DNA of 64,000 nt from Nitrosopumilus sp. GTDB lineage: Archaea; Thermoproteota; Nitrososphaeria; Nitrososphaerales; Nitrosopumilaceae. Below the pieces are notes generated by a model. The model saw only the letters and a list, made by a program, of their open reading frames with translations, made no database searches and was not told where the DNA came from. This document shows positions 1 through 64,000 of this stretch, in pieces. Numbering within the stretch: position 1 is the stretch's first letter; each line of letters opens with the position of its first letter. The DNA lies in the NCBI GenBank assembly GCA_965223425.1, contig OZ245003.1, positions 1,280,001 through 1,344,000 of the forward strand, given 5' to 3'. Both the position numbers and the translations under genes were made by a program.

Positions 1-67
1 AGCAAGGCCGACATCTCTATCAGAAAGCCTGATCCTGTCTTAACATTGGTACCTATCAAGTGATCCT

Positions 68-418
68 ATGTCAAAGCCAAACATTGTTCAATTATCTGAA
101 TTTGATATCACTCAGAAAATTATTGAGTCATTAAGCAATGTTTGTACTAGGGCCGTATTGTTTTCTGTTAAAAACGAATCAAAAGACGCAACTTTGATTG
201 CCGATGAATTGAAAATTTCACTTTCAACTGTTTACAAAACACTGTCCACTTTGGAGGATCTTGCACTTGTTGAAATAAACAAGTATGTTATTTCATCTGA
301 AGGCAAAAAGATCAAGCAGTACCGCAGTAGAATTGGCAAAGTCGAGATTACTTTGGAGGATCTAGAACCCCGTTTGAATTTGTATCCCAACCCCATTAAT
401 CATAAATCAAACCCATAA
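68..418 (+). CDS. ArsR-like winged-helix transcriptional regulator
   Basis: HTH motif 'IADELKISLSTVYKTLSTL' followed by a wing (EGKKIKQY); lies upstream of the phn operon. Confidence 0.8.
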   Translation: MSKPNIVQLSEFDITQKIIESLSNVCTRAVLFSVKNESKDATLIADELKISLSTVYKTLSTLEDLALVEINKYVISSEGKKIKQYRSRIGKVEITLEDLEPRLNLYPNPINHKSNP

Positions 419-766
419 TTTTTTGTATCAAAAAAAAAAAATTAATTACATTTTTTGACAATTCCCATATCTGAGACATTCGTGATTAGACTATGTGGAA
501 AAAGTTCGTATCGATTTTAGAATGGTATGAATCAGTGTAGCAGAACCCACAACCAACTTGCAAAACAACCTACAAGTAGCCCAAAGTAGTGATTATGACC
601 ATGATGGCTAGTTTGTAAAACATGTCATGATAAAAGACATTTTGTCTTTGGAAAAAGTTGACTAGCGGCAAACTTTGATGATGTTTCCATTCTATAGACT
701 TGGAATGAATATTTAGAATGAAAATCTGGTTTAAATAACTTAGCTTCTCCTAAGATTTTCAGTAAT

Positions 767-1855
767 ATGAAACGACAAACAACTTTCGTATTGGTTGCCA
801 TGACTGTAGCAGTTGGTGCTATGACAGTACCATTGACCCAAGACGTCCGGGCAGAAGGTTTGATTCCTGACTGGATTAAAGCAAATGCCGGGTGGTGGGC
901 AAGTGGTTCTGTAGATGATGATACTTTTCTAAATGGTATTGCATACCTAATTGAAAATGACATCATTGATGTCTCGTCTGAATCAAAAACTATCGGTGTT
1001 GATACTCTCACAATTGGATTTATTCCGGTTGAAAAAGCCGATGAATTAACCCCGAAAGCCCAAGCACTAGAAAACTTCCTTGAAAATGAATTAGGCATCG
1101 AAGTTAAGGTAGTAGTCCCAACAAACTATGAAACCATAATTGAGGGAATGAGATTTGGCCACATTGATGCTGCATTTATGGATACAGGCCCTGCATGGAT
1201 TGCCCATCAGAGAACCGGCGCAGAAGCTGTATTGGCAGAACTTGTCAAAGGTAAGGTCAACTATCAAGCAACAGTATGGACATTAGCTGAAAATGATTCC
1301 ATTCAATCAATTGAAGATACTGTTGGTAAGAGGGTAGCTTTTACTAGCATTACTGGCTCATCGGGTTTTGTAAGGCCTATGGGAACTTTGGTTACTGACG
1401 GGCACGTAACTATTGAGGGTGATGACATAGTTGCATTGGAATCCGCATTGGCAAATAATTTTGAAAGTTATACTTTTGCAGGTGGCTACAAAGCAGCACT
1501 AGAATTGCTTCTAAATGGCAATGTTGATGCTGCATTTGGTTCAGACATTGCTCCTCAAAAATACCTTGGATTAGAAGATCAAGCAAAATTACGCCCGGTT
1601 ACAACTATTGGATCAGTGCCCTCTCATGTATTCATGGTGAGTGCTGATATGTCCGAATCTACCAAAAATGCCCTTGTATATTCCCTCATCAAACTAAACT
1701 ATGATGAGCATAACGTAATTTTGACAGATTTGTACGGTGCTGAAGCGCTAGTTCCAACCACCACTACTATGCATATTGGTGAATTTGGAGACTTTATTGA
1801 CACACTAACCGGACTTGATCAATTAATTCTTGACAAATACAACAAGAGCAAATAA
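767..1855 (+). CDS. phnD: phosphate/phosphite/phosphonate ABC transporter substrate-binding protein
   Basis: Signal peptide, thaumarchaeal 'IPDWIKANAGWW' domain, PhnD-like 'SITGSSGF' motif; followed by ATPase and permease. Confidence 0.9.
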   Translation: MKRQTTFVLVAMTVAVGAMTVPLTQDVRAEGLIPDWIKANAGWWASGSVDDDTFLNGIAYLIENDIIDVSSESKTIGVDTLTIGFIPVEKADELTPKAQALENFLENELGIEVKVVVPTNYETIIEGMRFGHIDAAFMDTGPAWIAHQRTGAEAVLAELVKGKVNYQATVWTLAENDSIQSIEDTVGKRVAFTSITGSSGFVRPMGTLVTDGHVTIEGDDIVALESALANNFESYTFAGGYKAALELLLNGNVDAAFGSDIAPQKYLGLEDQAKLRPVTTIGSVPSHVFMVSADMSESTKNALVYSLIKLNYDEHNVILTDLYGAEALVPTTTTMHIGEFGDFIDTLTGLDQLILDKYNKSK

Positions 1856-1872
1856 AAACTGGAATTCTGAAA

Positions 1873-2703
1873 ATGAAACAAATTCAGATGACCAAAAATC
1901 CTTCTCTCTCCTCAATTTCTACAAAGAAAATTATCCAGATGAATGATGTTTGGACATCATATGATTCTAAAAATTTTGCATTAGAGGGAGTTAACATGTC
2001 AATTGATAGAGGGACAAACTATGCAATTGTTGGGCAGTCTGGTTCTGGAAAATCTACTTTGCTTAAATTAATGAATGGGATGATGATTCCTAGCAAAGGA
2101 ACAATCAAAATTGACTATGTGACCCCTAACATGAATGAGAAAAAATTCAAAACTATGATGCATACAATTGGTTATATACCTCAAAGTCTCGGTCTGGTGA
2201 AAAATGTCACAGTTTTGGAAAATACCCTGCTTGGTGCATTACCTAGACTAAGCAAGATACAGTCTTTATTCAAGCGGTTTCCAGAACATGAGATTCAAGA
2301 AGCCAAAAGAATTTTAAAACTAGTTGGCTTGGCTGGAAAAGAAAACAGAAAAGCCTACATGCTCAGTGGCGGTGAGAAGAGACGTGTCGCTATTGCTAGA
2401 GCTCTGATGCAAAAACCAACAATGTTGTTAGCTGATGAAATTGTTTCTGAGTTAGATTATGTTACTGCACATGATATCATGGACTTGATTGCAGATGCTC
2501 AAAAAAGAATGAATCTCACTGCTGTTATGGTTCATCATGATATGCAATTGGCCTTAGAATATGCAAACCGTGTTGCAGTTATCAAGGAGGGACAAAAAGT
2601 TCTAGAGATTGGCGTCGAGGGAGACAAGATAGTTGATTTTCAAACAGGGGATATGAGCACCGAAGAGATTCTGGAGATGTATGCTGATGAACCCCAAAAA
2701 TAA
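1873..2703 (+). CDS. phnC: phosphonate ABC transporter ATP-binding protein
   Basis: Walker A GQSGSGKST, LSGGE signature, LLADE Walker B. Confidence 0.9.
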   Translation: MKQIQMTKNPSLSSISTKKIIQMNDVWTSYDSKNFALEGVNMSIDRGTNYAIVGQSGSGKSTLLKLMNGMMIPSKGTIKIDYVTPNMNEKKFKTMMHTIGYIPQSLGLVKNVTVLENTLLGALPRLSKIQSLFKRFPEHEIQEAKRILKLVGLAGKENRKAYMLSGGEKRRVAIARALMQKPTMLLADEIVSELDYVTAHDIMDLIADAQKRMNLTAVMVHHDMQLALEYANRVAVIKEGQKVLEIGVEGDKIVDFQTGDMSTEEILEMYADEPQK

Positions 2704-3472
2704 TATCATAGTTGGAATAATTATTGCAGTAGTTGTGGCCGCATCATACAATGTTGATGCAAATCCTATCGAATTTGTCGAGGGATTGCCAAACCTTGCA
2801 ATTGTTGCTGAAGAAATGCTACTTGTGGAACCAAAGTATGTTCCAACAGCCCTTTGGGCAATGTTTGAAACTATCCAAATGGCCTTTATCGGAACAATAG
2901 TTGGGGTTGCCATTGCATTGCCACTAAGCATGCTTGCTGCACGAAACCTTAACAGCAAATATGTTTATGCCCCCATTCGTGCGCTGTTGGCAGCTATTCG
3001 TACATTCCCATCAATTTTGTGGGCAATTTTATTTGTAATTATGGTTGGGCTGGGCCCCTTTGCTGGAGTGCTGGCAATCATTATGTATACAATTGGATTT
3101 GTAGCAAAATTACAGTATGAGGCAATTGAAACAATTGACTCTGATCCTATGGACGCAGTTGGCTCCATTGGGGTTTCAAAATGGCAGTTGATTCGTTATG
3201 TCGTGATTCCAGAATCTGCATCTCATCTTCTTAGCCAGATGCTCTACATGTTTGATTATAACATTCGTCAAACTAGCATCCTAGGCTTGGTAGGCGCAGG
3301 CGGAATTGGCTTTTACATCATCAATTATATTAAATTCTTTGAATATGGAAAAGCGGCAATTTTCATGTTGGTGGTATTGGTCACTGTTTTGGTAATTGAC
3401 TGGATTAGTGTTAAGATTAGAGATAACTACATCATAAAATCCCAACACGGGATGGAAGTATCTGCAAAATAA
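2681..3472 (+). CDS. phnE: phosphonate ABC transporter permease
   Basis: Hydrophobic helices; 'ILGLVGAGGIG' PhnE motif. Confidence 0.9.
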   Translation: MLMNPKNNIIVGIIIAVVVAASYNVDANPIEFVEGLPNLAIVAEEMLLVEPKYVPTALWAMFETIQMAFIGTIVGVAIALPLSMLAARNLNSKYVYAPIRALLAAIRTFPSILWAILFVIMVGLGPFAGVLAIIMYTIGFVAKLQYEAIETIDSDPMDAVGSIGVSKWQLIRYVVIPESASHLLSQMLYMFDYNIRQTSILGLVGAGGIGFYIINYIKFFEYGKAAIFMLVVLVTVLVIDWISVKIRDNYIIKSQHGMEVSAK

Positions 3473-3474
3473 TC

Positions 3475-4509
3475 TCATGTTGTAATTTTGTCTATCTGAT
3501 TGGATTCTGTGGCTGTTTTTATCTCCCTGGCCATCCTTCTGCCCATACTCATAGGCTCGTTAAACAAGAGCGAATAGTATGGCGAACCATCCATGTAGAT
3601 GTTGGTTCCAGCAACAATTCTTGCAGAGAATTCAAACGATGTGAATTTTGCATTCTCATCATAAACTCCCTCAATACAAAACGGTCCATTCATACCTGGT
3701 GCAACAAGTCTCTTTGCAGCATTCACAAAGTTTTCTCCCATGCTGTATACTTCGTCTAAAAGTGACTCCCTTAAAACCAACGGACTGTTCCCAATCACGT
3801 TAAATGAAGGAACCTTTTTGCTTTTCATCTGTTGTTCTGATGGAATTCTGGCCAATCCCTCAATGTCTGATTCATGTCTTTGATCAACTCCAAAGAATTC
3901 TAATTCTCCCTTTAACGGCGAATAAAAGAATTGTAAATATGCTAAAACCCCTGCTGCATATTCTTGAATGTAAAGCGTCTCGTCGCTTGAAATAACCCCT
4001 TCTGAAATTAGCTGGTTTCTTTTTGTATTGTAATCATCCTTGTTTGCTGCCAAAAAGTAACCTTTTCCTCCAGCGGCTCCTTGTCTTTTTACAATTACCA
4101 ATTTGTTGATGTCTTTAGGATCTGACACTGGAGTTGGAATCGGAAGACTTGCTTCTCTCATGAGTTTTTCCTTCATCTCCCTATCTGACTCCCATCTTAG
4201 AATCCACTTGTTTCCAAAGATCGGGGTTTTGATAGATTCGATCTCTTCAGAGCTCATCTGTGCAATCAGCGTTCCATGCGGAATCAAAACTGCATTATTT
4301 TGTTCTAGTGCATCTTGGCATCTTTGATCTAGAACTTCTTTGAATGCATCAACCAAAATTAATTCATCAATAAACGGGAATCTTCGATATAGTTTTTCTC
4401 GTTTTTTTTCACAGACTAGCACCGTTGTTAGACCCTCGTCTTTTGCGCCTTTGAGAACCTGTAGTGCACAGTGAGAACCAAGGGTGGCAACTGCTGTCAT
4501 GCTAGTCAT
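3475..4509 (-). CDS. purP: formate-dependent AICAR formyltransferase (ATP-grasp), PurP family
   Basis: 'ATLGSHCALQVLKGAKDEG' and 'FEFSARIVAGTN' motifs. Confidence 0.9.
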   Translation of the reverse strand: MTSMTAVATLGSHCALQVLKGAKDEGLTTVLVCEKKREKLYRRFPFIDELILVDAFKEVLDQRCQDALEQNNAVLIPHGTLIAQMSSEEIESIKTPIFGNKWILRWESDREMKEKLMREASLPIPTPVSDPKDINKLVIVKRQGAAGGKGYFLAANKDDYNTKRNQLISEGVISSDETLYIQEYAAGVLAYLQFFYSPLKGELEFFGVDQRHESDIEGLARIPSEQQMKSKKVPSFNVIGNSPLVLRESLLDEVYSMGENFVNAAKRLVAPGMNGPFCIEGVYDENAKFTSFEFSARIVAGTNIYMDGSPYYSLLFNEPMSMGRRMAREIKTATESNQIDKITT

Positions 4510-4523
4510 TCTGGCACTGGACT

Positions 4524-4733
4524 TTATGAACTATGTGTGACTGCCACGTACTGAAATATCTCATCAATCAATTCCACGCTTAACTCTGATTTGATATCGT
4601 CGGGAATCACCTTTAGTATAAAATCATACATTGTTGTGTTTTCAGGAAGGTCATTTCTTTCTTGCAATAAAGAAAAAACAGCAATTCCGTTTGAGATGAT
4701 TGCTACCGTTTTTTCTTTGTCAGTAAGGGCCAT
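4524..4733 (-). CDS. small hypothetical protein
   Basis: 69-aa ORF filling the intergenic gap, with host-like composition. Confidence 0.65.
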   Translation of the reverse strand: MALTDKEKTVAIISNGIAVFSLLQERNDLPENTTMYDFILKVIPDDIKSELSVELIDEIFQYVAVTHSS

Positions 4734-4818
4734 TATTCTGTTGGGGAATGGCAGTAATTTAATCTAAATCCAGATAGTGAAAAATTAATTACACCATACA
4801 GATGAAATAAAGTGAATT

Positions 4819-6129
4819 ATGATAGAAACTGAGTTAGGAAATTTACGCAGATCCCATTATTCTGATGGAATTGACGCCTCTATGGATGGGGATCAAGTTA
4901 CAATCATGGGCTGGGTCTTGACAATTCGAGGACATGGCAACATCAGTTTTGCCACCATTCGTGACAAAAATGGCGACATTTCTGTTATAGCAAAAAAAGG
5001 AGATTGTCCAGATGACATTCGTGAAAAAATTTCTTCACTTAAAGCCCATTCATCTGTTGCTATCACTGGAAAAGTAAAGTCTTCTGAAAAAGCACCTACC
5101 GGATTTGAAATAGTTCCAGCAGAACTAAGAGTGTTTTCTGAGGTTGAAAAAATTCCGCCTTTTGAACCTACTGCAAAAACTGTCAAAAACATTGATACTA
5201 GGCTAGAGGTAAGGCCAATTGATCTTAGACGCAAATCGCTGCAGCATATCTTCAACACTCGAAGTTTGGTTTTAAAATCAATTAGAGATTATTTTAATGA
5301 ACAAGCATTTACTGAAATTAACACCCCAAAAATGATTGCAACAGCTACTGAAGGCGGGGCTGCACTGTTTGCAATATTTTACTACAATAAAGAAGCATTT
5401 CTGGCCCAAAGTCCGCAATTGTACAAAGAGCAATTAACAATGAGTTTTGAAAAAGTTTTTGAAATTGCACCTATTTTTAGGGCCGAGCCGTCAAGAACCA
5501 ACCGTCATTTGGCCGAGGCAATCTCTATTGATTTGGAGGAAGCCTTTGTTGATTATAATGATGTGATGGATAGAGTTGAAGAAATCATCAAGATTTCAAT
5601 TAAAGCAGTTAATGATTATGCAAAGGATAATCCCGATACCGAATTTGTAATCCCTGCCCTCCCTGAAACCATTCCACGACATTCTTACGATGAACTAGTT
5701 GACAAAATGCAAAAAGCTGGAGCAAAAACTGAATGGGGTGATGATTTGTACCCATCCAATCTTAAAAAAATCGGTCTTGAAGGCTTTTACTTTATCACTG
5801 ATTGGCCATTAGGTCCAAAGCCCTTCTATGTAAAAGACAGCAAATCAAACCCCAAAATTTCTGAGTCATTTGATTTGATGTTTGGGGATTTAGAATTGTC
5901 TTCGGGAAGTACCAGAATTGAAAAGCGAGATGAACTAGCTGAGAGAATGAAGAACAAGGGAATGAAGACTGATGCATTTGAGTATCATCTTGGAGCCTTT
6001 GATTATGGCGTTCCTCCTCATGCTGGATGCGGAATTGGTCTTGAGAGACTGATCATGGCATTAACTGGCACTGAAAACATACGAGACGTAACATTTTATC
6101 CAAGAGATGTTGACAGGTTAACACCTTAG
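4819..6129 (+). CDS. aspS: non-discriminating aspartyl-tRNA synthetase
   Basis: OB fold, 'LAQSPQLYK', 'FRAE', 'PPHAGCGIGLERL'; adjacent to gatCAB. Confidence 0.95.
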   Translation: MIETELGNLRRSHYSDGIDASMDGDQVTIMGWVLTIRGHGNISFATIRDKNGDISVIAKKGDCPDDIREKISSLKAHSSVAITGKVKSSEKAPTGFEIVPAELRVFSEVEKIPPFEPTAKTVKNIDTRLEVRPIDLRRKSLQHIFNTRSLVLKSIRDYFNEQAFTEINTPKMIATATEGGAALFAIFYYNKEAFLAQSPQLYKEQLTMSFEKVFEIAPIFRAEPSRTNRHLAEAISIDLEEAFVDYNDVMDRVEEIIKISIKAVNDYAKDNPDTEFVIPALPETIPRHSYDELVDKMQKAGAKTEWGDDLYPSNLKKIGLEGFYFITDWPLGPKPFYVKDSKSNPKISESFDLMFGDLELSSGSTRIEKRDELAERMKNKGMKTDAFEYHLGAFDYGVPPHAGCGIGLERLIMALTGTENIRDVTFYPRDVDRLTP

Positions 6130-6138
6130 GTGTGGTAA

Positions 6139-6405
6139 ATGGTTACAGAGGAAGAAATCGAACACGTCTCAAAACTGATGAGAATAGAAGTTGACGATCA
6201 CAGGGAATACGTAGACAAAGTGCATACAATGATTGATTATTTTGATATTCTGGATTCTGCCGGCGTTGAAGATGAAGAAATCGCCATGCAAAGTATCCTG
6301 ATTTCGAATTTACGTGAAGACAAACACATTCCATTTGATGAAAAATTAATCGAAAAACTAAATCACTATAAAGGAACTTACATTCGAGCACCAAAGATGT
6401 CCTGA
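6139..6405 (+). CDS. gatC: Asp/Glu-tRNA amidotransferase subunit C
   Basis: Size, 'LRED' and 'RAPK' end, operon position. Confidence 0.85.
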   Translation: MVTEEEIEHVSKLMRIEVDDHREYVDKVHTMIDYFDILDSAGVEDEEIAMQSILISNLREDKHIPFDEKLIEKLNHYKGTYIRAPKMS

Positions 6406-7850
6406 TGAATCTCAAAATTTCTGCCCTAGATTATGTCCAAGAAGTGCAAAATGGAAATATTTCGGCTGAAGATTTTGTATCTTCCACTATTGAAAGGATC
6501 CACAACGTTGATGAAAAACTTCACGCATTTTTATCTGTAAATGATGGTGCTATTAATCAAGCAAAAGACATCGATAAGAAAATAAAATCAGGTGCCAAAG
6601 TTGGCTCTTGTTATGGAATGCCAGTTTCAATTAAAGACAACATGTGCATCAAGGGTAGCAAAACAACTTGTGCATCAAAAATGTTAGAAAATTTTATTGC
6701 GCCTTACGATGCAACTGTAATTTCAAAACTCAAAGCACAAGATGCAGTTTTTATCGGTAAGACAAACATGGATGAGTTTGCCATGGGTTTGACAACTGAG
6801 TTTAGCGCATTTGGTTCAAGTAAAAACCCTTGGAATACTGATTGCGTTCCGGGGGGCTCTTCTGGTGGAAGCGCTGTATCTGTTAGTGCCTTTGAATGTC
6901 TTGCGTCGCTTGGTTCTGATACTGGTGGTTCTGTTAGAAATCCTGCAAGCTTTTGTTCTACTGTTGGCCACAAACCAACCTATGGCTTGATTAGCAGGTA
7001 TGGCTTGGTCTCATACGCAAACAGCATTGAGCAGATTGGCCCATTGACCCGAACTGTAAAAGACGCTGCTTTCATGCTAAACTTGGTTGCTGGATTGGAT
7101 CCTAATGACAATACAACTGTAAACAACCACAATGAAGACTATCTTACCGGCATAGATTCTGGAATAGAAGGAAAAAAGATAGGAATTATCAAAGAAATGA
7201 TGGCTGAAGGTACTGATCCTACAGTGTTATCTGCAACCAACGATGCTATCTCAAAATTGGAGAGCCTTGGTGCTACATGCGAAGAAATTTCCTTGGAGAT
7301 GGTAAAGTATTCAGTTGCAGCATACTATACAATCACTGCTACTGAAGCGGGAAGTAATCTTGCAAGATACGATAATCTAAGATATGGGTATGAATTTCCA
7401 GTAGAGGGCTATGAGTTTAATTCTTACATTGAAAAAGCAAGAAAGAATTTTGGCCCTGAAGTTATACGTAGAATGATCATTGGGGGGTTTGTTCCATCTG
7501 CAGGCCATGCCGGAAAATATTTCCTCAAAGCACTTAAGGTGAAAAATAAACTCACAAAGGAAATCAATGAGGCATTTAAGAAATTTGATCTTTTGATTGC
7601 GCCTACTGTCCCAATTTTACCATTTAAGATAGGTGAAAAAATTGATGATCCTGTATCCATGTTTCTAATTGACATCAATACAGTAACTGCCAATCTTACA
7701 GGAAAGCCTGCAATCTCAGTTCCTTATGCTGTATCAAACGGACTGCCAATTGGAATCCAGCTGTTGGCCGACTCTATGCAAGATAAACTGCTACTCCAAG
7801 CAGCACATGCATTAGAACAGACTGTAAAACTACCGGAGGTTCCAATATGA
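6405..7850 (+). CDS. gatA: Asp/Glu-tRNA amidotransferase subunit A
   Basis: Amidase signature GGSSGGSA ... GSDTGGSVR. Confidence 0.95.
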   Translation: MNLKISALDYVQEVQNGNISAEDFVSSTIERIHNVDEKLHAFLSVNDGAINQAKDIDKKIKSGAKVGSCYGMPVSIKDNMCIKGSKTTCASKMLENFIAPYDATVISKLKAQDAVFIGKTNMDEFAMGLTTEFSAFGSSKNPWNTDCVPGGSSGGSAVSVSAFECLASLGSDTGGSVRNPASFCSTVGHKPTYGLISRYGLVSYANSIEQIGPLTRTVKDAAFMLNLVAGLDPNDNTTVNNHNEDYLTGIDSGIEGKKIGIIKEMMAEGTDPTVLSATNDAISKLESLGATCEEISLEMVKYSVAAYYTITATEAGSNLARYDNLRYGYEFPVEGYEFNSYIEKARKNFGPEVIRRMIIGGFVPSAGHAGKYFLKALKVKNKLTKEINEAFKKFDLLIAPTVPILPFKIGEKIDDPVSMFLIDINTVTANLTGKPAISVPYAVSNGLPIGIQLLADSMQDKLLLQAAHALEQTVKLPEVPI

Positions 7851-9253
7851 CCAAAATTGGTTTAGAAATTCACTGTCAACTGACAAATCTTGAAAGCAAA
7901 CTGTTCTGTTCCTGCAAGGCCAACTACCGCGGATTTGAGATTAATGAAAATATCTGTCCTGTTTGTATGGGGCTGCCCGGAAGTTTGCCTAGGTTAAACC
8001 AGGAGGCAGTAAAAAAAGCAACAATGATTGCCATGGCGCTTAATTGTAGTACTCCTGATAGAATTGCATTTTTTAGGAAAAATTATTTCTATCCTGATTT
8101 GCCAAAAAACTTCCAAATTACACAACTTGACATATATGGCGATACTAGCGTCGGTGGCCCAGGCTCTATACTGGTTGGAGATAAAAAAATTAACTTTACG
8201 AGGGTTCAGCTTGAAGAAGACCCTGGACGGCTCATTTATGAGGGAAGTTCTACTAAAAATCAAATTACGCTAGTTGATTACAATCGTGCAGGCACTCCAC
8301 TAGTTGAGATTGTCACAGAACCTGATTTTGAGAATCCAAAACAGGTAAGAGAATTTTTGAATATTTTGTCTGACTTGCTTGAAAATCTAGGGGTGTCTGA
8401 TCCTAGTCTGGAGGGCGCAATGAGGGCAGATGCTAACGTTTCAATTGAAGGGGGAAGAAAAGTTGAGATTAAAAATATTGGCTCGTTTCACGACTTGGAA
8501 AAAGCAGTACACTTTGAAATTACTAGACAAAAAAGCTTGCATTCTAGAGAAATTGAATTTGCACAAGAAACACGTCATTGGGATGATAAAAGAAAGGTTA
8601 CCATCCCCTCTCGTTCCAAAGAAGAAGCGCTTGATTATAGATATTTTCTGGAGGGCGATATTCCTTGGGTAACAATTGGTTCAGAGACCCAAGAAAAATT
8701 AAAATCAAAAATGCCTGAGAGCATTAGTTCAAAAAAAGAACGATATGTCTCAAAATACAATATGCCAGATCAAGTTGCTGATGTTTTGTCATCTGACAAG
8801 TTTTATTCTGATTTGTTTGACGAATCCCATACTGACTCGAATGCAAAAGAAATTGCAAACATCATAACAACTGATTTGATGGGTTTGGTGGATACTAGAG
8901 AAAAAAGAGAAGCGTCCAAAATCCTGCCTACGCATTTACGTGATTTAGCTGATTCAATCCAATCCGGAAAAATATCTAGGAATTCAGCTAAAAATGCTTT
9001 GTATGAAATTGTAAAGACTGGTAAGAATTTATCACAAGTAATGTCTGAATTAGATTTGGGAAACGTGTCTGATGAGTCAGAACTAATAAAAGTTATACAG
9101 GAAGTGATTTCTGAGGAGCCCCAAGCTGCAGGACAAGCAAAGTCAAATCCGCAAGCTATCAACTATTTGGTTGGTAAAGTAATGAAAAAGACAAAGGGAA
9201 AAGCAGATCCTAAACCCACTTTGAACCTGATGAAAAAAGAGATAGGGGTTTAA
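7847..9253 (+). CDS. gatB: Asp/Glu-tRNA amidotransferase subunit B
   Basis: 'IGLEIH', 'RKNYFYPDLPK', 'DYNRAGTPLVEIVTEPD'. Confidence 0.95.
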   Translation: MTKIGLEIHCQLTNLESKLFCSCKANYRGFEINENICPVCMGLPGSLPRLNQEAVKKATMIAMALNCSTPDRIAFFRKNYFYPDLPKNFQITQLDIYGDTSVGGPGSILVGDKKINFTRVQLEEDPGRLIYEGSSTKNQITLVDYNRAGTPLVEIVTEPDFENPKQVREFLNILSDLLENLGVSDPSLEGAMRADANVSIEGGRKVEIKNIGSFHDLEKAVHFEITRQKSLHSREIEFAQETRHWDDKRKVTIPSRSKEEALDYRYFLEGDIPWVTIGSETQEKLKSKMPESISSKKERYVSKYNMPDQVADVLSSDKFYSDLFDESHTDSNAKEIANIITTDLMGLVDTREKREASKILPTHLRDLADSIQSGKISRNSAKNALYEIVKTGKNLSQVMSELDLGNVSDESELIKVIQEVISEEPQAAGQAKSNPQAINYLVGKVMKKTKGKADPKPTLNLMKKEIGV

Positions 9254-9516
9254 TGAAGGATCTTTCATTAGAAGACATTGAATTTATTAAAATTCTAGCC
9301 GTCTCTGATGCTGTTATCCTTCAGGAGGGCATGAATGATGCGACTCGGCGTAGACTCGACGAGCAAATAGGCGTGATCTTGCGTGAATATTACCTTGAAA
9401 ACACTACAAATACAGGAACCGATTGGAATGCCAAATTTATCAAAGCTGGAATAACTGAAGATGATGGACGTTCTGCAATTGCTTGTGCAAGACGCCTTGG
9501 CATAGATATCTCATAA
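9253..9516 (+). CDS. hypothetical protein
   Basis: 87-aa ORF translationally coupled to gatB. Confidence 0.7.
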   Translation: MKDLSLEDIEFIKILAVSDAVILQEGMNDATRRRLDEQIGVILREYYLENTTNTGTDWNAKFIKAGITEDDGRSAIACARRLGIDIS

Positions 9517-10020
9517 TAAGGCAAAAAATCTTTTTACGCTCTTTTTGTTTTTATAAATTGAATCTTGCCTAATTTTGAATTTGTCCCGACTCGAAAACAA
9601 ATCGAAGAATCAAACATTTACAAATTTATGCAAAAGCACAGCGTTTCATCAATCGAGGAATTATCCAGAAAAGCCAAAGAAAATTTAGAGTGGTTTTGGG
9701 AGTCCGTTGATCAAGATATTGGCGTTGTTTGGGATGCTCCCTATACAAAAACACTTGATGCAAGTGCAGGTCTTGCTTGGTCTAAATGGTTTGTCAATGG
9801 TAAGACAAACATCTACAAGTCTTCTGTTGAAAAATTTGTAAAAAAAAATCCACATAAAACAGCATATCATTTTATCTCCGAGGATGGAAAAACATCAAAG
9901 ATTTCTTATTCAGAACTAAATTCTAAAGTATCAAAACTTGCAAATGGCCTTAAATCTATCGGTGTAAAAAAAGGTGACGTTATTGCAATTTACTTGCCAA
10001 TGATTGAAGAATCTATTTTG

Positions 10021-11322
10021 CAGTAGTTGGGATTGTACATTTTGGATAGCCCAAACTGATCATTTTGAGAACAAAACACGATCAACCAGATCCAAATACA
10101 AGGCATGCTCACCCACCTTAACATGTACGAAAAAGATGGGCAAACACACCAACAGAATCAAGACATCAGGGGATTTAAAATCTTCCAGTCCGCACTGCAA
10201 CACCTGAACCTTGCCTTTGGCACAAGACACAACACGCTGTACTGCCTCAGGGATGCAGCGCACATGCTTCTGGTCATGGCCAGCTCCAACGGATACGCCA
10301 ACGGCGCGCGAGATCTCGGCTCTCCCGGCATCCGCATGCCGTCGGGCAGCTGGCTGCTCAAAAAGCTGCGCATCATAAAGCAGGACAAGATGAACCGCTT
10401 CTGCGACCAGATGATGCATGATACGGTCAACACGGCATGCCGCAGCATGAGGCGACGCATCAGCAACGAAACGGCAGTGGCTGCAATAGACAAGCACAAG
10501 ATTCCGCACCATGACAAAAACCCCGACCTCAAACACCTCATACAGTCAAAATACGAGTCAGGAACGTACAGGTTTGAGTCATACATGACATCCAAGATAG
10601 TGCAGGGCGGCAAGGAGGCCAACCTGTGCTTCAGTCCGGTCACCCGGGGTACATCCAACGGCGAATTCGTGCGTAAAACCATCAAAAAGTGCTCCAAGCT
10701 GCACCTTGGAATCAATCTTTACCTTCTTGACAGGGAGTTTTACGCAACAGACGTGATGCGGACTGTCAGATCGCTTCACAGGCATTTTATCATGCCGGCA
10801 AAAAAGAATGCCGGCATCAAGCGCGCCATTGTACAGCACGCCCAAGGAAAGCGCGGTGATGTCTCTAGGTACACCATAAAATCAGGCTCCGAAAAGTTCA
10901 CGTTCAACCTGGTTCTGATCAGGGATGACGCCGGGAAAAAAGACGGCACCATGTTTGACAGGTATCGCGCATTTGCAACGTCGCTGCCATGCGAGAATGA
11001 AAGGGACGTTGTCAAGTACATCCCAGAGCAGTACAAAAAACGTTGGGGAATTGAAACGGGGTACAGGTCTGCAAAGAGCGTACGCGCGCGCACTGCCAGC
11101 AGGAACCCCTCCGTACGGATGCTTTTGTTTGTCTTGTCACTGGTGATAAACAACATCTGGATAGGCCTGCGTCGCACGGTGGGCAGACAAAGATATCATG
11201 TGACACTTGCCGGTGTTTTAAACAGGATGATCCGCGTGTTTGCAGAATATGTGTATGCCAGGTGGCCACCGCCTACCGGGTGATTTGTGGGCTGTTTTGG
11301 AACGGTACAATCCCAACTACTG
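10021..11322 (+). mobile_element. ISH3-like (IS4 superfamily) insertion sequence
   Basis: Terminal IR CAGTAGTTGGGATTGTAC at both ends; 6-bp TSD ATTTTG (10015-10020 and 11323-11328); GC-rich. Confidence 0.9.
10105..11283 (+). CDS. ISH3-like DDE transposase
   Basis: 'AAID', 'LLDREFY', 'YKKRWGIETGYR' (YREK-like) motifs. Confidence 0.9.
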   Translation: MLTHLNMYEKDGQTHQQNQDIRGFKIFQSALQHLNLAFGTRHNTLYCLRDAAHMLLVMASSNGYANGARDLGSPGIRMPSGSWLLKKLRIIKQDKMNRFCDQMMHDTVNTACRSMRRRISNETAVAAIDKHKIPHHDKNPDLKHLIQSKYESGTYRFESYMTSKIVQGGKEANLCFSPVTRGTSNGEFVRKTIKKCSKLHLGINLYLLDREFYATDVMRTVRSLHRHFIMPAKKNAGIKRAIVQHAQGKRGDVSRYTIKSGSEKFTFNLVLIRDDAGKKDGTMFDRYRAFATSLPCENERDVVKYIPEQYKKRWGIETGYRSAKSVRARTASRNPSVRMLLFVLSLVINNIWIGLRRTVGRQRYHVTLAGVLNRMIRVFAEYVYARWPPPTG

Positions 11323-12867
11323 ATTTTGGCAATTTTGGCGGCAGCAAAAATTGGTGCTGTTCAAACTGTGATTTTTTCTGGTTACAGTGCCGAATCCCTT
11401 CATATTCGGCTACAGGACTGCCAGGCCAAAATTTTATTTGTTACAGATGGGTTTCATCGAAAAGGAAAAGGGATATCTCATAAAAAAACTGTAGAGACCG
11501 CAATTGAAGATACCAAAATTGAAAAAACCGTTGTAGTTACATACAAGGGATTGGACAATTATGAGAAATCCAATAGTGTTGTATATTACAATGAATTAGT
11601 TTCAGCTCAACATGATCAGTGTGAAACTGAAATCATGGATTCCGAAGATCCCCTTTTTATTTTGTATACCTCGGGCACTATGGGTAAACCAAAGGGTGCA
11701 ATCCACACTCAGGGCGGTTTTTCTGTTTTTGCAGGCCATCAGGCTGCATATTTGATAGACATGCATGAAAATGACGTATTATTCTGGCCTGCTGATATTG
11801 GCTGGATTACTGGATTAGTATGGAATGTTTATGGTCTTTTGATAACGGGCGCCCGTGGAATAATTTATGACGGCGCAATTGACTTTCCAAATTTTGAGCG
11901 AATATGGCAGATATTGTCTGATTATCACGCAACTATTTTTGGGATTTCACCAACTGCAGTCAGATTGTTTAAAAAAAACAATGCTGAACCGTTGAAAAAA
12001 TATTCTTTGGACAGAATCAAAAACATTCCTACTACTGGCGAGCCCTTAGATGCTGATTCATGGTGGTGGCTGTTTGAAAAAGTTGGCAAGAAGAAAATTC
12101 CCATAATGAACTTATCAGGTGGCACTGAAATTGGAGGTGCAATGTTGTCTGTATTTCCTGGAATGAAACTAAAACCTTCCACCGTTGGAATTCCAGTACC
12201 TGGAATGAACCTAGACGTGATAGATGATGATGGAAATTCTGTAAAAAACAAAAACGGTTATCTGGTAATAAAATCCCCTTGGCCTGCCATGACCCGGGGA
12301 TTGCTAAATGACGACTCTCGCTATCTGGAAACATATTGGTCAAAATTTGACAATGTGTGGTTTCATGGCGATTATGTCTACGTTGATGAGGATGGCCTTT
12401 GGTATATGCAAGGACGGACAGATGACGTGATTAATGTCTCAGGTCATCGAATGAGCACTGCCGAACTAGAACACGCCGTCATCTCACACAAGAAAATATC
12501 TGATGCAGCATCAGTTGCTGTTCCTGATGATGTCACTGGCGAGGCCATAGTGATATTTTTTGTAACTGGTGATAAATCTGAAACTGATTTGGAATCTGAA
12601 ATATCTGATTATGTCTCTGAAAAAATTGGCAAAGTTGCAAGGCCTAAATTTGTTTTCCAAGTGCCTGATTTGCCAAAAACAAGAACAGGAAAAATCATCC
12701 GTCGATTATTAAGATCGAAATTGTTAGGTCAAAATCTAGGCGACCTATCCTCTCTTGAAAACCCTCAAATTTTAGACGAAGTCCCAAGATTAGGTTAACA
12801 ATAGCTAACTTGTTGATATTTACTATTTCACGCCTTGCTCTAAATTTTGTTATGATGATAGGCATCA

Positions 12868-14229
12868 TTGAGATTTGTAATTGACCAACAAGTAGAAGAC
12901 ATAGAGATGCCTGAGAATCTAAAGTTAAACACGTTTTTGCAGGAATTCCATTCTGACTGCCCCCATCCTGAATGTAGATTTGGGTTCTATGGATTTGCGT
13001 TTGGCCAGTCACCATTTCCAGTGCCTAGGCTAGTTCAAGAGGCCTTGATCAAAAATGCAGATAAAGGGGCATATGCTGCTGTACCTGGAATTCCAGAGCT
13101 GCGTCACGCTATCTCAAAATACAATAGACATTATTTTGGAATGGATGTTGCACCAGAGCGAATCTATGTTGGCCCGGGAACAAAAGAATTGATTTTCAAT
13201 CTTTTAGAGGTTTTACACGGTACTGTGATCCTGCCCACTCCTGCATGGCTGGGATATCTTCCACAAATTAGGTTCTTGGAAAAAAATTTTCATATGCTGC
13301 CAACTGGTGCAGGTAAAAAAATATCCCCTGATGATTTGAGGAAATTGGCATTACGGCTACACGACAGGCAAAAGATTCTGATTTTAAACAATCCACACAA
13401 TCCAACCGGACTGTTGTACAACCAGCTAGAATTAGAGGAAATTGCAGACGTTTGCAGAGAACAAAATATTGTCATAATCTCTGATGAGATTTATGCTCAA
13501 ACAACATATGATTTTTCAAAGTTTGCAAGCATGGGAAAAATTTATCCTGAGGGAGCGTTTGTTACAAACGGTCTGTCTAAATCACATGCCGCAGGTGGTT
13601 ACAGGTTAGGTTATGTAATTTTTCCACAACATGCTGTAGATCTTAAGGGACAATTCAAAAAAATTCTTGCAACTGAATACACTGCAGTATCTACCCCAAT
13701 TCAGCATGCCGCAGTTGCAGGGTTTGAAATTAGCAGGGAGATGGATGAGTATTTTGCCGTAACACGAGACATTCATCAAATGATGGGCGAATATACTTAC
13801 CATGCATTATCTGCAATTGAAGGAGTAAAAACAACAAAGCCTGATGCCACTTTTTATCTCTTAGCGGACTTTAATGCGCTTGCAACCGATTTACAAAAAG
13901 CCAAAATAAACACATCTCAAAAATTATCTGAATCTTTGATTGTCCACCCATACCATACGGCAATCGTGGATGGCAGCAGTCTTGTTTTGGAAAGAACTGA
14001 TTTTAGTGCAAGAATCGCATATGTTGATTATGACGGTGCCCAAGTTTATCAAAAATATCTTGATGAGAAGCCAGAATCACGTTTAGAACGAGTGGAATTT
14101 GTAAAAAACAATGCCCCAAAGGTTGTTGCAGGTATTGAAATGATTGGCAGGTTCTTTGAGAGTCTCCGAAAAAAAGACACTTTTAATAATTTACAAACTC
14201 AAAAGGGTTTGCTAGTCACTCCAAACTAA
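12868..14229 (+). CDS. PLP-dependent aminotransferase class I/II
   Basis: 'NNPHNPTG', 'SDEIY', 'LSKSHAAGGYRLGY'. Confidence 0.9.
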   Translation: MRFVIDQQVEDIEMPENLKLNTFLQEFHSDCPHPECRFGFYGFAFGQSPFPVPRLVQEALIKNADKGAYAAVPGIPELRHAISKYNRHYFGMDVAPERIYVGPGTKELIFNLLEVLHGTVILPTPAWLGYLPQIRFLEKNFHMLPTGAGKKISPDDLRKLALRLHDRQKILILNNPHNPTGLLYNQLELEEIADVCREQNIVIISDEIYAQTTYDFSKFASMGKIYPEGAFVTNGLSKSHAAGGYRLGYVIFPQHAVDLKGQFKKILATEYTAVSTPIQHAAVAGFEISREMDEYFAVTRDIHQMMGEYTYHALSAIEGVKTTKPDATFYLLADFNALATDLQKAKINTSQKLSESLIVHPYHTAIVDGSSLVLERTDFSARIAYVDYDGAQVYQKYLDEKPESRLERVEFVKNNAPKVVAGIEMIGRFFESLRKKDTFNNLQTQKGLLVTPN

Positions 14230-14724
14230 TTTAATTTTAATTTAATCCTCTCATGCTCTTCCAAAGTTGTTTCCCCCCTACCCAAAATGGATGGAGAAAG
14301 ATGCCGATGACTAGCGGACCTACTTTCCGTATATTACGCCATGTCTTGATTACTGAACACTCTTTTATATATTAATTTGAGATTCATTGGAGCAAAGACA
14401 TGTGGTCACCACGTATTTTTTTAAACTTGGATGATATGATTTTAGATGATCCTGTATTTGTTAAATGATCAGAAAAGCCTCCAATATGAAATCACCAAAA
14501 TGTCAAGATCCAGTTGGCTTGGTACATTTTAAAAAACAGTTCGCATAACTGCAAAAAAATCCAAATTGTTTGCGATGCATCAAAGATGACATTTGCAAAA
14601 AAACCACTAGCAAACAAAGTCTGATGACGTTTTGTTGTAAGGCATATTTGAAATAATTAAAACCAGACGCATCTTTAATCCGGACATGTCAGTAAAGGGA
14701 AACAAAACAAGATTGATACCCTAA

Positions 14725-15948
14725 TCATTTCTTTTTTCTAATTTGCTGTACTACCATTGGTAAAAATGCACCCACATCAGATACAATTCCTAGTGCTTGC
14801 CATGTTCCTCTGTCCATAAGTTTTGTAACCGTTGGCTGATTAATGTCTACAGCAATCACTTTCACATTTGCTGGAAGCATATTTCCTGTTGCAATGGAAT
14901 GGAGCATAGTTGAAATCATGATGACCATATTTGCATCTTTTAGTACTTTCTTGTATTCACGTTGCGCTTGAACAACATCGGTAATTACGTCTGGCAATGG
15001 TCCGTCATCTCGAATTGAACCTGCCAACACAAATGGTATCTCGTTTTTTACACATTCGTACATTATTCCTTTTGTCAATTTCTTAGTTTTTACCATGTTG
15101 GCAATAGATCCTGCCTTGAATACTGCATTGACTGTATCCATGTGGTTTCGATGTCCATGATATGCCAATGTGGCATCATGAACATTCATTCCTAGTGAGG
15201 TACCGAGTGTGGCATATTCTATATCGTGAACTGCAAGCGCATTACCTGCCAACACCCCATGAACATAACCCAACTTGATTAGCTCAGATACAGCATCATC
15301 TGCTCCTGTGTGTACTATTGCTGGACCTCCAACAATTACAATTTTTCCACCATTCTTTTTTGTGTTATAGATGTCTTCTGCTACTTTTTTGGCAATATGC
15401 TGGGTTGGTCTTTCACTTGAGCTTGAACTTCCCATGAATTCAAACACATTGACCCCTTCTCGTGGACGCTCAGGTGGAATAATCTTGACTCCTTTTTCTC
15501 CCACTACTATTTGGTCTCCTCTTTTCACATCCCTTACAGGCACACAGAATGCTTTACTTCCCTTTACAACTATACATTTGTCCATCATCATATTTTCCAC
15601 CTGAACCCACTTTCCTCTGTGAAAAACTTGTGTGTGGTTGTTTGTTGTACTGTAAAAATTATCAGGCATTACAAAGTTTTTTATGGATTTTTTTAATACA
15701 ACCTCTTTTTGGATTTTAGATACTGCCCCTTCTCGATAAATTGTTTCAAGAATCTCATCCAGATGTTTTTGGTTTTTTCCATTAACAAGCAATCTTGCGT
15801 AGGATTGATCTTTTTTTCTTCTGCCAATGTTGATTTCTTGTACCTGAAATTCTCCTTTTAGATCCATTATTTTATCAAAGATCTTAGTCAAAATCAAAGA
15901 ATCAATTATGTGGCCACTAACTTCGATCTCTTGAGAATATTTGATCAT
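14725..15948 (-). CDS. TIGR00300 family protein (LOR/SDH-like, ornithine cyclodeaminase-related)
   Basis: 'GHIIDS', 'FYSTTN', 'GNALAVHDIE', 'LAGSIRDDGPLPD', 'MLHSIATGNM'. Confidence 0.85.
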   Translation of the reverse strand: MIKYSQEIEVSGHIIDSLILTKIFDKIMDLKGEFQVQEINIGRRKKDQSYARLLVNGKNQKHLDEILETIYREGAVSKIQKEVVLKKSIKNFVMPDNFYSTTNNHTQVFHRGKWVQVENMMMDKCIVVKGSKAFCVPVRDVKRGDQIVVGEKGVKIIPPERPREGVNVFEFMGSSSSSERPTQHIAKKVAEDIYNTKKNGGKIVIVGGPAIVHTGADDAVSELIKLGYVHGVLAGNALAVHDIEYATLGTSLGMNVHDATLAYHGHRNHMDTVNAVFKAGSIANMVKTKKLTKGIMYECVKNEIPFVLAGSIRDDGPLPDVITDVVQAQREYKKVLKDANMVIMISTMLHSIATGNMLPANVKVIAVDINQPTVTKLMDRGTWQALGIVSDVGAFLPMVVQQIRKKK

Positions 15949-16005
15949 TTTATTACCTCTACGTTCTGATAACTAAATCTTTACGTTTTGTTTTCAGGCT
16001 AAAAT

Positions 16006-16353
16006 CTAGACTGGGAGTATAACCTTGCCTTCAAATTTTGCAATGTTGTCAGCCTCAAATGCTTTCTCCAAGTTTTCCTTTTGCTGCTTTGTCACTCCCT
16101 GAACTATCGTTTTTGAAGAGCCGGTTTTGTCAACCAATGCAAGAATATACCCACTGTTGTCTGTCAATACAAAACCGGCCGATTCATCTACAAATGCATA
16201 AAGATTTTCTTCTCCCACAGGCTCCCATATCTCTGATTTATTGTCAGTCAAGGCTAATGCGGGCATTGCCTTACCATCAGTCAATTTATTGAGATACTCC
16301 CTTGCCTCAGCAACTCTTTTTTGGCCTAATTTTAAAGCCTGAAAATACTGCAT
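16006..16353 (-). CDS. hypothetical protein
   Basis: 115-aa ORF with host-like composition. Confidence 0.7.
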   Translation of the reverse strand: MQYFQALKLGQKRVAEAREYLNKLTDGKAMPALALTDNKSEIWEPVGEENLYAFVDESAGFVLTDNSGYILALVDKTGSSKTIVQGVTKQQKENLEKAFEADNIAKFEGKVILPV

Positions 16354-16430
16354 GTTTCACAAATAATGAGTTTATTATAAAAAGAATATCTCTTCAAAAG
16401 ACTGTTATAGAATCCGCGATTTTTTTAATT

Positions 16431-16730
16431 ATGCCTCTGACAAACAACATGATAATCAAGCTAAATGAGATAACTACTATGGTTGAGGATAAAGCAAGGA
16501 TATCCGAATCAGAAATAAATGAAATAAAGTCTATTTTTAAGGCTCTGGTTGAGAATGGAGAAAGATACGATGTGGATGAAATTGAATTTTGGTTTGAAAA
16601 TGAAGGCAGCTGGGTTACTAGAGAACCAAGAATCAGAATTGCCAATCTTTCTAATTACATTCAAGATAAATATCAACAAACAGCTCATCTGAGAATTCTT
16701 TCTGGCGATGACTGTGGTTGTGATGACTAG
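16431..16730 (+). CDS. hypothetical protein
   Basis: ATG at 16431 within ORF 16302-16730; avoids overlap with the neighbouring gene. Confidence 0.65.
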   Translation: MPLTNNMIIKLNEITTMVEDKARISESEINEIKSIFKALVENGERYDVDEIEFWFENEGSWVTREPRIRIANLSNYIQDKYQQTAHLRILSGDDCGCDD

Positions 16731-16948
16731 GCTTTAAGCTGTTCTAACAGCCTTCCAACAATTTTTGCATTTTCTGTCCTTTCGTTAATAATTTCTTCAA
16801 GACGAGTTTCATTTCTATCTTTTGAAACTATCTGAAAATACTCTTCATCCAAGTCGTTATTTGCTTGTAATCTCTTAATTACTTCAAATAAGATTCCTAT
16901 TACTTGTTTTTGTGCATCTATTAATTCGTCTTTGCTTCTCTCAGACAT
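16727..16948 (-). CDS. small hypothetical protein
   Basis: 73-aa ORF downstream of the HD gene on the same strand. Confidence 0.7.
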   Translation of the reverse strand: MSERSKDELIDAQKQVIGILFEVIKRLQANNDLDEEYFQIVSKDRNETRLEEIINERTENAKIVGRLLEQLKA

Positions 16949-16954
16949 CCTTGT

Positions 16955-17485
16955 TTATTCCTCAATAATCTTTTCAAGCAGCTCTTTTAGTCTCGGATCA
17001 CTAATTTCTGTTTTTGCAGATGTAAAAAAAGATTCTAATTTCTCTTTTGAGTACCCGTCGTTTTGATATATTTTGGCCTGAAGTGCCATCTCTAGTTTGT
17101 CGATTTGACGAACAATTTTTGATTCTAAAGAAGTGTTTTCTTGATATTCTTGCCAAATTTGTAAATATTGCAACTTTATTAAATTTGGTAGATTTTTAAC
17201 AATCTCATCAAATGCCTCATTTTCCAATTTTATTTTTTCATTCTTGCCTAGTTGTTCTGGTGTATAATCCCCAATTTTTGATTCAGCTAAATCGTGTAAT
17301 AACGCCATTTTAAGAATTTTTTCAGAATCGCAACCTTCTAAGTCTGATATGACCATGCTAATTACTGCCATTGAATAGGAATGGTCTGCAACTGATTCAG
17401 GATTATTTAATGATAGTTTATCCATCCATCCTTGCCTTGGTATTTTTTTTAGGTTTGCTGCAGTTTTGAGAAAATCTAAATCCAT
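16955..17485 (-). CDS. HD-domain phosphohydrolase (YfbR/HDDC2-like)
   Basis: 'PRQGW', 'ESVADHS', 'LLHDLAE', 'DKLEM'. Confidence 0.9.
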   Translation of the reverse strand: MDLDFLKTAANLKKIPRQGWMDKLSLNNPESVADHSYSMAVISMVISDLEGCDSEKILKMALLHDLAESKIGDYTPEQLGKNEKIKLENEAFDEIVKNLPNLIKLQYLQIWQEYQENTSLESKIVRQIDKLEMALQAKIYQNDGYSKEKLESFFTSAKTEISDPRLKELLEKIIEE

Positions 17486-17576
17486 ATTATTGTTATTTTT
17501 ATGATGTTTTCTATTAATGAATTTTCATGTTATGTGTTTGCAAACAACATATAGTTGACTTTATCATAATAGCCTG

Positions 17577-18113
17577 ATGAGGATTTACACTAAGACAGGT
17601 GATGACGGAAACACCGGTTTGCAAGGAAATTTCAGAATAGCAAAATCCCATCCAAGAATTATATCATATGGCACTGTAGATGAGGCAAATGCTGCATTAG
17701 GCGTGGCACTTGTAAACACATTGGATGAGGACGTGACAACTGTTTTGCGCGATATTCAAAATGAGCTGTTTCTGGTTGGAGCCGACCTCTCAAACCCAGA
17801 TCTAAATGATACAAAAAATAGAGTTACTTTGGATATGGTTACAAAACTGGAGAAATACATTGACAAATTTGAATCTGAACTTCCGCCCTTGAAAAATTTC
17901 ATTTTACCTGGCGGAGATATTGCTGCATCCCAAATACACCATGTTAGAACCATTGTTCGTAGAGCCGAAACTCAAGTCGTTCAGTTGAGTGAAAACGACG
18001 AAATCAACTCAAACTGCATAAAATACCTCAATAGGCTATCTGATTTGTTTTTTGTAATTGGTCGTTTGATCAATAAGCGAAAAGGCACAGATGATGTTCT
18101 ATGGAAGATCTAA
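17577..18113 (+). CDS. PduO-type cob(I)yrinic acid a,c-diamide adenosyltransferase
   Basis: 'IYTKTGDDG', 'GTVDE', 'FILPGG', 'RRAE', 'YLNRLSD'. Confidence 0.9.
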   Translation: MRIYTKTGDDGNTGLQGNFRIAKSHPRIISYGTVDEANAALGVALVNTLDEDVTTVLRDIQNELFLVGADLSNPDLNDTKNRVTLDMVTKLEKYIDKFESELPPLKNFILPGGDIAASQIHHVRTIVRRAETQVVQLSENDEINSNCIKYLNRLSDLFFVIGRLINKRKGTDDVLWKI

Positions 18114-18144
18114 AGTTTGAACTTATCTTGTTTCAAAAATTAGA

Positions 18145-18620
18145 ATAAAAATCAACGGTGAGCAGAATTATTTGTTTGCAAGTATGGATGATGATGCAGG
18201 ATACTGGCTGGCTAGTGATAGTGCAGACAACAGGTTCCAGCACAATGCAGACAATCTGCCATCCATGACAAAACTACGGGCTGGAAAGAATCCAAGAAAT
18301 TTCACCACTGACGGTTTTTTTTATCTTACATGAAATCCTCCAAGAAGGTTTTTGGAAAAAAAATCAATCATGTCAGACACATTCATCTCAAAGGTTATGT
18401 GAATAACAACAAAATGGAGAGGCTGAGCGGTAAAATTCTAGATCGTGAAAAGGTTTTCAATGGATTAAAGAAGATGGATGCGGCAATACTTGATGGATGA
18501 AAGTTTATTACAATTTCATTAAAAAACACGGTTCATTAAAGGGCAGACCCCTGCAGAGGCCTCGCTTGTTGAGGTAGATGGGGTTAACAAGTGGAAAGCT
18601 ATCACCCAAAACGCTTTACT
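18145..18620 (+). pseudogene. frameshifted remnant of an IS6-like DDE transposase/integrase
   Basis: Manual translation gives 'YLFASMDDDAGYWLA...FTTDG...NNNKMERL..KILDREK...TPAEA', broken by shifts and a stop; boundaries approximate. Confidence 0.65.
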
Positions 18621-18786
18621 TAACAAAGATTTATCTTGGAACTTTTATGGGTTTTTTTTAAATTAACATCAAAGTCTGTTCTTCCTTACTGCCTTCCTAT
18701 CAATCCTCAATTAGGATAAACAAGTCTCTCATCGGGTGATATACGTCATCATCCGTCTACGACGAAAGGAGGAAACTTTCAATTTT

Positions 18787-18935
18787 GAGGGCATAGTCTA
18801 GAGTGGACAAGGCGTTCAGATTCGCAGCTGTAAGATCGTGTGAATTTCTGACATCAATGCAAATAGAGGAAAACAGGTGGACAAGGCGTTCAGATTCGCA
18901 GCTGTAAGATCAGGGTTTAAATTCTTCTCTCACCA
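18787..18935 (+). pseudogene. degenerate tRNA-like sequence (possibly Arg-TCG) interrupted by a duplication plus insert
   Basis: Removing one repeat plus spacer gives GAGGGCATAGTCTAGAGTGGACAAGGCGTTCAGATTCGCAGCTGTAAGATCAGGGTTTAAATTCTTCTCTCACCA, with D-arm, T-loop-like GGTTTAAAT and CCA. Confidence 0.5.
18803..18911. repeat. repeat-spacer-repeat unit A
   Basis: Identical 35-nt GTGGACAAGGCGTTCAGATTCGCAGCTGTAAGATC at 18803-18837 and 18877-18911, with a 39-nt spacer. Confidence 0.95.
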
Positions 18936-19027
18936 TTCCATAGAAGATCCATATTCTAGGTCACCAAGACACACCAGAACCATGTAAGACAAGCTTTAAT
19001 TCCTCAATCAAATCCATTTTTCTAAGT

Positions 19028-19101
19028 GCCGTGGTAGCTCAGCCTGGGAGAGCACTCGGCTGAAGACCGGGCTGTCGCGCGTTCAAATCCCGCCCGCGGC
19101 A
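19028..19101 (+). tRNA. tRNA-Phe (GAA)
   Basis: GCCGTGG/CCGCGGC acceptor stem, anticodon loop CTGAAGA, T-loop GTTCAAATC. Confidence 0.95.
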
Positions 19102-19420
19102 CTTGTTTTATTTCTTGTAATCACAAAAATTGGATTGCCTGTTCAAACGAACAGGTAATTTCTTTTCCATATTATGAATCAAAAGCCTTCTGCTAAATCA
19201 TTTTGACCAGAACGCTTTTTGATCTGCACATCCAACTTTGAACCAGTAACCACAGCGACGGATAAGGCCTTGCAGTACATGCCAGAAACGTACAGAAGTT
19301 TATCGCACGCATCCCTGACATACTCGTCATACGTCTGTCCTCGGCCACGCCGAGACTTGGTGCCATAGAACAATACGGGCATTAGAAAAAGCAAGACATG
19401 CTGGTATCAAGTGTTACGTA

Positions 19421-20546
19421 GTGAATTGGATTAACAATCGCTCACAAAACAGACAACATTATTCAACCACAAGATCTAGATCCCAGTGTATGGCAGAATC
19501 CGCATGAAATACAACGATTCTGCAATACCGGCAGACAAAAGATTCCTGTCCGGCGTCTCCAGTGTGCGCCTGCGCAGCATGCAAAAAAAGGAGACAGATC
19601 CCAGGGCCGCAGCAAGGCTGCTGGCATATGCCATGCGCAAGGAGGGCATGTCCATACGCCGGATATGCATGGCCCTCAACAGGTCATATTCCACAGTACG
19701 GGGCTGGCTTGTGCGCGCCGCACAGCTTGGCACCTACGGCAGGTACGACATCAAAAACAAAGGCGCGCCAAACAAGCTCGATCCGGAACAGACAAAGCAG
19801 CTGCGCGCAGACCTGCTGGCAGGCCCGCGCAGTTGCGGGTTCGAGTCCGGAGTGTGGACGGCACCGCTGCTGGCCGTACACATCAGAAAAAAGTTCGGCG
19901 TGCAGTATGCCACTGTCAGCATATATGACATACTGCACAGGATGGGCTTTTCGTGCAGAAAGCCGCGTCCAAAGCACCCAAGTCAGCCTCAGAATCAGAG
20001 AAAAAAGAGTTTAAAAAAAAGCAGGGGAGATAATCCGGAGCCATCCAGACCATACGGTGATTACAGTTGATGAGGCCTCCTTTATCATTGGGTGGAATAC
20101 CAAGAACGGGTGGTACCTCAAGGGCAAGCCCGTCACCACTCCAGTCAGCCTGTCGCGCAAAAGGTTCTACTCGTTTGGGGCGCTGTACGACGGCGGCTTT
20201 GACTGCAGGTTCTATGCCAAGGCCAACAGCTACAGCTTTGTGGACATGCTCGGACACCTGCATCTCAAGCACGGCAAGATCATCGTCTTTCTTGATAACG
20301 CATCATACCACAAGTCAAAGATGGTCAATGATTTTGTCGACTCGTATGACGGCGACATAGTCCTTGTTTACTTGCCCGTGTACACCCCGGAGCTGAATAC
20401 CACGGAGGGGCAGTGGAGGCTGTTAAGAAGGGCCACTGCAAACGTGATGTATGAAAGCACAAAGGTGATGAAGGAATCCATATGGACAATGCTGGATAGA
20501 CGTGAGGTCAAGATAACAAGAATGAGCGGTTATTTATCCTAGTCAC
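19421..20546 (+). mobile_element. IS630-family element (ORFs 19486-20070 and 20057-20542)
   Basis: Imperfect IRs GTGAATTGGATTAA / GTGACTAGGATAAA flanked by TA; HTH region, then 'VDEA', 'LDNASYH', 'YTPELN.TE'; slippery TTTAAAAAAAAG plus an apparent extra 1-nt loss near 19980. Confidence 0.9.
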
Positions 20547-20725
20547 TACGGCACCTTCGAGTACGTGCGCCGTACGCTTTCTGAATGCCTAAGAACAGCA
20601 AACCGAACTTGATGTGATAAGGTAATATGTCAGCAGAAAGCTTGTCGTTACAGCAGACTTGATTCACACTATATGAGGGCATTTTGAGTAATTCCTAGTG
20701 TTTACTTTAGGTGTTCAGAAATTCA

Positions 20726-21364
20726 CTAATTCACAATAATTTTTCGCATAGGAACAGAGCCAAAATCATTTAGTTTTCTATCCTTTCCCTTATGTTTGAC
20801 TTTACGGTAATTAATTTTCTTGTCATCAAACAACCAGTTTTGAACTGCAACATATGCATTTTCTTCAAACAGTATGCAATCTTCCTTGGCATATTTTGAC
20901 ATTCTAGTACATAGATTCACTGGAATGCCATAAACATCGTCTTCAGTGTTTGTTCTAATCTTCCAAAGTGTTCCAGATGCAATAGTAACCTTTGTTCGTA
21001 TTCCATCCCCGTGTTTTTTCAGATTTCTTATTACTTTGATTGCACATTCACATGCAAGTCCTGATCCTTTGAATGTGACCAATATTGCATCTCCAAGTTC
21101 TTTGATAGCAATTCCATTGTTTCTTTCTACAATATTACGGCAGATTTTGTTATGCAATAGCATTTTAGTTATTGCCGCAATAGGATCACACCTCATCAAT
21201 TTTGTTGATCCTTTTAAATCAAAATGAGCTACGCTGAAAGTCTTTCTTTGTTTCTTAGAAAATTTCTTCTTGGTTTTAAGATTAGCAACAAATTTTTTTG
21301 CCTTAACAATTTCATCTTTGCAAGTACAACTACTAGAACAAGTACATTTCTTTTTGGATTGCAT
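20726..21364 (-). CDS. class III adenylate/guanylate cyclase domain protein with Cys-rich N-terminus
   Basis: 'FDLKGST', 'IKELGDAI', 'DVYGIPVNLCTRM'; N-terminal CTCSSSCTC. Confidence 0.85.
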   Translation of the reverse strand: MQSKKKCTCSSSCTCKDEIVKAKKFVANLKTKKKFSKKQRKTFSVAHFDLKGSTKLMRCDPIAAITKMLLHNKICRNIVERNNGIAIKELGDAILVTFKGSGLACECAIKVIRNLKKHGDGIRTKVTIASGTLWKIRTNTEDDVYGIPVNLCTRMSKYAKEDCILFEENAYVAVQNWLFDDKKINYRKVKHKGKDRKLNDFGSVPMRKIIVN

Positions 21365-21368
21365 TTCT

Positions 21369-21656
21369 TTATGCTGACTTTGGTAAGAGATCTATTTGAA
21401 CTCCAAGAGGAGTTTTTAATTTGACTAAATTTTTTATATTTGCAAGATCTCCTTGAATGGCAAGAGAGTACACTTTAAGATCTTTATTATCACAACCACG
21501 TAGATCTGGTTGGTGATTAATTAGACCCTTTTCTTTTATTGGAGTGCCATCAATAATAATATCAAAATTAGAAGAACATTTCCTAATTTTGTTTACAGCA
21601 ATTTTAACATTAGATTCATTATAACCAGTAAATGCTAATTGAATTTGTTTTTGCAT
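21369..21656 (-). CDS. small protein resembling ribosomal uS10 (divergent paralog)
   Basis: 95 aa from ATG 21656 (the longer ORF call runs into IS DNA); pattern MQK.I.L..G.N....AV..I...G.PI ... I.GD...IK.L.....P.GV.I recalls archaeal uS10. Confidence 0.5.
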   Translation of the reverse strand: MQKQIQLAFTGYNESNVKIAVNKIRKCSSNFDIIIDGTPIKEKGLINHQPDLRGCDNKDLKVYSLAIQGDLANIKNLVKLKTPLGVQIDLLPKSA

Positions 21657-21803
21657 TGTATCTTTCACACTTTTATTTTTGATATGTTTAAAGGTAACTA
21701 TTTGGATTTGTGGAGTTGTGTGGGATTTATTTGTAACAATTCGGATTTCTGGAGTGAATTTTGGGGTGCCGAAAGAGATAAAGATCACGGCTAGAACACA
21801 CAT

Positions 21804-23294
21804 GTGATGCCGGCGGAGTTTGATCCTACCCGCGTAGACTGGGACAACCAAGACACAAACTATCTCTTTAAGCATTTCAAATCAGTGTTTGATCAGGAGA
21901 GAAGAGAGAGAAGGTCGTTGGAAGAAAAAGTCAAGCATCAAGGCGACACAATCAAGCAGCAAAATGACACAATCAGGCAGCTGGAAGAAGAGAACAGGCA
22001 GCTAAGGACAGGATCCACAACCCAAAAGCCGGCCAGGAAGGCAAGAAGCTACAATGTGAGAAAATTCAAGGAATATCCGCGGCCAAAAAGCGACAAAAAT
22101 ACCGGGATGCGCGGCAGGGAACAGAAGACTGACATCCCAGTCACAGACCACAGGGACGCAGACATTTCATATTGTCCCGGATGCGGTCTCAGACTTGCAG
22201 ACAGCAGTGGTACCTATTACGACCGCGACATAACAGACATACAGGACGGCAGGGCGCGCCGCATCAGATGGAGCGTGGCGCGCCGCTACTGCAGGAACTG
22301 TAAAACGTCACACTCCGCACGCATACCCGGCACCCTGTCCGGCTCTCAGTATGGAATCACGATAATCTCCCAGGTAGTGCTGATGCGCTGCATGGGAATA
22401 CCGTTTGAAAAGATAACCGACCTATTTGACATGATACACGGGATACAAATCCCGGGTTCAACGCTGGTCTCCATGTGCGAAAAGGCGGCATGCCAGATGA
22501 GGCCAGTCTACGACGGACTGCTTGCAGGGATGATTCACAGGGCCCGTGCCATATGCGGGGACGAGACCGGATGGTTTCTCAACGGACTGCATTACTGGGT
22601 ATGGGTTCTAGTCTCCGCACACGGCGTGATATACCACATATCATCGACGCGCAGCAAGCAGGTGGCAGAGGCACTGGCAGGTGAGTTTGACGGAACTGTA
22701 GTATCAGACTCGTATCTGGCATGGAGTGACGTAGGCCTGCTGCACCAAAAGTGCCTGCTGCACTATTTCAGGGACATGTACAAGACCCTGGAGGAGAACG
22801 GCAGTAACGAGTTTGCCACATTCTTCAGGAGACTGCACGGCATACTCAGGAATGCCATAGACGCACGGGAAAAGTACGACAGTAATGCGGTTCCAGCAGA
22901 CGTCACACAAAGGCTGCAGGACAGGATAGACGCGCTGGCACGGCAGTCATACGACGATGCGGACTGCCGGAGGTACGCAAAAAGGCTCAAAAGGGAGGGG
23001 GATCAGCTGCTGACGTTTCTGGAGCGCGACGTGGAATACCACAACAACAAAAGCGAGAGGGCCCTGAGGATGTTTGCCACCATGCGCAAGGCCAGCTACG
23101 GCAACAGGTCCGAGAAGGGCATATACATCACAGAGACGCTGGCAAGCATATACGCCACATGCAGGATGCGCGGTGCAAACCCGTACAATTTTATCCTGGA
23201 ATACCTTGAGGGCGGCGGCAGCAGCAGAACCGACGGGATTCCCATGGCCTGTCCGGACAAAACTGCGGCAGTCAAAAAGTGTGTCTGTGCCTAA
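21804..23294 (+). CDS. IS66 TnpC transposase
   Basis: Coiled coil, CPGC...CRNC zinc finger, 'GDETGW', 'VSDSY', 'QKCLLH', 'NNKSERALR'. Confidence 0.92.
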   Translation: MMPAEFDPTRVDWDNQDTNYLFKHFKSVFDQERRERRSLEEKVKHQGDTIKQQNDTIRQLEEENRQLRTGSTTQKPARKARSYNVRKFKEYPRPKSDKNTGMRGREQKTDIPVTDHRDADISYCPGCGLRLADSSGTYYDRDITDIQDGRARRIRWSVARRYCRNCKTSHSARIPGTLSGSQYGITIISQVVLMRCMGIPFEKITDLFDMIHGIQIPGSTLVSMCEKAACQMRPVYDGLLAGMIHRARAICGDETGWFLNGLHYWVWVLVSAHGVIYHISSTRSKQVAEALAGEFDGTVVSDSYLAWSDVGLLHQKCLLHYFRDMYKTLEENGSNEFATFFRRLHGILRNAIDAREKYDSNAVPADVTQRLQDRIDALARQSYDDADCRRYAKRLKREGDQLLTFLERDVEYHNNKSERALRMFATMRKASYGNRSEKGIYITETLASIYATCRMRGANPYNFILEYLEGGGSSRTDGIPMACPDKTAAVKKCVCA

Positions 23295-23384
23295 AACGCC
23301 GCAACATCGCGCACACATGTATGGGGCTGAGCGGCGTTTTTGCCGATTTTGAACTGTCACGGTATAACGGGGCGTGATTTGTCT

Positions 23385-23494
23385 GTCAAAATAAATCCCA
23401 CACAACTCCACAAATCCGAATTAACGTTCTTGTCCTTTCTGACCTCTTTGCCACATGGTCAAAATAAATCCCACACAACTCCACAAATCCGAAT
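23385..23494. repeat. repeat-spacer-repeat unit B inside the IS66 right end
   Basis: Identical 37-nt GTCAAAATAAATCCCACACAACTCCACAAATCCGAAT at 23385-23421 and 23458-23494, with a 36-nt spacer. Confidence 0.95.
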
Positions 23495-23500
23495 AGTTAC

Positions 23501-23616
23501 ATTTATTTTGACAGACAAATCACGCCCCGTTATATCGTGACAGTTCAAAATCGGCAAAAACGCCATCCAGCCCCATACCATGTGTTGATGTTGCGGCGTT
23601 TTAAGCACAGACACAT
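23501..23616 (-). mobile_element. remnant right end of an older, inverted IS66 copy (continues at 21693-21732)
   Basis: Imperfect reverse complement of 23281-23396; joins 21693-21732 through the TSD. Confidence 0.85.
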
Positions 23617-23792
23617 TAGACATTATGCACAATTAACATTATAAAATTTTTTGGCATTTCAGAACAAAATAGACATTAGACTTTATGAACAATTGAATCG
23701 TCAAAATTTTTCCGAAAGATTTAGATCCATTTTGATCGCCGCAACAGGTATGGAATCTCCAGAACAGACGATACGCAGACTGCAAAAAGAGC

Positions 23793-23876
23793 TCAAGCAG
23801 AAGGACAGAGCAATCAAGCAGAAGGACAGAGCAATCAAGCAGAAGGACAGAACAATCAAGCAGAAGGACAGAACAA
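23793..23876 (+). repeat. 21-nt tandem repeat x4 encoding (I/L)KQKDR(A/T) heptads
   Basis: TCAAGCAGAAGGACAGA(G/A)CAA repeated in the transposase N-terminus. Confidence 0.9.
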
Positions 23877-25095
23877 TCAGCAAGCACAACAAGATCATCG
23901 GCTCACTTCGCGAGCAGCTAAGACTTGAAGACAGCCTGTGGAACGTAACCGGAGATGCAGACCGCTTAGAGACTGAGACGGCACTGCTGCACATCAGGGA
24001 GGTGATCCACGGCATACTGCACAACAGCGCAAAGCTTGCGGGAATTACCTCGTATGACCTTGACCAGTTTGACTACACCTGCAACGACTTTGTGGTAGAG
24101 TCAAAGAGGCACAGCAAAGACGCGCCGCTCTTTTCAGAGGACGAAACACCGGATCCAGGAAACCGCTGCCTGCCTGGCCGCAGGTCCGTCCTGCTGCTTG
24201 CGCTGTTCCGCAGGCGCTCAAACGTGACACAGGACGCCCTGGGAGTGCTGTTTGATGTTGACCAGTCCACCGTGTGCAGGTACCTCAAGTTTGCAGATTC
24301 CGTGCTGGCAGGGATCCTGCCTACTGCAGACAGGATGACCCGTCTGGTAAAAAAGGCCGAGACATCAGAGCAGCTAGAGCAGCTAATGCCGGACAGAACC
24401 ATCATAATTGACGGCACCGAGGCGGTGCCAAGGCAGCGTCCGCAGGACAGGGATAAAAGAAAAGACACGTACTCTGGCAAAAAGAAGCGCTTTACGATTA
24501 ACACCACCATAACAACAAACAGGGCAGGGCCTGATACCTGCAGCAGGCAGGTCCTTTGAGGGCGGGACGCACGACCTTACCATGATAAGAGAGGATCCGA
24601 TAGACTTTGGCAAGTGGTCTGAATCCATGATGTACAAAAAAGACACCCCGGAAAAGGACAGGATACGGGTACTTGTAGACAAGGGATACCAGGGATGCCA
24701 ATCACTACGCGGGAATAGCACTTGAGATGCCGGAAAAAAAGAAGCCACGGGCGGAGCTGACACAGCAACAAAAGGACTCCAACAAAAGGATCAGTGCCAA
24801 GAGGGTAAAGGTGGAGCACTCCATTGGAAGAATAAAGCAGTGGGCAAGGATGACAGACCCGTACGACGGCACGGTAGAGGAGTTTCACGAGGAGCTGGTT
24901 GTGTGTACCGGCCTTGCGAACTTTGGTTTGCTGTGGGATGCAAAAAGAAAGCGGCCGTCACTTGATTGTTGATGTATGATACGGGGTGCATGATGCACTG
25001 GAATGGTGCGCACACGTGCGCTTGAATTCTCCCGGATCTGTTGAGTGATCGTATATTTTGTGCCAGACGGGGTTATTTTTTGGACCTGTCTTTGC

Positions 25096-25203
25096 ATCTT
25101 GATGGCTTGCGCCGTAGAAAAAAAAATTTGACGTCATTTACAGAGGGGCTGATAGCAGAGGGAGAAAATCCCGATGGCTTGCGCCGTAGAAAAAAAATTT
25201 GAC
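25096..25203. repeat. repeat-spacer-repeat unit C near the IS5-like right end
   Basis: GATGGCTTGCGCCGTAG(A9/A8)TTTGAC at 25101-25132 and 25173-25203; extends to about 37 nt with ATCTT/ATCCC; 35-40 nt spacer. Confidence 0.9.
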
Positions 25204-25338
25204 TGGTCAATTATGCATAATGTCTAGTATGTCATGATTTGACATACTGGACTAAATGATCGCAATTAGGCTTATTTTATAAAAAAATCATTCTACATAA
25301 TCTTTAAAAGTTACCATGACTTTTGATTTTCGACATTC

Positions 25339-25644
25339 ATGGCTAGAAAAAAAGCTGGAAAAAAGGTTGTAAAAAAGACTGGAAAAAAGGTTGTAAAAAA
25401 GACTGTAAAAAAAGCTGGAAAAAAGGTTGTAAAAAAATCACCTACAAAGAAAACGACAGATAAAACAACAAAGAGTAAAACCGCCAAATCAAAAAAGACA
25501 AAAAATAAAAAAATAAAGGATGAGCCCTTTGATGACATGAGTATTGTTATAGTCGATGATGATATTGAAATTGACCAAGAAAAGGTTAACGAAGAAAGAA
25601 GGGCATACCTAGAAGAAGCAAGATCTCAAGAGGCATCTGACTAA
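25339..25644 (+). CDS. Lys-rich histone-H1-like protein with acidic C-terminus
   Basis: Repeated GKKVVKK motifs followed by a D/E-rich tail. Confidence 0.75.
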   Translation: MARKKAGKKVVKKTGKKVVKKTVKKAGKKVVKKSPTKKTTDKTTKSKTAKSKKTKNKKIKDEPFDDMSIVIVDDDIEIDQEKVNEERRAYLEEARSQEASD

Positions 25645-25676
25645 ATCTTTATCAAATCCGACTACATACACTACTC

Positions 25677-25916
25677 ATGCGTGCATTATGTTTAATCATG
25701 GTAAAACCGGGAAAGATTGATTCTGTTGTTCAAATTTTAAAGAAAAAGCGTAAGGTCATAAAACAGATAATGGTAGTCACAGGAAGAGCAGACATTAGTG
25801 TAATTTTACAAGGAAATATTGACGAGCTTAACAATATGGTGATTGATTTTAAAAAAATAAAAGATATTGTTGCTACTGAAACACTAATTGAAGTAGAGGT
25901 GAATCTGGGTTGGTAA
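25677..25916 (+). CDS. Lrp/AsnC ligand-binding domain protein
   Basis: 'VTGRADI' and 'TETLI' RAM-domain pattern. Confidence 0.8.
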   Translation: MRALCLIMVKPGKIDSVVQILKKKRKVIKQIMVVTGRADISVILQGNIDELNNMVIDFKKIKDIVATETLIEVEVNLGW

Positions 25917-26128
25917 GGGCCATAATTTTGGTAAAATCTCCAAAAAAACTCATAGCTGCACGGCTTCGGAGAATTACGTCGATCTCAGATTCCTTTCCAA
26001 CAAGTGGGCAATTTGATGCAGTTGCAATAGTTGATGTTGAACAATTGGTTCAAATTAAAGAAATTGCCAATCAAATCCAAAAAATTAATGGCGTGGAAAG
26101 GACTGAAACTATGATTGAAGTTCAATGA
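25910..26128 (+). CDS. Lrp/AsnC ligand-binding domain protein
   Basis: 'SGQFDAV' and 'GVERTETMI'. Confidence 0.8.
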   Translation: MVRAIILVKSPKKLIAARLRRITSISDSFPTSGQFDAVAIVDVEQLVQIKEIANQIQKINGVERTETMIEVQ

Positions 26129-26164
26129 CAATGGATTTTTAAAGAACTTCAAGATAGATCTGAT

Positions 26165-26578
26165 ATGAACATCAAAAAGGTGGGAAATGTAATTTTAGCA
26201 GTTAAAGATATAGACAGATCTCTTCAGTTTTACCATGAAATTATTGGTCTTCCAATTAAAAATCAAAGACGGGCATGGATTGACCTGGGAACATCGGGCG
26301 CTTTGTTGAGCTTGCATCCTGCATCATTAACTGCACAACATATTGGCAGTTCAATCGAAAATGGAATAACTATTGGATTTCTTGTAGGGGATGTAAAATC
26401 TGCAGTGGAAGAACTACGAGAAAAAGGCGTTACAATTTATCGAGATATAGTAGATAGAGATGCAGGAAAAAATGCAGTTATTTTGGATCCTGATGAATAT
26501 TTGATTTCTTTGTTTGAACCAAACTTTGATGACAGTGCGCAACAAACAGGCGGATATCAAGGATTTACCCCAGCCTAA
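26165..26578 (+). CDS. VOC/glyoxalase family protein
   Basis: 'LAVKDIDRSLQFY', 'FLVGDV', 'DPD'. Confidence 0.85.
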   Translation: MNIKKVGNVILAVKDIDRSLQFYHEIIGLPIKNQRRAWIDLGTSGALLSLHPASLTAQHIGSSIENGITIGFLVGDVKSAVEELREKGVTIYRDIVDRDAGKNAVILDPDEYLISLFEPNFDDSAQQTGGYQGFTPA

Positions 26579-26961
26579 ATTTTCTTTTTGATCAACTTTA
26601 TAATTTCTTCAATATTTTTTTCTTTTTTGCTTAGTGAAATATAGTAAGTTATGTCTTTTTTTTGTAAAAGCACAATCGTTATTTCATGATGTTGTAAAAT
26701 TACATACTCCAATTTCCCAACAGTGCTTGCAGTATTTTTTCTTAACGACATTAAAGTTGAAATTATAAAAAACTCATTTTTTACTTGTTCTGATTTTAGT
26801 AATGGTTTTAGAGCAGGCCTGACTATTCCTGTCAATGTTCTCCCATATTCATTTATGATTCCGGCATATCTGATATTGCTTGATATTTTTAAAATATTTT
26901 GGCATTGCTGCCTGTATTTTATAACCATACTTTTCCATTTGTCTGCAGGTGTTTTTACCAC
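26575..26961 (-). CDS. thaumarchaeal roadblock/DUF6659-like protein
   Basis: 'IRYAGIIN.YG' and 'GKLEY' pattern. Confidence 0.6.
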   Translation of the reverse strand: MVKTPADKWKSMVIKYRQQCQNILKISSNIRYAGIINEYGRTLTGIVRPALKPLLKSEQVKNEFFIISTLMSLRKNTASTVGKLEYVILQHHEITIVLLQKKDITYYISLSKKEKNIEEIIKLIKKKI

Positions 26962-27021
26962 AATAAAAATTGGTTTAAGAATTAATAAAGATTCTGGCCA
27001 TCACTAATCCATGATTTAAAA

Positions 27022-27450
27022 TTATTTTAAGCTAGATTTGCTTGTGTTTTCTTTTTCTAGTTTTTTCTTTAGTTTCAAATTCTCTTTTAACAATTTATCA
27101 TTTTCAGTTTGAAGTGTCTCAACAGAATTTTGTCTGTTGTATAACGGATGTCCCGGAGGAATAATTGTAGAATTCATTGATAGCAATCCTGATGCATACT
27201 GTTGATACATTTGTTGAAAACCCTGAAGTTTTTGATTGATAGATGAGACTTCTTGTGAAAACTGCTCTTTCATTGGATTTTCATATATTTTGAACATTGG
27301 ATGTGTTAACCCCGGCGGCAATCTTGGAAACTGCAACGCAAGATGTGGGATGTTTGGGTTTAATCCATAGATGTCTTGTAGGTGCTTTATTGCTAAATTA
27401 TCCATAAAAATGGTTCCATATCTGGTATATTTCTGCGTTACCTTAGGCAT
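27022..27450 (-). CDS. hypothetical protein with C-terminal coiled coil
   Basis: 142-aa ORF. Confidence 0.65.
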   Translation of the reverse strand: MPKVTQKYTRYGTIFMDNLAIKHLQDIYGLNPNIPHLALQFPRLPPGLTHPMFKIYENPMKEQFSQEVSSINQKLQGFQQMYQQYASGLLSMNSTIIPPGHPLYNRQNSVETLQTENDKLLKENLKLKKKLEKENTSKSSLK

Positions 27451-27697
27451 TTGATATACTGTTTAGTGAAACTCTAGTCATTTTAACTCAATTTGAGCTG
27501 ATCGCAGATCCTTATAGATTCCAGATTTTGATCGCTGGTACACATGGCCAGATCAGAAAAAATATGTCTCAAATGTAAAAAAGACATTAAAGAAAAAGAG
27601 CTTTATAAGATTGTAATTTATGTTGTTCAAGAAAAATTTACTGAACACCACTATGAACACGTTGAATGTCCCAGCAAATTCACAATCTAACTCAATT

Positions 27698-28525
27698 CTA
27701 TTTTGAAGTTGTGCTGCCATCATTATGTTCAAACACTTTGTAAATTTCCCCAGTCAGTCTAGAGCGATATTTCCATTCATCGCTTTTCCAAACAATTCGA
27801 GTGAATTCTTTTTGCAAGTTGGGGTGTAGTCTGTCATACACGTCACTTCCAATTAAAATCTGATTTGGTTTTGCCATGTTTTGAATTTTTGCTGCAATGT
27901 TCATTGCCGGACCCATTAAATCCACATGAGAGTGTTCCAAATCTGCACCATATCTTACTACAATGTTTTGTCCAAAATCGACTCCAATCTTTACCATTAA
28001 ATCTGGATAATCATATTGATTCAGAATTGGATTGATTCCTTTTTGAATTATCGAGATCATAGATTTTGCACAGTTCACTGCTCTGTCTGCTATTGCCGTC
28101 TTGTTTTCTTCGGCAATAAAATAGCCAATTACTGCATCTCCTACAAATTTTAACACATAACCTTGATGCTGTCTGATGACTGAGGCCATCTCTTGTGAAA
28201 AGGAACTAACAATTATTGCGATTCTTTCTGCAGGCATTTCTAATGTCATTGTAGTGGAACCAACCAAATCCACATAAAGTACAACCATTTCTAACTTGGA
28301 AAATACGTTCTTTCTTAGATATTGATCAGACTCGTCAACTATCCCTGAATACTCGTAGCCCTTTTTGAGAGCTCCCCAAACTCGCTTCTGAGTTTTTAAA
28401 ATCATCGAATCAGAGTCTAATGACTGCTTTTCACTTTTGTCAAGAGGAACATCTGCCACTTTATGTCCGTGTGGTGTTTTTGGTGATTCTGATGTGCTGT
28501 ATGAATCACTCTTATTTTCAGTCAT
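27698..28525 (-). CDS. class III adenylate/guanylate cyclase domain protein
   Basis: 'YVDLVGST', 'LKFVGDAV', 'DLMGPAMNIAAKIQ'. Confidence 0.9.
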   Translation of the reverse strand: MTENKSDSYSTSESPKTPHGHKVADVPLDKSEKQSLDSDSMILKTQKRVWGALKKGYEYSGIVDESDQYLRKNVFSKLEMVVLYVDLVGSTTMTLEMPAERIAIIVSSFSQEMASVIRQHQGYVLKFVGDAVIGYFIAEENKTAIADRAVNCAKSMISIIQKGINPILNQYDYPDLMVKIGVDFGQNIVVRYGADLEHSHVDLMGPAMNIAAKIQNMAKPNQILIGSDVYDRLHPNLQKEFTRIVWKSDEWKYRSRLTGEIYKVFEHNDGSTTSK

Positions 28526-28532
28526 TTTTTCC

Positions 28533-28655
28533 TTATTCTAATGGGAAATCGATCCCACAATGATGGCATTTTCCTCTGGTTCCCTTGTATTTTTCATCAT
28601 AATATTCAGTGATTTTCGTATTACAGCTATTGCAAAAAATTTTAGATTTCTCCAT
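28533..28655 (-). CDS. 40-aa zinc-ribbon microprotein
   Basis: Manual translation MEKSKIFCNSCNTKITEYYDEKYKGTRGKCHHCGIDFPLE; two CxxC motifs; below the ORF-track cutoff. Confidence 0.7.
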   Translation of the reverse strand: MEKSKIFCNSCNTKITEYYDEKYKGTRGKCHHCGIDFPLE

Positions 28656-28714
28656 GCCTAGAATTATGATTTTACATATTTAGATATTGATGAAGGTTTA
28701 AGGCGCACAGGAAT

Positions 28715-29566
28715 TTGCTATTTCTTGTGCGATTAGGTACACGATCTCCAAACGAGTTCATTCAGGAATTAAATCAAAAAAACGAGCGTATTCAAAAATC
28801 GTTTCTCACAAATATGACCGATCTGACAAAAATGGTTGAGATCAAAGTAATGATGGGAGATTCTACTATAACCGAACAGAAAACTTTTGATCCAAAACAG
28901 ATAACTGATTATTTCCAAAAAATCAACAATCATCTTAAAGACTGGTCTTTACAAGACGTATCAATTTCTAATAATGAAGACGTTAGAAGAATTTTTACAA
29001 AATTTGAGATAATGGAAGGAAACTATACGCTGTCGGGCCACTTGTCCATACAGTTTCATGTGTTGCTGTATTACAAGCCAACCCAGCGTGTATTGGACTG
29101 CCAAAAAGAATTGTCAGAGATTGTTGATTTAACAAAAAATAACGAACGGCAAATTTCAGAGAACGGTGATCAATTTGTTTTAAACAAACTAAAAGAGATT
29201 GGATGCAAAGATTTTGATCACCAAAAGTTATTTGAGATGTTTTATGAAAATGACGAATTTAGAGAAAAAATTTATGCTGAAATTGAAAAAGATGCAGGAG
29301 TAGATTTTCAAGAATTGTCACAAAAAAAGACAAAATTATTTAACGAACTTGACTCACTTTTAGTTGAAACTTATCAAACAACGCCCACACTGATTGATGA
29401 TGCGAAATTAGTTACCGGTGAAGAAGGTTGCTTATGCATGTTTGACTTGGAATTTGTTAAAAATAAAAACAGGGAAGGATTGTTTGATCCAAGAAAAATA
29501 TCTGATTCGGTAAAAGAAGGTATTTTAAAAAAATTAGATGAATTTGAGAAGATAATTAATCTGTAA
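28715..29566 (+). CDS. conserved hypothetical protein
   Basis: 283-aa ORF with host-like composition. Confidence 0.75.
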   Translation: MLFLVRLGTRSPNEFIQELNQKNERIQKSFLTNMTDLTKMVEIKVMMGDSTITEQKTFDPKQITDYFQKINNHLKDWSLQDVSISNNEDVRRIFTKFEIMEGNYTLSGHLSIQFHVLLYYKPTQRVLDCQKELSEIVDLTKNNERQISENGDQFVLNKLKEIGCKDFDHQKLFEMFYENDEFREKIYAEIEKDAGVDFQELSQKKTKLFNELDSLLVETYQTTPTLIDDAKLVTGEEGCLCMFDLEFVKNKNREGLFDPRKISDSVKEGILKKLDEFEKIINL

Positions 29567-29673
29567 ACTAAAACCAAAGAATCGGAAAATGAGATTTTTT
29601 CTCAAATGGGAGTTCCGATCCTTTGATGTATTTTGAACGTCATATTTGAACTATTTAGGCATTCCTACAAGTT

Positions 29674-30750
29674 CAGCTACACGAAATGTGCCCCAAGCCT
29701 GAGATCATGTAGGCGGTTTGGACTGGCGTATGGGAAGTGATTCCAGCTGCACCCTAAACGTCAGCATGGTCATGGCACTCTGCCTTTCAGTGCCATCAGA
29801 AAGCATTGCCCTGACAATCACCCATTCATTGTACAACCTTCTTGGGCATCAGAGTCTTTGGCCTTTTTCCTGTCAGTTATTATCATGGAATATTCAGCAG
29901 CAGAACCCAGGTTGTTTTCAATTACGTTCCCTGAGATTTTCCTTCTCTTCCCCTGTGCAAACTCTCGCAGGGCTGCCACTACGTTGTACGTATTCTTGCA
30001 CGGCATCAGAAACTTTACGTTGTTTTCCTGCAGCTTGTTTATCGCATCAACTGAGAAGAACTCACGGTCAAGCAACACCAGATGTGTCCTGATGCCCCCA
30101 TCCCTGCCATGGTTTTGAGGACGGCATCCACGTAATCAGGCACGGATTCAAGCATCTTCAGGTATGATGCGGCAAGAACGATACGCATCTTGTCATTTAC
30201 GCACTGGACTCATGTAACGCTCAAGTATTTGGTTCCGTTCTTGTATTTGGAACGTGTCAGCTCCGCCCCCGGTACCCTGTCATAGCGCGGTATGAGGTGC
30301 ATGTCAATTGCCATGCCCAGTCCTTTTTTTGGAAACCTGCCCAGTCTTTTGAGGGTTTCAAGATGCCTTGCTATCTGGCCTTCAAGCGTGTGCTGTATTG
30401 CATCCTGCTCATCCCTTGATTGCAGATGCAATCCACCTGTCAGACGGTGTGTTGCAGCGTTTGCGCCTTTGCGCATCTGCTACAGAAGAATCATGGTGGC
30501 AGCCTTTAGCATGCCGCAGTTCAGATCATCTGATCCAAACGTTGCGCTGTACCTGTCTGATGTGTTGGCGCATGCAAGCATGTTTTTGGCGCCGTCTGCA
30601 ACATCTTCATATATGCGTGGATTGTTTAGCAGTTTGCGGCCCTGTCTGGTTTTTTGTCTAAGCAACAGAAATCATGGGGTCGTACCCTCATTGATCTGTT
30701 TGCATTTTGTAGCCGATTTGGCCTGAATTAGAGCAGATTTCGCTTAGCTG
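29674..30750 (-). mobile_element. degenerate ISH3-like element
   Basis: IRs CAGCTACACGAAATGTGC / CAGCTAAGCGAAATCTGC; 5-bp TSD AAGTT; transposase fragments 'AIDMHLIPRYD' and 'LLDREFF'. Confidence 0.85.
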
Positions 30751-30832
30751 AAGTTTACGCATAAAATTTGACTAGAAATACAATTTTTGTATAGAAGAAG
30801 TCAAATACAGCATGTAACTAGCAACATTTCCA

Positions 30833-32041
30833 ATGAATCCATCATATGATGAAATAGTAAAAGCAAGCAAGATGCGAGGGGGTGAGATAAAAAAAATCCC
30901 ATTAATACGCTCTACAACATTTAGTGACCTTACAGGCTCTGATGTTTACCTAAAAGCAGAGTTTCGACAAAGAACAGGCTCATTTAAAATTCGTGGGGCA
31001 TACTACAAGATAAAGTCATTATCTGATGAGGACAAAAAACATGGGGTTGTTGCAGCATCTGCAGGTAATCATGCTCAGGGTGTTGCGTTTGCATCTTTGC
31101 TAGAAAAAATTTCTTGTACTATTGTTATGCCAAAAAACGCATCACCTGCAAAAGTAGCAGCAACTAAAGGATATGGGGCAAATGTTGTACTGGAAGGGAC
31201 AAACTATGATGAATCGTATGCTAAAGCAAAAGAAATTGCTAAGGATGCTGGAGCCACTTTAATCCACGCATTTGATGACCCCCAAATCATAGCGGCACAA
31301 GGAGTAATTGGGTTTGAAATTTTAGAAGATTTGCCAGACGTGGATGAAATTTATCTCCCAATCGGTGGCGGAGGTTTGGCAGCAGGAATATTAATTGCAG
31401 TAAAAGAAAAAAATCCAAACATAACAGTCGTGGGCGTTCAATCAAACTCTTTCCCGTCCATGTACGAGTCCGTAAAACAAAATTCGTTAACCTCTGCTGG
31501 AGGTGGACGAACAATAGCAGATGGTATTTCTGTAAAAAATCCGGGGCAGTTAACGTTTGAGATAATCAACAAATTGATAGACAAAATTGTTCTTGTTGAT
31601 GATGCTGAAATTGCAAAGGCGATGTTTCTATTAATGGAGAGAATGAAATTTGTTGTAGAGCCTGCCGGAGCCGCAAGTTTGGCCTATCTAATTTCAAAAA
31701 AACCTGCGCCTGGAAAAAAGATAGTTGCGATACTAGCAGGGGGAAACGTTGACATGTATCTTTTAGGGCAGATTGTAGATAAGGGGTTAGCAGCAATGGG
31801 ACGTTTACTTAAAATCTCAGTATTGTTGACTGATAGACCAGGTACATTCAGGGATATCATCGATGAGATAGCCATGGCTAATGCAAACATCATAGAAGTA
31901 ATACATGATAGGCTTAGTTCAGACATCAACGCAGGTTCAGCCAGAGTTACCCTTAGTCTTGAAACCCAAGGAAAAGAACAGTCAAACCAGCTAATTGAAT
32001 CATTAAGAAAGAAGAACATACAGTTTACTTTGCTGACTTGA
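30833..32041 (+). CDS. ilvA: threonine ammonia-lyase with C-terminal ACT domain
   Basis: 'TGSFKIRGA', 'ASAGNHAQG', 'GGGGL', 'GGNVD'. Confidence 0.9.
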   Translation: MNPSYDEIVKASKMRGGEIKKIPLIRSTTFSDLTGSDVYLKAEFRQRTGSFKIRGAYYKIKSLSDEDKKHGVVAASAGNHAQGVAFASLLEKISCTIVMPKNASPAKVAATKGYGANVVLEGTNYDESYAKAKEIAKDAGATLIHAFDDPQIIAAQGVIGFEILEDLPDVDEIYLPIGGGGLAAGILIAVKEKNPNITVVGVQSNSFPSMYESVKQNSLTSAGGGRTIADGISVKNPGQLTFEIINKLIDKIVLVDDAEIAKAMFLLMERMKFVVEPAGAASLAYLISKKPAPGKKIVAILAGGNVDMYLLGQIVDKGLAAMGRLLKISVLLTDRPGTFRDIIDEIAMANANIIEVIHDRLSSDINAGSARVTLSLETQGKEQSNQLIESLRKKNIQFTLLT

Positions 32042-32042
32042 A

Positions 32043-32618
32043 TCATTTGAATTTCTTTTTGGCAAATTTTGAAAGACCCTGTTTTTTTAACTGTTCGGAC
32101 TCTTTCATTACAGATTTGTGCTGATCAGATTTGTGCTGCTTTAGCTTCTTTTTCAAAGCAGGAAATTCATTTGCAAGAATTTTCATAGCATAAATTCCTG
32201 CATTGCCAGCTTTGTTAATGCCAACAGCTACTACGGGGGATCCTGATGGCATCTCCGAAATTGACAATAAAGAATCCAACCCCCCAAACGCAGAAAACTT
32301 TGCGCCATCTGTTTTTTTTTGATGCCTGTCATTGTAGACAAGTATTGGAACCCCAACAACAGGAATTACTGTGTGTGATGCAATCATTCCTGGCAAATGC
32401 GCTGCTCCGCCGGCGCCTGCAATAATTACTTTGAACCCCATTTTTTCTGCATGTTTTGCATACTCGTCTAGCCTAGCAGGAGTTCTGTGTGCTGAAACAA
32501 TTTGATCCTCGTGCTTGACTTTATACTCGTCTAAAATTTCGGCTGCCCCTTTCATAATCCTGCTATCTGAACTAGAGCCCATAATGATTCCAACCAGGGG
32601 GGTTTTTGAATACGCCAT
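32043..32618 (-). CDS. purE: N5-CAIR mutase
   Basis: 'IIMGSSSD', 'SAHRTP', 'AGAGGAAHLPG'. Confidence 0.95.
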   Translation of the reverse strand: MAYSKTPLVGIIMGSSSDSRIMKGAAEILDEYKVKHEDQIVSAHRTPARLDEYAKHAEKMGFKVIIAGAGGAAHLPGMIASHTVIPVVGVPILVYNDRHQKKTDGAKFSAFGGLDSLLSISEMPSGSPVVAVGINKAGNAGIYAMKILANEFPALKKKLKQHKSDQHKSVMKESEQLKKQGLSKFAKKKFK

Positions 32619-32707
32619 AATATTAAAAAAAACTAGAGAGTATTATCTATAACTATTAGAAAAAATCCGACAAATTTGCCCAAATCATCATTAGCTATTT
32701 TTAGTAC

Positions 32708-33871
32708 ATGAACCTGATTGCTATGATGGCAAAAATACTTGGAATTATTGGAGGCGGCCAACTTGGAATGATGATTACAGAAGCTGCAAAGACAATGCCT
32801 GAACACATATCAAAAGTCATCGTACTGGATCCAACTGAAGGCTGCCCTGCCGCACAAGTCGGCGCTGAGCAAATTATTGCAGATTTCAAGGACAAGGAGG
32901 CAATCGAGGATTTGGCCAATAAATCAGATATAATCACCTATGAAATTGAGTCTGGCAATAGTGATGTTTTAAAATCTGTTGAAAAAAATGCAGAGATAGA
33001 ACCTTCTCCTGAAACCCTAAAGACTATTCAAGACAAGTTTTTACAAAAGACTTTCTTGTCAGAAAACAGAATCCCGGTTCCAAAGTTTGTTGAAATTGAT
33101 ACAATTGAAGATGTCAAAAATGGACTAAATGACTTTGGATATCCTGCATTACTAAAAGCAAGAAGAGGCGCTTACGATGGCAGAGGTAACTTTAAAATCA
33201 ATTCTGAAAATGAAATCCAAAAAGCGTTTGATTATTTTCAAGGCCAGGCTTTGCTGTTGGAAAAATTTGTTCCGTTTGTCATGGAGGTATCGGTAATCGC
33301 GTCACGAAACACTAAAGGCCAAATTAAGACATATCCGCTAGTTGAAAACATACATGAAGAAAATATTTTACGGGAAACGATAGCTCCGGCCAGAGTTACA
33401 GAAGAAATTACAAGAAAAGCTGAGAAAATTGCCGAGGAAACAATGATGGTTCTCAAGGGTGCGGGAGTTTTTGGAATCGAGATGTTTGTCACTCAAGAAA
33501 ATGACATACTAATTAATGAAATTGCTCCCAGAGTTCACAATTCCGGCCATCACACGCTACAGTCCAGCGAAACATCTCAGTTTGAACAACATTTGCGAGC
33601 AATTTTAGGGTTAGATCTTGGAAGTACAAAACTCATCCACAGCGCAATTATGTACAATATTTTGGGAACAAAAGGGTTTGAAGGTGAATATAGATCGCTT
33701 GATATTTCAAACGACAATTTATTTTTAAAAATGTACGGTAAAAAAATTTCAAAACCATTGAGAAAGATGGGACATCTAAACTTAGTTGGAACGCAGGGGG
33801 AATCCATTGATCAGCTGTTGCAAAAATTAGAGGCCATTAAAGAAAAAACAGTGGTTCAACCTGCTGATTAG
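32708..33871 (+). CDS. purK: N5-CAIR synthetase
   Basis: 'GGGQLGMM', 'YDGRG', 'NEIAPRVHNSGH', 'RKMGH'. Confidence 0.95.
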   Translation: MNLIAMMAKILGIIGGGQLGMMITEAAKTMPEHISKVIVLDPTEGCPAAQVGAEQIIADFKDKEAIEDLANKSDIITYEIESGNSDVLKSVEKNAEIEPSPETLKTIQDKFLQKTFLSENRIPVPKFVEIDTIEDVKNGLNDFGYPALLKARRGAYDGRGNFKINSENEIQKAFDYFQGQALLLEKFVPFVMEVSVIASRNTKGQIKTYPLVENIHEENILRETIAPARVTEEITRKAEKIAEETMMVLKGAGVFGIEMFVTQENDILINEIAPRVHNSGHHTLQSSETSQFEQHLRAILGLDLGSTKLIHSAIMYNILGTKGFEGEYRSLDISNDNLFLKMYGKKISKPLRKMGHLNLVGTQGESIDQLLQKLEAIKEKTVVQPAD

Positions 33872-33880
33872 ATTTATTAA

Positions 33881-34294
33881 TTGTTGAAAGTGATGCTGAG
33901 TATGGCCTTAACTGCGGCATTAATAATTACTGGAATAGCAATCGGATTGCTAGTAATTTATGCTGCAGATGTTGCAGTAGCAGAAAGTACTGGTAATGGT
34001 GAAGGGTTTCTCCCATTTGATCACAAGGCCAGAGGAATGGGATTAGGTTTGCCTGCACTGATATTGCCAATTGTGGCCTATCTTATTTCAAGAAAAGAGC
34101 CCTCACAAGGCCTTGGAATCATGATAATTGTCGCAGGTGTTTTGATTGTTGCCGGCGGAGTGTTTGTGATTGGCAATGCAGATCCGGTTGAAGCAGAAGA
34201 ATCGGGAAGAAATGTCATGTCAGAAACAGCGCCATTGCTTATTGCAGGAGCAGTTCAAATCGGATTAGGCACACTTAAAATAAAAAAATCTTAA
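33881..34294 (+). CDS. membrane protein
   Basis: About four hydrophobic segments. Confidence 0.7.
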   Translation: MLKVMLSMALTAALIITGIAIGLLVIYAADVAVAESTGNGEGFLPFDHKARGMGLGLPALILPIVAYLISRKEPSQGLGIMIIVAGVLIVAGGVFVIGNADPVEAEESGRNVMSETAPLLIAGAVQIGLGTLKIKKS

Positions 34295-34303
34295 GAGAAT
34301 TAC

Positions 34304-34429
34304 ATGCCCATCTGTGCCAAGTGCAGTAACGACGTAAGAAAAGTATATGATTGTGATCACACTGAATTTCAAGAATACTGTGTTGAATGCTATACGGAAT
34401 TACATTACTATCTAACCGAAAGTGAGTGA
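34304..34429 (+). CDS. 41-aa Cys/His-rich zinc-finger microprotein
   Basis: Manual translation MPICAKCSNDVRKVYDCDHTEFQEYCVECYTELHYYLTESE. Confidence 0.7.
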   Translation: MPICAKCSNDVRKVYDCDHTEFQEYCVECYTELHYYLTESE

Positions 34430-34670
34430 TATGGTGTCTGAGAGAGAAATAGCGATTTATGCCCTAGGTAAAACTGAAGGAATTCATTCAGTTGCAGAGA
34501 CGTTAGGCAAGGGATTAGAGGATGAAAAATACGTTGAATCATGGAAGAAAACCATGAGGATGTTGGGAATTGACATGCCTCTTGAAGATCTTGAAAAAAT
34601 TTACAATGAATTTGCACAAAAAATGGATGACATAGTATCTAATTCTGAAAAAAGGCAGTCTGAAAAATAA
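34422..34670 (+). CDS. hypothetical protein
   Basis: 82-aa ORF in a co-oriented run. Confidence 0.7.
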   Translation: MSDMVSEREIAIYALGKTEGIHSVAETLGKGLEDEKYVESWKKTMRMLGIDMPLEDLEKIYNEFAQKMDDIVSNSEKRQSEK

Positions 34671-34700
34671 ACAATTTTCATATACTCTAAAAAGTACAGA

Positions 34701-35375
34701 ATGTCATTGAAAGCAATAATCCTGGCAGGAGGTCGCGGAAAACGGTTAAGACCCATTACTGATTATGTTCCAAAACCACTGATTCCGTTAAACAACGTAC
34801 CAATCATTGAATGGCAAATAAAATATTTAAAAAAATTTGGGGTAGACGAAGTAATAATTTGCACAGGCTACAAAACAGAAATGATTGAAAGTTATATCGG
34901 CATGAAAAAAACTGGAGTTAGGATAAAATTTTCTGTTGAAAAATCGCCACTGGGAACTGCGGGGGCAATCAAACAGGCCGGAAAGATGATCAAAGAAAAA
35001 TCATTTTTTGTACTAAACGGGGACATTATCACAAACATCAATTTAAAAAAACTTGCATCCAAACCAAACTCAATTGCGTCAATTGAACTGAGAACTGATT
35101 TTGGAATTTTAGAAACATCTGGAAATAACGTTCAAAAGTTTAAAGAAAAAAGAGAAATTTCCAATTTATGGATGAACGCTGGGATTTACCATCTTCAAAG
35201 AACAGTATTGAGGGATTTGCCCAATAAAGGATCTATTGAAAAAACACTTTTTCCAGAATATGCAAGGAAAAACAAACTATCTGCAATTAAATTCAAAGGC
35301 GTAAAATGGTATTCTATAGATTCCTTTAAGGACATGGAACAAAGCTCATCGGAGATAAAGAAAATAATAAAATAA
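34701..35375 (+). CDS. sugar-phosphate nucleotidyltransferase
   Basis: 'ILAGGRGKRLRP.T...PKPL', 'LGTAGAI', 'NGD'. Confidence 0.9.
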   Translation: MSLKAIILAGGRGKRLRPITDYVPKPLIPLNNVPIIEWQIKYLKKFGVDEVIICTGYKTEMIESYIGMKKTGVRIKFSVEKSPLGTAGAIKQAGKMIKEKSFFVLNGDIITNINLKKLASKPNSIASIELRTDFGILETSGNNVQKFKEKREISNLWMNAGIYHLQRTVLRDLPNKGSIEKTLFPEYARKNKLSAIKFKGVKWYSIDSFKDMEQSSSEIKKIIK

Positions 35376-35384
35376 AATTATTTG

Positions 35385-35531
35385 TTATGCACCGGTGCGA
35401 TGCAATGTCACCATCATGTATGCCACTTCTTCAACAAAAGGTTCATCCTTGCTTGCTGAGGCATACTTTGTGGCATCATCCCAAAAAGTAATCTTTTCTG
35501 ATGGTTTTTCTGCGAATGTCTGTTCACTCAA
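35385..35531 (-). CDS. 48-aa hypothetical protein
   Basis: Manual translation MSEQTFAEKPSEKITFWDDATKYASASKDEPFVEEVAYMMVTLHRTGA (TTG start). Confidence 0.5.
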   Translation of the reverse strand: MSEQTFAEKPSEKITFWDDATKYASASKDEPFVEEVAYMMVTLHRTGA

Positions 35532-35634
35532 GACGTTTTATTGTGACCGTGATCTGATAATATTTTCTCCCTCAACCAAATTTCACCCATTACTAAAACT
35601 GATATACTAAATATCCGATCTGCACTATACCATC

Positions 35635-36600
35635 ATGCGTATTTCATGTAGCTTGGGCTCGTTATTGACTGTAGATGAAGTCCTGAGATGTTCTGAGATC
35701 ATCTCCGATACTCGTACAAACACCATTTGGCTTCCTGAGACCTGGGGAATGGAGAACTTTGCAATGCTTGGCGCCATTTCAAACAAAACAAAAACTCAGA
35801 AACTAGGTTCATCCATAATCAACATCTATTCTAGAAGCCCTGCTGCAATTGCCATGGGAGCTGCAACAGCAGACGCATTGTCTGGCGGCCGACTAATTCT
35901 AGGTCTTGGAGCAAGCAGCATGCCAATAGTTGAAGCATTCCACGGTTACAAATTTGAAAAGCCACTGCAAAGAATGAAAGAGTATGTTGAGATCATACGA
36001 TTGGTTCTTTCAGGAAACAAGATAAACTATGCAGGAAAAATTTTCAACCTGAAAGATTTTTCATTACTAATTAAACCGCAACGCGCTGCAATTCCGATAT
36101 ATTTGGCCGCAATTAACCAAAAAATGGTGGATTTAACATGGGAGATTGCAGACGGGGTTATTTTTTATCTGAGGCCAAAAAATGAAATGAAGCAGACAAT
36201 TTCCAAAATGCAGAAAGAAAGAAAAATAGATGTCACCTGTCAATTAATCACATGCATTTCAAAAAATTCTGATGCGGCAATTGAGCGCGCAAAAAAAACA
36301 CTGTCATTTTATGTTGCAGTGGGTAAAATATATCGCGAATTTTTATCAGATAGCGGCTACAAAAAAGAATGTGACAGCATCTTTGCTGAGTTTAATAAAT
36401 CTGGTTTGAAGTCAATACATGAGTTAGTTCCTGACTCTATGTTGGAGTCACTATGTGTTGCCGGCACTCCAGAAGAGTGCAAGTCTCAATTGCGGGAATT
36501 CAAGGAGACAGGTATTGATTTGCCCATACTCCAATTCAATCCGATTGGAAACACCTTGGATTCATTTAATTTGTTAAAAAATACGTTTTTGGAGCAATGA
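35635..36600 (+). CDS. LLM-class (F420/flavin-dependent) oxidoreductase
   Basis: 'SRSPAAIAM.AAT.D.LSGGRLILGLG', 'IADG', 'GTPEEC'. Confidence 0.9.
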   Translation: MRISCSLGSLLTVDEVLRCSEIISDTRTNTIWLPETWGMENFAMLGAISNKTKTQKLGSSIINIYSRSPAAIAMGAATADALSGGRLILGLGASSMPIVEAFHGYKFEKPLQRMKEYVEIIRLVLSGNKINYAGKIFNLKDFSLLIKPQRAAIPIYLAAINQKMVDLTWEIADGVIFYLRPKNEMKQTISKMQKERKIDVTCQLITCISKNSDAAIERAKKTLSFYVAVGKIYREFLSDSGYKKECDSIFAEFNKSGLKSIHELVPDSMLESLCVAGTPEECKSQLREFKETGIDLPILQFNPIGNTLDSFNLLKNTFLEQ

Positions 36601-36601
36601 T

Positions 36602-37711
36602 ATGACAAAAGTGGGAATTGCAGCATATGGGATTATCCCGTTTTCTAAGAAAGATCAAAAAATCGAATCTGTGCTTTTAGAGTCTTTGAAGAGTCTTTTT
36701 GAAAACAATTCCAAAATAAATAAAAACGAAATTGATGCCGTCCTTGTATCCACTAGCGATGATTCAAAATACCTGTCTCCCATCATCTCTGAAATGAGCG
36801 GAGTCAAGCCCAAAATAGCACATTCTGTTGAAAGTCTATGCAATTCAGGCACAAATTCAATAGTTTCGGGGTATTCATACATTGCATCAGGACTCGCAGA
36901 TTTAGTTCTCGTATGTGGTGCAGAAAGACACGACAGTCCCGGACAAGTTTTAGAATGGGATAATTCCAGGGGAGAGTTCAAGCATCCCATATTCTGGGCA
37001 TCAATATTCTCAAAATCATACAAACGAGAGTATTCAATTGCTGATGAGGAACTAGCACTAGTTTCAGTCAAAAACCACAAACAGGCAAGAAACAATCCTA
37101 ACGCGCTATCTAATCGGACCTTCAGTGTTGATGACGTGATGAATTCAAAAAAACTGACAGAGGATCTTCGGCTGCTTGACTGTTCAAGATCGTGTACTGG
37201 AGGCGCATCAATTCTTCTGGCTTCAGAGGCAATGACAAAAAAAATTTCAGAAAGCCCGGTTTGGATAAAAGGAATTGGACAGCAAACGGTTTCAGGAAGC
37301 TTTGCAAAAAATCCCTCTTTTAGCTCAATGGATTCAAGTAAAACTGCAAGTATCTCTGCATTAAAAATGGCCGATCATTCAATAAGCGATGTCGATGTTG
37401 CTGAAATACATGATGCGTTTTCAGTTTGCGAGCCAATGGCACTAGAGGCCATGAGGTTTGTGGATAAGGGATGCGGAACAAACATGATCAAAGAGCTACA
37501 TGAAACAAATAATTTCAAGATCAACCCCAGAGGAGGGCTAATTGGTGCAGGACATCCATTTGGTGCAACAGGCATAGCTCAAACTATAGAAATTGCACAA
37601 CAGCTTTCAGCAAAAGCTGACAAGAGGCAAGTAGATAATGCCAAAATAGGCCTGGTTCACAACATGTCTGCAGCGGCCACATCATCAACTGTATTGGTGC
37701 TGGAACGATGA
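36602..37711 (+). CDS. thiolase family protein
   Basis: 'ESLCNSG', 'AEIHDAF', 'INPRGGLIGAGHPFGATG'. Confidence 0.9.
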   Translation: MTKVGIAAYGIIPFSKKDQKIESVLLESLKSLFENNSKINKNEIDAVLVSTSDDSKYLSPIISEMSGVKPKIAHSVESLCNSGTNSIVSGYSYIASGLADLVLVCGAERHDSPGQVLEWDNSRGEFKHPIFWASIFSKSYKREYSIADEELALVSVKNHKQARNNPNALSNRTFSVDDVMNSKKLTEDLRLLDCSRSCTGGASILLASEAMTKKISESPVWIKGIGQQTVSGSFAKNPSFSSMDSSKTASISALKMADHSISDVDVAEIHDAFSVCEPMALEAMRFVDKGCGTNMIKELHETNNFKINPRGGLIGAGHPFGATGIAQTIEIAQQLSAKADKRQVDNAKIGLVHNMSAAATSSTVLVLER

Positions 37712-38016
37712 GCTTTGACTCAGAATTGGCAAAGGGGGTTTTTACACTCCCGCAATGTGACAGATGTAAAAAAACAGTCTGGCCGCCATCGGAATTCTGT
37801 GATCATTGTTTTGGCCACGTTGTGCTAAAAAAAGGGGATTTTGAAGGCAGGATTAAAGAATTTTCAAGGCAAAACGAGCAATATTTTTGCGTTGTTGAAA
37901 TAGAAAAAACAGTTAGGATTATGGCAAAAATTCCAACCGTGCCACAAATTGGCCAATCAGTAAAAATAACAAAATGCGGTATTGAGAATGGTAATTATTT
38001 TTTCCACGTTAACTAA
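37708..38016 (+). CDS. DUF35 zinc-ribbon/OB-fold thiolase partner
   Basis: CxxC...WPP...CxxC; coupled to the thiolase gene. Confidence 0.85.
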   Translation: MSFDSELAKGVFTLPQCDRCKKTVWPPSEFCDHCFGHVVLKKGDFEGRIKEFSRQNEQYFCVVEIEKTVRIMAKIPTVPQIGQSVKITKCGIENGNYFFHVN

Positions 38017-38869
38017 ATTTTGTATAGATATACGGCGTTTCTACTTTTTGATCAAATGTCCAAACAGTTGGCAGTGAAATGGTATCAATTATTTTGAGAT
38101 TGTATTTTTCTATTAGTGAACTCCATCCTCCATTTTCAATATTTGTTGACAGTTGTCTCTTTGAATGGGTTCCGGCAAAGACTATTCCCGTATTTTTTAC
38201 AAGATTTGGGATTGATTGAAGTTTCTCAATGATGCTAGTTGCTAAAACATCTCCTCCCATTTGTGGCAGCCCGCCAATGAAAAAAGCCGGCTTGGTTAAA
38301 TTCAGTTTCAGATAGTCAAACTCTATAGCGTCATCACAGATAGGGTTAAAGTTTTGGTTTGTAGATTTTGATATAGTATTTTGTAAATCGACTAACTGCT
38401 CATCAATTTCAATACTGTACGTTTGCAGGCCAAATAATTTTCCGCAATATGCAATTCGCCCATCCCCTGAGCCAATATCAATTAATTCCTCATATCCCAA
38501 CTCATAAGCTAACCTTGACATAAAATACGCAGAGATGATCCATGTTGGATAAAATGGCTGACAGCTTGAACCATGTTTGATGCTATTTAACCAATATTCG
38601 TTGATATCTCCCTCATAAACAGTACATATCACGCTTGAAATTTTATCGTCAAAATAATTATAATATATTGGATTTTTTTGTGCAAACTGATGCAATTGTT
38701 GAATGTGCACGTCATCAAGCAAAAGACTTTCCAAGCTACTTTTAGGAATGAATTCTTGTATGTGCGCATTTCCGGAATAACTTTTTGCGAATTCTTGTTT
38801 GAGGAACCCCAATTCGCGTATGGCCTTGTGCATATGTTTTGAGAAATTACATGGGTTTGATAAACTCAT
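38009..38869 (-). CDS. SAM-dependent methyltransferase-like protein
   Basis: 'IDIGSGDGR' and 'SIEID'. Confidence 0.75.
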   Translation of the reverse strand: MSLSNPCNFSKHMHKAIRELGFLKQEFAKSYSGNAHIQEFIPKSSLESLLLDDVHIQQLHQFAQKNPIYYNYFDDKISSVICTVYEGDINEYWLNSIKHGSSCQPFYPTWIISAYFMSRLAYELGYEELIDIGSGDGRIAYCGKLFGLQTYSIEIDEQLVDLQNTISKSTNQNFNPICDDAIEFDYLKLNLTKPAFFIGGLPQMGGDVLATSIIEKLQSIPNLVKNTGIVFAGTHSKRQLSTNIENGGWSSLIEKYNLKIIDTISLPTVWTFDQKVETPYIYTKFS

Positions 38870-39211
38870 TGCATGTCTTAGCTATTTAGATGCTATAGAC
38901 GCTATTATTTCCTGTCCAATTTTTTTATTTGTTCTATTGTAATTGATGGGCTGGTTTGTCTTTTAATGTCTAATTCTTCAGAATCCAAAGCTGTTTGGAA
39001 ACCTAATTGATTAGGCGTTTAGACATGCGCCACGCTGTTCTAAGTTTTCCAGCAATTGTCTCAAACACTAAAAATCTCCATTCAAAACTGCTTAAAGATT
39101 GAATTGTTAATGGAGAGGCATTGATCACAAAACATTCATGCAATCAACCATGTTTTTTGACAGGTTATTGTCAAATTACCTACTTTACTATACATTGACA
39201 GGTAAAAACAA

Positions 39212-39781
39212 GTGTTGCAAAGAAAACCAGTTTCAATCACTATTCAAAAACAAAAAAAACCATCAAAAACCAACAAAAATAACCAAAAAACTACGCAGAT
39301 ACGCAGACAGCGTGGATATCAATGGGAAGGCACCATTGTAAAACGATTCAACAGTGCGCCTCAATGGAAGGCATTCAGGTTAGGCTCCCCAAGCATTGCA
39401 TTGCCTGATGTACTTGCAGTCAACACCGAAGATAGTTCACTATACACCATTGAGGCAAAATCAGGTACAGGCACATCTTTGGCAGTACCATATGATCAAA
39501 TTGAACGGTGTCTTGATTGGATCAAGACGTTTGATATTTACAAAAAAAGAAAAGTTTTACTGGCTTTCAAATTTCTCTCAAAGAAGAGAATCGGGCTAGG
39601 AACATACGAAAGTAGGGAACTGCGGGAATTTTTTAAGATTTGGGATGCTTCTTTAGAAATTACGAACTGTGTCTGTACATATGAAGGCAAAATTTTTGCA
39701 AAAATCAACGGTTCTAAAAAAGAGTTACCTCTCAAGGAATGTTTGATGCCATTTAAAACTAAACAGCGCCATAGTGCCTAA
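39212..39781 (+). CDS. Hjc-like Holliday junction resolvase / PD-(D/E)XK nuclease
   Basis: 'RG..WE', 'PDVLA', 'IEAKS'. Confidence 0.8.
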   Translation: MLQRKPVSITIQKQKKPSKTNKNNQKTTQIRRQRGYQWEGTIVKRFNSAPQWKAFRLGSPSIALPDVLAVNTEDSSLYTIEAKSGTGTSLAVPYDQIERCLDWIKTFDIYKKRKVLLAFKFLSKKRIGLGTYESRELREFFKIWDASLEITNCVCTYEGKIFAKINGSKKELPLKECLMPFKTKQRHSA

Positions 39782-39815
39782 TTGAATAGCTTTCAAATCG
39801 TTTTTTAAGGATAAA

Positions 39816-40274
39816 GTGCAAGTTTTGATGTTGCCTGAGGATAATACCGAACCAAATGAAACAACGTCTGAATCTCTGTTAGAAACAGTCTCTGATGCAG
39901 AAGTCAACTCAAGAGTTAGTTTTGAGGAATTTACCGATGAAAGAATCCTGATCAGTCATGATGCTTTTGGAAATAAGCAAATGAAGATCAAGGTGTTGGA
40001 AGTATCCGATGAAATATCCCCATCAAAATGGAAGTTTGGAGACAGAGTAAAAGTTACCAAAATCCTTGTAACTGTAAAGCACCTCACAACACAAGAAGTT
40101 GAAGAAGGCGAGTTTGATATCGAGGCCATAGAAAGGGAGCTGGCTGAAAAAAGACACTACACTTCAACTAATAGATGGATCCCTGTAAATGATATCAAAA
40201 ACGGGTATGTTGTAGGTTCAATGCATACCAGACTAATCAGCGATGCTTCTGCACTAGATTATATCGCATTTTGA
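39816..40274 (+). CDS. hypothetical protein
   Basis: 152-aa ORF. Confidence 0.7.
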   Translation: MQVLMLPEDNTEPNETTSESLLETVSDAEVNSRVSFEEFTDERILISHDAFGNKQMKIKVLEVSDEISPSKWKFGDRVKVTKILVTVKHLTTQEVEEGEFDIEAIERELAEKRHYTSTNRWIPVNDIKNGYVVGSMHTRLISDASALDYIAF

Positions 40275-40346
40275 CTCGACGTCAACTCTCACATTAATCA
40301 TTTTTATCTGAAAAACATTATAAACAAAAGAATTTGAAAGTGGTGT

Positions 40347-40664
40347 ATGAGTTCAAAAGAATTCGAGGTAAATGGAACTGATTACCGTGTTGTCTTAACA
40401 GAACAAGTAATTGGCCACATAAACAACCTCAAAAATCTCTATAATGCAGCATACGAAGATCCTGAAAGCTTTGAAGACATCAGTGCTGAAATTTCAAATA
40501 CGATTAACGAAATTGCAGGAAATGTAGAGCCCGAGGCAGAAGACAGTGATCTTGACGGACTAATACAGGAAATCATCAAAGCTGTAGACAGTAAAGCCGA
40601 GGAAATTGAAAAAGAGTTAGAAGAAAAAGAAAAACCTAAGAAAAAATCAAAATCTAGCAAATGA
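40347..40664 (+). CDS. acidic hypothetical protein
   Basis: 105-aa ORF. Confidence 0.7.
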   Translation: MSSKEFEVNGTDYRVVLTEQVIGHINNLKNLYNAAYEDPESFEDISAEISNTINEIAGNVEPEAEDSDLDGLIQEIIKAVDSKAEEIEKELEEKEKPKKKSKSSK

Positions 40665-40732
40665 TCCCATTTGACCTTAAACTCATAAAAAATTGCAGTA
40701 TATGTTATATTTGAAAACAACCTATTCTAGTT

Positions 40733-40849
40733 ATGTCCGGAGGTTGTGAATGTGGGATCTGTGGTCACTCTCACGAATCAGAATGTCTTGAAAAGGAGTG
40801 CAAATGCTGTTTGAATTTTCATGAGAGATCAGGACCTAAACGAAAGTAG
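40733..40849 (+). CDS. 38-aa Cys/His-rich, metallothionein-like microprotein
   Basis: Manual translation MSGGCECGICGHSHESECLEKECKCCLNFHERSGPKRK. Confidence 0.6.
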   Translation: MSGGCECGICGHSHESECLEKECKCCLNFHERSGPKRK

Positions 40850-40963
40850 CCATTGTTCAAAGTCAGTTTTTCTTGTTGTGACAACTACATTTTTTTGAAA
40901 AATGTCTTGAGCACCCAAATAATCTATGATCTTGGCACCCACATAAAACACATCTTTTATCAG

Positions 40964-41338
40964 TCATAATTTTTCAACTAGTTCTCCCACCTTCTCCATC
41001 ATCTTCTTATCCTCTAGCGTTTCTAGTATTTTCAATCGCATATTTTTGATTCTGCCTACATCATTTGAGTATAAAGTGGCCATTGTTTCGATCTCCTGTT
41101 CAAACGAAAAATTATTCAAATAGTGCTGAAATTTTGTTTTAAGTGTTCTAAAATCCGAGGATTGTATTTTCTCAGCATCAACTTTTTTCGATATAACTTT
41201 TAAAAATCCATTAATTTTCAAGAACTCTTTCTTGATGCTGTCTAGATCTTCGGGTTTATCCTGAATTTCTTTAAGAGTGGCATAAGACTCAAGCACTTGA
41301 TTTAGTATGTTTTTTAAATATTCATTATAAGTGACCAT
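40964..41338 (-). CDS. hypothetical protein
   Basis: 124-aa ORF. Confidence 0.7.
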   Translation of the reverse strand: MVTYNEYLKNILNQVLESYATLKEIQDKPEDLDSIKKEFLKINGFLKVISKKVDAEKIQSSDFRTLKTKFQHYLNNFSFEQEIETMATLYSNDVGRIKNMRLKILETLEDKKMMEKVGELVEKL

Positions 41339-41378
41339 GGTTGTTTTTCAAATTTATCTAATCTAAAGCTTATCTGTA

Positions 41379-42400
41379 GTTAGCACGTTAAATAACTGAA
41401 TGTTTTCACAGGCAGAATCTCCTTTCTGGCAAACAGCATACGACGTACTGACTGCTCCATCTCATCTAGCGTATCAAACACTTTTGCAGACAGTGCCCGT
41501 TTTATCATCTTCCATTGTATCTCAGTGGGATTAAGCTCCGGCGTGTACGGCACTAGGCATTCCAGAACCTCCTTTACCTTTTTGGATTTGTGATATGACG
41601 TTGTACACAAACAGCAGCACCTTGCCGAATCTTTTGTGAATACGCTCCAAAAAGTCGCAAAAGCTGTCGCTTTGACTTTTCATAAAACATAAAGCAAAAT
41701 GCGTTTACTGCCAAAACCCCAAATGTGTCTCCTCTCACGTGACAAAAAAGATGGGGGATGTTGTGGCATGTCTGCCGCGCCGCCTCCATCCATAACCTAG
41801 CTTGCTTTGCGCCTTTTGAATCGAGGACTCGTCATCTGCTAGGATGGTGGCGTACCCCTGCGCTGACTTTTCTGCAACGAGCTTTTTTGCCCGTTCCTGA
41901 AACTCTTTTTTTGAGGCTGATCTTGGGTTTTTTGGACGCGCCTTGTTACAGCAGATGAAAATGTCTACTCGACAGACGCCAGATTCGGCCTAAGGAGCGG
42001 ATGGGCATCTGATCAATTGCCTTTTCTGTCCAGATTATTTGCAAATCAGGCAAAATCTTGTCGTCCTTTCACTCCGTGGAAACACATTTTCATCCACTGT
42101 GCATGAGAACGATGATGCTGTCAGTCTTGGATAGCATCTTTTCAATCTTTTTGAGTTTGACCTTTGGCGGCCTTCCGCTCTTGGGAAGATCCCAGAAGGA
42201 GACCCAGTTCGGGCACTGCATGAGCGAGTCTGCCGTATGCTGGATGCTTTGGCTGTTCATGCACACCATGTTTACTGCGGCCATTCTCTTGACCACCTTG
42301 GGATCCCTCTCTTTCTTGTACGCCTTCCTAAAGCCTTCCGGTTTTGCTACTGGCATTGTAATGCATGGTACTAGGTGATCAAAATGTATTACCATCTAAC
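41379..42400 (-). mobile_element. degenerate IS630-family element
   Basis: Fragments 'AYKKERDPKV.KRM', 'PKSGRPPK', 'SYHKSK', 'PYTPELNPTE'; many frameshifts; ends approximate. Confidence 0.8.
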
Positions 42401-42539
42401 ATGTTTGGCCTCAAGAACATTTGAGTGACAGTATAAATCTAAACCGGAATTTCAAGAATTTGTCCTGCAGCTTTTACGAAATCTTCTGTATGTTTGACCA
42501 TGTTTTGTGCTTGTGTGTGAGAAATTGTTCCAGCCATGT

Positions 42540-43908
42540 CAGTAGTTCCCAGATGTAGATTTACCGCAACCGCAACCGGCATCGGTTCTACTTGCCTCGA
42601 TCATTGACAAACAACTCGTTTCTGCTTGTAATGTACACGATAAACAACGCCATGGTGAGTTTTTTTCCCGCAGAAGACACTCTTCCATGCCTCTTTCCCG
42701 CATCAAGGCAGAACCTGGCAATCCTCCACAGGTTGTACAGCAGCAGCGGCAGGTAAAACATCAGCAGCCTCACAGACAGGGAGTTGCTGCATGTCCTGCC
42801 CATGATCTCCTTTATGACGCGAAACCCCGTCTCGATGCCCCATCTCTTGCGGTACTGCTCCGGTATGATGCCTGTCATGGCTCTGGCGCTCCTGATGGGA
42901 ATGTTTGTTGCAAACGCAATGTATTGCTCCTCCCCCTCCTCTTCCCCCTCCCCCTTTTTCTTCTTCTTCCTGTCTCTTTTGACAATTACAAGGTTGTAGG
43001 TCACAGTTACGCCGTCTTTGTTGGTCATTGACTGCTGCGATACCTGGCTTGCCTTTCCGTCCTTGTACATCTTGACTATCCTCTTGATCTTGGAGTTCAT
43101 GATGACAGGCATAATGTAGCGGCACCCGCCCTTTCCTGCCTCTGTCATGCAGTCAACGTTGTAAAAGGCGCGGTCGTACAGGAACACAGTCTTTGAGTGT
43201 GCGCCCCCTCTGAGGATTTTCGTGCGTGTTTTGGCTATAAAATCGGCCAGTTTTTCCTTTGCCGGTAGTAGCTTCGATTCCAGGACAATCTGCGAGGAGT
43301 CCCTGCCGACTCCGTGCACTGCGACATACGAGAGAAACGTGGATGTTCCTGCCCTTGGACGCGACTTTCTTGTATGCCCCTGCAGCTGCTCCCCATGGTA
43401 TGGTATGTCCGTAACGTCTATTGCAATGGCGTCGATGTCCTGCAGCATTCCTGTATGGCGGGCGTGCCGCACCGTGCGTGCTAATGTCTTTGCACACCAG
43501 GCCTGCACGTCTGCCGGTTTGACGCCACGGACTGCAGACATGACCAGGTCTGCATCAGGCGTACGTGCACCCGTGTCTTGAAGCCTGTTGTGCCGTACGA
43601 GGGATTCTACAAACGTGTTTCTCTCAGACGCCTTGATTAGCACGTCCAGTATGTCATTGCATCCGTATACGGCGTTGTGCCTCTCAGACATTGGCATGCC
43701 AAGCTTTTGAAACGACGAGCGCAGGATTTTAAACCGGTTTGATGTTATATTGTACTGGCGTGCGATCAGTTCGTCATGTAATTCGACTTTCATGACATAT
43801 TGCACGCCGTAGCCTAATCTGGATCTTTGCATTGCAGTTATGCGGTAACGCACCGGCATCTGGGCATAAACCTACATCTGGGCACAAATCTACATCTGGG
43901 AACTACTG
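42540..43908 (-). mobile_element. ISH3-like insertion sequence
   Basis: IR CAGTAGTTCCCAGATGTAGATTT at both ends; 4-bp TSD ATGT; three CATCTGGG subterminal repeats at 43857-43900. Confidence 0.9.
42588..43859 (-). CDS. ISH3-like DDE transposase
   Basis: 'AIDVTDIPYHG', 'YDRAFY', 'YRKRWGIETGFR'; true start may lie downstream. Confidence 0.9.
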   Translation of the reverse strand: MPVRYRITAMQRSRLGYGVQYVMKVELHDELIARQYNITSNRFKILRSSFQKLGMPMSERHNAVYGCNDILDVLIKASERNTFVESLVRHNRLQDTGARTPDADLVMSAVRGVKPADVQAWCAKTLARTVRHARHTGMLQDIDAIAIDVTDIPYHGEQLQGHTRKSRPRAGTSTFLSYVAVHGVGRDSSQIVLESKLLPAKEKLADFIAKTRTKILRGGAHSKTVFLYDRAFYNVDCMTEAGKGGCRYIMPVIMNSKIKRIVKMYKDGKASQVSQQSMTNKDGVTVTYNLVIVKRDRKKKKKGEGEEEGEEQYIAFATNIPIRSARAMTGIIPEQYRKRWGIETGFRVIKEIMGRTCSNSLSVRLLMFYLPLLLYNLWRIARFCLDAGKRHGRVSSAGKKLTMALFIVYITSRNELFVNDRGK

Positions 43909-44232
43909 ATGTCGTATTGTGACTTGTTCCTACTGTTTCTCCCATTATTGAATGCAATTATCACATTGTTTGGAATCTGACCTGAATAGATATTTTTTAT
44001 AAAAATTACGACTACCATATGATGGTTATCTCTTCCTCTTTTTGGTCTATATCCCATGTTATACATTAATGCTGTACCTGCTTGGAGCATGGCATTATAT
44101 GCAGTATTATGAGTAGTTTCTGCTAAATCTGGATCTGAAATTATTTTTTTGGAATTTCTTAAATCACGTTTTGCAATATCCATTTTATCTATAATCTGCT
44201 GAGAACTACTTGCAAATGGTTCTATTAATCCC

Positions 44233-45258
44233 TCACTTTGTAATTCGTTTAAACTCTTGCTCATCTCCTACCACCATAATCATCGGATTGTTTGTAATTT
44301 CTCTTAACAGAGGTATCCTATCTTTAGATTTCATCTTAAATTCTTTTTCTGTCCATAATGTATAATGAATTTCTCTTCCAATCCTTCTTTCAAGTTCTGC
44401 AACGGATTCCATTAAATCGCCTTCTACTATCGAACCTATTACAAGTAAATCAACATCACTCGCGTCTGTTTCTTCTCCTTTTGCAATTGAACCAAAAATT
44501 AACGCAAATTTTATTTTTTCTTTAGATAATTCTTTTTTAATTAATTCGCCTGCTAATTCATATTTCAGAAATATTTTTCTTAATTCGTTGTATATTGTGC
44601 TGTTTTTGTTTATTTTATATAATACTAGATTTCCCTGTTTACGTTTTTTAACCAAGCCCAAGGGAAATATGTTATCCATCTCTTTGTACACAGTTGATGG
44701 AGACATACTAATTCTTCTTGCAATTTCATTTAAATGAAATTCATTCATAGAATTTAAAAATAATAATTTTAAGATGAGAATTAACGTATTGGATCTAAAT
44801 AATCTATCCAATGAAGTTTGTACTTTGATCTGTGGTGTTTGTTTTTTAGCTGGAAATAAAACTTTTCTTTTTACTGAAAGTAATGCTTTACTTTGTTCAG
44901 GCTTTACAACTTCTCGTATCTTTTCATCAATAGATATTACACCAATTCCAAGATTCTTACATGCGTTGATCATGTTCTTTGTGATTGATTTTTTTGGCAA
45001 CGCAAGATATGAAAAATTCACTGCATTTTTAAGATGTAATGCTTGTCGTATGCCGCTTTCTATGTTGCCTCTGTTTCCTTTTATTTCCACTGCTGTGATT
45101 TTTCCATTATCTTGTACTGCAACTAGGTCTACCATTCTGCCTCTAATTTTGACATTGTTTTTTACGTCAAAGCCCTTCTTGGCAAAATACTCTCCTACTT
45201 TTGCTTCCAATAGTTTCCAAGACCTCAAAACCCTGATTTCCTGTGATTGGACAATCAT
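44233..45258 (-). CDS. PD-(D/E)XK nuclease-like + wHTH + minimal nucleotidyltransferase (MNT antitoxin) fusion
   Basis: 'VDLVA.....AVEIK' and 'GI.Q' N-domain; 'HLNEIARRI.MSPSTV' HTH; 'IFGSIAKG.....SDVDL' MNT. Confidence 0.8.
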   Translation of the reverse strand: MIVQSQEIRVLRSWKLLEAKVGEYFAKKGFDVKNNVKIRGRMVDLVAVQDNGKITAVEIKGNRGNIESGIRQALHLKNAVNFSYLALPKKSITKNMINACKNLGIGVISIDEKIREVVKPEQSKALLSVKRKVLFPAKKQTPQIKVQTSLDRLFRSNTLILILKLLFLNSMNEFHLNEIARRISMSPSTVYKEMDNIFPLGLVKKRKQGNLVLYKINKNSTIYNELRKIFLKYELAGELIKKELSKEKIKFALIFGSIAKGEETDASDVDLLVIGSIVEGDLMESVAELERRIGREIHYTLWTEKEFKMKSKDRIPLLREITNNPMIMVVGDEQEFKRITK

Positions 45259-45307
45259 TTCTTAATAGGAAATATGGTTTTCTAGTATTTATAATTTTGT
45301 AGAAACT

Positions 45308-46598
45308 GGTTCTGTGAAGTTATCGGGAGTTACATGTCAATTCCCAAAATGTACAAGCCTCCAAACCGCAAGATATTCGCTGAAGGCGATAAAGCCAATA
45401 TCACAGAAATATGCGCCGAACTCTGACCTAATGGATATGGCGGCTACATTCACAAAGATGGCCAATCATTGCATCAAGATAGGGTTGAAAGAAGACACTC
45501 ACAATATGAAGAGGCTGTCCATGTTATGTTATCACGAATTACGTAACTATGACATTTTATCGTCATACAAGATATGTGCAATATCAAGAGCTGCAGGCAT
45601 ATTATCAAACAGAAAACAATCAGTCAAACGAGGTGTCAGAATAAGAGACCCAATAGTCAAAAATCCCTTTATGACAAACTGTTACGGCATAAAACACAAC
45701 GGTGCACTACTAACAATCCCATACAAGAAGCATAACCCAATCAACATTTTACTCAACGATCACGCCCAAAAAATCCTGTCTGATCCCGCCCTGACGGTGC
45801 GCTCGTTTTCACTGACTGCCCTCAACATCAGTCTTTGTGTTTCAAAAAAAGTACAAGAGATAGAGTGCACCAAGAAAGTTGGAATAGACAGAAACCTAAG
45901 AAATGTGACGTGTGGGAGCGAGGAAGGGGTGACAGTCTACAAGACAAACAAACTGTTATCCATAAAGGAGAACACAGTACACGCCAGGGCAGGCTTCCAC
46001 AGAAATGACCGCAGGAAGAAAAATCAGTTCTGCAAGGAAAAACAGAGAAGACTGACTGACAGAACAAAGCAGTACATCCACAGAATATCAAAGGATATTG
46101 TGGATAATGCCGTCAAAGAAAAGGCTGCAATCGTTCTAGAAAACCTGAAAGGAGTTAGAAAACTCTACAAAAAAGGAAATGGTCAGGGCAGCAAGTACAG
46201 GCGCAGATTGAACGGGTGGCAATTCTACGAGCTGCAACGCCAAATAGAATACAAAGCCCGATGGGTCGGGCTCCCGCCAGTCGAGACAGTAGACCCAAGA
46301 AACACGAGCACGCAGTGTCCGCAATGCGGAAAGAGACTCCAAGAGGACATGCAACAGCATCGTAAACTGTCGTGTAATAATTGCGGTTTGTTTATGGACA
46401 GGGATATTGTCGCTGCCATGAACAACATATCACGCAAGCTGCCCCCTAGGTTTAGGGGCAGTAGAGATGACATATGTGAAGCGCAGTCCGGCACTTTTGA
46501 GCCGGCGATGACGGAATCCGGCACACCATTGGCAATCCGAATAGTCGATATGTCAAAGTCGAGTTATAGGGGTTAACTCCCGATAACTTCACAGAACC
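45308..46598 (+). mobile_element. TIR-bounded non-autonomous element carrying only tnpB
   Basis: Perfect 25-bp IR GGTTCTGTGAAGTTATCGGGAGTTA at 45308-45332 and 46574-46598; no TSD seen. Confidence 0.8.
45314..46576 (+). CDS. tnpB: TnpB RNA-guided RuvC endonuclease
   Basis: RuvC-I 'VGIDRN', RuvC-II 'IVLENL', CPQC...CNNC zinc finger, RuvC-III 'MDRD.VAAMN'; true start probably a little downstream. Confidence 0.9.
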   Translation: MKLSGVTCQFPKCTSLQTARYSLKAIKPISQKYAPNSDLMDMAATFTKMANHCIKIGLKEDTHNMKRLSMLCYHELRNYDILSSYKICAISRAAGILSNRKQSVKRGVRIRDPIVKNPFMTNCYGIKHNGALLTIPYKKHNPINILLNDHAQKILSDPALTVRSFSLTALNISLCVSKKVQEIECTKKVGIDRNLRNVTCGSEEGVTVYKTNKLLSIKENTVHARAGFHRNDRRKKNQFCKEKQRRLTDRTKQYIHRISKDIVDNAVKEKAAIVLENLKGVRKLYKKGNGQGSKYRRRLNGWQFYELQRQIEYKARWVGLPPVETVDPRNTSTQCPQCGKRLQEDMQQHRKLSCNNCGLFMDRDIVAAMNNISRKLPPRFRGSRDDICEAQSGTFEPAMTESGTPLAIRIVDMSKSSYRG

Positions 46599-47690
46599 TT
46601 ATGTTACTATCTCATCAAGGCGGTCTTCTTCCTGGGCTTGCCTAATCTCCATCGCAATTCTTCTACCTACGCCAAAGGTTTTACCGTATTGATATTTTGT
46701 ATAAGGGCTTGTAGTTGCAACTATCGGATTTCCAGGAACTCTTAATGACACATCATATACGATTAGCTCCAAATCTTTTGTAATCACGCTCTGCAACGAG
46801 AATGGGCCAATAATGCCTGGCGCATACTCTCTTCTGACTGCTGCCACAAACCTGTCCCCCATTTTGATCACTTTTTCAAGCAGTGACTCTCTGATACTTG
46901 CAGGCGTGTGACCTACTTCTATATTTTGTAGATCCACGTCGATGTCTAATTGCTGCCTTGCAGGTAATGCATTGTAATCATGAATGTTTGTTTGCAACCT
47001 TCTTTCTATCCCGATGAAATCCACCTGGTCTGAAATTGGCGTGTGAAAGAAATTAAAATTCATGTACGTCCCTACCGCCAGTTCTTCTATACTTGATTTT
47101 TCTAAATCTTTTTTTGAGATAATGCCTTGCTTGATTTTTGCTGCTGATTTTTCCTTGTAATCCTTGTAAGACGAAACTGTAAAAAATGCCCTCTCCAAGG
47201 GCCTATTTTTTTCTTGAACCTTTACAATACAAGGCCTGTTGATTCTCTTTGGATCCTTGAACAGCTTGGGGTATTTTATTCTGGCTTTTTCTAAAAGATA
47301 ATACTGCCCTTTTTTTGCAGTTCTTTCTTCTGCTTGAAACAGACGTCTATTTCCAAAAATTGGCACTTTGAATGTGTTTTCTATTGTCTTGTATCCGAGA
47401 TAAACGGTAAGTGATCTGTGTGGAACTATGATTGTGTTTGACTCCCGCAGTTTTTTTTGAATTTTGGCCAAAGCCATGTCTTTGAATTTGTCAAGTACTA
47501 CGATCTCATCTGCAATTCTCTTGAATCTTTGATATGGCCCCTCTCTTCCTTTTTGGCAAAATACTGTGGTTTGAAAGTCCTCATCTTTTGCCCCGTCCAT
47601 TACTTCTAATGCCGAATGACTGCCAAGAACCCCAATTTTTACGTCCGAATAATCGTTGACTATCTTCTTAATCTCAGAGCTTTTAATCAT
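46599..47690 (-). CDS. purP: second PurP-family ATP-grasp protein
   Basis: 'GVLGSHSALEVMDGAKDE', 'GPFSLQ', 'YDVSLRVPG'. Confidence 0.85.
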   Translation of the reverse strand: MIKSSEIKKIVNDYSDVKIGVLGSHSALEVMDGAKDEDFQTTVFCQKGREGPYQRFKRIADEIVVLDKFKDMALAKIQKKLRESNTIIVPHRSLTVYLGYKTIENTFKVPIFGNRRLFQAEERTAKKGQYYLLEKARIKYPKLFKDPKRINRPCIVKVQEKNRPLERAFFTVSSYKDYKEKSAAKIKQGIISKKDLEKSSIEELAVGTYMNFNFFHTPISDQVDFIGIERRLQTNIHDYNALPARQQLDIDVDLQNIEVGHTPASIRESLLEKVIKMGDRFVAAVRREYAPGIIGPFSLQSVITKDLELIVYDVSLRVPGNPIVATTSPYTKYQYGKTFGVGRRIAMEIRQAQEEDRLDEIVT

Positions 47691-47786
47691 AATATGCTTA
47701 GGTTATGGGATCTAATATAGCTAATTTTCAATTTAGAGATCGGTAAAAATCACAAGATTTTTTTTAATTGGCATCTGATATTTGGT

Positions 47787-47939
47787 ATGCTTTATCATTT
47801 CGAGTTACAGATGGCAGGAGTGATTCTTTTGACTGCAATGGCCGCAGGTGGGATTTCTTTGTGGCTTAAACGAAGAAGAATTAGAAAAGAGCTAGAAGAA
47901 GATGATGCTGCTAAAAGCGATGAGGCACAAAACCCATAG
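47787..47939 (+). CDS. 50-aa single-TM microprotein
   Basis: Manual translation MLYHFELQMAGVILLTAMAAGGISLWLKRRRIRKELEEDD... Confidence 0.55.
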   Translation: MLYHFELQMAGVILLTAMAAGGISLWLKRRRIRKELEEDDAAKSDEAQNP

Positions 47940-47991
47940 TGCTAAAAATTCATCCATCTAATAGATAAAATACCGCAAGTTCCAAGATTAA

Positions 47992-48552
47992 TTGTTGAAA
48001 CTAATCATCGGTATTACTGGCAGCACTGGAGCAATTTATGGAATTAGAATGTTGGAGACTTTGAAAAAACTCGATGTTGAAACCCATTTGATAATGTCAG
48101 AGTGGGCCGAAAAATGCATCTCGATGGAGACAGAGTTTACACCTGATTATGTAAAATCACTTGCGACTAGCGTCTCAGATGAAAAAAACATGGCATCAAG
48201 TGTCTCAAGTGGCACTCATAGAGTTGATGGAATGGTTGTTGCGCCTTGTAGCATGAAAACGTTATCTGCAATTGCAAATGGATATGATGACACGTTAATT
48301 GCAAGGGCTGCAGGAGTCACAATAAAAGAATCTAGAAAACTAATTTTAATGGTAAGGGAAACGCCCCTTTCTGCAATTCATTTAGAGAACATGTTGAAAC
48401 TATCTAGACTGGGAACGGTGATTTTGCCTCCTGTAACGGAATTTTACACAAAACCCAAATCAATTGATGATATAGTTAATCATGGGGTGGGAAAATGCTT
48501 GGACCAATTTGACATAGAGCACGATTTATACCCTAGATGGGGCACTCTCTGA
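47992..48552 (+). CDS. ubiX: flavin prenyltransferase
   Basis: 'GITGSTGAIYG', 'APCSMKTL', 'RETPL..IHLENM'. Confidence 0.92.
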   Translation: MLKLIIGITGSTGAIYGIRMLETLKKLDVETHLIMSEWAEKCISMETEFTPDYVKSLATSVSDEKNMASSVSSGTHRVDGMVVAPCSMKTLSAIANGYDDTLIARAAGVTIKESRKLILMVRETPLSAIHLENMLKLSRLGTVILPPVTEFYTKPKSIDDIVNHGVGKCLDQFDIEHDLYPRWGTL

Positions 48553-48558
48553 CTTGCC

Positions 48559-48987
48559 GTGTCCAAGTTCTCTATAGAAAAAACAGTCAAGGCAAAAAGA
48601 GAAGCTGTTTTTGAAATACTATCCAACTACAAAAATTATCAGAGACTGGTCCCTCAGCACTTTTCATCAATCCGCATGCGCTCGGTTCGAGGAAATGTTT
48701 CTGTAGTGGAGGAGCATATGAATCTTGGAAAGCAAGAACTTGTAATTATGGCCAAGCATGTTACAAAGAGACCTGTCTTACATGAGGTTTTTGTCATTGG
48801 GGGGGATGTCAGGGGAAGCCGCATCAAACAGCAGTTTCTTGACATTCCAGAAGGAACAAAAGTCATAGTTGATGTGGACTTGAAGCTAAAAGGCAAAATG
48901 AAAGTGTCAAATTTGCTTGGAAAAAATGCCTTTGAGCAAGATTATGCCAACATTTTAGGTGATTTTTTGAAAATTGCTGAAAGCTAG
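48559..48987 (+). CDS. SRPBCC/polyketide cyclase family protein
   Basis: 'VKA.REAVF....NY.NY...P' START-like N-terminus. Confidence 0.75.
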   Translation: MSKFSIEKTVKAKREAVFEILSNYKNYQRLVPQHFSSIRMRSVRGNVSVVEEHMNLGKQELVIMAKHVTKRPVLHEVFVIGGDVRGSRIKQQFLDIPEGTKVIVDVDLKLKGKMKVSNLLGKNAFEQDYANILGDFLKIAES

Positions 48988-49190
48988 TCTGATTTTGCCT
49001 CTTTGTCTTTAAAGTCCTTGAGCTCTTTTTCTCCTTCGATCTTGCCTTTTTCAAACTCCCCTTTGGCCTTGCCAAATGTTTTTGCAAGTTCTGGAATCTT
49101 TTTTGCGCCAAAAATTAGAACAACTGCAATAATTATGATGAAAATCCATTCTTGGCCTGCGATGAAATTGGCCAAACCCATTCCAAACAT
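48984..49190 (-). CDS. tatA: Tat translocase subunit A
   Basis: 'EW.........LIFGAKKIPELAK.FGKA..EF'. Confidence 0.92.
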   Translation of the reverse strand: MFGMGLANFIAGQEWIFIIIIAVVLIFGAKKIPELAKTFGKAKGEFEKGKIEGEKELKDFKDKEAKSD

Positions 49191-49217
49191 TATGTACCTA
49201 CTTGATCAAATTTGGAT

Positions 49218-50039
49218 TTAAGTGTTCAACTTTTTGCGTTCTTTACGCTCAATGATTATCATGCCTGTCGCATACAATGCAATCATCGGACCTGCAATAA
49301 ACCACATTGTAACCCCGCTTCCATCCGGTGTGATAACTGCGCCAAAGACGACAATTGCCACAATGGCATATCTGATGTTTTTTCTCCAAAAGTCCGAACC
49401 TGCCATTCCTGATTCAGATACTGCATACATGACAAGTGGAAGTTGAAATGAAAATCCAAACGCCAGCAAAAACTGCAAGACAAACGTAACAAAATCCATT
49501 ATGTTTAGAAAAGTTATCAGTCCTGCTGATTCCCCATATCTGTACAAAAACTCTAAAATGTATGGGATTACAAAATTATGCGAAAAAACACAACCTGCAA
49601 TAAACAGCCCTAATGCTGGCAGTGTGATGCTTCTGCTGACATTGATTTCATTTTCTTTTAATGCCGGTTTGATAAATCCAACTAATTCTTTGATGATAAC
49701 TGGCATCCCAACTACGATTCCGACAAGTGCTGCAATGTATACTTGGGCAAAGAAAGCCTGTCCTGGCGCTGTTTGAATCAGCTGAACGTCTTCGGGCACA
49801 AGGTTGGTTTTCATATGATTGGTAATCTGGGCTGCAATATTGTCAAGCGGCTCTGGTGTCAGATAGTATAATGTAGTTTGTCCTGTTTGGATTGGTTCAA
49901 TATGAAAGGTCAAAATAACTGCAGTAATGATGCCAATAACTAGTACTATTCTAAGTAGCCTCTTTCTTAACTCTTCAAAATGTCTGTTGATTCCTTCCAA
50001 TTCTGACATTGAACATCTTTGCGTTTTAACTATATCCAT
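49218..50039 (-). CDS. tatC: Tat translocase subunit C
   Basis: 'HFEELRKRL', 'PAL..NE', 'FQLP', 'ITPDGS'. Confidence 0.92.
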   Translation of the reverse strand: MDIVKTQRCSMSELEGINRHFEELRKRLLRIVLVIGIITAVILTFHIEPIQTGQTTLYYLTPEPLDNIAAQITNHMKTNLVPEDVQLIQTAPGQAFFAQVYIAALVGIVVGMPVIIKELVGFIKPALKENEINVSRSITLPALGLFIAGCVFSHNFVIPYILEFLYRYGESAGLITFLNIMDFVTFVLQFLLAFGFSFQLPLVMYAVSESGMAGSDFWRKNIRYAIVAIVVFGAVITPDGSGVTMWFIAGPMIALYATGMIIIERKERKKLNT

Positions 50040-50506
50040 TATGTGGGAATCGGCAATAGTTTTGCTTCTGGCAGTCCTGCCTCTTTGAGTTGTTCAGCAG
50101 TTAAATCTTCAAACTCTAGAGAAATAACGGCCTTGGTGCTAAATTTTGTTTCCATCTCTTTTGCCAAACCCCCGATATCTCTGCTGGCGTAGATTTCTTT
50201 CGAGTCCTTTAGGAAAATTCTTTCCCCCTTTTCCATCTCTTTGCCATTGAATTTTCCTTTCAAAAAACTAGTAATTGATGGAAGTTCGTTTCTGTCAATG
50301 TTGTTATGAAAATAGCATATGCCTTTTACTGATTCATAATCATATGCAGTCCCATGCCTGTACATGAAGACTCCGATAAAACGAGCCTCCTCCTCTGGCT
50401 CTCTGACGCATTTAATCTCCCAGTTTAGCAATTTACTTTCATCGTATGCAAAGCCGTCCATCTCATCTGATGTGATCTTCCAATATCTTGATCTGCCTTT
50501 TGCCAT
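50039..50506 (-). CDS. hypothetical protein
   Basis: 155-aa ORF upstream of tatC. Confidence 0.7.
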   Translation of the reverse strand: MAKGRSRYWKITSDEMDGFAYDESKLLNWEIKCVREPEEEARFIGVFMYRHGTAYDYESVKGICYFHNNIDRNELPSITSFLKGKFNGKEMEKGERIFLKDSKEIYASRDIGGLAKEMETKFSTKAVISLEFEDLTAEQLKEAGLPEAKLLPIPT

Positions 50507-50605
50507 TATGTACTAACATGGAATATTCTGGTATAAATTCCAATGTCTATACACTACTAGTCAAATTCGATGATTGCTTTTATAATAAACTCGCGCATTC
50601 ATTTC

Positions 50606-50761
50606 ATGGGAAACAGAATTACTGTCGTATTAAGCTCTGCTAACGTCGAAAAACTTCGCAATATCCAAGCAAAAATGATAAGAACCTCCCCAAAATCTAT
50701 TAGCTTCTCACACGTATTGAATTTAGTTGTGAGTGAGGGCTTGAAGAAAACCAAAGCTTGA
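50606..50761 (+). CDS. small putative ribbon-helix-helix DNA-binding protein
   Basis: MGNRITVVL....EKLR.IQA......SISFS.VLN. Confidence 0.55.
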   Translation: MGNRITVVLSSANVEKLRNIQAKMIRTSPKSISFSHVLNLVVSEGLKKTKA

Positions 50762-51035
50762 TGCAGAAATTAAAACCATTTGGATTGCCTCTATTTCTAA
50801 CTGTTCAGACCCGTTAAATTATATCAGTAATCGGTTCGGGGCCGGCAATATCTAAACAACACAAGTCCTCCGAACCGAGTACCTAACGAATATTTCAAAA
50901 TAAGTATTAAAGCGCGTGTTTCAAGTGCACTGAACTCTTCGGGACGTTTCACAATTTTTGTCCCTAGAAAAAACCAAATCGTTCGAAGATCCAAGTGCAT
51001 TATATCTGGCTCTGTCAAATCTACGGTTTGTATTA

Positions 51036-52104
51036 GATGAGTTGCGCAATTACAATCAAAATCCCATCTTTCACTCGATAGTTTTTGATTTTATGGAATC
51101 ACAACAAGCTCTTGCTTCCACCGTATCTTGAAATTAACAATTCCGCAGACTATCTCGCTAATGGTGTCATAACGACGCAATCTGTTCCTAAATGTATATG
51201 CGCTGATTCTGAATTTCTTGATTTGTGCAATGACATGCTCTCTATCCTGATTCTAACTTTAGCTTGAGATTTGTTCCACTCTTTCTGAGAATCAGTTAGC
51301 TTTCTTCCTTTCTTTTTTCTGTATGGCAAAATGCTGGTCTGTTTTGGAAGGTCCTTTTCAATCCCCAAATATCCGAGGCCATAAAAGCTTAACAGCTCTT
51401 CAGACAGTGTCGGATGTTTTGATTTGTAAATTTTGTAACCGTGGCGACATCCGGGTGAATGTGCAGGTTTGTGAATTATGACTCCGTCAAGGTTTATCGT
51501 AATCTGGTTTTGTACTGTGTGGTTTTTCTTTTTGCCTGAATAGTGTGTCTTACGTTTGCGCTTGTTTTTTGACCTCGGTATTGGCTGCTCCGTACCGCCT
51601 GTGATTGCAATTAGTTCCGGGAAGAACTCTTGGAGCTGCTGCATGCCGCTGATCTTTTTTGAATCTGCATACTTTTTGGCGGGAATTGGGATTGACTGCT
51701 TTACTGCGGGCTCCAAATATCTGATATCCCGCACCACATTTGACTTGTTCAGATCAAATATCATTCCCGACACATCATGTGTTGTGTACATTCTGTAGTG
51801 CATTGACAGCATCAGAACTCTGTCTTTGATTGGTAGATCAAATTGTGTCCTGCACCAATGTCTCTTTTTCTTTTCTTTTCTGATAGACGTCTTGCTTCTG
51901 TAGTTTTGTATTTTTTTTGTATTTCTTTTGACAAGGAATCAAATTGTGGAACAGTCAGTCCTGTTATTGACAGGAATTGTTTTGGTCTTTTTGCTAGTTT
52001 CGTGTGATTGAACATGAATTGAAAATGGTTGTTTCTTAGCTTTGGATCTTGTTGTTAGGAAATATTGAGATTATACTCAAACTGAATCAATTGCGCAACT
52101 CATC
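51036..52104 (-). mobile_element. IS5-like (ISL2 type) element with frameshifted transposase
   Basis: Perfect IR TAGATGAGTTGCGCAATT (51034-51051 and 52089-52106); 'SITGLTV..FD' and 'YSGKKK'; catalytic D positions appear as G. Confidence 0.85.
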
Positions 52105-52233
52105 TAGTATTTGTGATATGGAACTGGTATCATATCAATACGAACTGTCTAATTTTACTGGAGATTATGTAGATGCAGAAATACACACTCATGATATTTT
52201 TAAAAGCAGAGAAGATTTTGTACATATTACATT

Positions 52234-52527
52234 GTAACAGCTCGCGTTTTTGAAGCGATTTGAGGCAGTACATAGTCTGTTGCATAACCATGCCCTAAAC
52301 TAGTAAAAACAACGAGGATTTTTGTACTTGAAATTGAAGTTATGTAACAGACTAACAAGCAGTACACATCTGACTAACAAGCAGTACACATCTGCAGGAT
52401 CGTCGGGTCTTCTTCTGTGGTTTTGAATCAGGACGCCATCACATGACTGACGGAATTCCCTGATGACGAACTGGGATCTTTGATGTCAGTAGGACTTCTA
52501 GGCAACTTCAAAAACGCGATCAGTTAC
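52234..52527. mobile_element. MITE or internally deleted element with IS66-type ends
   Basis: IRs GTAACAGCTCGCGTTTTTGAAG / GTAACTGATCGCGTTTTTGAAG; no long ORF; internal 22-nt tandem duplication 52350-52393. Confidence 0.7.
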
Positions 52528-52600
52528 GATTTTGTGCTTTTTGGGTCAACTGTAAAACGACATAATATTCATATATGTTATGATATATCATGATATATCA

Positions 52601-52834
52601 ATGTCCATAACAACGATAAGGATAACCTCAGAGATCAAAAACGAGATAGCAAACAGGGCAAATTTTCCAGGCGAGACGATGGAGTCCATCCTAAAAAGAA
52701 TGCTTGAGCACTATGACATGGATCTTTACCTAAATAAGGAAGAGGTCAAGACAGTACAAAAAGGACTAGATGACATCAAAGCCGGACAGACAGTATCAAG
52801 CAGTGAACTCCGCAAAAAGCTGGGTCTCAAATAA
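52601..52834 (+). CDS. putative antitoxin (DNA-binding N-terminus)
   Basis: 'ITTIRI...IK.E........ETMESIL.R' ... 'GLDDIKAG.TVS..EL.KKLG'; coupled to relE. Confidence 0.75.
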   Translation: MSITTIRITSEIKNEIANRANFPGETMESILKRMLEHYDMDLYLNKEEVKTVQKGLDDIKAGQTVSSSELRKKLGLK

Positions 52835-52922
52835 TGTCTTGGAATGTGAGGTATTCAAATGAATCCATGTGTTTTCTAGAAAAGTTGATGGGCAGAAACC
52901 CCAACGATGTGCAGGCTATAGT

Positions 52923-52996
52923 GGGGTTGTCGCCAAATTCACATCAAGCTGCCACCACCGGGGTTGTCGCCAAATTCACATCAAGCTGCCACCACC
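52923..52996. repeat. exact 37-nt tandem duplication of the IS terminus
   Basis: GGGGTTGTCGCCAAATTCACATCAAGCTGCCACCACC at 52923-52959 and 52960-52996. Confidence 0.95.
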
Positions 52997-54031
52997 TGAA
53001 TATTTCGCCTTGCGGCGCACTCTAGACGGTTTAACACTTCCAAGTTCCATCCTATTGTCTTGCACAGTCCAAACCGCCTTCTTGTGGATGTCTTTCTGAA
53101 CCTGCACAGCAACCTGTGGCCCTCTGTCTCCTCTGCTCCAAATATTCCCTCTATCATGCCTCGTTTTTTGTAGATCTCCCCGTCAAACAGCCCTGCGGCC
53201 TTTTTCCTGAACTTTTTTGTTCTGTTCACGGCATTGCCCCTCTGCTTTATGTTCGGGGTCATGCCGGCACCAAAGACAAGCCTGCAGTTCCTATCCGAAT
53301 CATACCCCCTGTCTGCGTTGAACCTGCCTGCAAAGGCAATGCCTGTCTTTTTGATCTTCTTTAGCAGCGAGGCAAAGACTGTAGTGTCTGCCATCCTGTT
53401 GGATGTGATGCGGCAGGAGAGTATGACCTGCAGGCCCAGTACCGAGGCCACGTGCCATTTCAGATACTTTTTTTGACGCTTTGCCTCCTGTTGTGCCTGT
53501 TTTTGGCCTTTTTTTGCACCCTTTCATACCTGTCAGTGGCAACGCCGCTGCTGTCTGATGCCAGCGCAAGATCAGAGGCATCAAATCCTGCAAGGCACGA
53601 TGCTGCCGTGACGGCAACCGTGTCCTCAAGCCACGCAACAGGAATCTTTTGCATGAACCTGGCAATGGTGCTGTGATCCGGCAGGGGTTCGTTCCACGGC
53701 ATCCTCAGCAGAGCTGCAAGATTCTCCATGTCCCTGAATGTAAAGTCAAGGCACACCGTGAGTATGCAGAGAAATGCAAGCTTGTTTTTGTCATGTACCG
53801 GTTTGCGCCCCGCACCAGACCTTCTGGCATGTACGGGACACGGATTTTTCACAATCAAAGAAACTATATGGGACGTGAGAAAATCCAGTTCTCGGGTGTG
53901 GGCATCGTGATAGTACTTCCAGTACTGATCACGTCTCTTATGGTATGTCATTGGGAAACCCACACCTCCCTGATCAATATGCGTGAAAAATCACAAAATT
54001 AGATCATTTGGTCGAATTTGGCGACAACCCC
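52923..54031 (-). mobile_element. IS5-like element with frameshifted transposase (53460-53963 and 52981-53451)
   Basis: IR GGGGTTGTCGCCAAATTC; 9-bp TSD GGCTATAGT (52914-52922 and 54032-54040); 'PDHSTI', 'DSSG', 'ADRGYDS', 'YKKRGMIEGIFG'. Confidence 0.88.
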
Positions 54032-54355
54032 GGCTATAGTAGACAAAGTAGATGAAATTGCAGAAGGGCACCCTTATCCGTTTATCAAAAAGATGAGAGG
54101 CATTCCGCTTTACTCTCTGAGAGTAGGCAGATACAGGGCGATCTTGCAGCTTTGGAACAGAAAGATGATAGTCTACGTTGTCAAGATAGCAGATAGAAGT
54201 TTGGCGTATCAAAATCTAACGTAGTCTTGGAAGGACAGTCGGTATTAGCGTTTGCAATTCCAACAACACGTTACCTGCAGACTTGCGTTAACTGTAAATG
54301 GCATCATCTCATGCGTTCCCATCTGCACAAAATAAACGCAGTCAGCCAAGACAGT

Positions 54356-55568
54356 ACCGTGTTGCATAACTCGGCCTGATCACATCCCGTTCGTCCCAGG
54401 ATCCATGCACTTGCTCCCCTACATTGCTGCTGCCACCCACCGGTTGTACATGGCAATCCTCACCCTTGCCTCTCTTACCATGCTCTCCCATTTGCGTGAG
54501 AGCAGATGCTCTCCGAACATCCGCTTGAATGCGGAGATGATTGCCCCTATTCTCCACCTTTTGCCGTACCCTACAGTCGACTTCCAGTATCTTCTGTTCT
54601 CCTTTTTCTGTTCCACTGTCCGTCCCTTGACGTGCATGTCTGCGCTGCCTCCCAGCTGCTCTTTCACGGCCCGGTTCCACGCCTTGCCGTCATCGCCCCT
54701 GCCGCTCTCAGTAAAGCACGGTTTGAGGGGCACAAGCGGCTCGATGCCCTTCCTCCTGCACGCATTCATGTTTTTCTTGGAGGCATATGCGCAGTCTGCA
54801 AGCAGGCTGGCACTTGGCACTTCTTCTTCTTCTTCTTCCTTGCCGCCTGCCGAACCGGCAAGCGGAGAGACTCCGTCTGCAAGCATGTTTGGCCTCCTTC
54901 TCGCATCGTCCTTCCCGGTCTTGGCAAACGGTTCGGCTGCTGCCTGATCCGGCAGATCCCGCAGTACCGGCGAGTCGCCGGTTCTGTCGTCTGTGACTAC
55001 GGCAGCCAGTATCATGCCGGTGTCCGCATCTGCCAGCAGGTGCATCTTGACATACCCCCTGCGCACCACCACCTTCCACTTGTCGCGTATCCGTTCTCCG
55101 CGGTTCCACTGTCTGAGTCCGGTGGCATCGGCCACCAGGGTTACGTGCCGGGATGCATCATGAACGTATATGGCGTTGCCGTGAATGCTAATGTCAAATT
55201 TCTCCATTCTTCTGCACACGTGGTATGGTGCGGCAAGTCGTGTCCCTCAAGCATCTTGTCTGCCATCCCGGACAGCTGCCTGAATGGAACGCCGAGGGCG
55301 GTTCTCAGTGCGGCTGTCATGTGATCATGGTGTCTGCATACTGGAACTGGGCCCCCTCCTCCTTGCCGCAGTTGGCCTGCCTTACCTCGCAGCTCCAGTC
55401 AGGGTTGTACTGCACTACCAGCTCTGCACCACGCCGTACGTACTTTGCATTATCGGTCAACACTTGGAGCATGCTGTCATGATCTAAAGCTTTTTCGGTC
55501 AGAAACATGTGTGTTTGTTGGTCAGTTTAAACTGCGTGGCAGATTTTAGGCGTGTTGTGCAACAAGCT
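54356..55568 (-). mobile_element. degenerate IS5-family (IS903-like) element
   Basis: 'DATGL', 'RRGYVKMHL', 'LADCAY', 'WKSTVGYGKRW'; ends TGTTGCA(T/C)AAC; N-terminus frameshifted. Confidence 0.8.
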
Positions 55569-55623
55569 ACCATACGATCCTGGAGGCCCGGGATAGGGAC
55601 ACATTTCCATGTACTGAACAAGC

Positions 55624-55758
55624 ATGGCAATCCAATGGGAAATCAAGACATAAACCAAATTCAAAAAACAATACAAAATTCTTGCTTCTCAAACCAAGCA
55701 AAGTATAAATCAAGCAATACAAGAACTAAGAAACTCTGAAAACCCCACTAGATTGGGA
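55624..55758 (+). pseudogene. possible N-terminal remnant of a RelE-type toxin
   Basis: Manual translation MAIQWEIKT*TKFKKQYKILASQTKQSINQAIQELRNSENPTRLG. Confidence 0.45.
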
Positions 55759-55821
55759 GGTGACTTTGTACCAAAATTTTCGGAAGATAGATTAACCTCG
55801 ATTTCAATCTACAAATTATTA

Positions 55822-56082
55822 ATGCCTGCTTTTAACGTACATGTAACCATTGAAAATAAAACCGGTATTAGTGATCCTGAGGGAGATACCATTTTGAATG
55901 ATCTAGTTCTAAAAGGAACACACAAAACAATTTCAAAAATTAAAACTGCAAAAATGCTAAAATTCACAATCAAAGAAAAAGACACTAAAGCCGCTCAATC
56001 AAAAGTACAAGAGGTTTGTGATGAACTGCGAATATACAATCCCATGGTAAGCAAAGTGTCTTTTGTTTGCTATAAAGCATGA
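55822..56082 (+). CDS. purS: FGAM synthase subunit PurS
   Basis: 'ISDPEG.TI' and 'YNP' motifs; ATG at 55822; upstream of purQL. Confidence 0.88.
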   Translation: MPAFNVHVTIENKTGISDPEGDTILNDLVLKGTHKTISKIKTAKMLKFTIKEKDTKAAQSKVQEVCDELRIYNPMVSKVSFVCYKA

Positions 56083-56587
56083 TTGCTCTTAGAATGGTGA
56101 ACTTGTCCCAATCTGTTCCTTCTAGCCAACAGTAGTTCTGTGGCCCTTCCTTGCCTGTTCTGCCCTCTGCCTCTTCTTTACTCTTCAAGCCCCTTTCTTC
56201 TTGTAATTCCATTTCTGTCTCAGTGAATACTTTTTCAATTGCACTCATCTGGCATTTGCCAATTTTTTTGCAGTTGGGCCAGTAACACAAGCAGCCTCAC
56301 CTGACATGCATTCCATTAATGTACATCCTAATTACAAACGGCATCTTTGGCAGAAACCCCACCTGCCATCTGTTTTCTTGTAGAAACAACTTCTGCAAAT
56401 GACATTGCAGGTATGATTCCTTTGATGGAATTAACGCTAAAACGAAAACTTTCACAAAAATCCTTGCAGTTTACATAAACAAAGCAATGCCTGTTTAATC
56501 TTTGAGTCAAATAGCGCATAAATTTCCTCAGAGATCGCTTGTTTTTGACCCGATTCAAATTAAATATCGCCGAGTGTAATTACACTT

Positions 56588-57268
56588 GTGAAGGTTGGAG
56601 TTGTAGTTTTTCCTGGCAGTAATTGCGATCGTGACATGTACCATGTTTTAACTGATGTCTTTAACCTTGACGCACAATATTATTGGCATGAAAAACCTCT
56701 CCCAAAAAACATTGATGCTGTAATACTTCCCGGTGGATTCTCTTATGGGGATAGGTTAAGAGCTGGTGTGATTGCCGCTCACAGCCCAATTATTAAAGAC
56801 GTACAAAAAATGGCAGAAAAAGGAATTCCGATTTTAGGCGTATGCAATGGGTTTCAAATTCTTGTAGAATCTGGATTGCTTCCTGGAGTTTTACTCAAAA
56901 ATGAATCCCTTAACTTTATGTGCGAGTGGACAAATCTGGTTGTTGAAAACAACAAGACACCATTTACGAACCAATTCAAACTACATGAAAAAATTCCCAT
57001 TCCTATCGCAAATGGTGAGGGACGGTACTATGTTGATGATGACACACTAGAACAATTACAGAAAAAAAACCAAGTTGTATTTAGATATGGCCAAGTTGTA
57101 AACGGGTCTTCAAACAGAATTGCAGGTGTTTGCAATCCTGACGGCAATGTTGTTGGCATGATGCCTCATCCAGAAAGAGCAGTCGAGTCTGAAATCAACC
57201 CCGTTGATAACAAGCCCGCTTCTTTAATTTTTGAATCTTTGCTGACAAAAATAGGTGTTAGCAATTGA
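56588..57268 (+). CDS. purQ: FGAM synthase glutaminase subunit
   Basis: 'FPGSNCD', 'PGGFSYGD', 'GVCNGFQ', 'MMPHPER'. Confidence 0.95.
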   Translation: MKVGVVVFPGSNCDRDMYHVLTDVFNLDAQYYWHEKPLPKNIDAVILPGGFSYGDRLRAGVIAAHSPIIKDVQKMAEKGIPILGVCNGFQILVESGLLPGVLLKNESLNFMCEWTNLVVENNKTPFTNQFKLHEKIPIPIANGEGRYYVDDDTLEQLQKKNQVVFRYGQVVNGSSNRIAGVCNPDGNVVGMMPHPERAVESEINPVDNKPASLIFESLLTKIGVSN

Positions 57269-59430
57269 GTTTAGAGTCTCAAGAACTATCTGAATTAAAA
57301 TCAAAAATTGGCAGAAATCCAACTTCGACTGAGCTACAGATTGTAGCTGCAGAATGGTCTGAGCACTGTTCATACAAATCATCAAAAAAACATCTCAAAA
57401 TGCTTCCTATGAAGGGACCCCTTGTGATTCATGAGAAAGGATATGACTCTGGCGTGTTAGATGTCGGTAACGGATATGTCGTTACTGCGCATATTGAGAG
57501 TCATAATCATCCATCAGCTGTTGAACCGTATGGCGGCGCTGCAACCGGGGTGGGCGGTGTCATTCGAGATATCTTGTCTGCGGGAACGCGACCGATTGCA
57601 ATACTTGATGGGCTACGTTTTGGAAACATAGAAAGAGATCAACAAGCAAGATGGCTTTTCAAAAATGCAGTTACGGGAATCGCAGATTATGGAAATTGTT
57701 TAGGCATTCCAACAGTTGGCGGTGAGGTTGAATTTGACGATTGTTATCAAAACTATGCGCTAGTTGATGTTGCAGCAGTTGGATTTGGAAAAAAAGAGAA
57801 CATGATAAAAAACCATGCAAAGAAAGGGGATTTGGTGATTCTGCTTGGAGGCCCTACTGGAAGAGATGGGATGGGAGGCTCGCAGTTTGCATCTGATTCT
57901 TTAGAGTCTGAGGATCGCTCTGCCGTGCAAATACCTGACCCGTTCATTGAGAAACTAATTATTGAAGCTATTCTGGAGGCTAGAAACCATAAGCTGATTC
58001 ATGCCATGAAAGATCTTGGAGGGGGAGGCCTTTCGTGTGCAGTTTCAGAGACTGCAGACGCGTTAGAGGTTGGAATAGAGATGGATGTTGACATGGTTCA
58101 TACCCGCGAATCAAGCATGCGTCCAGATGAAATCATGGTGTCTGAATCACAAGAAAGAATGCTAATTATCACAAGTAAACCTAAATTAAAAAAATTACAA
58201 GAAATTTGCAAAAAATTCCGCATTGCATGCTCTGTCATTGGCAAAGTAAAATCAGATAATAGCATGCACGTAACAAAAGGCAAAAAGATATTTGCGCATC
58301 TTCCAACTGATGTGGTGGCAAATGCCACTCTTCTGGATTTGCCTTCCAAAAAACCCGTTTACCTGGATGGGATCGAAAAAGAAAAAAGCCTCAAAACTGT
58401 TTCTGATTATTCTAAAACAATGATGAGATTACTTGCCTCCCCAAATATAGCAAGCAAGATCTGGGTTTATGGCCAATATGATCACGAGGTAGGAATCAGA
58501 ACTGTTGTAAAACCTGGACATGATGCGTCTGTTTTACGGCTAGACAACGGGAAATTTCTTTCTGTAAAAATTGATGGAAATCCAAAACAGTGCTACATCA
58601 ACCCACGGGAAGGCGCAATAGGCTGCTTTGAGGAGGCATGTAGAAACGTTGTCTGTACTGGTGCAAAACCAATCGGCATGCTTGATCACCTCCAATTTGG
58701 AAATCCAAAAGACCCTGAAATTTTCTGGACGTTCTTAGAGTCCTTGAAAGGGCTGGCCGATTTTGCAAAAGACACGAAAATACCGTGTGTTGGAGGCAAG
58801 GTTAGCCTGTATAACGAAACTCCGATTGGACCAATAAAACCGACTCCTCTAATTGGCGTACTGGGACTAATTGACAAAAGGCCACTTGTGCCTCAAAAGA
58901 TTGCAGAAGGTGACTGTCTAGTAATTGTTGGAGATACCAAAGACGAGATGGGCGGTTCTGAGTATTTTGAATATGTGCATAAATTCATTGGAGGAAAGTG
59001 CCCTTCTGTTAATTTTGTTGAATCAAAGAAAAATATGAACGCAGTTTTGGATTCCGTAAAGAATCAATTGCTAAAATCTGCCCATGATTGCTCAAAAGGC
59101 GGGCTGGCAATCGCCGTATCTGAGCTTTGTATGACAAATAAAATTGGTTGCAAGGTGTCCCTTGGTAAAATTCCTGGAGAAAAACTTGCCGAAGATAGAC
59201 TGTTGTTTTCTGAAAGCCATTCTCGCTATCTGTTAACTGTAAGCAAAAAGAATCTCAAAAAACTAGAGACATTACTCAAAAGGAACAAAGTCTCATTTGG
59301 TCAAATCAGTCAGTTTAAAGGAGAAAAAATTCAGTTTGTAAAGGGAACAAAACCTGTTATTGATCTAAGCGTTGATAAGGCGCAAAAAACCTGGTTAAGC
59401 TCGTTAAGGGATTTGGTGCTTCATGGTTAA
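57265..59430 (+). CDS. purL: FGAM synthase subunit PurL
   Basis: 'WSEHCSYKSS', 'ESHNHPS', 'SESQERM', 'GGKVSLYN'. Confidence 0.95.
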   Translation: MSLESQELSELKSKIGRNPTSTELQIVAAEWSEHCSYKSSKKHLKMLPMKGPLVIHEKGYDSGVLDVGNGYVVTAHIESHNHPSAVEPYGGAATGVGGVIRDILSAGTRPIAILDGLRFGNIERDQQARWLFKNAVTGIADYGNCLGIPTVGGEVEFDDCYQNYALVDVAAVGFGKKENMIKNHAKKGDLVILLGGPTGRDGMGGSQFASDSLESEDRSAVQIPDPFIEKLIIEAILEARNHKLIHAMKDLGGGGLSCAVSETADALEVGIEMDVDMVHTRESSMRPDEIMVSESQERMLIITSKPKLKKLQEICKKFRIACSVIGKVKSDNSMHVTKGKKIFAHLPTDVVANATLLDLPSKKPVYLDGIEKEKSLKTVSDYSKTMMRLLASPNIASKIWVYGQYDHEVGIRTVVKPGHDASVLRLDNGKFLSVKIDGNPKQCYINPREGAIGCFEEACRNVVCTGAKPIGMLDHLQFGNPKDPEIFWTFLESLKGLADFAKDTKIPCVGGKVSLYNETPIGPIKPTPLIGVLGLIDKRPLVPQKIAEGDCLVIVGDTKDEMGGSEYFEYVHKFIGGKCPSVNFVESKKNMNAVLDSVKNQLLKSAHDCSKGGLAIAVSELCMTNKIGCKVSLGKIPGEKLAEDRLLFSESHSRYLLTVSKKNLKKLETLLKRNKVSFGQISQFKGEKIQFVKGTKPVIDLSVDKAQKTWLSSLRDLVLHG

Positions 59431-60856
59431 AGAAAATTGCGGCGTAGTTGGAATCTACAGTCTAAGCGGTACTAATGTCGTTCCAATGGTAATTGATGCG
59501 CTACGCGCACTACAGCATAGGGGCCAGGAAGCATGGGGTCTTGCTGTTCCAAACAAACCTCCCCTAAAAAGACTGGGACTAGTCTCAGCAGCATCATCGG
59601 AATTTAAAAAAATTGCAGAAGACTATGCATCTCCTGCTGTAATTGGGCACGTGCGATATTCTACAATTGGGAAAAGCTCGCTTGAAAACGCACAGCCCCT
59701 AAAAGTAAAGGATCTCTGCATTGCTCATAATGGAACAATTGCAAATGTTCAAGAGTTATCAAACCTCGTGGGGGGGTGTTCATTTACACCTCAAAACGCA
59801 AGTGACACGCTTGTTGCAGCACAAAGACTTGTCTCGTTAATTTCTGAAAAGGGACAAATGGGAAAGGCACTCTCAGTTCTGAAAAACGAGATGGTTGGCT
59901 CTTACTGTTTTACATTTATCTCCGATGACGGCTCTGTTTATGCTGCACGTGATCCAAAAGGGTTCCGTCCAATGGTTCTAGGACACAAAGAGACAGACGA
60001 TACCTTCATTGTTGCATCTGAATCCTCTGCATTATCTGCAGTGGGTGCCAAGTTAGAGCGAAATGTAAATCCTGGTGAACTAATCAGACTGAGCCAGGAC
60101 GGGTTAGAGACAGAACGGTTCTCCGATGATCCTGCGCGCGCGCATTGCTCTTTTGAGTTCACTTATTTTGCGCATCCGTCAAGTAACATGGAGGGAGCTA
60201 ACATCTATGTCGCAAGAAAAAATATTGGCAAGTTTTTGGCAAAAAAATTCCCTATACCTGATGCTGATTTAGTAATACCCGTGCCAGATTCTGCAAGGCC
60301 TGCTGCACTTGGATATGCTCAAGAGCTTGGCGTATCCTTTGACGAGGGATTACTCAAAGACAGATACAGCAAAAAAGGGCCATTACGAAGTTTCATCGAG
60401 CCGCATCAAACTGACAGAGTCGAAATCAACAGATGGATTATACCCATCCGAGAAATAATTGAGGGAAGGCACGTTGTCGTAATTGATGATAGTTTAGTTA
60501 GAGGAACCAGCTCAAAGGCCATAATCAAGGCTTTACGTCGAGCAGGCGCTAGAAAAATTAGCATGGTGATCACATATCCCCCAATCAAGTTCCCATGCTA
60601 TGCTGGGATTGATTTTCCTTCCCAAGAAGAGCTTGCAACCTTTTCAAATGGAAAAGACATGACCCAAGACGAAACTACTGAGATGATCCGACAGAGTATC
60701 GGTGCTGACTTTTTAGGATACAATGATGCTGAAAATCTTGCAGCAGCTGTTGGAATCCCCACGGATTCTATGTGTTTTACATGTTCATCAGGCAACTATG
60801 AATCACTTGGAATTGTCCCGAAATTTAGAAGCAGAGAAGAGATGAAAGGCGAATAG
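59423..60856 (+). CDS. purF: amidophosphoribosyltransferase
   Basis: N-terminal 'CG', 'QHRGQE', 'GHVRYST', 'DDSLVRGT'. Confidence 0.95.
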   Translation: MVKENCGVVGIYSLSGTNVVPMVIDALRALQHRGQEAWGLAVPNKPPLKRLGLVSAASSEFKKIAEDYASPAVIGHVRYSTIGKSSLENAQPLKVKDLCIAHNGTIANVQELSNLVGGCSFTPQNASDTLVAAQRLVSLISEKGQMGKALSVLKNEMVGSYCFTFISDDGSVYAARDPKGFRPMVLGHKETDDTFIVASESSALSAVGAKLERNVNPGELIRLSQDGLETERFSDDPARAHCSFEFTYFAHPSSNMEGANIYVARKNIGKFLAKKFPIPDADLVIPVPDSARPAALGYAQELGVSFDEGLLKDRYSKKGPLRSFIEPHQTDRVEINRWIIPIREIIEGRHVVVIDDSLVRGTSSKAIIKALRRAGARKISMVITYPPIKFPCYAGIDFPSQEELATFSNGKDMTQDETTEMIRQSIGADFLGYNDAENLAAAVGIPTDSMCFTCSSGNYESLGIVPKFRSREEMKGE

Positions 60857-60858
60857 TC

Positions 60859-61152
60859 GTGCAAGCCATTTGGAATGATGTTGTAATTGCTGAAAGTGAT
60901 AATACAGTTGTAGTTGAGGGAAACCATTATTTTCCATTTGACTCGATAAAACAGGAATATTTTCAAAAAACTGATTTGACTTCTTTTTGCGGCTGGAAGG
61001 GAACAGCAAATTACTATTCAGTCACCGTTAATGGAAAAACCAACAAGGACTGTGCATGGTACTATGCAGAACCAAATGACGCTGCCATGAAAATCAAAGG
61101 AATGGTGGCTTTTTGGAATGGTGTTACAGTAAAGCCTTCCCAGAAGCACTAA
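60859..61152 (+). CDS. DUF427 family protein
   Basis: 'VIAESD....EGNHYFP', 'C.WKG.A.YY', 'AWYY.EP'. Confidence 0.88.
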   Translation: MQAIWNDVVIAESDNTVVVEGNHYFPFDSIKQEYFQKTDLTSFCGWKGTANYYSVTVNGKTNKDCAWYYAEPNDAAMKIKGMVAFWNGVTVKPSQKH

Positions 61153-61214
61153 ATTTTCCTCTGAACTGTAACCCGTAATTCGTGATTCTACAGATTCTGG
61201 ACGTGTGTGATTCT

Positions 61215-61324
61215 TTGTAGTAGAAAGTTTCCCCTCTTGGTAATTTCTACTTGCCATATCCAGATTTACAGTTCCAGAGGGGGGAGAATTGTAGTAGAAA
61301 GTTTCCCCTCTTGGTAATTTCTAC
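61215..61324. repeat. repeat-spacer-repeat unit D
   Basis: Identical 36-nt TTGTAGTAGAAAGTTTCCCCTCTTGGTAATTTCTAC at 61215-61250 and 61289-61324, with a 38-nt spacer. Confidence 0.95.
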
Positions 61325-61501
61325 GAAGTACTTCTGGGAAGACTACTGAAAACGCAAACTATATTATCAAACCTTTTCATAGCCATATATTGGAAAATAA
61401 TTCGTCTGCCAGAGTAGGCGTCTCTAGTCTAATAAATTACATGGATGCAAGCTGTTGTTGTTGTTGTTGTTGCCATGCGTCAAAATTATCTGCCTCCTTT
61501 C

Positions 61502-61617
61502 TGCACGTAACCTTTGATACTCCGCCCGCGGGGGGGGGGGACTCCAACTGCACCTTAAACGTCAGCATGGTCATGGCATGCACGTAACCTTTGATACTCC
61601 GCCCGCGGGGGGGGGGG
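61502..61617. repeat. repeat-spacer-repeat unit E
   Basis: TGCACGTAACCTTTGATACTCCGCCCGC(G11) at 61502-61540 and 61579-61617; 38-nt spacer matches 29740-29777. Confidence 0.95.
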
Positions 61618-61668
61618 TTAGTAGCAGCAGTAATAGTGGGAGAAGAAAAGTACAGGAGAGTCTGAGAG

Positions 61669-64000
61669 TTGCGACGATTGATAAAACCGCCGTTGTTTGC
61701 AACAGTAGCAGCAACAGCAGCACTTGTTCTTCTGATTCCCCTTTGCATCTCCTTTGCGGATGCCACGATAGATTCGCCTGTTCCAGTCGCCTCTATCACT
61801 GACGGCCAAACCCATTCTAACGGCAAGACATTTGACGAGCTTCGACGTGCATGGGCCGTCACTACCGTGAATATGGACTCCAGCACGTACGCCTTGGTCG
61901 TAGCATACAGTGACCACGGAGTCCAGATAATAGACATTACCAATCCTGCAAACCCCGTCCCAGTAGCCTCTATCACTGACGGCCAAACCCATTCTAACGG
62001 CAAGACATTTGACGAGCTTCGAGGTGCACGGGCCATCACCACCGTGGATATAGGCATCAGTACCTACGCCTTGGTCGCATCATATAATGACCGCGGAGTC
62101 CAGATAATAGACATTACCAATCCTGCCTCGCCGGCCCCAGTCGCCTCCTTTGATGACGAGGACACCGTCACAGTTGGCAATGCAACCAAGACATTTGACG
62201 AGCTTCGAGGTGCACGAGGCATCACCACCGTGAATATGGACTCTAGTACCTACGCCCTAGTTGCAGCATACTTTGACGACGGCGTCCAGATAATCAACAT
62301 TACAGATCCCGCAAACCCCGTCCCGACAGCCTCCTTTGATAACGGGGACCGCGTTCCAGTCAACGGGACAAACAGGACATTCCACCTTGATGGCGCATGG
62401 GGCATCACCACCGTGAATACAGGCACCAGCACGTACGCCCTGGTCACAGCAGAAGTTATCGACGCCGTCCAGATAGTCGACATCACAGATCCCGAAAACC
62501 CCGTCCCGACAACCGCCTTTAGTGACGGGGCCACCGTCACAGTCAACGGGACAGACAGGACATTTGACGAGCTTGATGGTGTCAATGACATCACCACCGT
62601 GGATATAGGCACCAGTACCTACGCCTTGATCGCAGCAGAAATTGACAACGGCGTCCAGATAGTCGACATCACAGATCCCGAAAACCCCGTCCCGACAGCC
62701 TCCTTTGAAAACGGGACCAAGATCACAGTCAACGGGACAGACAGGACATTTGATGAGCTTATAAATCCACGAGGCATCACCACAGCAACTATCGGCACCA
62801 GTACCTACGCCTTGGTCGCAGCATATACTGACGACGGCGTCCAGATAGTCGACATCACAGATCCCGCAAACCCCGTCCCGACAACCTCCTTTGATGACGG
62901 GGACACTGTCACAGTCAATGGAACAACCAAGACATTTGACGAGCTTGACGGCGCACGAGGCATCACCACCGTGGATATAGGCACCAGTACCTACGCCCTA
63001 GTTGCAGCATACCATGACGACGGCGTCCAGATAGTCGACATCTCGTCAAGATCTATTGCAAACCAGCCTACTGTAGCCCCAACCCTCACGTCTGTTGAAA
63101 GGCACGACCCTGCCACACAGGACACAAACGATAACACCCCGACCTTCAGGGTAACCTTCAGCGAGGCAGTAAACAACGTGGATGAATCAGACTTTGAGAC
63201 CACAGGTAGCGCCACAGCGACAGTCTCTGCAGTCACCCCGGTGCCCGGCGGTACCGTATACCACGTGGAGGTGACAGTAACTGAAGACGGCATAGTGCGC
63301 CTTGGCATCGCGACAGCAAACGACATCAAGGATGTCACAGGCAACGCGCTGTCCGGCACGACACCTGCCGGGGCAGACGAACCGTACACCATAGATACCG
63401 TTGCCCCAACCCTTGCATCCGTTACAAGGCACAGCCCCACAGATGAGGACACAAGCAGCAGTATCCTGGTCTTCAGGGCCGCCTTCAGCGAGGCAGTCGC
63501 CAACGTGGATGAACCAGACTTTGTGATCCTGGGCAACTCCAATATGAGCGAGTTTACAGTCACCCCAGTGCCTTCCAGCTCCAACTCCACATACGAAGTA
63601 CGCGTATTTGTATTAGAAGACGGCACGGTCGAACTTGGCATCAATGCTACGGCAAACGACATCAAAGACGCCGCAGGCAATGCCCTGTCCGACACGGAAC
63701 CGACGGGGGACGACGAAACATACACAGTAGATAATGTTCGGCCAACCCTTACATCCGTTAAAAGGCACGAGCCTTTTACAGAAAACACAAACGATACCAC
63801 CCCGACCTTCAGGGTGACGTTCAGCGAGGCAGTAAACAGCGTGGACACATCAGACTTTGTGACCACGGGCAACGCCACTGCCACAGTCTCTACAGTAGTA
63901 CCGCTGTCCGGCGGTACGGCATACCACGTGGGGGTGACCGTGACTGCAAACGGCACAGTCGGCCTTTCCATCTCACCGGCAAGAGACATTGAGGACGCCG
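61669..64000 (+). CDS. large secreted surface protein with LVIVD-like beta-propeller repeats and Ig-like repeats (runs off the window)
   Basis: TTG start, signal peptide MRRLIKPPLFATVAATAALVLLIPLCISFADA; about 7 repeats of about 60 aa 'TYALVAA..D.GVQI.DIT.P..PVP'; then 'FRVTFSEAV..VD.SDF...D.AGN' domains. Absent from the ORF track because there is no stop. Confidence 0.85.
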   Translation, partial: MRRLIKPPLFATVAATAALVLLIPLCISFADATIDSPVPVASITDGQTHSNGKTFDELRRAWAVTTVNMDSSTYALVVAYSDHGVQIIDITNPANPVPVASITDGQTHSNGKTFDELRGARAITTVDIGISTYALVASYNDRGVQIIDITNPASPAPVASFDDEDTVTVGNATKTFDELRGARGITTVNMDSSTYALVAAYFDDGVQIINITDPANPVPTASFDNGDRVPVNGTNRTFHLDGAWGITTVNTGTSTYALVTAEVIDAVQIVDITDPENPVPTTAFSDGATVTVNGTDRTFDELDGVNDITTVDIGTSTYALIAAEIDNGVQIVDITDPENPVPTASFENGTKITVNGTDRTFDELINPRGITTATIGTSTYALVAAYTDDGVQIVDITDPANPVPTTSFDDGDTVTVNGTTKTFDELDGARGITTVDIGTSTYALVAAYHDDGVQIVDISSRSIANQPTVAPTLTSVERHDPATQDTNDNTPTFRVTFSEAVNNVDESDFETTGSATATVSAVTPVPGGTVYHVEVTVTEDGIVRLGIATANDIKDVTGNALSGTTPAGADEPYTIDTVAPTLASVTRHSPTDEDTSSSILVFRAAFSEAVANVDEPDFVILGNSNMSEFTVTPVPSSSNSTYEVRVFVLEDGTVELGINATANDIKDAAGNALSDTEPTGDDETYTVDNVRPTLTSVKRHEPFTENTNDTTPTFRVTFSEAVNSVDTSDFVTTGNATATVSTVVPLSGGTAYHVGVTVTANGTVGLSISPARDIEDA

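Follow-up and report, generated by a model that had tools for sequence, protein, structure and literature searches.

Off-target spacer integration has already been described experimentally: with overexpressed Cas1-Cas2 of the Escherichia coli type I-E system, integration outside the array generates 'neo-CRISPR' loci (Nivala, Shipman & Church 2018, Nat Microbiol 3:310), the evidence for other species having been termed circumstantial. Integration at non-CRISPR sites was also described in plasmid assays in vitro with archaeal and bacterial Cas1-Cas2 (Grainy et al. 2019, PMC6698737; Kim et al. 2019, PMC6895254), in which short motifs resembling the leader-repeat junction were used and the ruler was set by the repeat length. 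The 'ectopic spacer acquisition' of Streptococcus type II-A systems (PMC7999890, PMC5338259) likewise places a spacer away from the leader-proximal repeat, but these events, as reported, occur within the array at true repeats and not, as here, in arbitrary genomic DNA. With respect to the origin of spacers, the account of naive adaptation in Pyrococcus furiosus (Shiimori et al. 2017, PMC5737086) gives new spacers of 36-38 nt that are 96-99% self-derived, with oriC, CRISPR loci and active transposons as the source hot spots; Cas1, Cas2 and Cas4 are involved, the PAM is CCN, and the spacers, integrated in canonical arrays, were detected only by deep sequencing of cultures.

Five repeat-insert-repeat units were examined in the window, the whole 64-kb stretch of the Nitrosopumilus chromosome analysed (plain positions are within the window; those with the prefix C1 are chromosome coordinates). 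Together with about 21-24 units elsewhere, they are very probably off-target (ectopic) spacer integration scars of a CRISPR adaptation integrase, as judged from their sequence organization. As in the neo-CRISPR loci reported by Nivala et al. (2018), a spacer-length fragment is located at a non-array site, a repeat-length target is duplicated, and the 'repeat' is local DNA. They differ from the events of that report in being about 26-29 fixed scars of different ages on the chromosome of an archaeon whose natural system is of type I-B, and in that the inserts are mostly self, some are in-frame within genes or copied along with insertion sequences (IS), and none has grown into an array. The best reading is the same phenomenon, unusually dense, in a natural archaeon.

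All five units proposed by the first-pass annotation were recovered by direct-repeat search, one of them (unit C) with refined boundaries, and their repeats are, as stated there, mutually unrelated. Unit A (18803-18911, plus strand) is composed of a first repeat (R1, 18803-18837), an insert of 39 nt (18838-18876) and a second repeat (R2, 18877-18911); the 35-nt repeats are 100% identical at a spacing of 74 and start with GTGGAC on the plus strand. The host DNA is an insert of about 870 nt missing from relatives and flanked by the cobalamin adenosyltransferase gene and tRNA-Phe. The proposal that this repeat is a dead tRNA was not confirmed, the Rfam search at E<=10 returning only the intact tRNA-Phe at 19028-19102. 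Searches of the own genome, viral_contigs and metagenome_contigs returned no protospacer for the unit A insert, and no paralogous empty site of the unit was detected.

Unit B (23385-23494, plus strand; R1 23385-23421, 36-nt insert 23422-23457, R2 23458-23494) carries identical repeats of 37 nt (100%) at a spacing of 73, starting with GTCAAA on the plus strand. Its assigned position at the end of an IS66-family element was verified, the unit being located 90 nt downstream of the transposase ORF (21804-23294). Four aligned paralogous element ends show a single repeat copy followed by AGTTAC, without insert, and the paralog search yielded one full empty site and seven left-side matches; no match to the insert was found in the own genome, viral_contigs or 100 genomes of the genus. 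Unit C was initially called at 25096-25128 and 25168-25200 (33 nt, 91% identity, spacing 72) and was refined to about 25100-25203 on the minus strand (R1 about 25100-25132, 39-nt insert about 25133-25171, R2 about 25172-25203), the two copies then differing by one base in poly-A length. It represents an older event with slightly diverged repeats, starts with GTCAAA on the minus strand and lies downstream of a DDE_Tnp_4 (IS5-like) fragment, in agreement with the IS5-like end reported for it. Two other element copies hold the filled form as well (C1:252317 and 532092), and three further ones are empty (C1:1752672, 1966023 and 2260286); the occurrence in three filled copies indicates that the unit was copied together with its carrier element.

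Unit D (61215-61324, minus strand; R1 61215-61250, 38-nt insert 61251-61288, R2 61289-61324) has 36-nt repeats of 100% identity at a spacing of 74, starting with GTAGAA on the minus strand, and 11 empty-site paralogs, mostly with an overlap of 36 nt. Its insert is identical over 36 nt to C1:1886434-1886469 (35 nt with the insert alone as query), where the flanks are unrelated. Unit E (61502-61617; R1 61502-61540, 38-nt insert 61541-61578, R2 61579-61617) has 39-nt repeats of 100% identity at a spacing of 77; because the repeat terminates in a run of 11 G, the limits of the unit can be placed only to within a few bases. One empty-site paralog was found (C1:711752-712084), and the insert resembles a 10-copy element at 94-97% identity, position 2 of the insert being C in unit E and T in all ten copies. 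A start with GT in four of the five units was thus reproduced (A and B on the plus strand, C and D on the minus strand), unit E having it on neither strand. The window also contains sequences related to units outside it: a unit 8.2 kb upstream of the window (C1:1271799) has its insert from the protospacer at 15643-15676 (34 nt, 97%), the unit at C1:1951916 has its insert from the protospacer at 32836-32868 (33 nt, 94%), and an empty-site paralog with a single repeat copy at 42585-42931 (C1:1322585-1322931) is one of 35 copies for the unit at C1:2466831.

A genome-wide direct-repeat scan had been proposed by the first-pass annotation. Run for near-perfect repeats (at least 27/30 identity, with the two CRISPR arrays and short tandem repeats excluded), it gave a sharp peak at a period of 71-77 nt, with 36 raw hits in the whole genome against 13 off the peak (11 at 55-70 and two at 78-99), well beyond what chance would give. 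By curation, three own-genome hits (1552041, 1552325 and 1736939) were dropped as coding tandem repeats and 29 distinct units were left, the overall figure being about 26-29. Coding tandem repeats of the BspA-like leucine-rich type with 24-25 residues were rejected as an explanation for the 29 kept units, in which the whole period does not recur. Among the 18 perfect units, the lengths of direct repeat and insert both lie in the range 34-39 nt; within the whole set, repeat mismatches range from 0 to 3 per unit and the units are of a range of ages. The density of about one unit per 90 kb genome-wide indicates that the window, to which the earlier estimate of one per 13 kb applies, is a hot spot.

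Empty-site paralogs, in which the insert is missing and the repeat is present once, were identified for 11 of the 29 distinct units, with an overlap of 36-39 nt; these are paralogous sites, the relatives being only 64-78% identical at the nucleotide level. Repeated DNA, 20% of the genome, holds 13 of the 29 units. Both orientations are seen among the units inside ORFs and IS elements, 14 of the 29 have a period divisible by three, and several units are in-frame inserts within long ORFs; the generalization that all units lie in non-essential DNA therefore does not hold genome-wide. A third repeat copy or a second spacer was found in none of the units, and no unit repeat is within eight mismatches of either canonical repeat. 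Since the repeats are also all different, the units were rejected as canonical CRISPR arrays. Insertions of IS, MITE or casposon type with target-site duplication were rejected as well: such elements are conserved, with defined ends and a short duplication, typically of 2-15 bp, whereas here the inserts all differ, come from scattered chromosomal sources and are flanked by a duplication of about 36 nt.

No cas gene was found in the window, as the first-pass annotation had stated; the cas1, cas2 and cas4 genes and the canonical arrays for which it had suggested a search were found outside. An intact type I-B cas4-cas2-cas1 module is located in the region 13-20 kb past the window end, the three adaptation genes themselves at 18.6-20.5 kb, and is followed by cas7, cas5, cas3 and cas6b. 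Cas1 has 331 aa (216 bits in profile search), and the Fe-S cysteines and the D..ExK motif of Cas4 are conserved. Array 1, beside this module, consists of 74 identical 36-nt repeats, which start with GT at both ends (GT...AC), and spacers of 34-38 nt (mean 35.3). Array 2 is in an ICE-like region and has 36-nt repeats, starting AT... and on the reverse strand GC..., with spacers of 35-38 nt (mean about 36.7). A second adaptation module at C1:1379849-1380392 is composed of a C-terminal Cas1 stub cut by an IS and an intact Cas2. The duplicated target of the ectopic units corresponds in length to the resident repeat (34-39 nt, empty-site overlap 36-39 nt, versus 36 nt), and the inserts of 34-39 nt fit the resident spacers, being on average about 1.4 nt longer than those of array 1. 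The writer of the scars is most likely the intact type I-B Cas1-Cas2(-Cas4) module beside the 74-repeat array, in line with the suggestion of a promiscuous adaptation module, which is favoured by the shared geometry and the intact cas1-cas2-cas4 next to the array. The more general proposal, that fragments of about 36-38 nt are written off the array by an integrase whose ruler measures about 36 nt, is borne out by the period peak, the empty sites and the distant sources.

A preference in target sites was observed at the repeat ends, 13 of 58 repeat 5' ends starting with GT versus a background of 5% (P=7e-6). The GT end is present in only about half of the units, and when these are oriented by their GT, positions 5-6 are often A as read by eye. 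In contrast to the motifs described in the plasmid assays, only this GT(NNAA) at one repeat end was recognized, and no leader-like motif was found upstream of the units.

Sources were assigned for 16 of the 29 inserts, all at distant chromosomal loci, with matches of 33-39 nt at 89-100% identity and unrelated flanks; these inserts were thus copied from far away and not from adjacent DNA. Among 13 single-copy sources, four are within 33 kb around cdc6/polD (Poisson P=5e-4), a region that is likely oriC, and four are within 65 kb of the CRISPR-cas locus (P=7e-3); multicopy elements supply three inserts. The source loci include polD, TFB and the cdc6 upstream region. The inserts thus share with the P. 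furiosus spacers (PMC5737086) both the self-derivation and the hot spots, a similar source pattern being kept here at ectopic sites of a finished genome. Own-genome matches over the full length were found for only one of 79 canonical spacers, and no target of canonical spacers was found outside the own genome. No PAM was established from the flanks of the 16 protospacers, and the CCN described for P. furiosus has no clear counterpart; C directly 5' of the perfect-match part in about half of the 16 (a hand reading and not a computed count) is at most suggestive, and the opposite flank is mildly A/T-rich. Mismatches to the source pile up at one end of the insert (12 of 39 positions versus 13 of 407 internal positions), a bias that is unexplained.

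Similar units were found in two relatives. In G077, with the same repeat family as array 1 and cas1 beside its array, there are four or five units with periods of 70-73, fitting its spacer mode of 35. In G002 (single contig, 99% complete), no Cas1, Cas2 or Cas7 was found, and the 400 kb sampled contained a minimum of two clean units (36/37 and 35/38 nt, period 73), the insert of one matching a multicopy element over 38 nt at 100% identity. Many other hits with periods of 72 or 75 in both genomes are coding tandem repeats. The units of the cas-less G002 count against the resident module as writer, as do the failure to establish a PAM, the slightly longer inserts, the mismatches at one insert end and the limited share of GT ends. 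Their presence there requires either loss of cas after integration or supply of the integrase in trans. The patchy distribution of Cas1 in the genus, with hits in 51 of 101 genomes, many of them fragments, makes loss plausible; G007 has kept arrays of the array-1 repeat family without cas1, cas2 or cas7.

Based on the known chemistry of Cas1-Cas2, a complex carrying a prespacer of about 34-38 nt would attack ordinary DNA at one phosphodiester bond on each strand, the two being about 36 nt apart, in about half of the cases with one attack at a site starting 5'-GT(NNAA) as in the canonical repeat, and gap repair would leave the 36-nt target duplicated on either side of the insert. The prespacers would be mostly from the own chromosome, namely the origin region, the CRISPR locus and transposons, the regions sampled in naive adaptation. 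Self-spacers in a real array would be removed by autoimmunity. The ectopic scars may be neutral and persist because the flanking 'repeats' are arbitrary and should escape processing by Cas6b, and their survival would be favoured in IS and other repeated DNA or, within genes, where they add 24-25 codons in frame.

A Cas1-Cas2 other than the resident type I-B enzyme, either that of the second module or one encoded on a virus or mobile element and acting in trans, is unlikely to have written the scars. The genome does hold the cas1 remnant and cas2 of the second module, the array 2 spacer mean is closer to the ectopic insert lengths than that of array 1, seven units are clustered at 24-48 kb from array 2, and the units of G002 point to a non-resident writer. 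Against a second-module writer, however, six units are clustered just upstream of array 1, the GT starts fit both ends of the array 1 repeat and neither end of the array 2 repeat, and G077 has only the array-1-type system and yet contains units. A Cas-independent process acting genus-wide in cas-positive and cas-negative genomes, such as an unrecognized integrase with a 36-nt ruler or repair pasting templated fragments between staggered breaks, is quite improbable. It could account for the fresh-looking units of G002, the failure to demonstrate a PAM and the odd terminal mismatches of the inserts, but not for the agreement of duplication and insert lengths with resident CRISPR geometry in both this genome and G077, including the shorter periods of the latter, nor for source hot spots that match known naive adaptation; moreover, cas loss is common in the genus, as G007 illustrates. 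We know of no other enzyme that inserts 35-nt fragments with a repeat-length duplication. It is improbable, too, that an unrecognized or in-trans integrase of this ruler length, present throughout the genus including cas-less genomes, continuously pastes fragments of about 36 nt from replicating or broken DNA, the one-sided mismatches then being a footprint of end processing.

The first-pass annotation had also offered an undescribed distributed guide or memory system. Functional, transcribed single-spacer mini-arrays would have the observed CRISPR-like geometry, and many perfect units persist; this reading is nevertheless highly improbable and was left unsupported, since each unit has its own repeat, with no resemblance to the canonical repeat that Cas6b would require, no unit gained a second spacer, the inserts are mostly self and directed at essential regions such as polD, TFB and cdc6 upstream, and units lie inside ORFs and IS elements in both orientations. 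Artefacts of assembly or sequencing have a practically negligible probability. Nothing specific speaks for them except that no single Logan contig spans a complete unit with both flanks, the unitigs breaking inside the repeats. Contigs from independent runs reproduce R1, the insert and part of R2 without differences for unit D (run X6 record 24, covering 61156-61306) and unit E (run X5 record 19, covering 61502-61608); in addition, the units vary in age, unit C was copied with its carrier into three loci, and units occur in two other assemblies.

Off-target integration having so far been shown mainly with overexpressed E. coli Cas1-Cas2, the genome with its dozens of preserved events provides a rare natural record of off-target CRISPR adaptation. 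As off-target scars of the type I-B module, the units record what it captures without the filter of autoimmunity, mainly the cell's own DNA, with the origin region, the CRISPR locus and transposons as sources. The rules of target choice, the ruler length and the processing of prespacer ends should be readable from the roughly 29 natural targets and the 16 inserts with a known source. CRISPR adaptation would act here also as a mutagen, adding 24-25 codons to proteins and marking IS elements that spread the scar, and new arrays could arise in nature from units of this kind. Where a CRISPR system has been lost, such scars could be its fossils, as the units in a cas-less relative suggest.

All five repeat-spacer-repeat units reported in the window by the first-pass annotation were recovered by locus reading and repeat finding: A at 18803-18911 (direct repeat of 35 nt), B at 23385-23494 (37 nt), C at 25100-25203 (33 nt at 91%), D at 61215-61324 (36 nt), and E at 61502-61617 (39 nt). 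The start-to-start spacings of A, B, C, D, and E are 74, 73, 72, 74, and 77 nt, respectively, and their repeats share no kinship with one another. The main proposal of that annotation, that these units are spacer-integration scars left at many non-array sites, was supported by the genome-wide presence of such units, by empty sites (paralogs with one copy of the repeat and without the insert), and by the distant location of the insert sources. As judged from sequence, a Cas1-Cas2 adaptation module probably produced the units by integrating spacers at ectopic sites, and the resident type I-B module is the most likely one.

The window corresponds to C1:1280001-1344000 of a genome of 2.64 Mb in two contigs (41% G+C). 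This genome is archaeal, with a full-length archaeal SSU match (1460 bits) and genes including PolD, Cdc6/Orc1, and TFB. In an exact-repeat scan, 93 pairs formed a peak with repeats 35-39 nt long and gaps of 30-39 nt; most of them belong to the two CRISPR arrays themselves, and about 18 are isolated. The genome-wide length distribution suggested earlier was then obtained by a tolerant period scan (at least 27/30 matches, periods 55-99, arrays and short tandem repeats excluded), and it showed a sharp peak, with 36 matches at 71-77 nt (three at 71, 16 at 72, six at 73, seven at 74, three at 75, and one at 77) against 11 at 55-70 nt and two at 78-99 nt. Removal of seven of the 36 rows, namely, overlapping double calls (1271796 and 1722813, named like all units outside the window by start position on contig C1), extra copies of unit C (252317 and 532092), and coding or tandem repeats (1552041, 1552325, and 1736939), left 29 distinct units, all on C1. 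Perfect repeats of 34-39 nt are present in 18 of them, and 26 have at least one support among perfect repeat, identified source, and empty site; units 1706813, 1708740, and 1722817, with no perfect repeat, full protospacer, or empty site, are of low confidence. No ectopic unit carries a third repeat copy, and no solitary canonical repeat was found in the genome outside the arrays.

The distribution of the units is uneven. Repeated DNA makes up about 20% of the genome, yet a flank lies in repeated DNA for 13 of the 29 units. The 90 kb upstream of array 1 contain six units, including A-E, and seven are packed into 25 kb of the ICE-like region close to array 2. The period is divisible by three in 14/29 units, a share that was tested against array 1, where 17/73 periods measure 72 nt (P=0.003), and against one third (P=0.07). 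Several inserts lie in frame within long ORFs, for example a helicase-like ORF of 1117 aa and two others of 437 and 417 aa; when the helicase-like protein is aligned with distant homologues (27-38% identity), the alignments are interrupted near the insert, at residues 511-552, which is no more than suggestive.

Insertion with target duplication was seen at the empty sites. Multicopy elements host many of the units, so that the remaining copies could be used for this comparison, and for 11 distinct units paralogs were found in which left flank, single repeat copy, and right flank are contiguous. Empty sites numbered 35 for unit 2466831 (38-nt overlap), 21 for 105005 (36 nt in the six listed), 11 for unit D (mostly 36 nt), 10 for 1565091 (37-38 nt), five for 275652 (37 nt), three for 311394 (36 nt), and one each for unit E (39 nt), 280165, and 1951916. 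Unit B has one full empty site and seven left-side matches (37 nt), while the unit C family consists of three empty and three filled copies, unit C having evidently been duplicated along with its carrier element. The relatives are only 64-78% identical at the nucleotide level, too diverged for comparison of orthologous empty sites.

Mapping of the inserts, also suggested earlier, was successful in part. A total of 16 among the 29 inserts were traced to the own chromosome (33-39 nt, 89-100% identity, flanks unrelated), including those of unit D (perfect match to C1:1886434-1886469) and unit E (match to a 10-copy element), and one further insert gave a partial match of 23 nt. For A, B, C, and nine others, no source was detectable in the own genome; the insert of A was also without match in viral_contigs and metagenome_contigs, and that of B in viral_contigs and 100 genomes of the genus. 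Against these 16/29, only 1/79 canonical spacers matches the genome over its full length. That spacer (C1:1362329-1362362, array 1, third from the cas-proximal end) is 34/34 identical to C1:198216-198249, of which the flanks (...gcagta / ataatt...) are TTC-like on neither side.

The insert sources are not randomly distributed. Three are multicopy elements, and 4 of the 13 single-copy sources fall within C1:141958-174134 (Poisson P 5e-4 for an interval picked after the data were seen), one in polD, one no more than 60 nt upstream of the cdc6/orc1 ORF, one in a TFB gene, and one intergenic. Another four are found 65 kb or less from the CRISPR-cas locus (P=7e-3). In P. furiosus, 96-99% of newly acquired unique spacers map to the chromosome, and oriC, CRISPR loci, rRNA/tRNA genes, and active transposons are the hot spots (PMC5737086).

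The search for cas genes and a canonical array led to a cas4-cas2-cas1 set of type I-B adjoining array 1, in agreement with what the earlier reading would expect. Array 1 (C1:1357299-1362540) begins 13.3 kb beyond the window end and contains 74 identical repeats of 36 nt and 73 spacers of 34-38 nt (22 of 34, 21 of 35, 17 of 36, 11 of 37, and two of 38 nt). Next to it are cas4, cas2, cas1 (331 aa), and a cas6b fragment, followed on the opposite strand by a 557-aa ORF (at the cas8b position, without family match), cas7, cas5, cas3, and cas6b; the locus is of type I-B. In alignment with two relatives, Cas4 retains the four cysteines and the D..ExK motif, and the nearest named relatives of Cas1 are from Nitrosopumilus sp. 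MAGs. A second adaptation module (C1:1379849-1380392) consists of an intact Cas2 and a Cas1 C-terminal stub (last 66 model positions), the stub adjoining a DDE_Tnp_1 transposase. Array 2, within C1:1676000-1692000, has seven 36-nt repeats unlike those of array 1 in sequence and spacers of 35-38 nt; its ICE-like surroundings carry TraG/VirD4-like, HerA-like, TBP, and MmeI-type restriction-modification genes, and no cas1 was found nearby.

With respect to target preference, 13 of the 58 repeat 5' ends (both strands, 29 units) start with GT, where about 5% would be expected (P=7e-6), and the canonical repeat starts with GT at both ends. Positions 5-6 of the GT-oriented repeats are mainly occupied by A, which is also the case in the canonical GTCTAAAAG end; this is a visual reading of the same units and no independent test. 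No leader-like motif was found upstream of the ectopic units. In 13 units whose borders are well defined, the three outermost insert positions mismatch the source in 12/39 cases at one end and 3/39 at the other, and internal positions do so in 13/407 (Fisher P=8e-8). Border uncertainty in three diverged units could explain part of this excess; when these are left out, 5 of 10 units still have exactly one such terminal mismatch. Beyond the mismatch, the bases again agree with the source at all seven positions inspected by eye. For unit E, all 10 copies of the source element disagree with the unit at the terminal mismatch, so that the change is placed on the insert side and escape mutation in the target is rejected for this unit. 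The source base at or beside the mismatch point is often C (TCC, TTC, CTC, and similar), a weak hint of a partly retained TTC-like PAM at the ragged end. By hand count and calculation, this end is on one assembly strand in 11/13 asymmetric cases (P about 0.02).

PAM searches with canonical spacers gave no match for the whole of array 1 in the phage collection, for the cores of spacers 73 and 72 in viral_contigs, or for spacer 70 in metagenome_contigs. In 80 other genomes of the genus, array 1 matched only other arrays and short partial stretches. The 156 spacers of the related genome G077 gave only partial matches of up to 24 nt in G077 and in the present genome.

Several features were observed near the window units. 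A dead tRNA had been named as the origin of the unit A repeat, a view not confirmed here, as the repeat gave no Rfam match at E≤10. A stretch of about 870 nt including unit A (18115-18986) separates the cobalamin adenosyltransferase gene from tRNA-Phe, which are immediate neighbours in at least 10 relatives; an element that integrated at the tRNA may have left this stretch behind. Runs of 9-11 G are present in the unit E repeat (61502-61617) and in three canonical spacers of array 1, and the empty paralog of unit E has G14; these runs are possibly the mark of a poly-G-bearing element family located upstream of genes for LVIVD-repeat surface proteins. A large ORF that leaves the window end and has weak LVIVD-repeat matches contains a tandem repeat (61824-63042) with a unit of 186 nt (62 codons) and about 6.6 copies. 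A perfect 37-nt tandem duplication without insert (52923-52996) is preceded 530 nt upstream by a perfect 22-nt one (52350-52393); the 37-nt duplication, equal in length to the ectopic ruler, could be due to staggered-cut repair without a spacer or to plain slippage. Coding tandem repeats of 21 nt (TCAAGCAGAAGGACAGAACAA and variants) occur at 23793-23879, 21931-21981, and many other C1 loci, the window copies being within an ORF with HTH_Tnp_4/DDE_Tnp_4 domains.

As to other origins, the inserts might have been copied from adjacent DNA by template switching, but this was rejected because their sources are distant loci. With respect to assembly artefacts, Logan contigs from independent runs contain, without differences, the first repeat copy, the insert, and part of the second repeat copy of D and E, even though these contigs end inside repeats and no piece covers a full unit with both flanks. 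These pieces argue against an artefact, and so do the facts that the units differ in age, that unit C was copied, and that three assemblies contain units. Several Cas1 homologues in the relatives G211, G044, and G202 are full-length (410-450 aa) and occur three times per genome, as would be expected of casposon-encoded casposases; the present genome has none.

The relatives bear on the origin from the resident module in two ways. G077, with 157 repeats of the array-1 family (spacer mode 35 nt) and adjoining cas1, cas2, and cas7, carries four to five comparable units of periods 70-73 in the 2.0 of 2.21 Mb scanned, other matches at periods 72/75 being mostly BspA-like coding repeats. A 40-nt stretch of that genome (G077:C1:1362547-1362586), 150 kb from its array, shares 95% identity with a portion of one repeat-spacer junction in the array of the present genome and may be a solitary repeat. 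The main evidence against the simple reading remains G002, a single-contig genome (99% complete) chosen as negative control, in which no Cas1, Cas2, or Cas7 was found, but the sampled 400 kb contain at least two clean units; four copies of a multicopy element match one insert without differences over 38 nt, and one paralog of the target has a single repeat copy. Loss of the cas genes after integration is a reasonable explanation, because Cas1 is patchy in the genus (51/101 genomes, many fragments) and orphan arrays of the array-1 repeat family in G007, without detectable cas1, cas2, or cas7, show that cas loss happens in the genus. The array 2 repeat gave no match in G002, G007, G077, or G083, in a search run without a positive control.

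A precedent for integration by Cas1-Cas2 outside arrays exists in E. coli, in which overexpression of Cas1-Cas2 led, as reported for Nivala et al. (2018), to off-target integration and formation of repeat-spacer-repeat units from local DNA; a passage citing that work describes the evidence in two other species as circumstantial. In the literature searched, with subscription journals largely outside its scope, no earlier description was found of such scars by the dozen in a natural genome. On these two grounds, the phenomenon is classed with off-target Cas1-Cas2 integration and not as the undescribed kind of system once envisaged, and the scars of this Nitrosopumilus genome are therefore filed as an unusually rich case of an integration already reported.

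Follow-up and report, generated by a model that had tools for sequence, protein, structure and literature searches.

How did the right end of one insertion sequence in a Nitrosopumilus chromosome come to hold two identical 37-nt stretches separated by 36 nt that occur a single time in the genome? The locus lies in a stretch of 64,000 nt (C1 1280001-1344000 of the Nitrosopumilus sp. chromosome), which is called the window below; positions without the prefix C1 are counted from its first letter, and a stroke within a sequence marks a junction. The insertion sequence, the repeats at its right end and the elements around it are the following.

21733-23500, + strand: newer copy of an IS66-family element, 1768 bp including an addition of 73 nt, with the ends GTAACAATTCGGATTTCTGGAGT and ACTCCACAAATCCGAATAGTTAC
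21804-23294, + strand: transposase ORF (DDE_Tnp_IS66, PF03050), 496 aa, open frame
21725-21732 (left) and 23501-23508 (right): 8-bp target-site duplication ATTTATTT from the insertion of the newer IS66 copy
23385-23421, + strand: repeat copy 1, 37 nt, the inner target duplicate, following TGTCT; junction CT/GTCAAAATAAATCC
23422-23457, + strand: insert, 36 nt, spacer-sized
23458-23494, + strand: repeat copy 2, 37 nt, with the same sequence as copy 1
23495-23500, + strand: terminal 6 nt of the IS66 element, AGTTAC
21694-21732, - strand: outermost 39 nt of the right end of an older IS66 copy in inverted orientation, with the tip GTAAC...; the empty allele's one 37-mer lies partly in it
23509-23617, - strand: inner part of the same right-end remnant, truncated by an IS5-like element
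23618-25225, + strand: IS5-like element (HTH_Tnp_4 + DDE_Tnp_4), with the ends AGACATTATGCA...TGCATAATGTCT

Elements of the IS66 family generate 8-bp target-site duplications and have terminal inverted repeats that start with GTAA. The copy at 21733-23500 belongs to this family by its DDE transposase, its 8-bp duplication and its GTAA-type terminal inverted repeats. In a profile search the 496-aa ORF matched PF03050 with an E value of 1.4e-31 (110.4 bits as compared to a cut-off of 23.1), the termini are imperfect inverted repeats which begin with GTAAC and read GTAACAATTCGG... and GTAACTATTCGG..., and matching 8-bp flanks are present at seven of the eight genomic copies of the element. While the DDE_Tnp_IS66 transposase, the 8-bp target duplications and the GTAA ends are thus those of the family, the element differs from it in that it is 1.7 kb long with a single ORF and without separate accessory ORFs, and in that the right end of the window copy bears 73 nt extra. 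This copy is nested within the inverted right end of the older IS66 copy (21694-21732 and 23509-23617), with which it forms an inverted repeat whose 78-nt arms are 95% complementary (BLAST identity 91.5% over 118 nt). An IS630-like ORF pair (HTH plus DDE_3) is located at 19486-20542, and no Rfam family was matched in the region 21000-26000.

The arrangement of the right end as repeat, 36-nt insert, repeat and AGTTAC is exactly that of the original prediction. The 37-nt direct repeat (GTCAAAAT...CCGAAT) shows no mismatch between 23385-23421 and 23458-23494. With up to three mismatches allowed, the window contains two matches to the 37-mer and one to the 36-mer, and as many were found in none of 100 shuffled versions of the window. 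The boundaries of the unit may also be drawn as a 36-nt duplication and a 37-nt insert, as the T that follows repeat copy 1 fits either description.

What did this end look like before it acquired the additional 73 nt? A BLAST search with the IS66 element against the whole genome found seven further copies, six of which are full-length at ~96% identity and one of which is interrupted. In these seven copies and in the older remnant, that is in eight of eight other right ends, a single 37-mer is followed directly by AGTTAC. For the remnant this is seen on rejoining its two pieces, which yield one 37-mer with one mismatch and AGTTAC immediately after it, as had been read from the sequence beforehand. 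Because all other right ends are single and free of an insert, the 73 nt represent an insertion with exact duplication of a 37-bp target, in agreement with the original prediction; the situation that would have contradicted it, namely 73 nt in all intact copies of the element, is not what the genome contains. Repeat copy 2 together with the next 6 nt corresponds to the original 43-nt IS66 end, and because these outer 43 nt are unchanged the terminal inverted repeat of the element has been kept, which likewise had been predicted. Outside of this genome, a search for the exact flanks of the IS66 insert with any 28-45 nt between them gave no match in the species-genome collection, and of 40 relatives just one (G002) contained anything of the IS66 element, namely a fragment of 73% identity.

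One could also imagine that the element ancestrally contained two 37-mers 36 nt apart and that the other copies have since been shortened by 73 nt through recombination. Such an exchange between the 37-nt direct repeats would indeed remove one period cleanly, and the window copy, which is ~3.6% divergent from six of the other copies, could represent an old lineage. However, the single ends include those of the divergent remnant and of the copy at C1 1757718, which differ in their variants. Point variants among the other IS66 ends comprise CCCCCAC or CCCACAC as well as CCGAAT, CTGAAT or CCAAAT, and because single ends carry different point variants an ancestral repeat would require independent and yet identical losses. 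Moreover, the two 37-mers of the window copy are identical to one another even at those positions that vary among the other ends, and ~29 unrelated loci with unrelated sequences display the same geometry, many of them with empty paralogues. We regard an ancestral origin of the repeat as very improbable.

The region is a nest of repeats in a chromosome of which 23% is repeated DNA (at least 150 bp at a minimum of 75% identity), and such surroundings might favour an assembly artefact. In the public sequencing run X2, however, a 103-nt contig covers 23392-23494 without any difference and thereby spans repeat, insert and repeat, and in run X1 sequencing depth is present over the 36-nt insert. The Logan contigs are short, none spanning the whole stretch, and the runs may include the source sample; the support they lend to the reality of the unit is weak but consistent. 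Beyond the unit itself, some 30 loci of constant geometry whose inserts come from distant sites would not be created by misassembly, and that the unit is an artefact appears improbable in the extreme.

These other loci emerged from a direct-repeat scan of the genome, which returned two CRISPR arrays and many isolated exact pairs of 34-39 nt that are 34-39 nt apart. Isolated exact pairs with periods of 30-400 amounted to 52, of which ~21 have periods of 71-75. A uniform, mismatch-tolerant scan of the periods 45-120 gave 27 pairs at 71-75, a single pair at 77 and another at 78, and 13 over the other 69 periods; its low-complexity filter removed the 23385 unit and a few others, which were restored by hand. 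The curated table holds 30 loci, of which 18 have repeats without a mismatch and 12 have repeats that differ at 1-6 positions, and leaves out C1 1552041 (period 72), which appears to be a coding repeat, and C1 1104350 (period 78), which lies within a coding tandem repeat. Duplications at the 30 loci measure 34-39 nt (mean 36.4) and inserts 34-40 nt, and the periods are 71 (three loci), 72 (12), 73 (five), 74 (seven), 75 (two) and 77 (one), with a mean of 72.9. Five loci fall within the window (at 18803, 23385, 25096, 61215 and 61502). The unit at 25096 is described further below, and the remaining sister units are these.

18803-18911: sister unit with a 35-nt exact repeat and a 39-nt insert, period 74
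61215-61324: sister unit with a 36-nt exact repeat and a 38-nt insert derived from C1 1886434-1886468 (35/35); 11 empty paralogues
61502-61617: sister unit with a 39-nt exact repeat and a 38-nt insert from a multicopy element, period 77

When one period was removed in silico and the genome searched with the resulting sequence, empty paralogues were found for 11 units, among them those at C1 2466835 (36 paralogues), C1 105005 (21), window position 61215 (11), C1 1565093 (10) and C1 275655 (five). A third repeat copy was not found near any of 31 candidates. As the units thus stop at two repeats, and as the unit repeat differs from the CRISPR repeat, the term mini-array that had been used for the IS66 unit was an overstatement. 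The window also contains a perfect 37-nt tandem duplication with no insert between its copies (52923-52996), whose length equals that of the unit duplications.

Which activity in the cell would produce insertions of such uniform dimensions? A type I CRISPR-Cas locus is located downstream of the unit (at a distance given as ~34 kb), with its array ~13 kb beyond the end of the window. In this array a 36-nt repeat occurs 74 times without variation, the 73 spacers between its copies measure 34-38 nt and the mean period is 71.3; the repeat reads GTCTAAAAG...ATTGAAAC on the minus strand. The array is adjoined by cas4, cas2 and an intact cas1 (331 aa, 208.6 bits as compared to a cut-off of 71.7), followed by cas7, cas5 and cas3. 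The system appears to be of type I and I-B-like, since the cas7 and cas5 matches indicate I-B, with that of cas7 staying below the NCBIfam subtype cut-off. Its third spacer from the leader (C1 1362329-1362362) is identical to C1 198216-198249 (34/34) and thus self-targeting, which hints at weak interference or at a target site without a PAM. In addition, a broken second cas1, of which a C-terminal piece (model positions 218-283) is left, and a cas2 are found at C1 1379849-1380392, and an orphan array at C1 1682473-1682945 has seven repeats of a different 36 nt, spacers of 35-38 nt and a mean period of 72.7; its repeat begins with ATTTCC after GG (junction GG/AT). The broken cas1-cas2 pair and the orphan array are the remains of a second CRISPR system.

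With considerable confidence we interpret the unit at 23385-23494 as the scar of an off-target spacer integration by the resident type I (I-B-like) Cas1-Cas2. The target duplication (37 or 36 nt; family mean 36.4) corresponds in length to the resident 36-nt repeat, the insert of 36 nt corresponds to the array spacers of 34-38 nt, cas1 and cas2 are apparently intact in the same genome and accompanied by an intact cas4, empty pre-integration alleles exist in the form of the eight other IS66 right ends, and the 23385 site resembles the leader-repeat junction of the array. Then again, periods average 72.9 nt in the units and 71.3 nt in the array, an excess of ~1.6 nt that speaks against this interpretation. 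With its two repeat copies the unit is not a functional CRISPR array, and as its repeat bears little resemblance to the CRISPR repeat (beyond the GT, 14 of 34 positions are identical) it is presumably not processed into crRNA.

The resemblance of the integration site to the leader-repeat junction deserves closer inspection. The canonical junction is GGACT/GTCTAAAAG, also written GGACT/GTCTAAAAGAAATTC, and the 23385 site reads CTGTCAAAATAAATCC (TGTCT/GTCAAAATAAATCC) as compared to the canonical CTGTCTAAAAGAAATTC. In the chromosome (both strands, ~5 million positions), just 140 sites including this one lie within three edits of the 17-nt junction, and given ~60 unit ends ~0.002 such coincidences are expected by chance, in a test that was made post hoc. 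The extended junction motif is matched by one of the 30 units; across the family, just GT and CT are common. Of the 36 ends of the 18 perfect units, nine have duplications whose 5' terminus is exactly GT (5.2% expected, p 7e-5) and in nine the duplication is preceded by CT; the far end of the duplications shows no motif. A motif at one end only fits with a first attack that is guided by sequence and a second one that is guided by a ruler, in the manner described for Cas1-Cas2 of Pyrococcus furiosus in vitro (PMC6698737). Apart from GT and CT, sites that begin with GT show no more than a marginal similarity to the CRISPR repeat (mean 10.7 vs 9.1 of 34, p 0.06), and an equally junction-like site is present in seven other IS66 ends, all of which are empty.

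Based on these features an event of the following kind may be envisaged. Cas1-Cas2, the proper target of which is the leader-proximal 36-nt repeat, would attack a look-alike site in the IS66 right end and join one 3' end of a prespacer at CT/GTC. The other prespacer end would be joined ~36-37 nt away on the opposite strand, at a distance set by the ruler of the integrase, and repair of the gaps would then duplicate the 36-37-nt target on either side of the 36-nt prespacer. We infer both the identity of the enzyme and the order of the two attacks from sequence.

But could another integrase have acted in the same way, either a casposase or the now-broken second Cas1-Cas2 that is linked to the orphan array? 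The second cas1 fragment and its cas2 are still discernible in the chromosome, and with 72.7 the mean period of the orphan array is nearer to that of the units than is the period of the 74-repeat array. Yet the orphan repeat, which starts with ATTTCC after GG, does not correspond to the observed CT/GT bias, and the 18 units with perfect repeats look recent whereas just a C-terminal piece is left of the second cas1. Casposons in turn produce target duplications of ~14-15 bp, as opposed to the 36 nt found here. We consider it improbable that one of these other integrases is responsible; the extinct second module may have made some (older) units.

If the resident Cas1-Cas2 made the units, from where were the prespacers taken? 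At half of the loci (15 of 30) the insert is a copy of sequence found elsewhere in the chromosome, matching it over 33-38 nt at 94-100% identity. The insert at C1 2466835 is identical to C1 412325-412290 (36/36), the window regions 15643-15676 and 32836-32868 are the sources of the inserts at C1 1271799 and C1 1951916, respectively, and multicopy IS sequence is the source of two inserts. A shared PAM-like flank was not visible by eye among 13 chromosomal sources. In ~9 of 13 cases with an aligned source, the insert is identical to its source except for 1-3 nt at one of its ends, a point that counts against spacer integration.

For the insert at 23422-23457 the search for a source that had been proposed along with the original prediction was carried out and returned none. 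BLAST against the whole genome detected no second copy, viral and metagenome contig collections contain no exact match, 300 further genomes from the same order have no match with up to three mismatches, and there is no phage match, the sole plasmid match being at chance level (E 0.3). Of the foreign 36-nt fragment that had been postulated, the added fragment is thus confirmed and the foreign origin is unproven, as the fragment is sourceless in all searches and half of the sister inserts are self-derived.

The copying of other chromosomal sites would also agree with a templated insertion independent of Cas proteins, in which a template switch during break repair or replication copies 36 nt and duplicates the flank. 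The 1-3 unmatched bases at one spacer end are likewise what untidy repair might leave behind. However, we know of no repair route that gives a fixed duplication of ~36 nt plus a fixed insert of ~36 nt. In addition, the sizes of the units are those of repeat and spacer of the resident array, the GT and CT bias mirrors the leader-repeat junction, and the background at other periods is close to zero. In our view, templated insertion has a slim chance of being the correct explanation. In the 74-repeat array one of 73 spacers is a full self-match, as opposed to 15 of the 30 ectopic inserts. This is what one would expect if spacers against the own genome are eliminated from an array that is expressed and do no harm at other places.

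The units are found in genes as well as in mobile DNA. Periods divisible by three occur at 14 of the 30 loci, and units of period 72 or 75 lie within long open ORFs (436, 281, ~1112 and 411 aa), which hints at a filter that would favour in-frame events. An open ORF of ~1111 aa holds a unit of 75 nt, and its nearest homologue (in the relative G015, 41% identity over the BLASTP alignment) has the repeated peptide block just once and lacks the remainder, which corresponds to an empty site; for the unit-bearing ORF of 436 aa the search for orthologues gave distant paralogues only. The repeated DNA of the chromosome accommodates 14 of 31 candidate units. It includes IS families with tens of copies, and the genome exceeds in size the 46 genomes of the same genus that were listed. 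Seven units are clustered within 27 kb (C1 1704000-1731000) and six are located within the 71 kb before the cas locus, both intervals having been picked after seeing the data. The island at 1.704-1.731 Mb, which probably represents an integrated mobile element and itself supplied two of the inserts of this cluster, encodes ArdC-N, DUF2958, a type ISP restriction-modification enzyme and MazE besides ORFs that are mostly unknown.

Can a unit that has landed in an insertion sequence travel with it? Because the insertion leaves the outer 43 nt intact, the mobility of the IS66 copy is possibly retained, and this copy may still be able to move and to take the unit along. The original prediction held that the IS could spread its new end. 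For this IS66 no such spread was seen, as none of the eight other ends is filled, and it is instead the neighbouring IS5-like family that provides support, with a second unit in the window.

25096-25202, + strand: older unit in the right end of the IS5-like element (repeat 25096-25131, 36-nt insert 25132-25167, repeat 25168-25202)

The right tip of the element lies 23 nt beyond the end of this unit, the repeats of which differ from each other at six positions. IS5-like ends that are filled with a homologous insert exist at three loci, including deletion derivatives near C1 532092 and C1 252320, and the end is empty in three related copies near C1 1966038, C1 1752868 and C1 2260306. The flanks differ among all of these filled and empty copies, and the older unit has thus reached new places either with the IS or via recombination among copies. 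Two IS families in the window thus bear units near their tips, at 6 nt in IS66 and at 23 nt in the IS5-like element. It is conceivable, if rather unlikely, that IS ends which mimic the junction serve as spacer traps and that transposition spreads the units within and potentially between genomes, with Cas1-Cas2 acting also as a sizeable endogenous mutator that writes in-frame insertions of 24-25 codons. If true, this would constitute a natural route for the seeding of new CRISPR-like arrays on mobile DNA.

How do these units relate to systems already described? Mini-CRISPR arrays borne by viruses reportedly have CRISPR repeats of the host's type and would work together with the Cas proteins of the host. 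The Nitrosopumilus unit has in common with such arrays that a repeat-spacer-repeat unit resides on a mobile element, as far as the available text on them tells (PMC6858448), but differs from them in that its repeat is IS sequence and unlike the CRISPR repeat. Closer in kind are the off-target 'neo-CRISPR' units obtained in E. coli over-producing Cas1-Cas2, which according to the texts that cite the work were reported by Nivala, Shipman and Church in 2018 (Nat Microbiol; cited in 10.1101/148544, PMC7054753 and PMC6698737), along with what the citing text calls 'circumstantial evidence' in two other species. Judged by these citing texts, in both cases an insert the size of a spacer lies outside of the CRISPR arrays and is accompanied by a target duplication of repeat length, in a genome that encodes Cas1-Cas2. 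Different from the E. coli events, however, those in Nitrosopumilus are natural, archaeal, of type I (I-B-like) and ~30 in number, often have empty alleles and self-derived inserts, and never extend beyond one spacer. For Pyrococcus furiosus, the accessible part of a study of Cas1-Cas2 in vitro (PMC6698737) reports that off-target sites share features with the repeat and that the leader-repeat junction together with a fixed spacing sets the two points of attack. Compared to these events on plasmids in vitro, as that text presents them, the Nitrosopumilus units are chromosomal scars, and the short CT/GT signal is what most of their sites have in common. Our search of the main texts of openly accessible papers found no natural genome with many such events and none borne by an IS.

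The mechanism as such is already known, and what is new is a natural, archaeal and unusually rich case with carriage by mobile elements. Off-target integration has so far been known mainly from E. coli over-producing Cas1-Cas2 and from work in vitro, and it is represented here by ~30 natural events. These record the sites that were chosen in vivo by a type I (I-B-like) integrase, and they record captures made free of the selection against self-targeting, as is evident from the proportion of self-derived sequences (15 of 30 inserts vs 1 of 73 array spacers). They also record a cost of adaptation, paid in the disruption of genes and IS elements and in in-frame insertions in long open ORFs, and they show how mobile elements can carry such units onward.

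Follow-up and report, generated by a model that had tools for sequence, protein, structure and literature searches.

A short repeat-insert-repeat structure upstream of a surface-protein gene in a Nitrosopumilus genome, referred to here as unit E, very probably results from a single off-target (ectopic) integration of a spacer by Cas1-Cas2. Its insert is of insertion sequence (IS) origin, its geometry matches that of the resident CRISPR arrays, and it is one member of a genome-wide series of like events. We regard unit E as a natural instance of a phenomenon known from the laboratory, occurring at an unusual scale, and the wider pattern in the genome as more interesting than unit E alone.

The window is the whole stretch of 64,000 nucleotides that was analysed, and it corresponds to positions 1280001-1344000 of contig C1 of the genome (G000). 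Plain coordinates are window positions, while those prefixed by C1 are genome positions. Unit E is made up of three segments:

61502-61540: target-site duplication, copy 1; 39 nt, consisting of a 28-mer and a run of 11 G, and a perfect repeat of 61579-61617
61541-61578: insert; 38 nt, or 39 if an ambiguous G is counted, corresponding to nt 69-106 of an IS of about 1245 bp
61579-61617: target-site duplication, copy 2; a perfect repeat, followed on its 3′ side by sequence exactly as at the empty paralog described below

The two direct repeats are identical at 39/39 positions and are separated by 38 nt. In 100 of 100 dinucleotide-preserving shuffles, the repeat pattern and the insert-match pattern each gave fewer than two matches. 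Contigs of an independent public sequencing run (X5) cover 61502-61608 of unit E, and contigs of another independent public run (X6) cover 61156-61306 across the neighbouring unit D, in both cases with no differences. Because independent contigs span the junctions unchanged, the structure of unit E is not an assembly artefact. No empty allele of unit E or D was found among the contigs of the public runs, the short ones of which break at the repeats.

Unit E is an insertion plus a target duplication. A paralogous region of the same chromosome, C1:711740-712168, aligns with both flanks of the unit and contains one copy of the repeat (the 28-mer plus 14 G) and no insert. The presence of a single copy at this site shows that repeat E belongs natively to the region upstream of this family of surface-protein genes. 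The two features concerned are:

C1:711893-711931: single copy of repeat E at the empty site, from the paralog alignment
61669-63999, + strand: 5′ part of the surface-protein gene, with a TTG start, a signal peptide (read by eye) and LVIVD repeats; the gene continues past the end of the window

An earlier note on this DNA had placed the unit about 50 nt upstream of a large surface-protein gene, and the distance is indeed 51 nt before the TTG start at 61669. The upstream region of this gene took in both units D and E. The insertion of unit E moves everything upstream of 61502 farther from the gene by 77 nt and leaves the gene-proximal 39 nt unchanged. The region of unit E is common to relatives only across an upstream gene.

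A separate observation concerns simple-sequence tracts in the same upstream regions. At 61448-61470 and at 61530-61540 / 61607-61617, tract lengths are not the same as at the paralog (C1:711860-711935): for the (GTT) run the difference is 9 nt, and the poly-G run has 11 residues in the window against 14 there. The (GTT) and poly-G tracts upstream of these paralogous surface-protein genes may be slippage-prone and phase-variable.

The insert derives from an IS family that is also represented in the window:

29674-30751: degenerate copy of the donor IS family with an internal deletion; holds the 35/38 match at 29740-29777

The donor IS is about 1245 bp long, has terminal inverted repeats of 15-16 nt (nt 1-16), and is present in about a dozen copies, all of which are degenerate, the longest ORF remnant being about 210 aa. 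At nt 69-106, the segment found in unit E is near the end of the IS but outside its terminal inverted repeat. The earlier note had matched the insert to 29740-29777 at 35 of 38 positions with only transitions between the two, had the similarity stop at the repeat boundaries apart from one G, and had located the match in a degenerate IS at 29674-30750. These statements stand: transitions account for all three differences (positions 2, 7 and 15), the IS homology ends at the repeat borders with one ambiguous G at the left border, and the element, which extends to 30751, is an internally deleted copy of the IS. Its proposal that the insert is mobile-element DNA captured from a sister copy also holds up, because ten IS copies carry the 38-mer at 33-36 of 38 positions, and the best of them, at C1:1856004 (36/38), is closer than the window copy (35/38). 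The exact source that the note hoped for was not found among the IS copies, and all ten copies that carry the 38-mer differ from the insert at position 2. Given that a 100% source is missing among these ten, either the donor copy has been lost or the insert has mutated since. A Pfam search with four ORF remnants from two copies of the donor IS gave no significant match, and the label "ISH3-like" given to the element by the note is unsupported.

Unit E is not alone. The whole genome outside the arrays was scanned for direct repeats with at least 28 of 30 positions matching. Among repeat periods of 30-130 that are not multiples of 3, the distribution is nearly empty except at 71, 73, 74 and 77, and with tandem repeats removed, 31 of the 36 rows with a period of 40-110 fall at 71-77. 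The 29 loci obtained reduce to 27 independent units in 2.5 Mb, three of the loci being copies of one unit in a multi-copy element. Decayed units escape the scan, which makes this number a lower bound. The repeat sequence differs from unit to unit. Duplications are about 36-39 nt long overall and inserts 34-40 nt; measured as identity runs, most duplications span 36-37 nt and most inserts 36 nt. Empty sites are present within the genome for nine of the 27 units, D and E included, and the duplications measured against them are 36, 36, 36, 37, 37, 37, 37-38, 38 and 39 nt long. One unit measured in this way is itself located in a copy of the IS family from which the insert of unit E came. The duplications start with GT or end with AC in 13 of the 27 units, like the canonical GT...AC repeat ends (10% expected; binomial P = 6e-7); unit E is not one of the 13.

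Five of the units are in the window, unit E and four others:

18803-18911: isolated unit; 35-nt duplication, period 74
23385-23494: isolated unit; 37-nt perfect duplication, period 73
25096-25200: unit within a multi-copy element; three filled copies (the others at C1:252320 and C1:532092) and at least one empty copy (C1:2260306)
61215-61324: unit D; 36-nt duplication (61215-61250 and 61289-61324) around a 38-nt insert (61251-61288)

In unit D, nt 4-38 of the insert are identical at 100% to C1:1886434-1886468, and the unit has nine paralogous empty sites with an overlap of 34-36 nt, exactly 36 in seven of them. For the units at 18803-18911 and 23385-23494, a genome search found no source of the insert. 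A 37-nt perfect tandem duplication at 52923-52996 was considered as an integration lacking an insert and was rejected; its second copy is the terminus of an element with about 20 copies, and the structure is therefore a doubled IS end.

The locations of the units vary widely and include the interiors of long ORFs and of IS copies. Five units (C1:2401611, C1:849893, C1:1271799, C1:1714194 and C1:105005) have periods of 72 or 75 and are located within unbroken frames of 260-1117 codons, where, judging from the reading frames, they would add 24-25 residues to the products. Orthologous empty sites were sought for two ORF-borne units by DNA search in five relatives, and gave no match in one case and only a 53-nt match in the other, which indicates that the genes carrying these two units are not conserved at the DNA level. 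Five of the 27 units are within 100 kb of cas1; at P = 0.06, we make no claim of clustering there. No units, repeat copies or spacer matches were found on the second contig, C2 (123 kb), which has a G+C content of 47% compared with 41% for C1 and may not be part of this archaeon.

The genome contains the machinery that such a reaction would require. The main CRISPR array, C1:1357299-1362540, has 74 identical 36-nt repeats and 73 spacers of 34-38 nt, and is about 16 kb (15.7 kb) from unit E. It is directly followed by cas4, cas2, cas1, a gene for a 557-aa protein with no Pfam match, cas7, cas5, cas3 and cas6b, which is a type I-B layout. The resident cas1 encodes 331 aa (Pfam score, 216 bits) within an intact cas4-cas2-cas1 set, and the sole other trace of Cas1 in the genome is a fragment at C1:1379849. 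A second array, C1:1682473-1682945, has seven repeats of a different 36-nt sequence and no cas genes, and is located in a region with genes for TraG/VirD4-like ATPases and a TBP paralog. Its repeat is the same as that of the 131-repeat array of a relative, G009. Five ectopic units cluster 24-48 kb downstream of the second array; the cluster of units at 1672-1732 kb, like the origin cluster discussed below, was defined after seeing the data.

The length of the unit E insert (38 nt, or 39 with the ambiguous G) fits the canonical spacers of the resident array. Its duplication is less typical: at 39 (or 38) nt, and with a variable poly-G run inside it, it exceeds the 36-nt canonical repeat by 2-3 nt. 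With its period of 77, the longest of the series, and duplication ends that are not GT/AC, unit E is an outlier among the units. As a speculation, the G-tract may register as shorter to a distance ruler.

In the mechanism we propose, a 38-nt prespacer would have been released from an IS copy, close to its end. Its two 3′-OH ends would then have attacked the two strands of non-CRISPR DNA at positions about 38-39 bp apart, upstream of the surface-protein gene. Gap repair would have duplicated the intervening target and left the order target copy, insert, target copy, just as at a leader-repeat junction. In canonical adaptation, Cas1-Cas2 is described as joining the 3′ ends of the prespacer to both borders of the first repeat, which is then duplicated by repair (PMC5737086). 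This known reaction accounts for every feature of the unit, if the enzyme sometimes uses non-CRISPR DNA.

We infer that the enzyme responsible is the resident type I-B Cas1-Cas2, which has the only intact Cas1 of the genome. It is possible instead that the integrations were carried out by a lost or mobile system that used the repeat of the second array. The units of G009 (see below) point to a Cas4-Cas1 system, because the 36-nt-repeat array that they match belongs to a Cas4-Cas1 fusion, and the repeat of that array is common to the second array of G000. Unit E would presumably yield no crRNA and be a tolerated by-product. The harm that self-derived inserts would do in a real array would explain why they persist mainly at ectopic sites.

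Self-derived inserts are in fact frequent among the units. For 16 of the 27 inserts the chromosome contains a matching sequence elsewhere (14 strong and two weak matches, four of them at 100%) and 11 have no match, compared with one of 79 canonical spacers that matches its own chromosome. That one canonical spacer, C1:1362329-1362362, is near the leader end of the main array and is identical at 34/34 positions to C1:198216-198249. Among the sources of the inserts, one falls in the window:

15643-15676: source (protospacer) of the insert of the unit at C1:1271799; match 33/34

At least three inserts are derived from IS elements. In addition to unit E, these include the unit at C1:1924360, whose insert begins 5 nt from the end of an apparently intact IS of about 1376 bp (about 30 long copies, 426-aa ORF). 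Four of the 12 single-copy sources are within 34 kb around orc1/cdc6 (P = 1.5e-5, for an interval chosen after seeing the data), a gene that is flanked by both PolD subunit genes. Directly upstream of it, at C1:147700-148260, there are ORB-like repeats in the form of two direct copies and one inverted copy of an element containing GAGTGGAAA, beside an A/T-rich stretch; by analogy with the layout of archaeal origins, this region is likely to be a replication origin. One of the insert sources is located in this orc1/cdc6 upstream spacer.

The earlier note had suggested that the flanks of the source be read for a PAM. Read by eye, the flanks of 14 protospacers show no consistent PAM, even when the units are oriented by their GT end. 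The single canonical self-match contributes only one flank to such a reading. The missing PAM runs against the expectation that a type I-B system with Cas4 selects one.

The sources resemble those reported for naive self-adaptation in Pyrococcus furiosus; the hotspots described there are transposons, CRISPR arrays, rDNA and oriC, and their use is connected with free DNA ends (PMC5737086). Three of these four classes are represented among the sources of the ectopic inserts, namely IS elements near their ends, the origin region and, in G009, array DNA. A difference is that the P. furiosus spacers, as described there, entered real arrays with a CCN PAM, whereas the inserts considered here are at ectopic sites and have no PAM that we could see.

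A match to Cas1 is present in 24 of 61 genomes of the genus. The complete genome of one relative, G010 (1.36 Mb), has no Cas1, and with the same scan settings it has at most one unit-like locus. Two partial genomes, G009 and G044, were scanned with a slightly looser threshold. G009 is the closest relative as judged by one shared gene. It has two arrays, one with 131 repeats of 36 nt and periods of 71-77, which adjoins a gene for a Cas4-Cas1 fusion, and the other with 102 repeats of 30 nt and periods of 64-70. The 398 kb scanned in G009 contain 11 isolated units, all with periods of 71-74 and duplications of about 36-38 nt. None of the 11 has a 30-nt duplication, and all fit the 36-nt-repeat array. 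In one of them (C1:1872101-1872210 of G009), the 36-nt insert is identical to the genome's own array DNA at C1:1995547-1995582, made up of 35 nt of a canonical spacer and one further base; the insert came either from the array itself or, with a shift of 5 nt, from the invader that also supplied the spacer. For another unit of G009, the orthologous empty site is found in G000 (overlap, 38), and the insert of a third matches the cdc6 gene of G000. The Cas4-Cas1 fusion of G009 is only 27% identical to the Cas1 of G000.

The other partial genome, G044, has three cas1-like genes of about 410 codons within 65 kb (C1:1416863-1482301 of that genome). In the 372 kb around these genes we found no CRISPR array and one candidate unit, and G044 was dropped as a positive control. 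The Cas1 proteins of about 410 aa are probably casposases. A casposon measures kilobases, has terminal inverted repeats and duplicates roughly 14-15 bp of its target. Their integration is comparable to the events described here in that a Cas1-family integrase makes a target-site duplication, but in unit E the insert is 38 nt and the duplication 39 nt long. Across the three relatives compared, the occurrence of such units goes together with that of Cas1 and of 36-nt-repeat arrays; the comparison comprises one complete genome that lacks Cas1 and two partial genomes, and kin are not independent.

There are other scenarios by which a structure like unit E might arise. IS sequence in a genome rich in IS copies could suggest a rearranged IS relic, with repeat E borne by the IS and contiguous with the insert, or with the insert as a solo terminal repeat left after excision. 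The earlier note had itself named contiguity with the IS as the scenario that would overturn its reading, and that scenario fails. The 28-mer of repeat E without its G-run has three occurrences genome-wide when up to five mismatches are allowed; two are those of unit E, the third is that of the empty paralog, and none lies within an IS copy. Moreover, the insert is nt 69-106 of the IS rather than its terminal inverted repeat, the IS sequence that flanks the 38-mer on both sides is missing from unit E, and the same geometry is found in 14 other units with non-IS inserts. The idea of an IS relic is already refuted, and we give it next to no probability. It is also highly improbable that unit E is a working mini-CRISPR or a regulatory RNA locus that provides a guide against the IS or controls the surface-protein gene. 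Such a role would suit a unit 51 nt upstream of a gene start with a second unit (D) 250 nt further upstream, and an insert that is complementary to an IS family. However, the best ungapped identity of repeat E to the two canonical repeats is 11/36 and 15/36, so that its recognition by Cas6b is unlikely, and the repeat is a different one in every unit. An Rfam search of unit E returned no matches at E values up to 1, CRISPR-DR included, its folding is not unusual (z-scores of -1.1 to +1.5), and the units are found in all kinds of places, long ORFs and IS copies among them.

A third scenario is a Cas-independent process that adds about 72 nt in the form of a short copy of the genome's own DNA together with a target duplication. 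This could account for the copying of own DNA by the units, the absence of a visible PAM and the clustering of periods near 72, and it gains some room from the fact that the Cas1-less comparison is a single complete genome. We nonetheless consider it improbable. At most one unit in the 1.36 Mb of G010 stands against 27 in 2.5 Mb here, and in G009 all 11 units follow the 36-nt-repeat array, with one insert overlapping a canonical spacer. The enrichment of duplication ends for the canonical GT/AC also argues against such a process. At the nine units with empty sites, the lengths of duplication and insert show no mutual compensation (r = +0.34). Finally, the inserts fold no better than random genomic 36-mers. 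Off-target integration by Cas1-Cas2 remains the explanation that we favour for unit E.

Such integration has precedents in the laboratory. In E. coli that over-produces Cas1-Cas2, off-target integration is reported to give rise to "neo-CRISPR" loci (Nivala, Shipman & Church 2018, Nat Microbiol 3:310). For natural genomes, the preprint 10.1101/148544 speaks of "circumstantial evidence" in two other species and calls the frequency and role of the process in nature unclear. The neo-CRISPR loci and the units described here have in common a spacer-sized insert outside the arrays, a target duplication of about repeat length, and an adaptation module in the cell. They differ in that the former were obtained in engineered E. 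coli, while the latter occur in a natural archaeon at about 27 per genome, with empty sites, identified sources and a second species, and in that the duplication of unit E is 2-3 nt longer than the repeat. Off-target integration is also described for P. furiosus Cas1-Cas2 in vitro, at sites that share features of the repeat (PMC6698737). Both cases involve an archaeal enzyme, non-CRISPR DNA and repeat-like features in the target, which here are the GT/AC ends of the duplications; the in vitro events were in plasmid DNA, whereas those reported here are fixed in chromosomes, and unit E itself lacks the GT/AC ends. Among the papers listed by our literature searches, none describes a genome-wide natural series of such events.

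The series in this genome brings together empty sites, identified sources, a preference at the target ends, and relatives with and without Cas1. For genome annotation, it explains odd repeat-insert-repeat structures that array finders skip or call false mini-arrays. It also makes it possible to test how often the integrase misses the array in nature, which DNA it takes up in the absence of selection by interference, and whether the events disrupt genes or seed new arrays.

Finally, on balance we lean towards the view that off-target spacer integration is a frequent natural mutational process in this lineage, and that it has left a fossil record of naive self-adaptation. We count at least 10 fixed events per Mb in this genome and 11 in 398 kb of its sister species. 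In this view, segments of 71-77 nt would have been inserted into promoters, IS copies and open reading frames. The record of self-adaptation would consist of IS ends, the replication origin and the array's own DNA, taken without a PAM; real arrays cannot keep such a record, because self-targeting spacers there would be harmful. Every unit would, in addition, be a potential seed of a new array.
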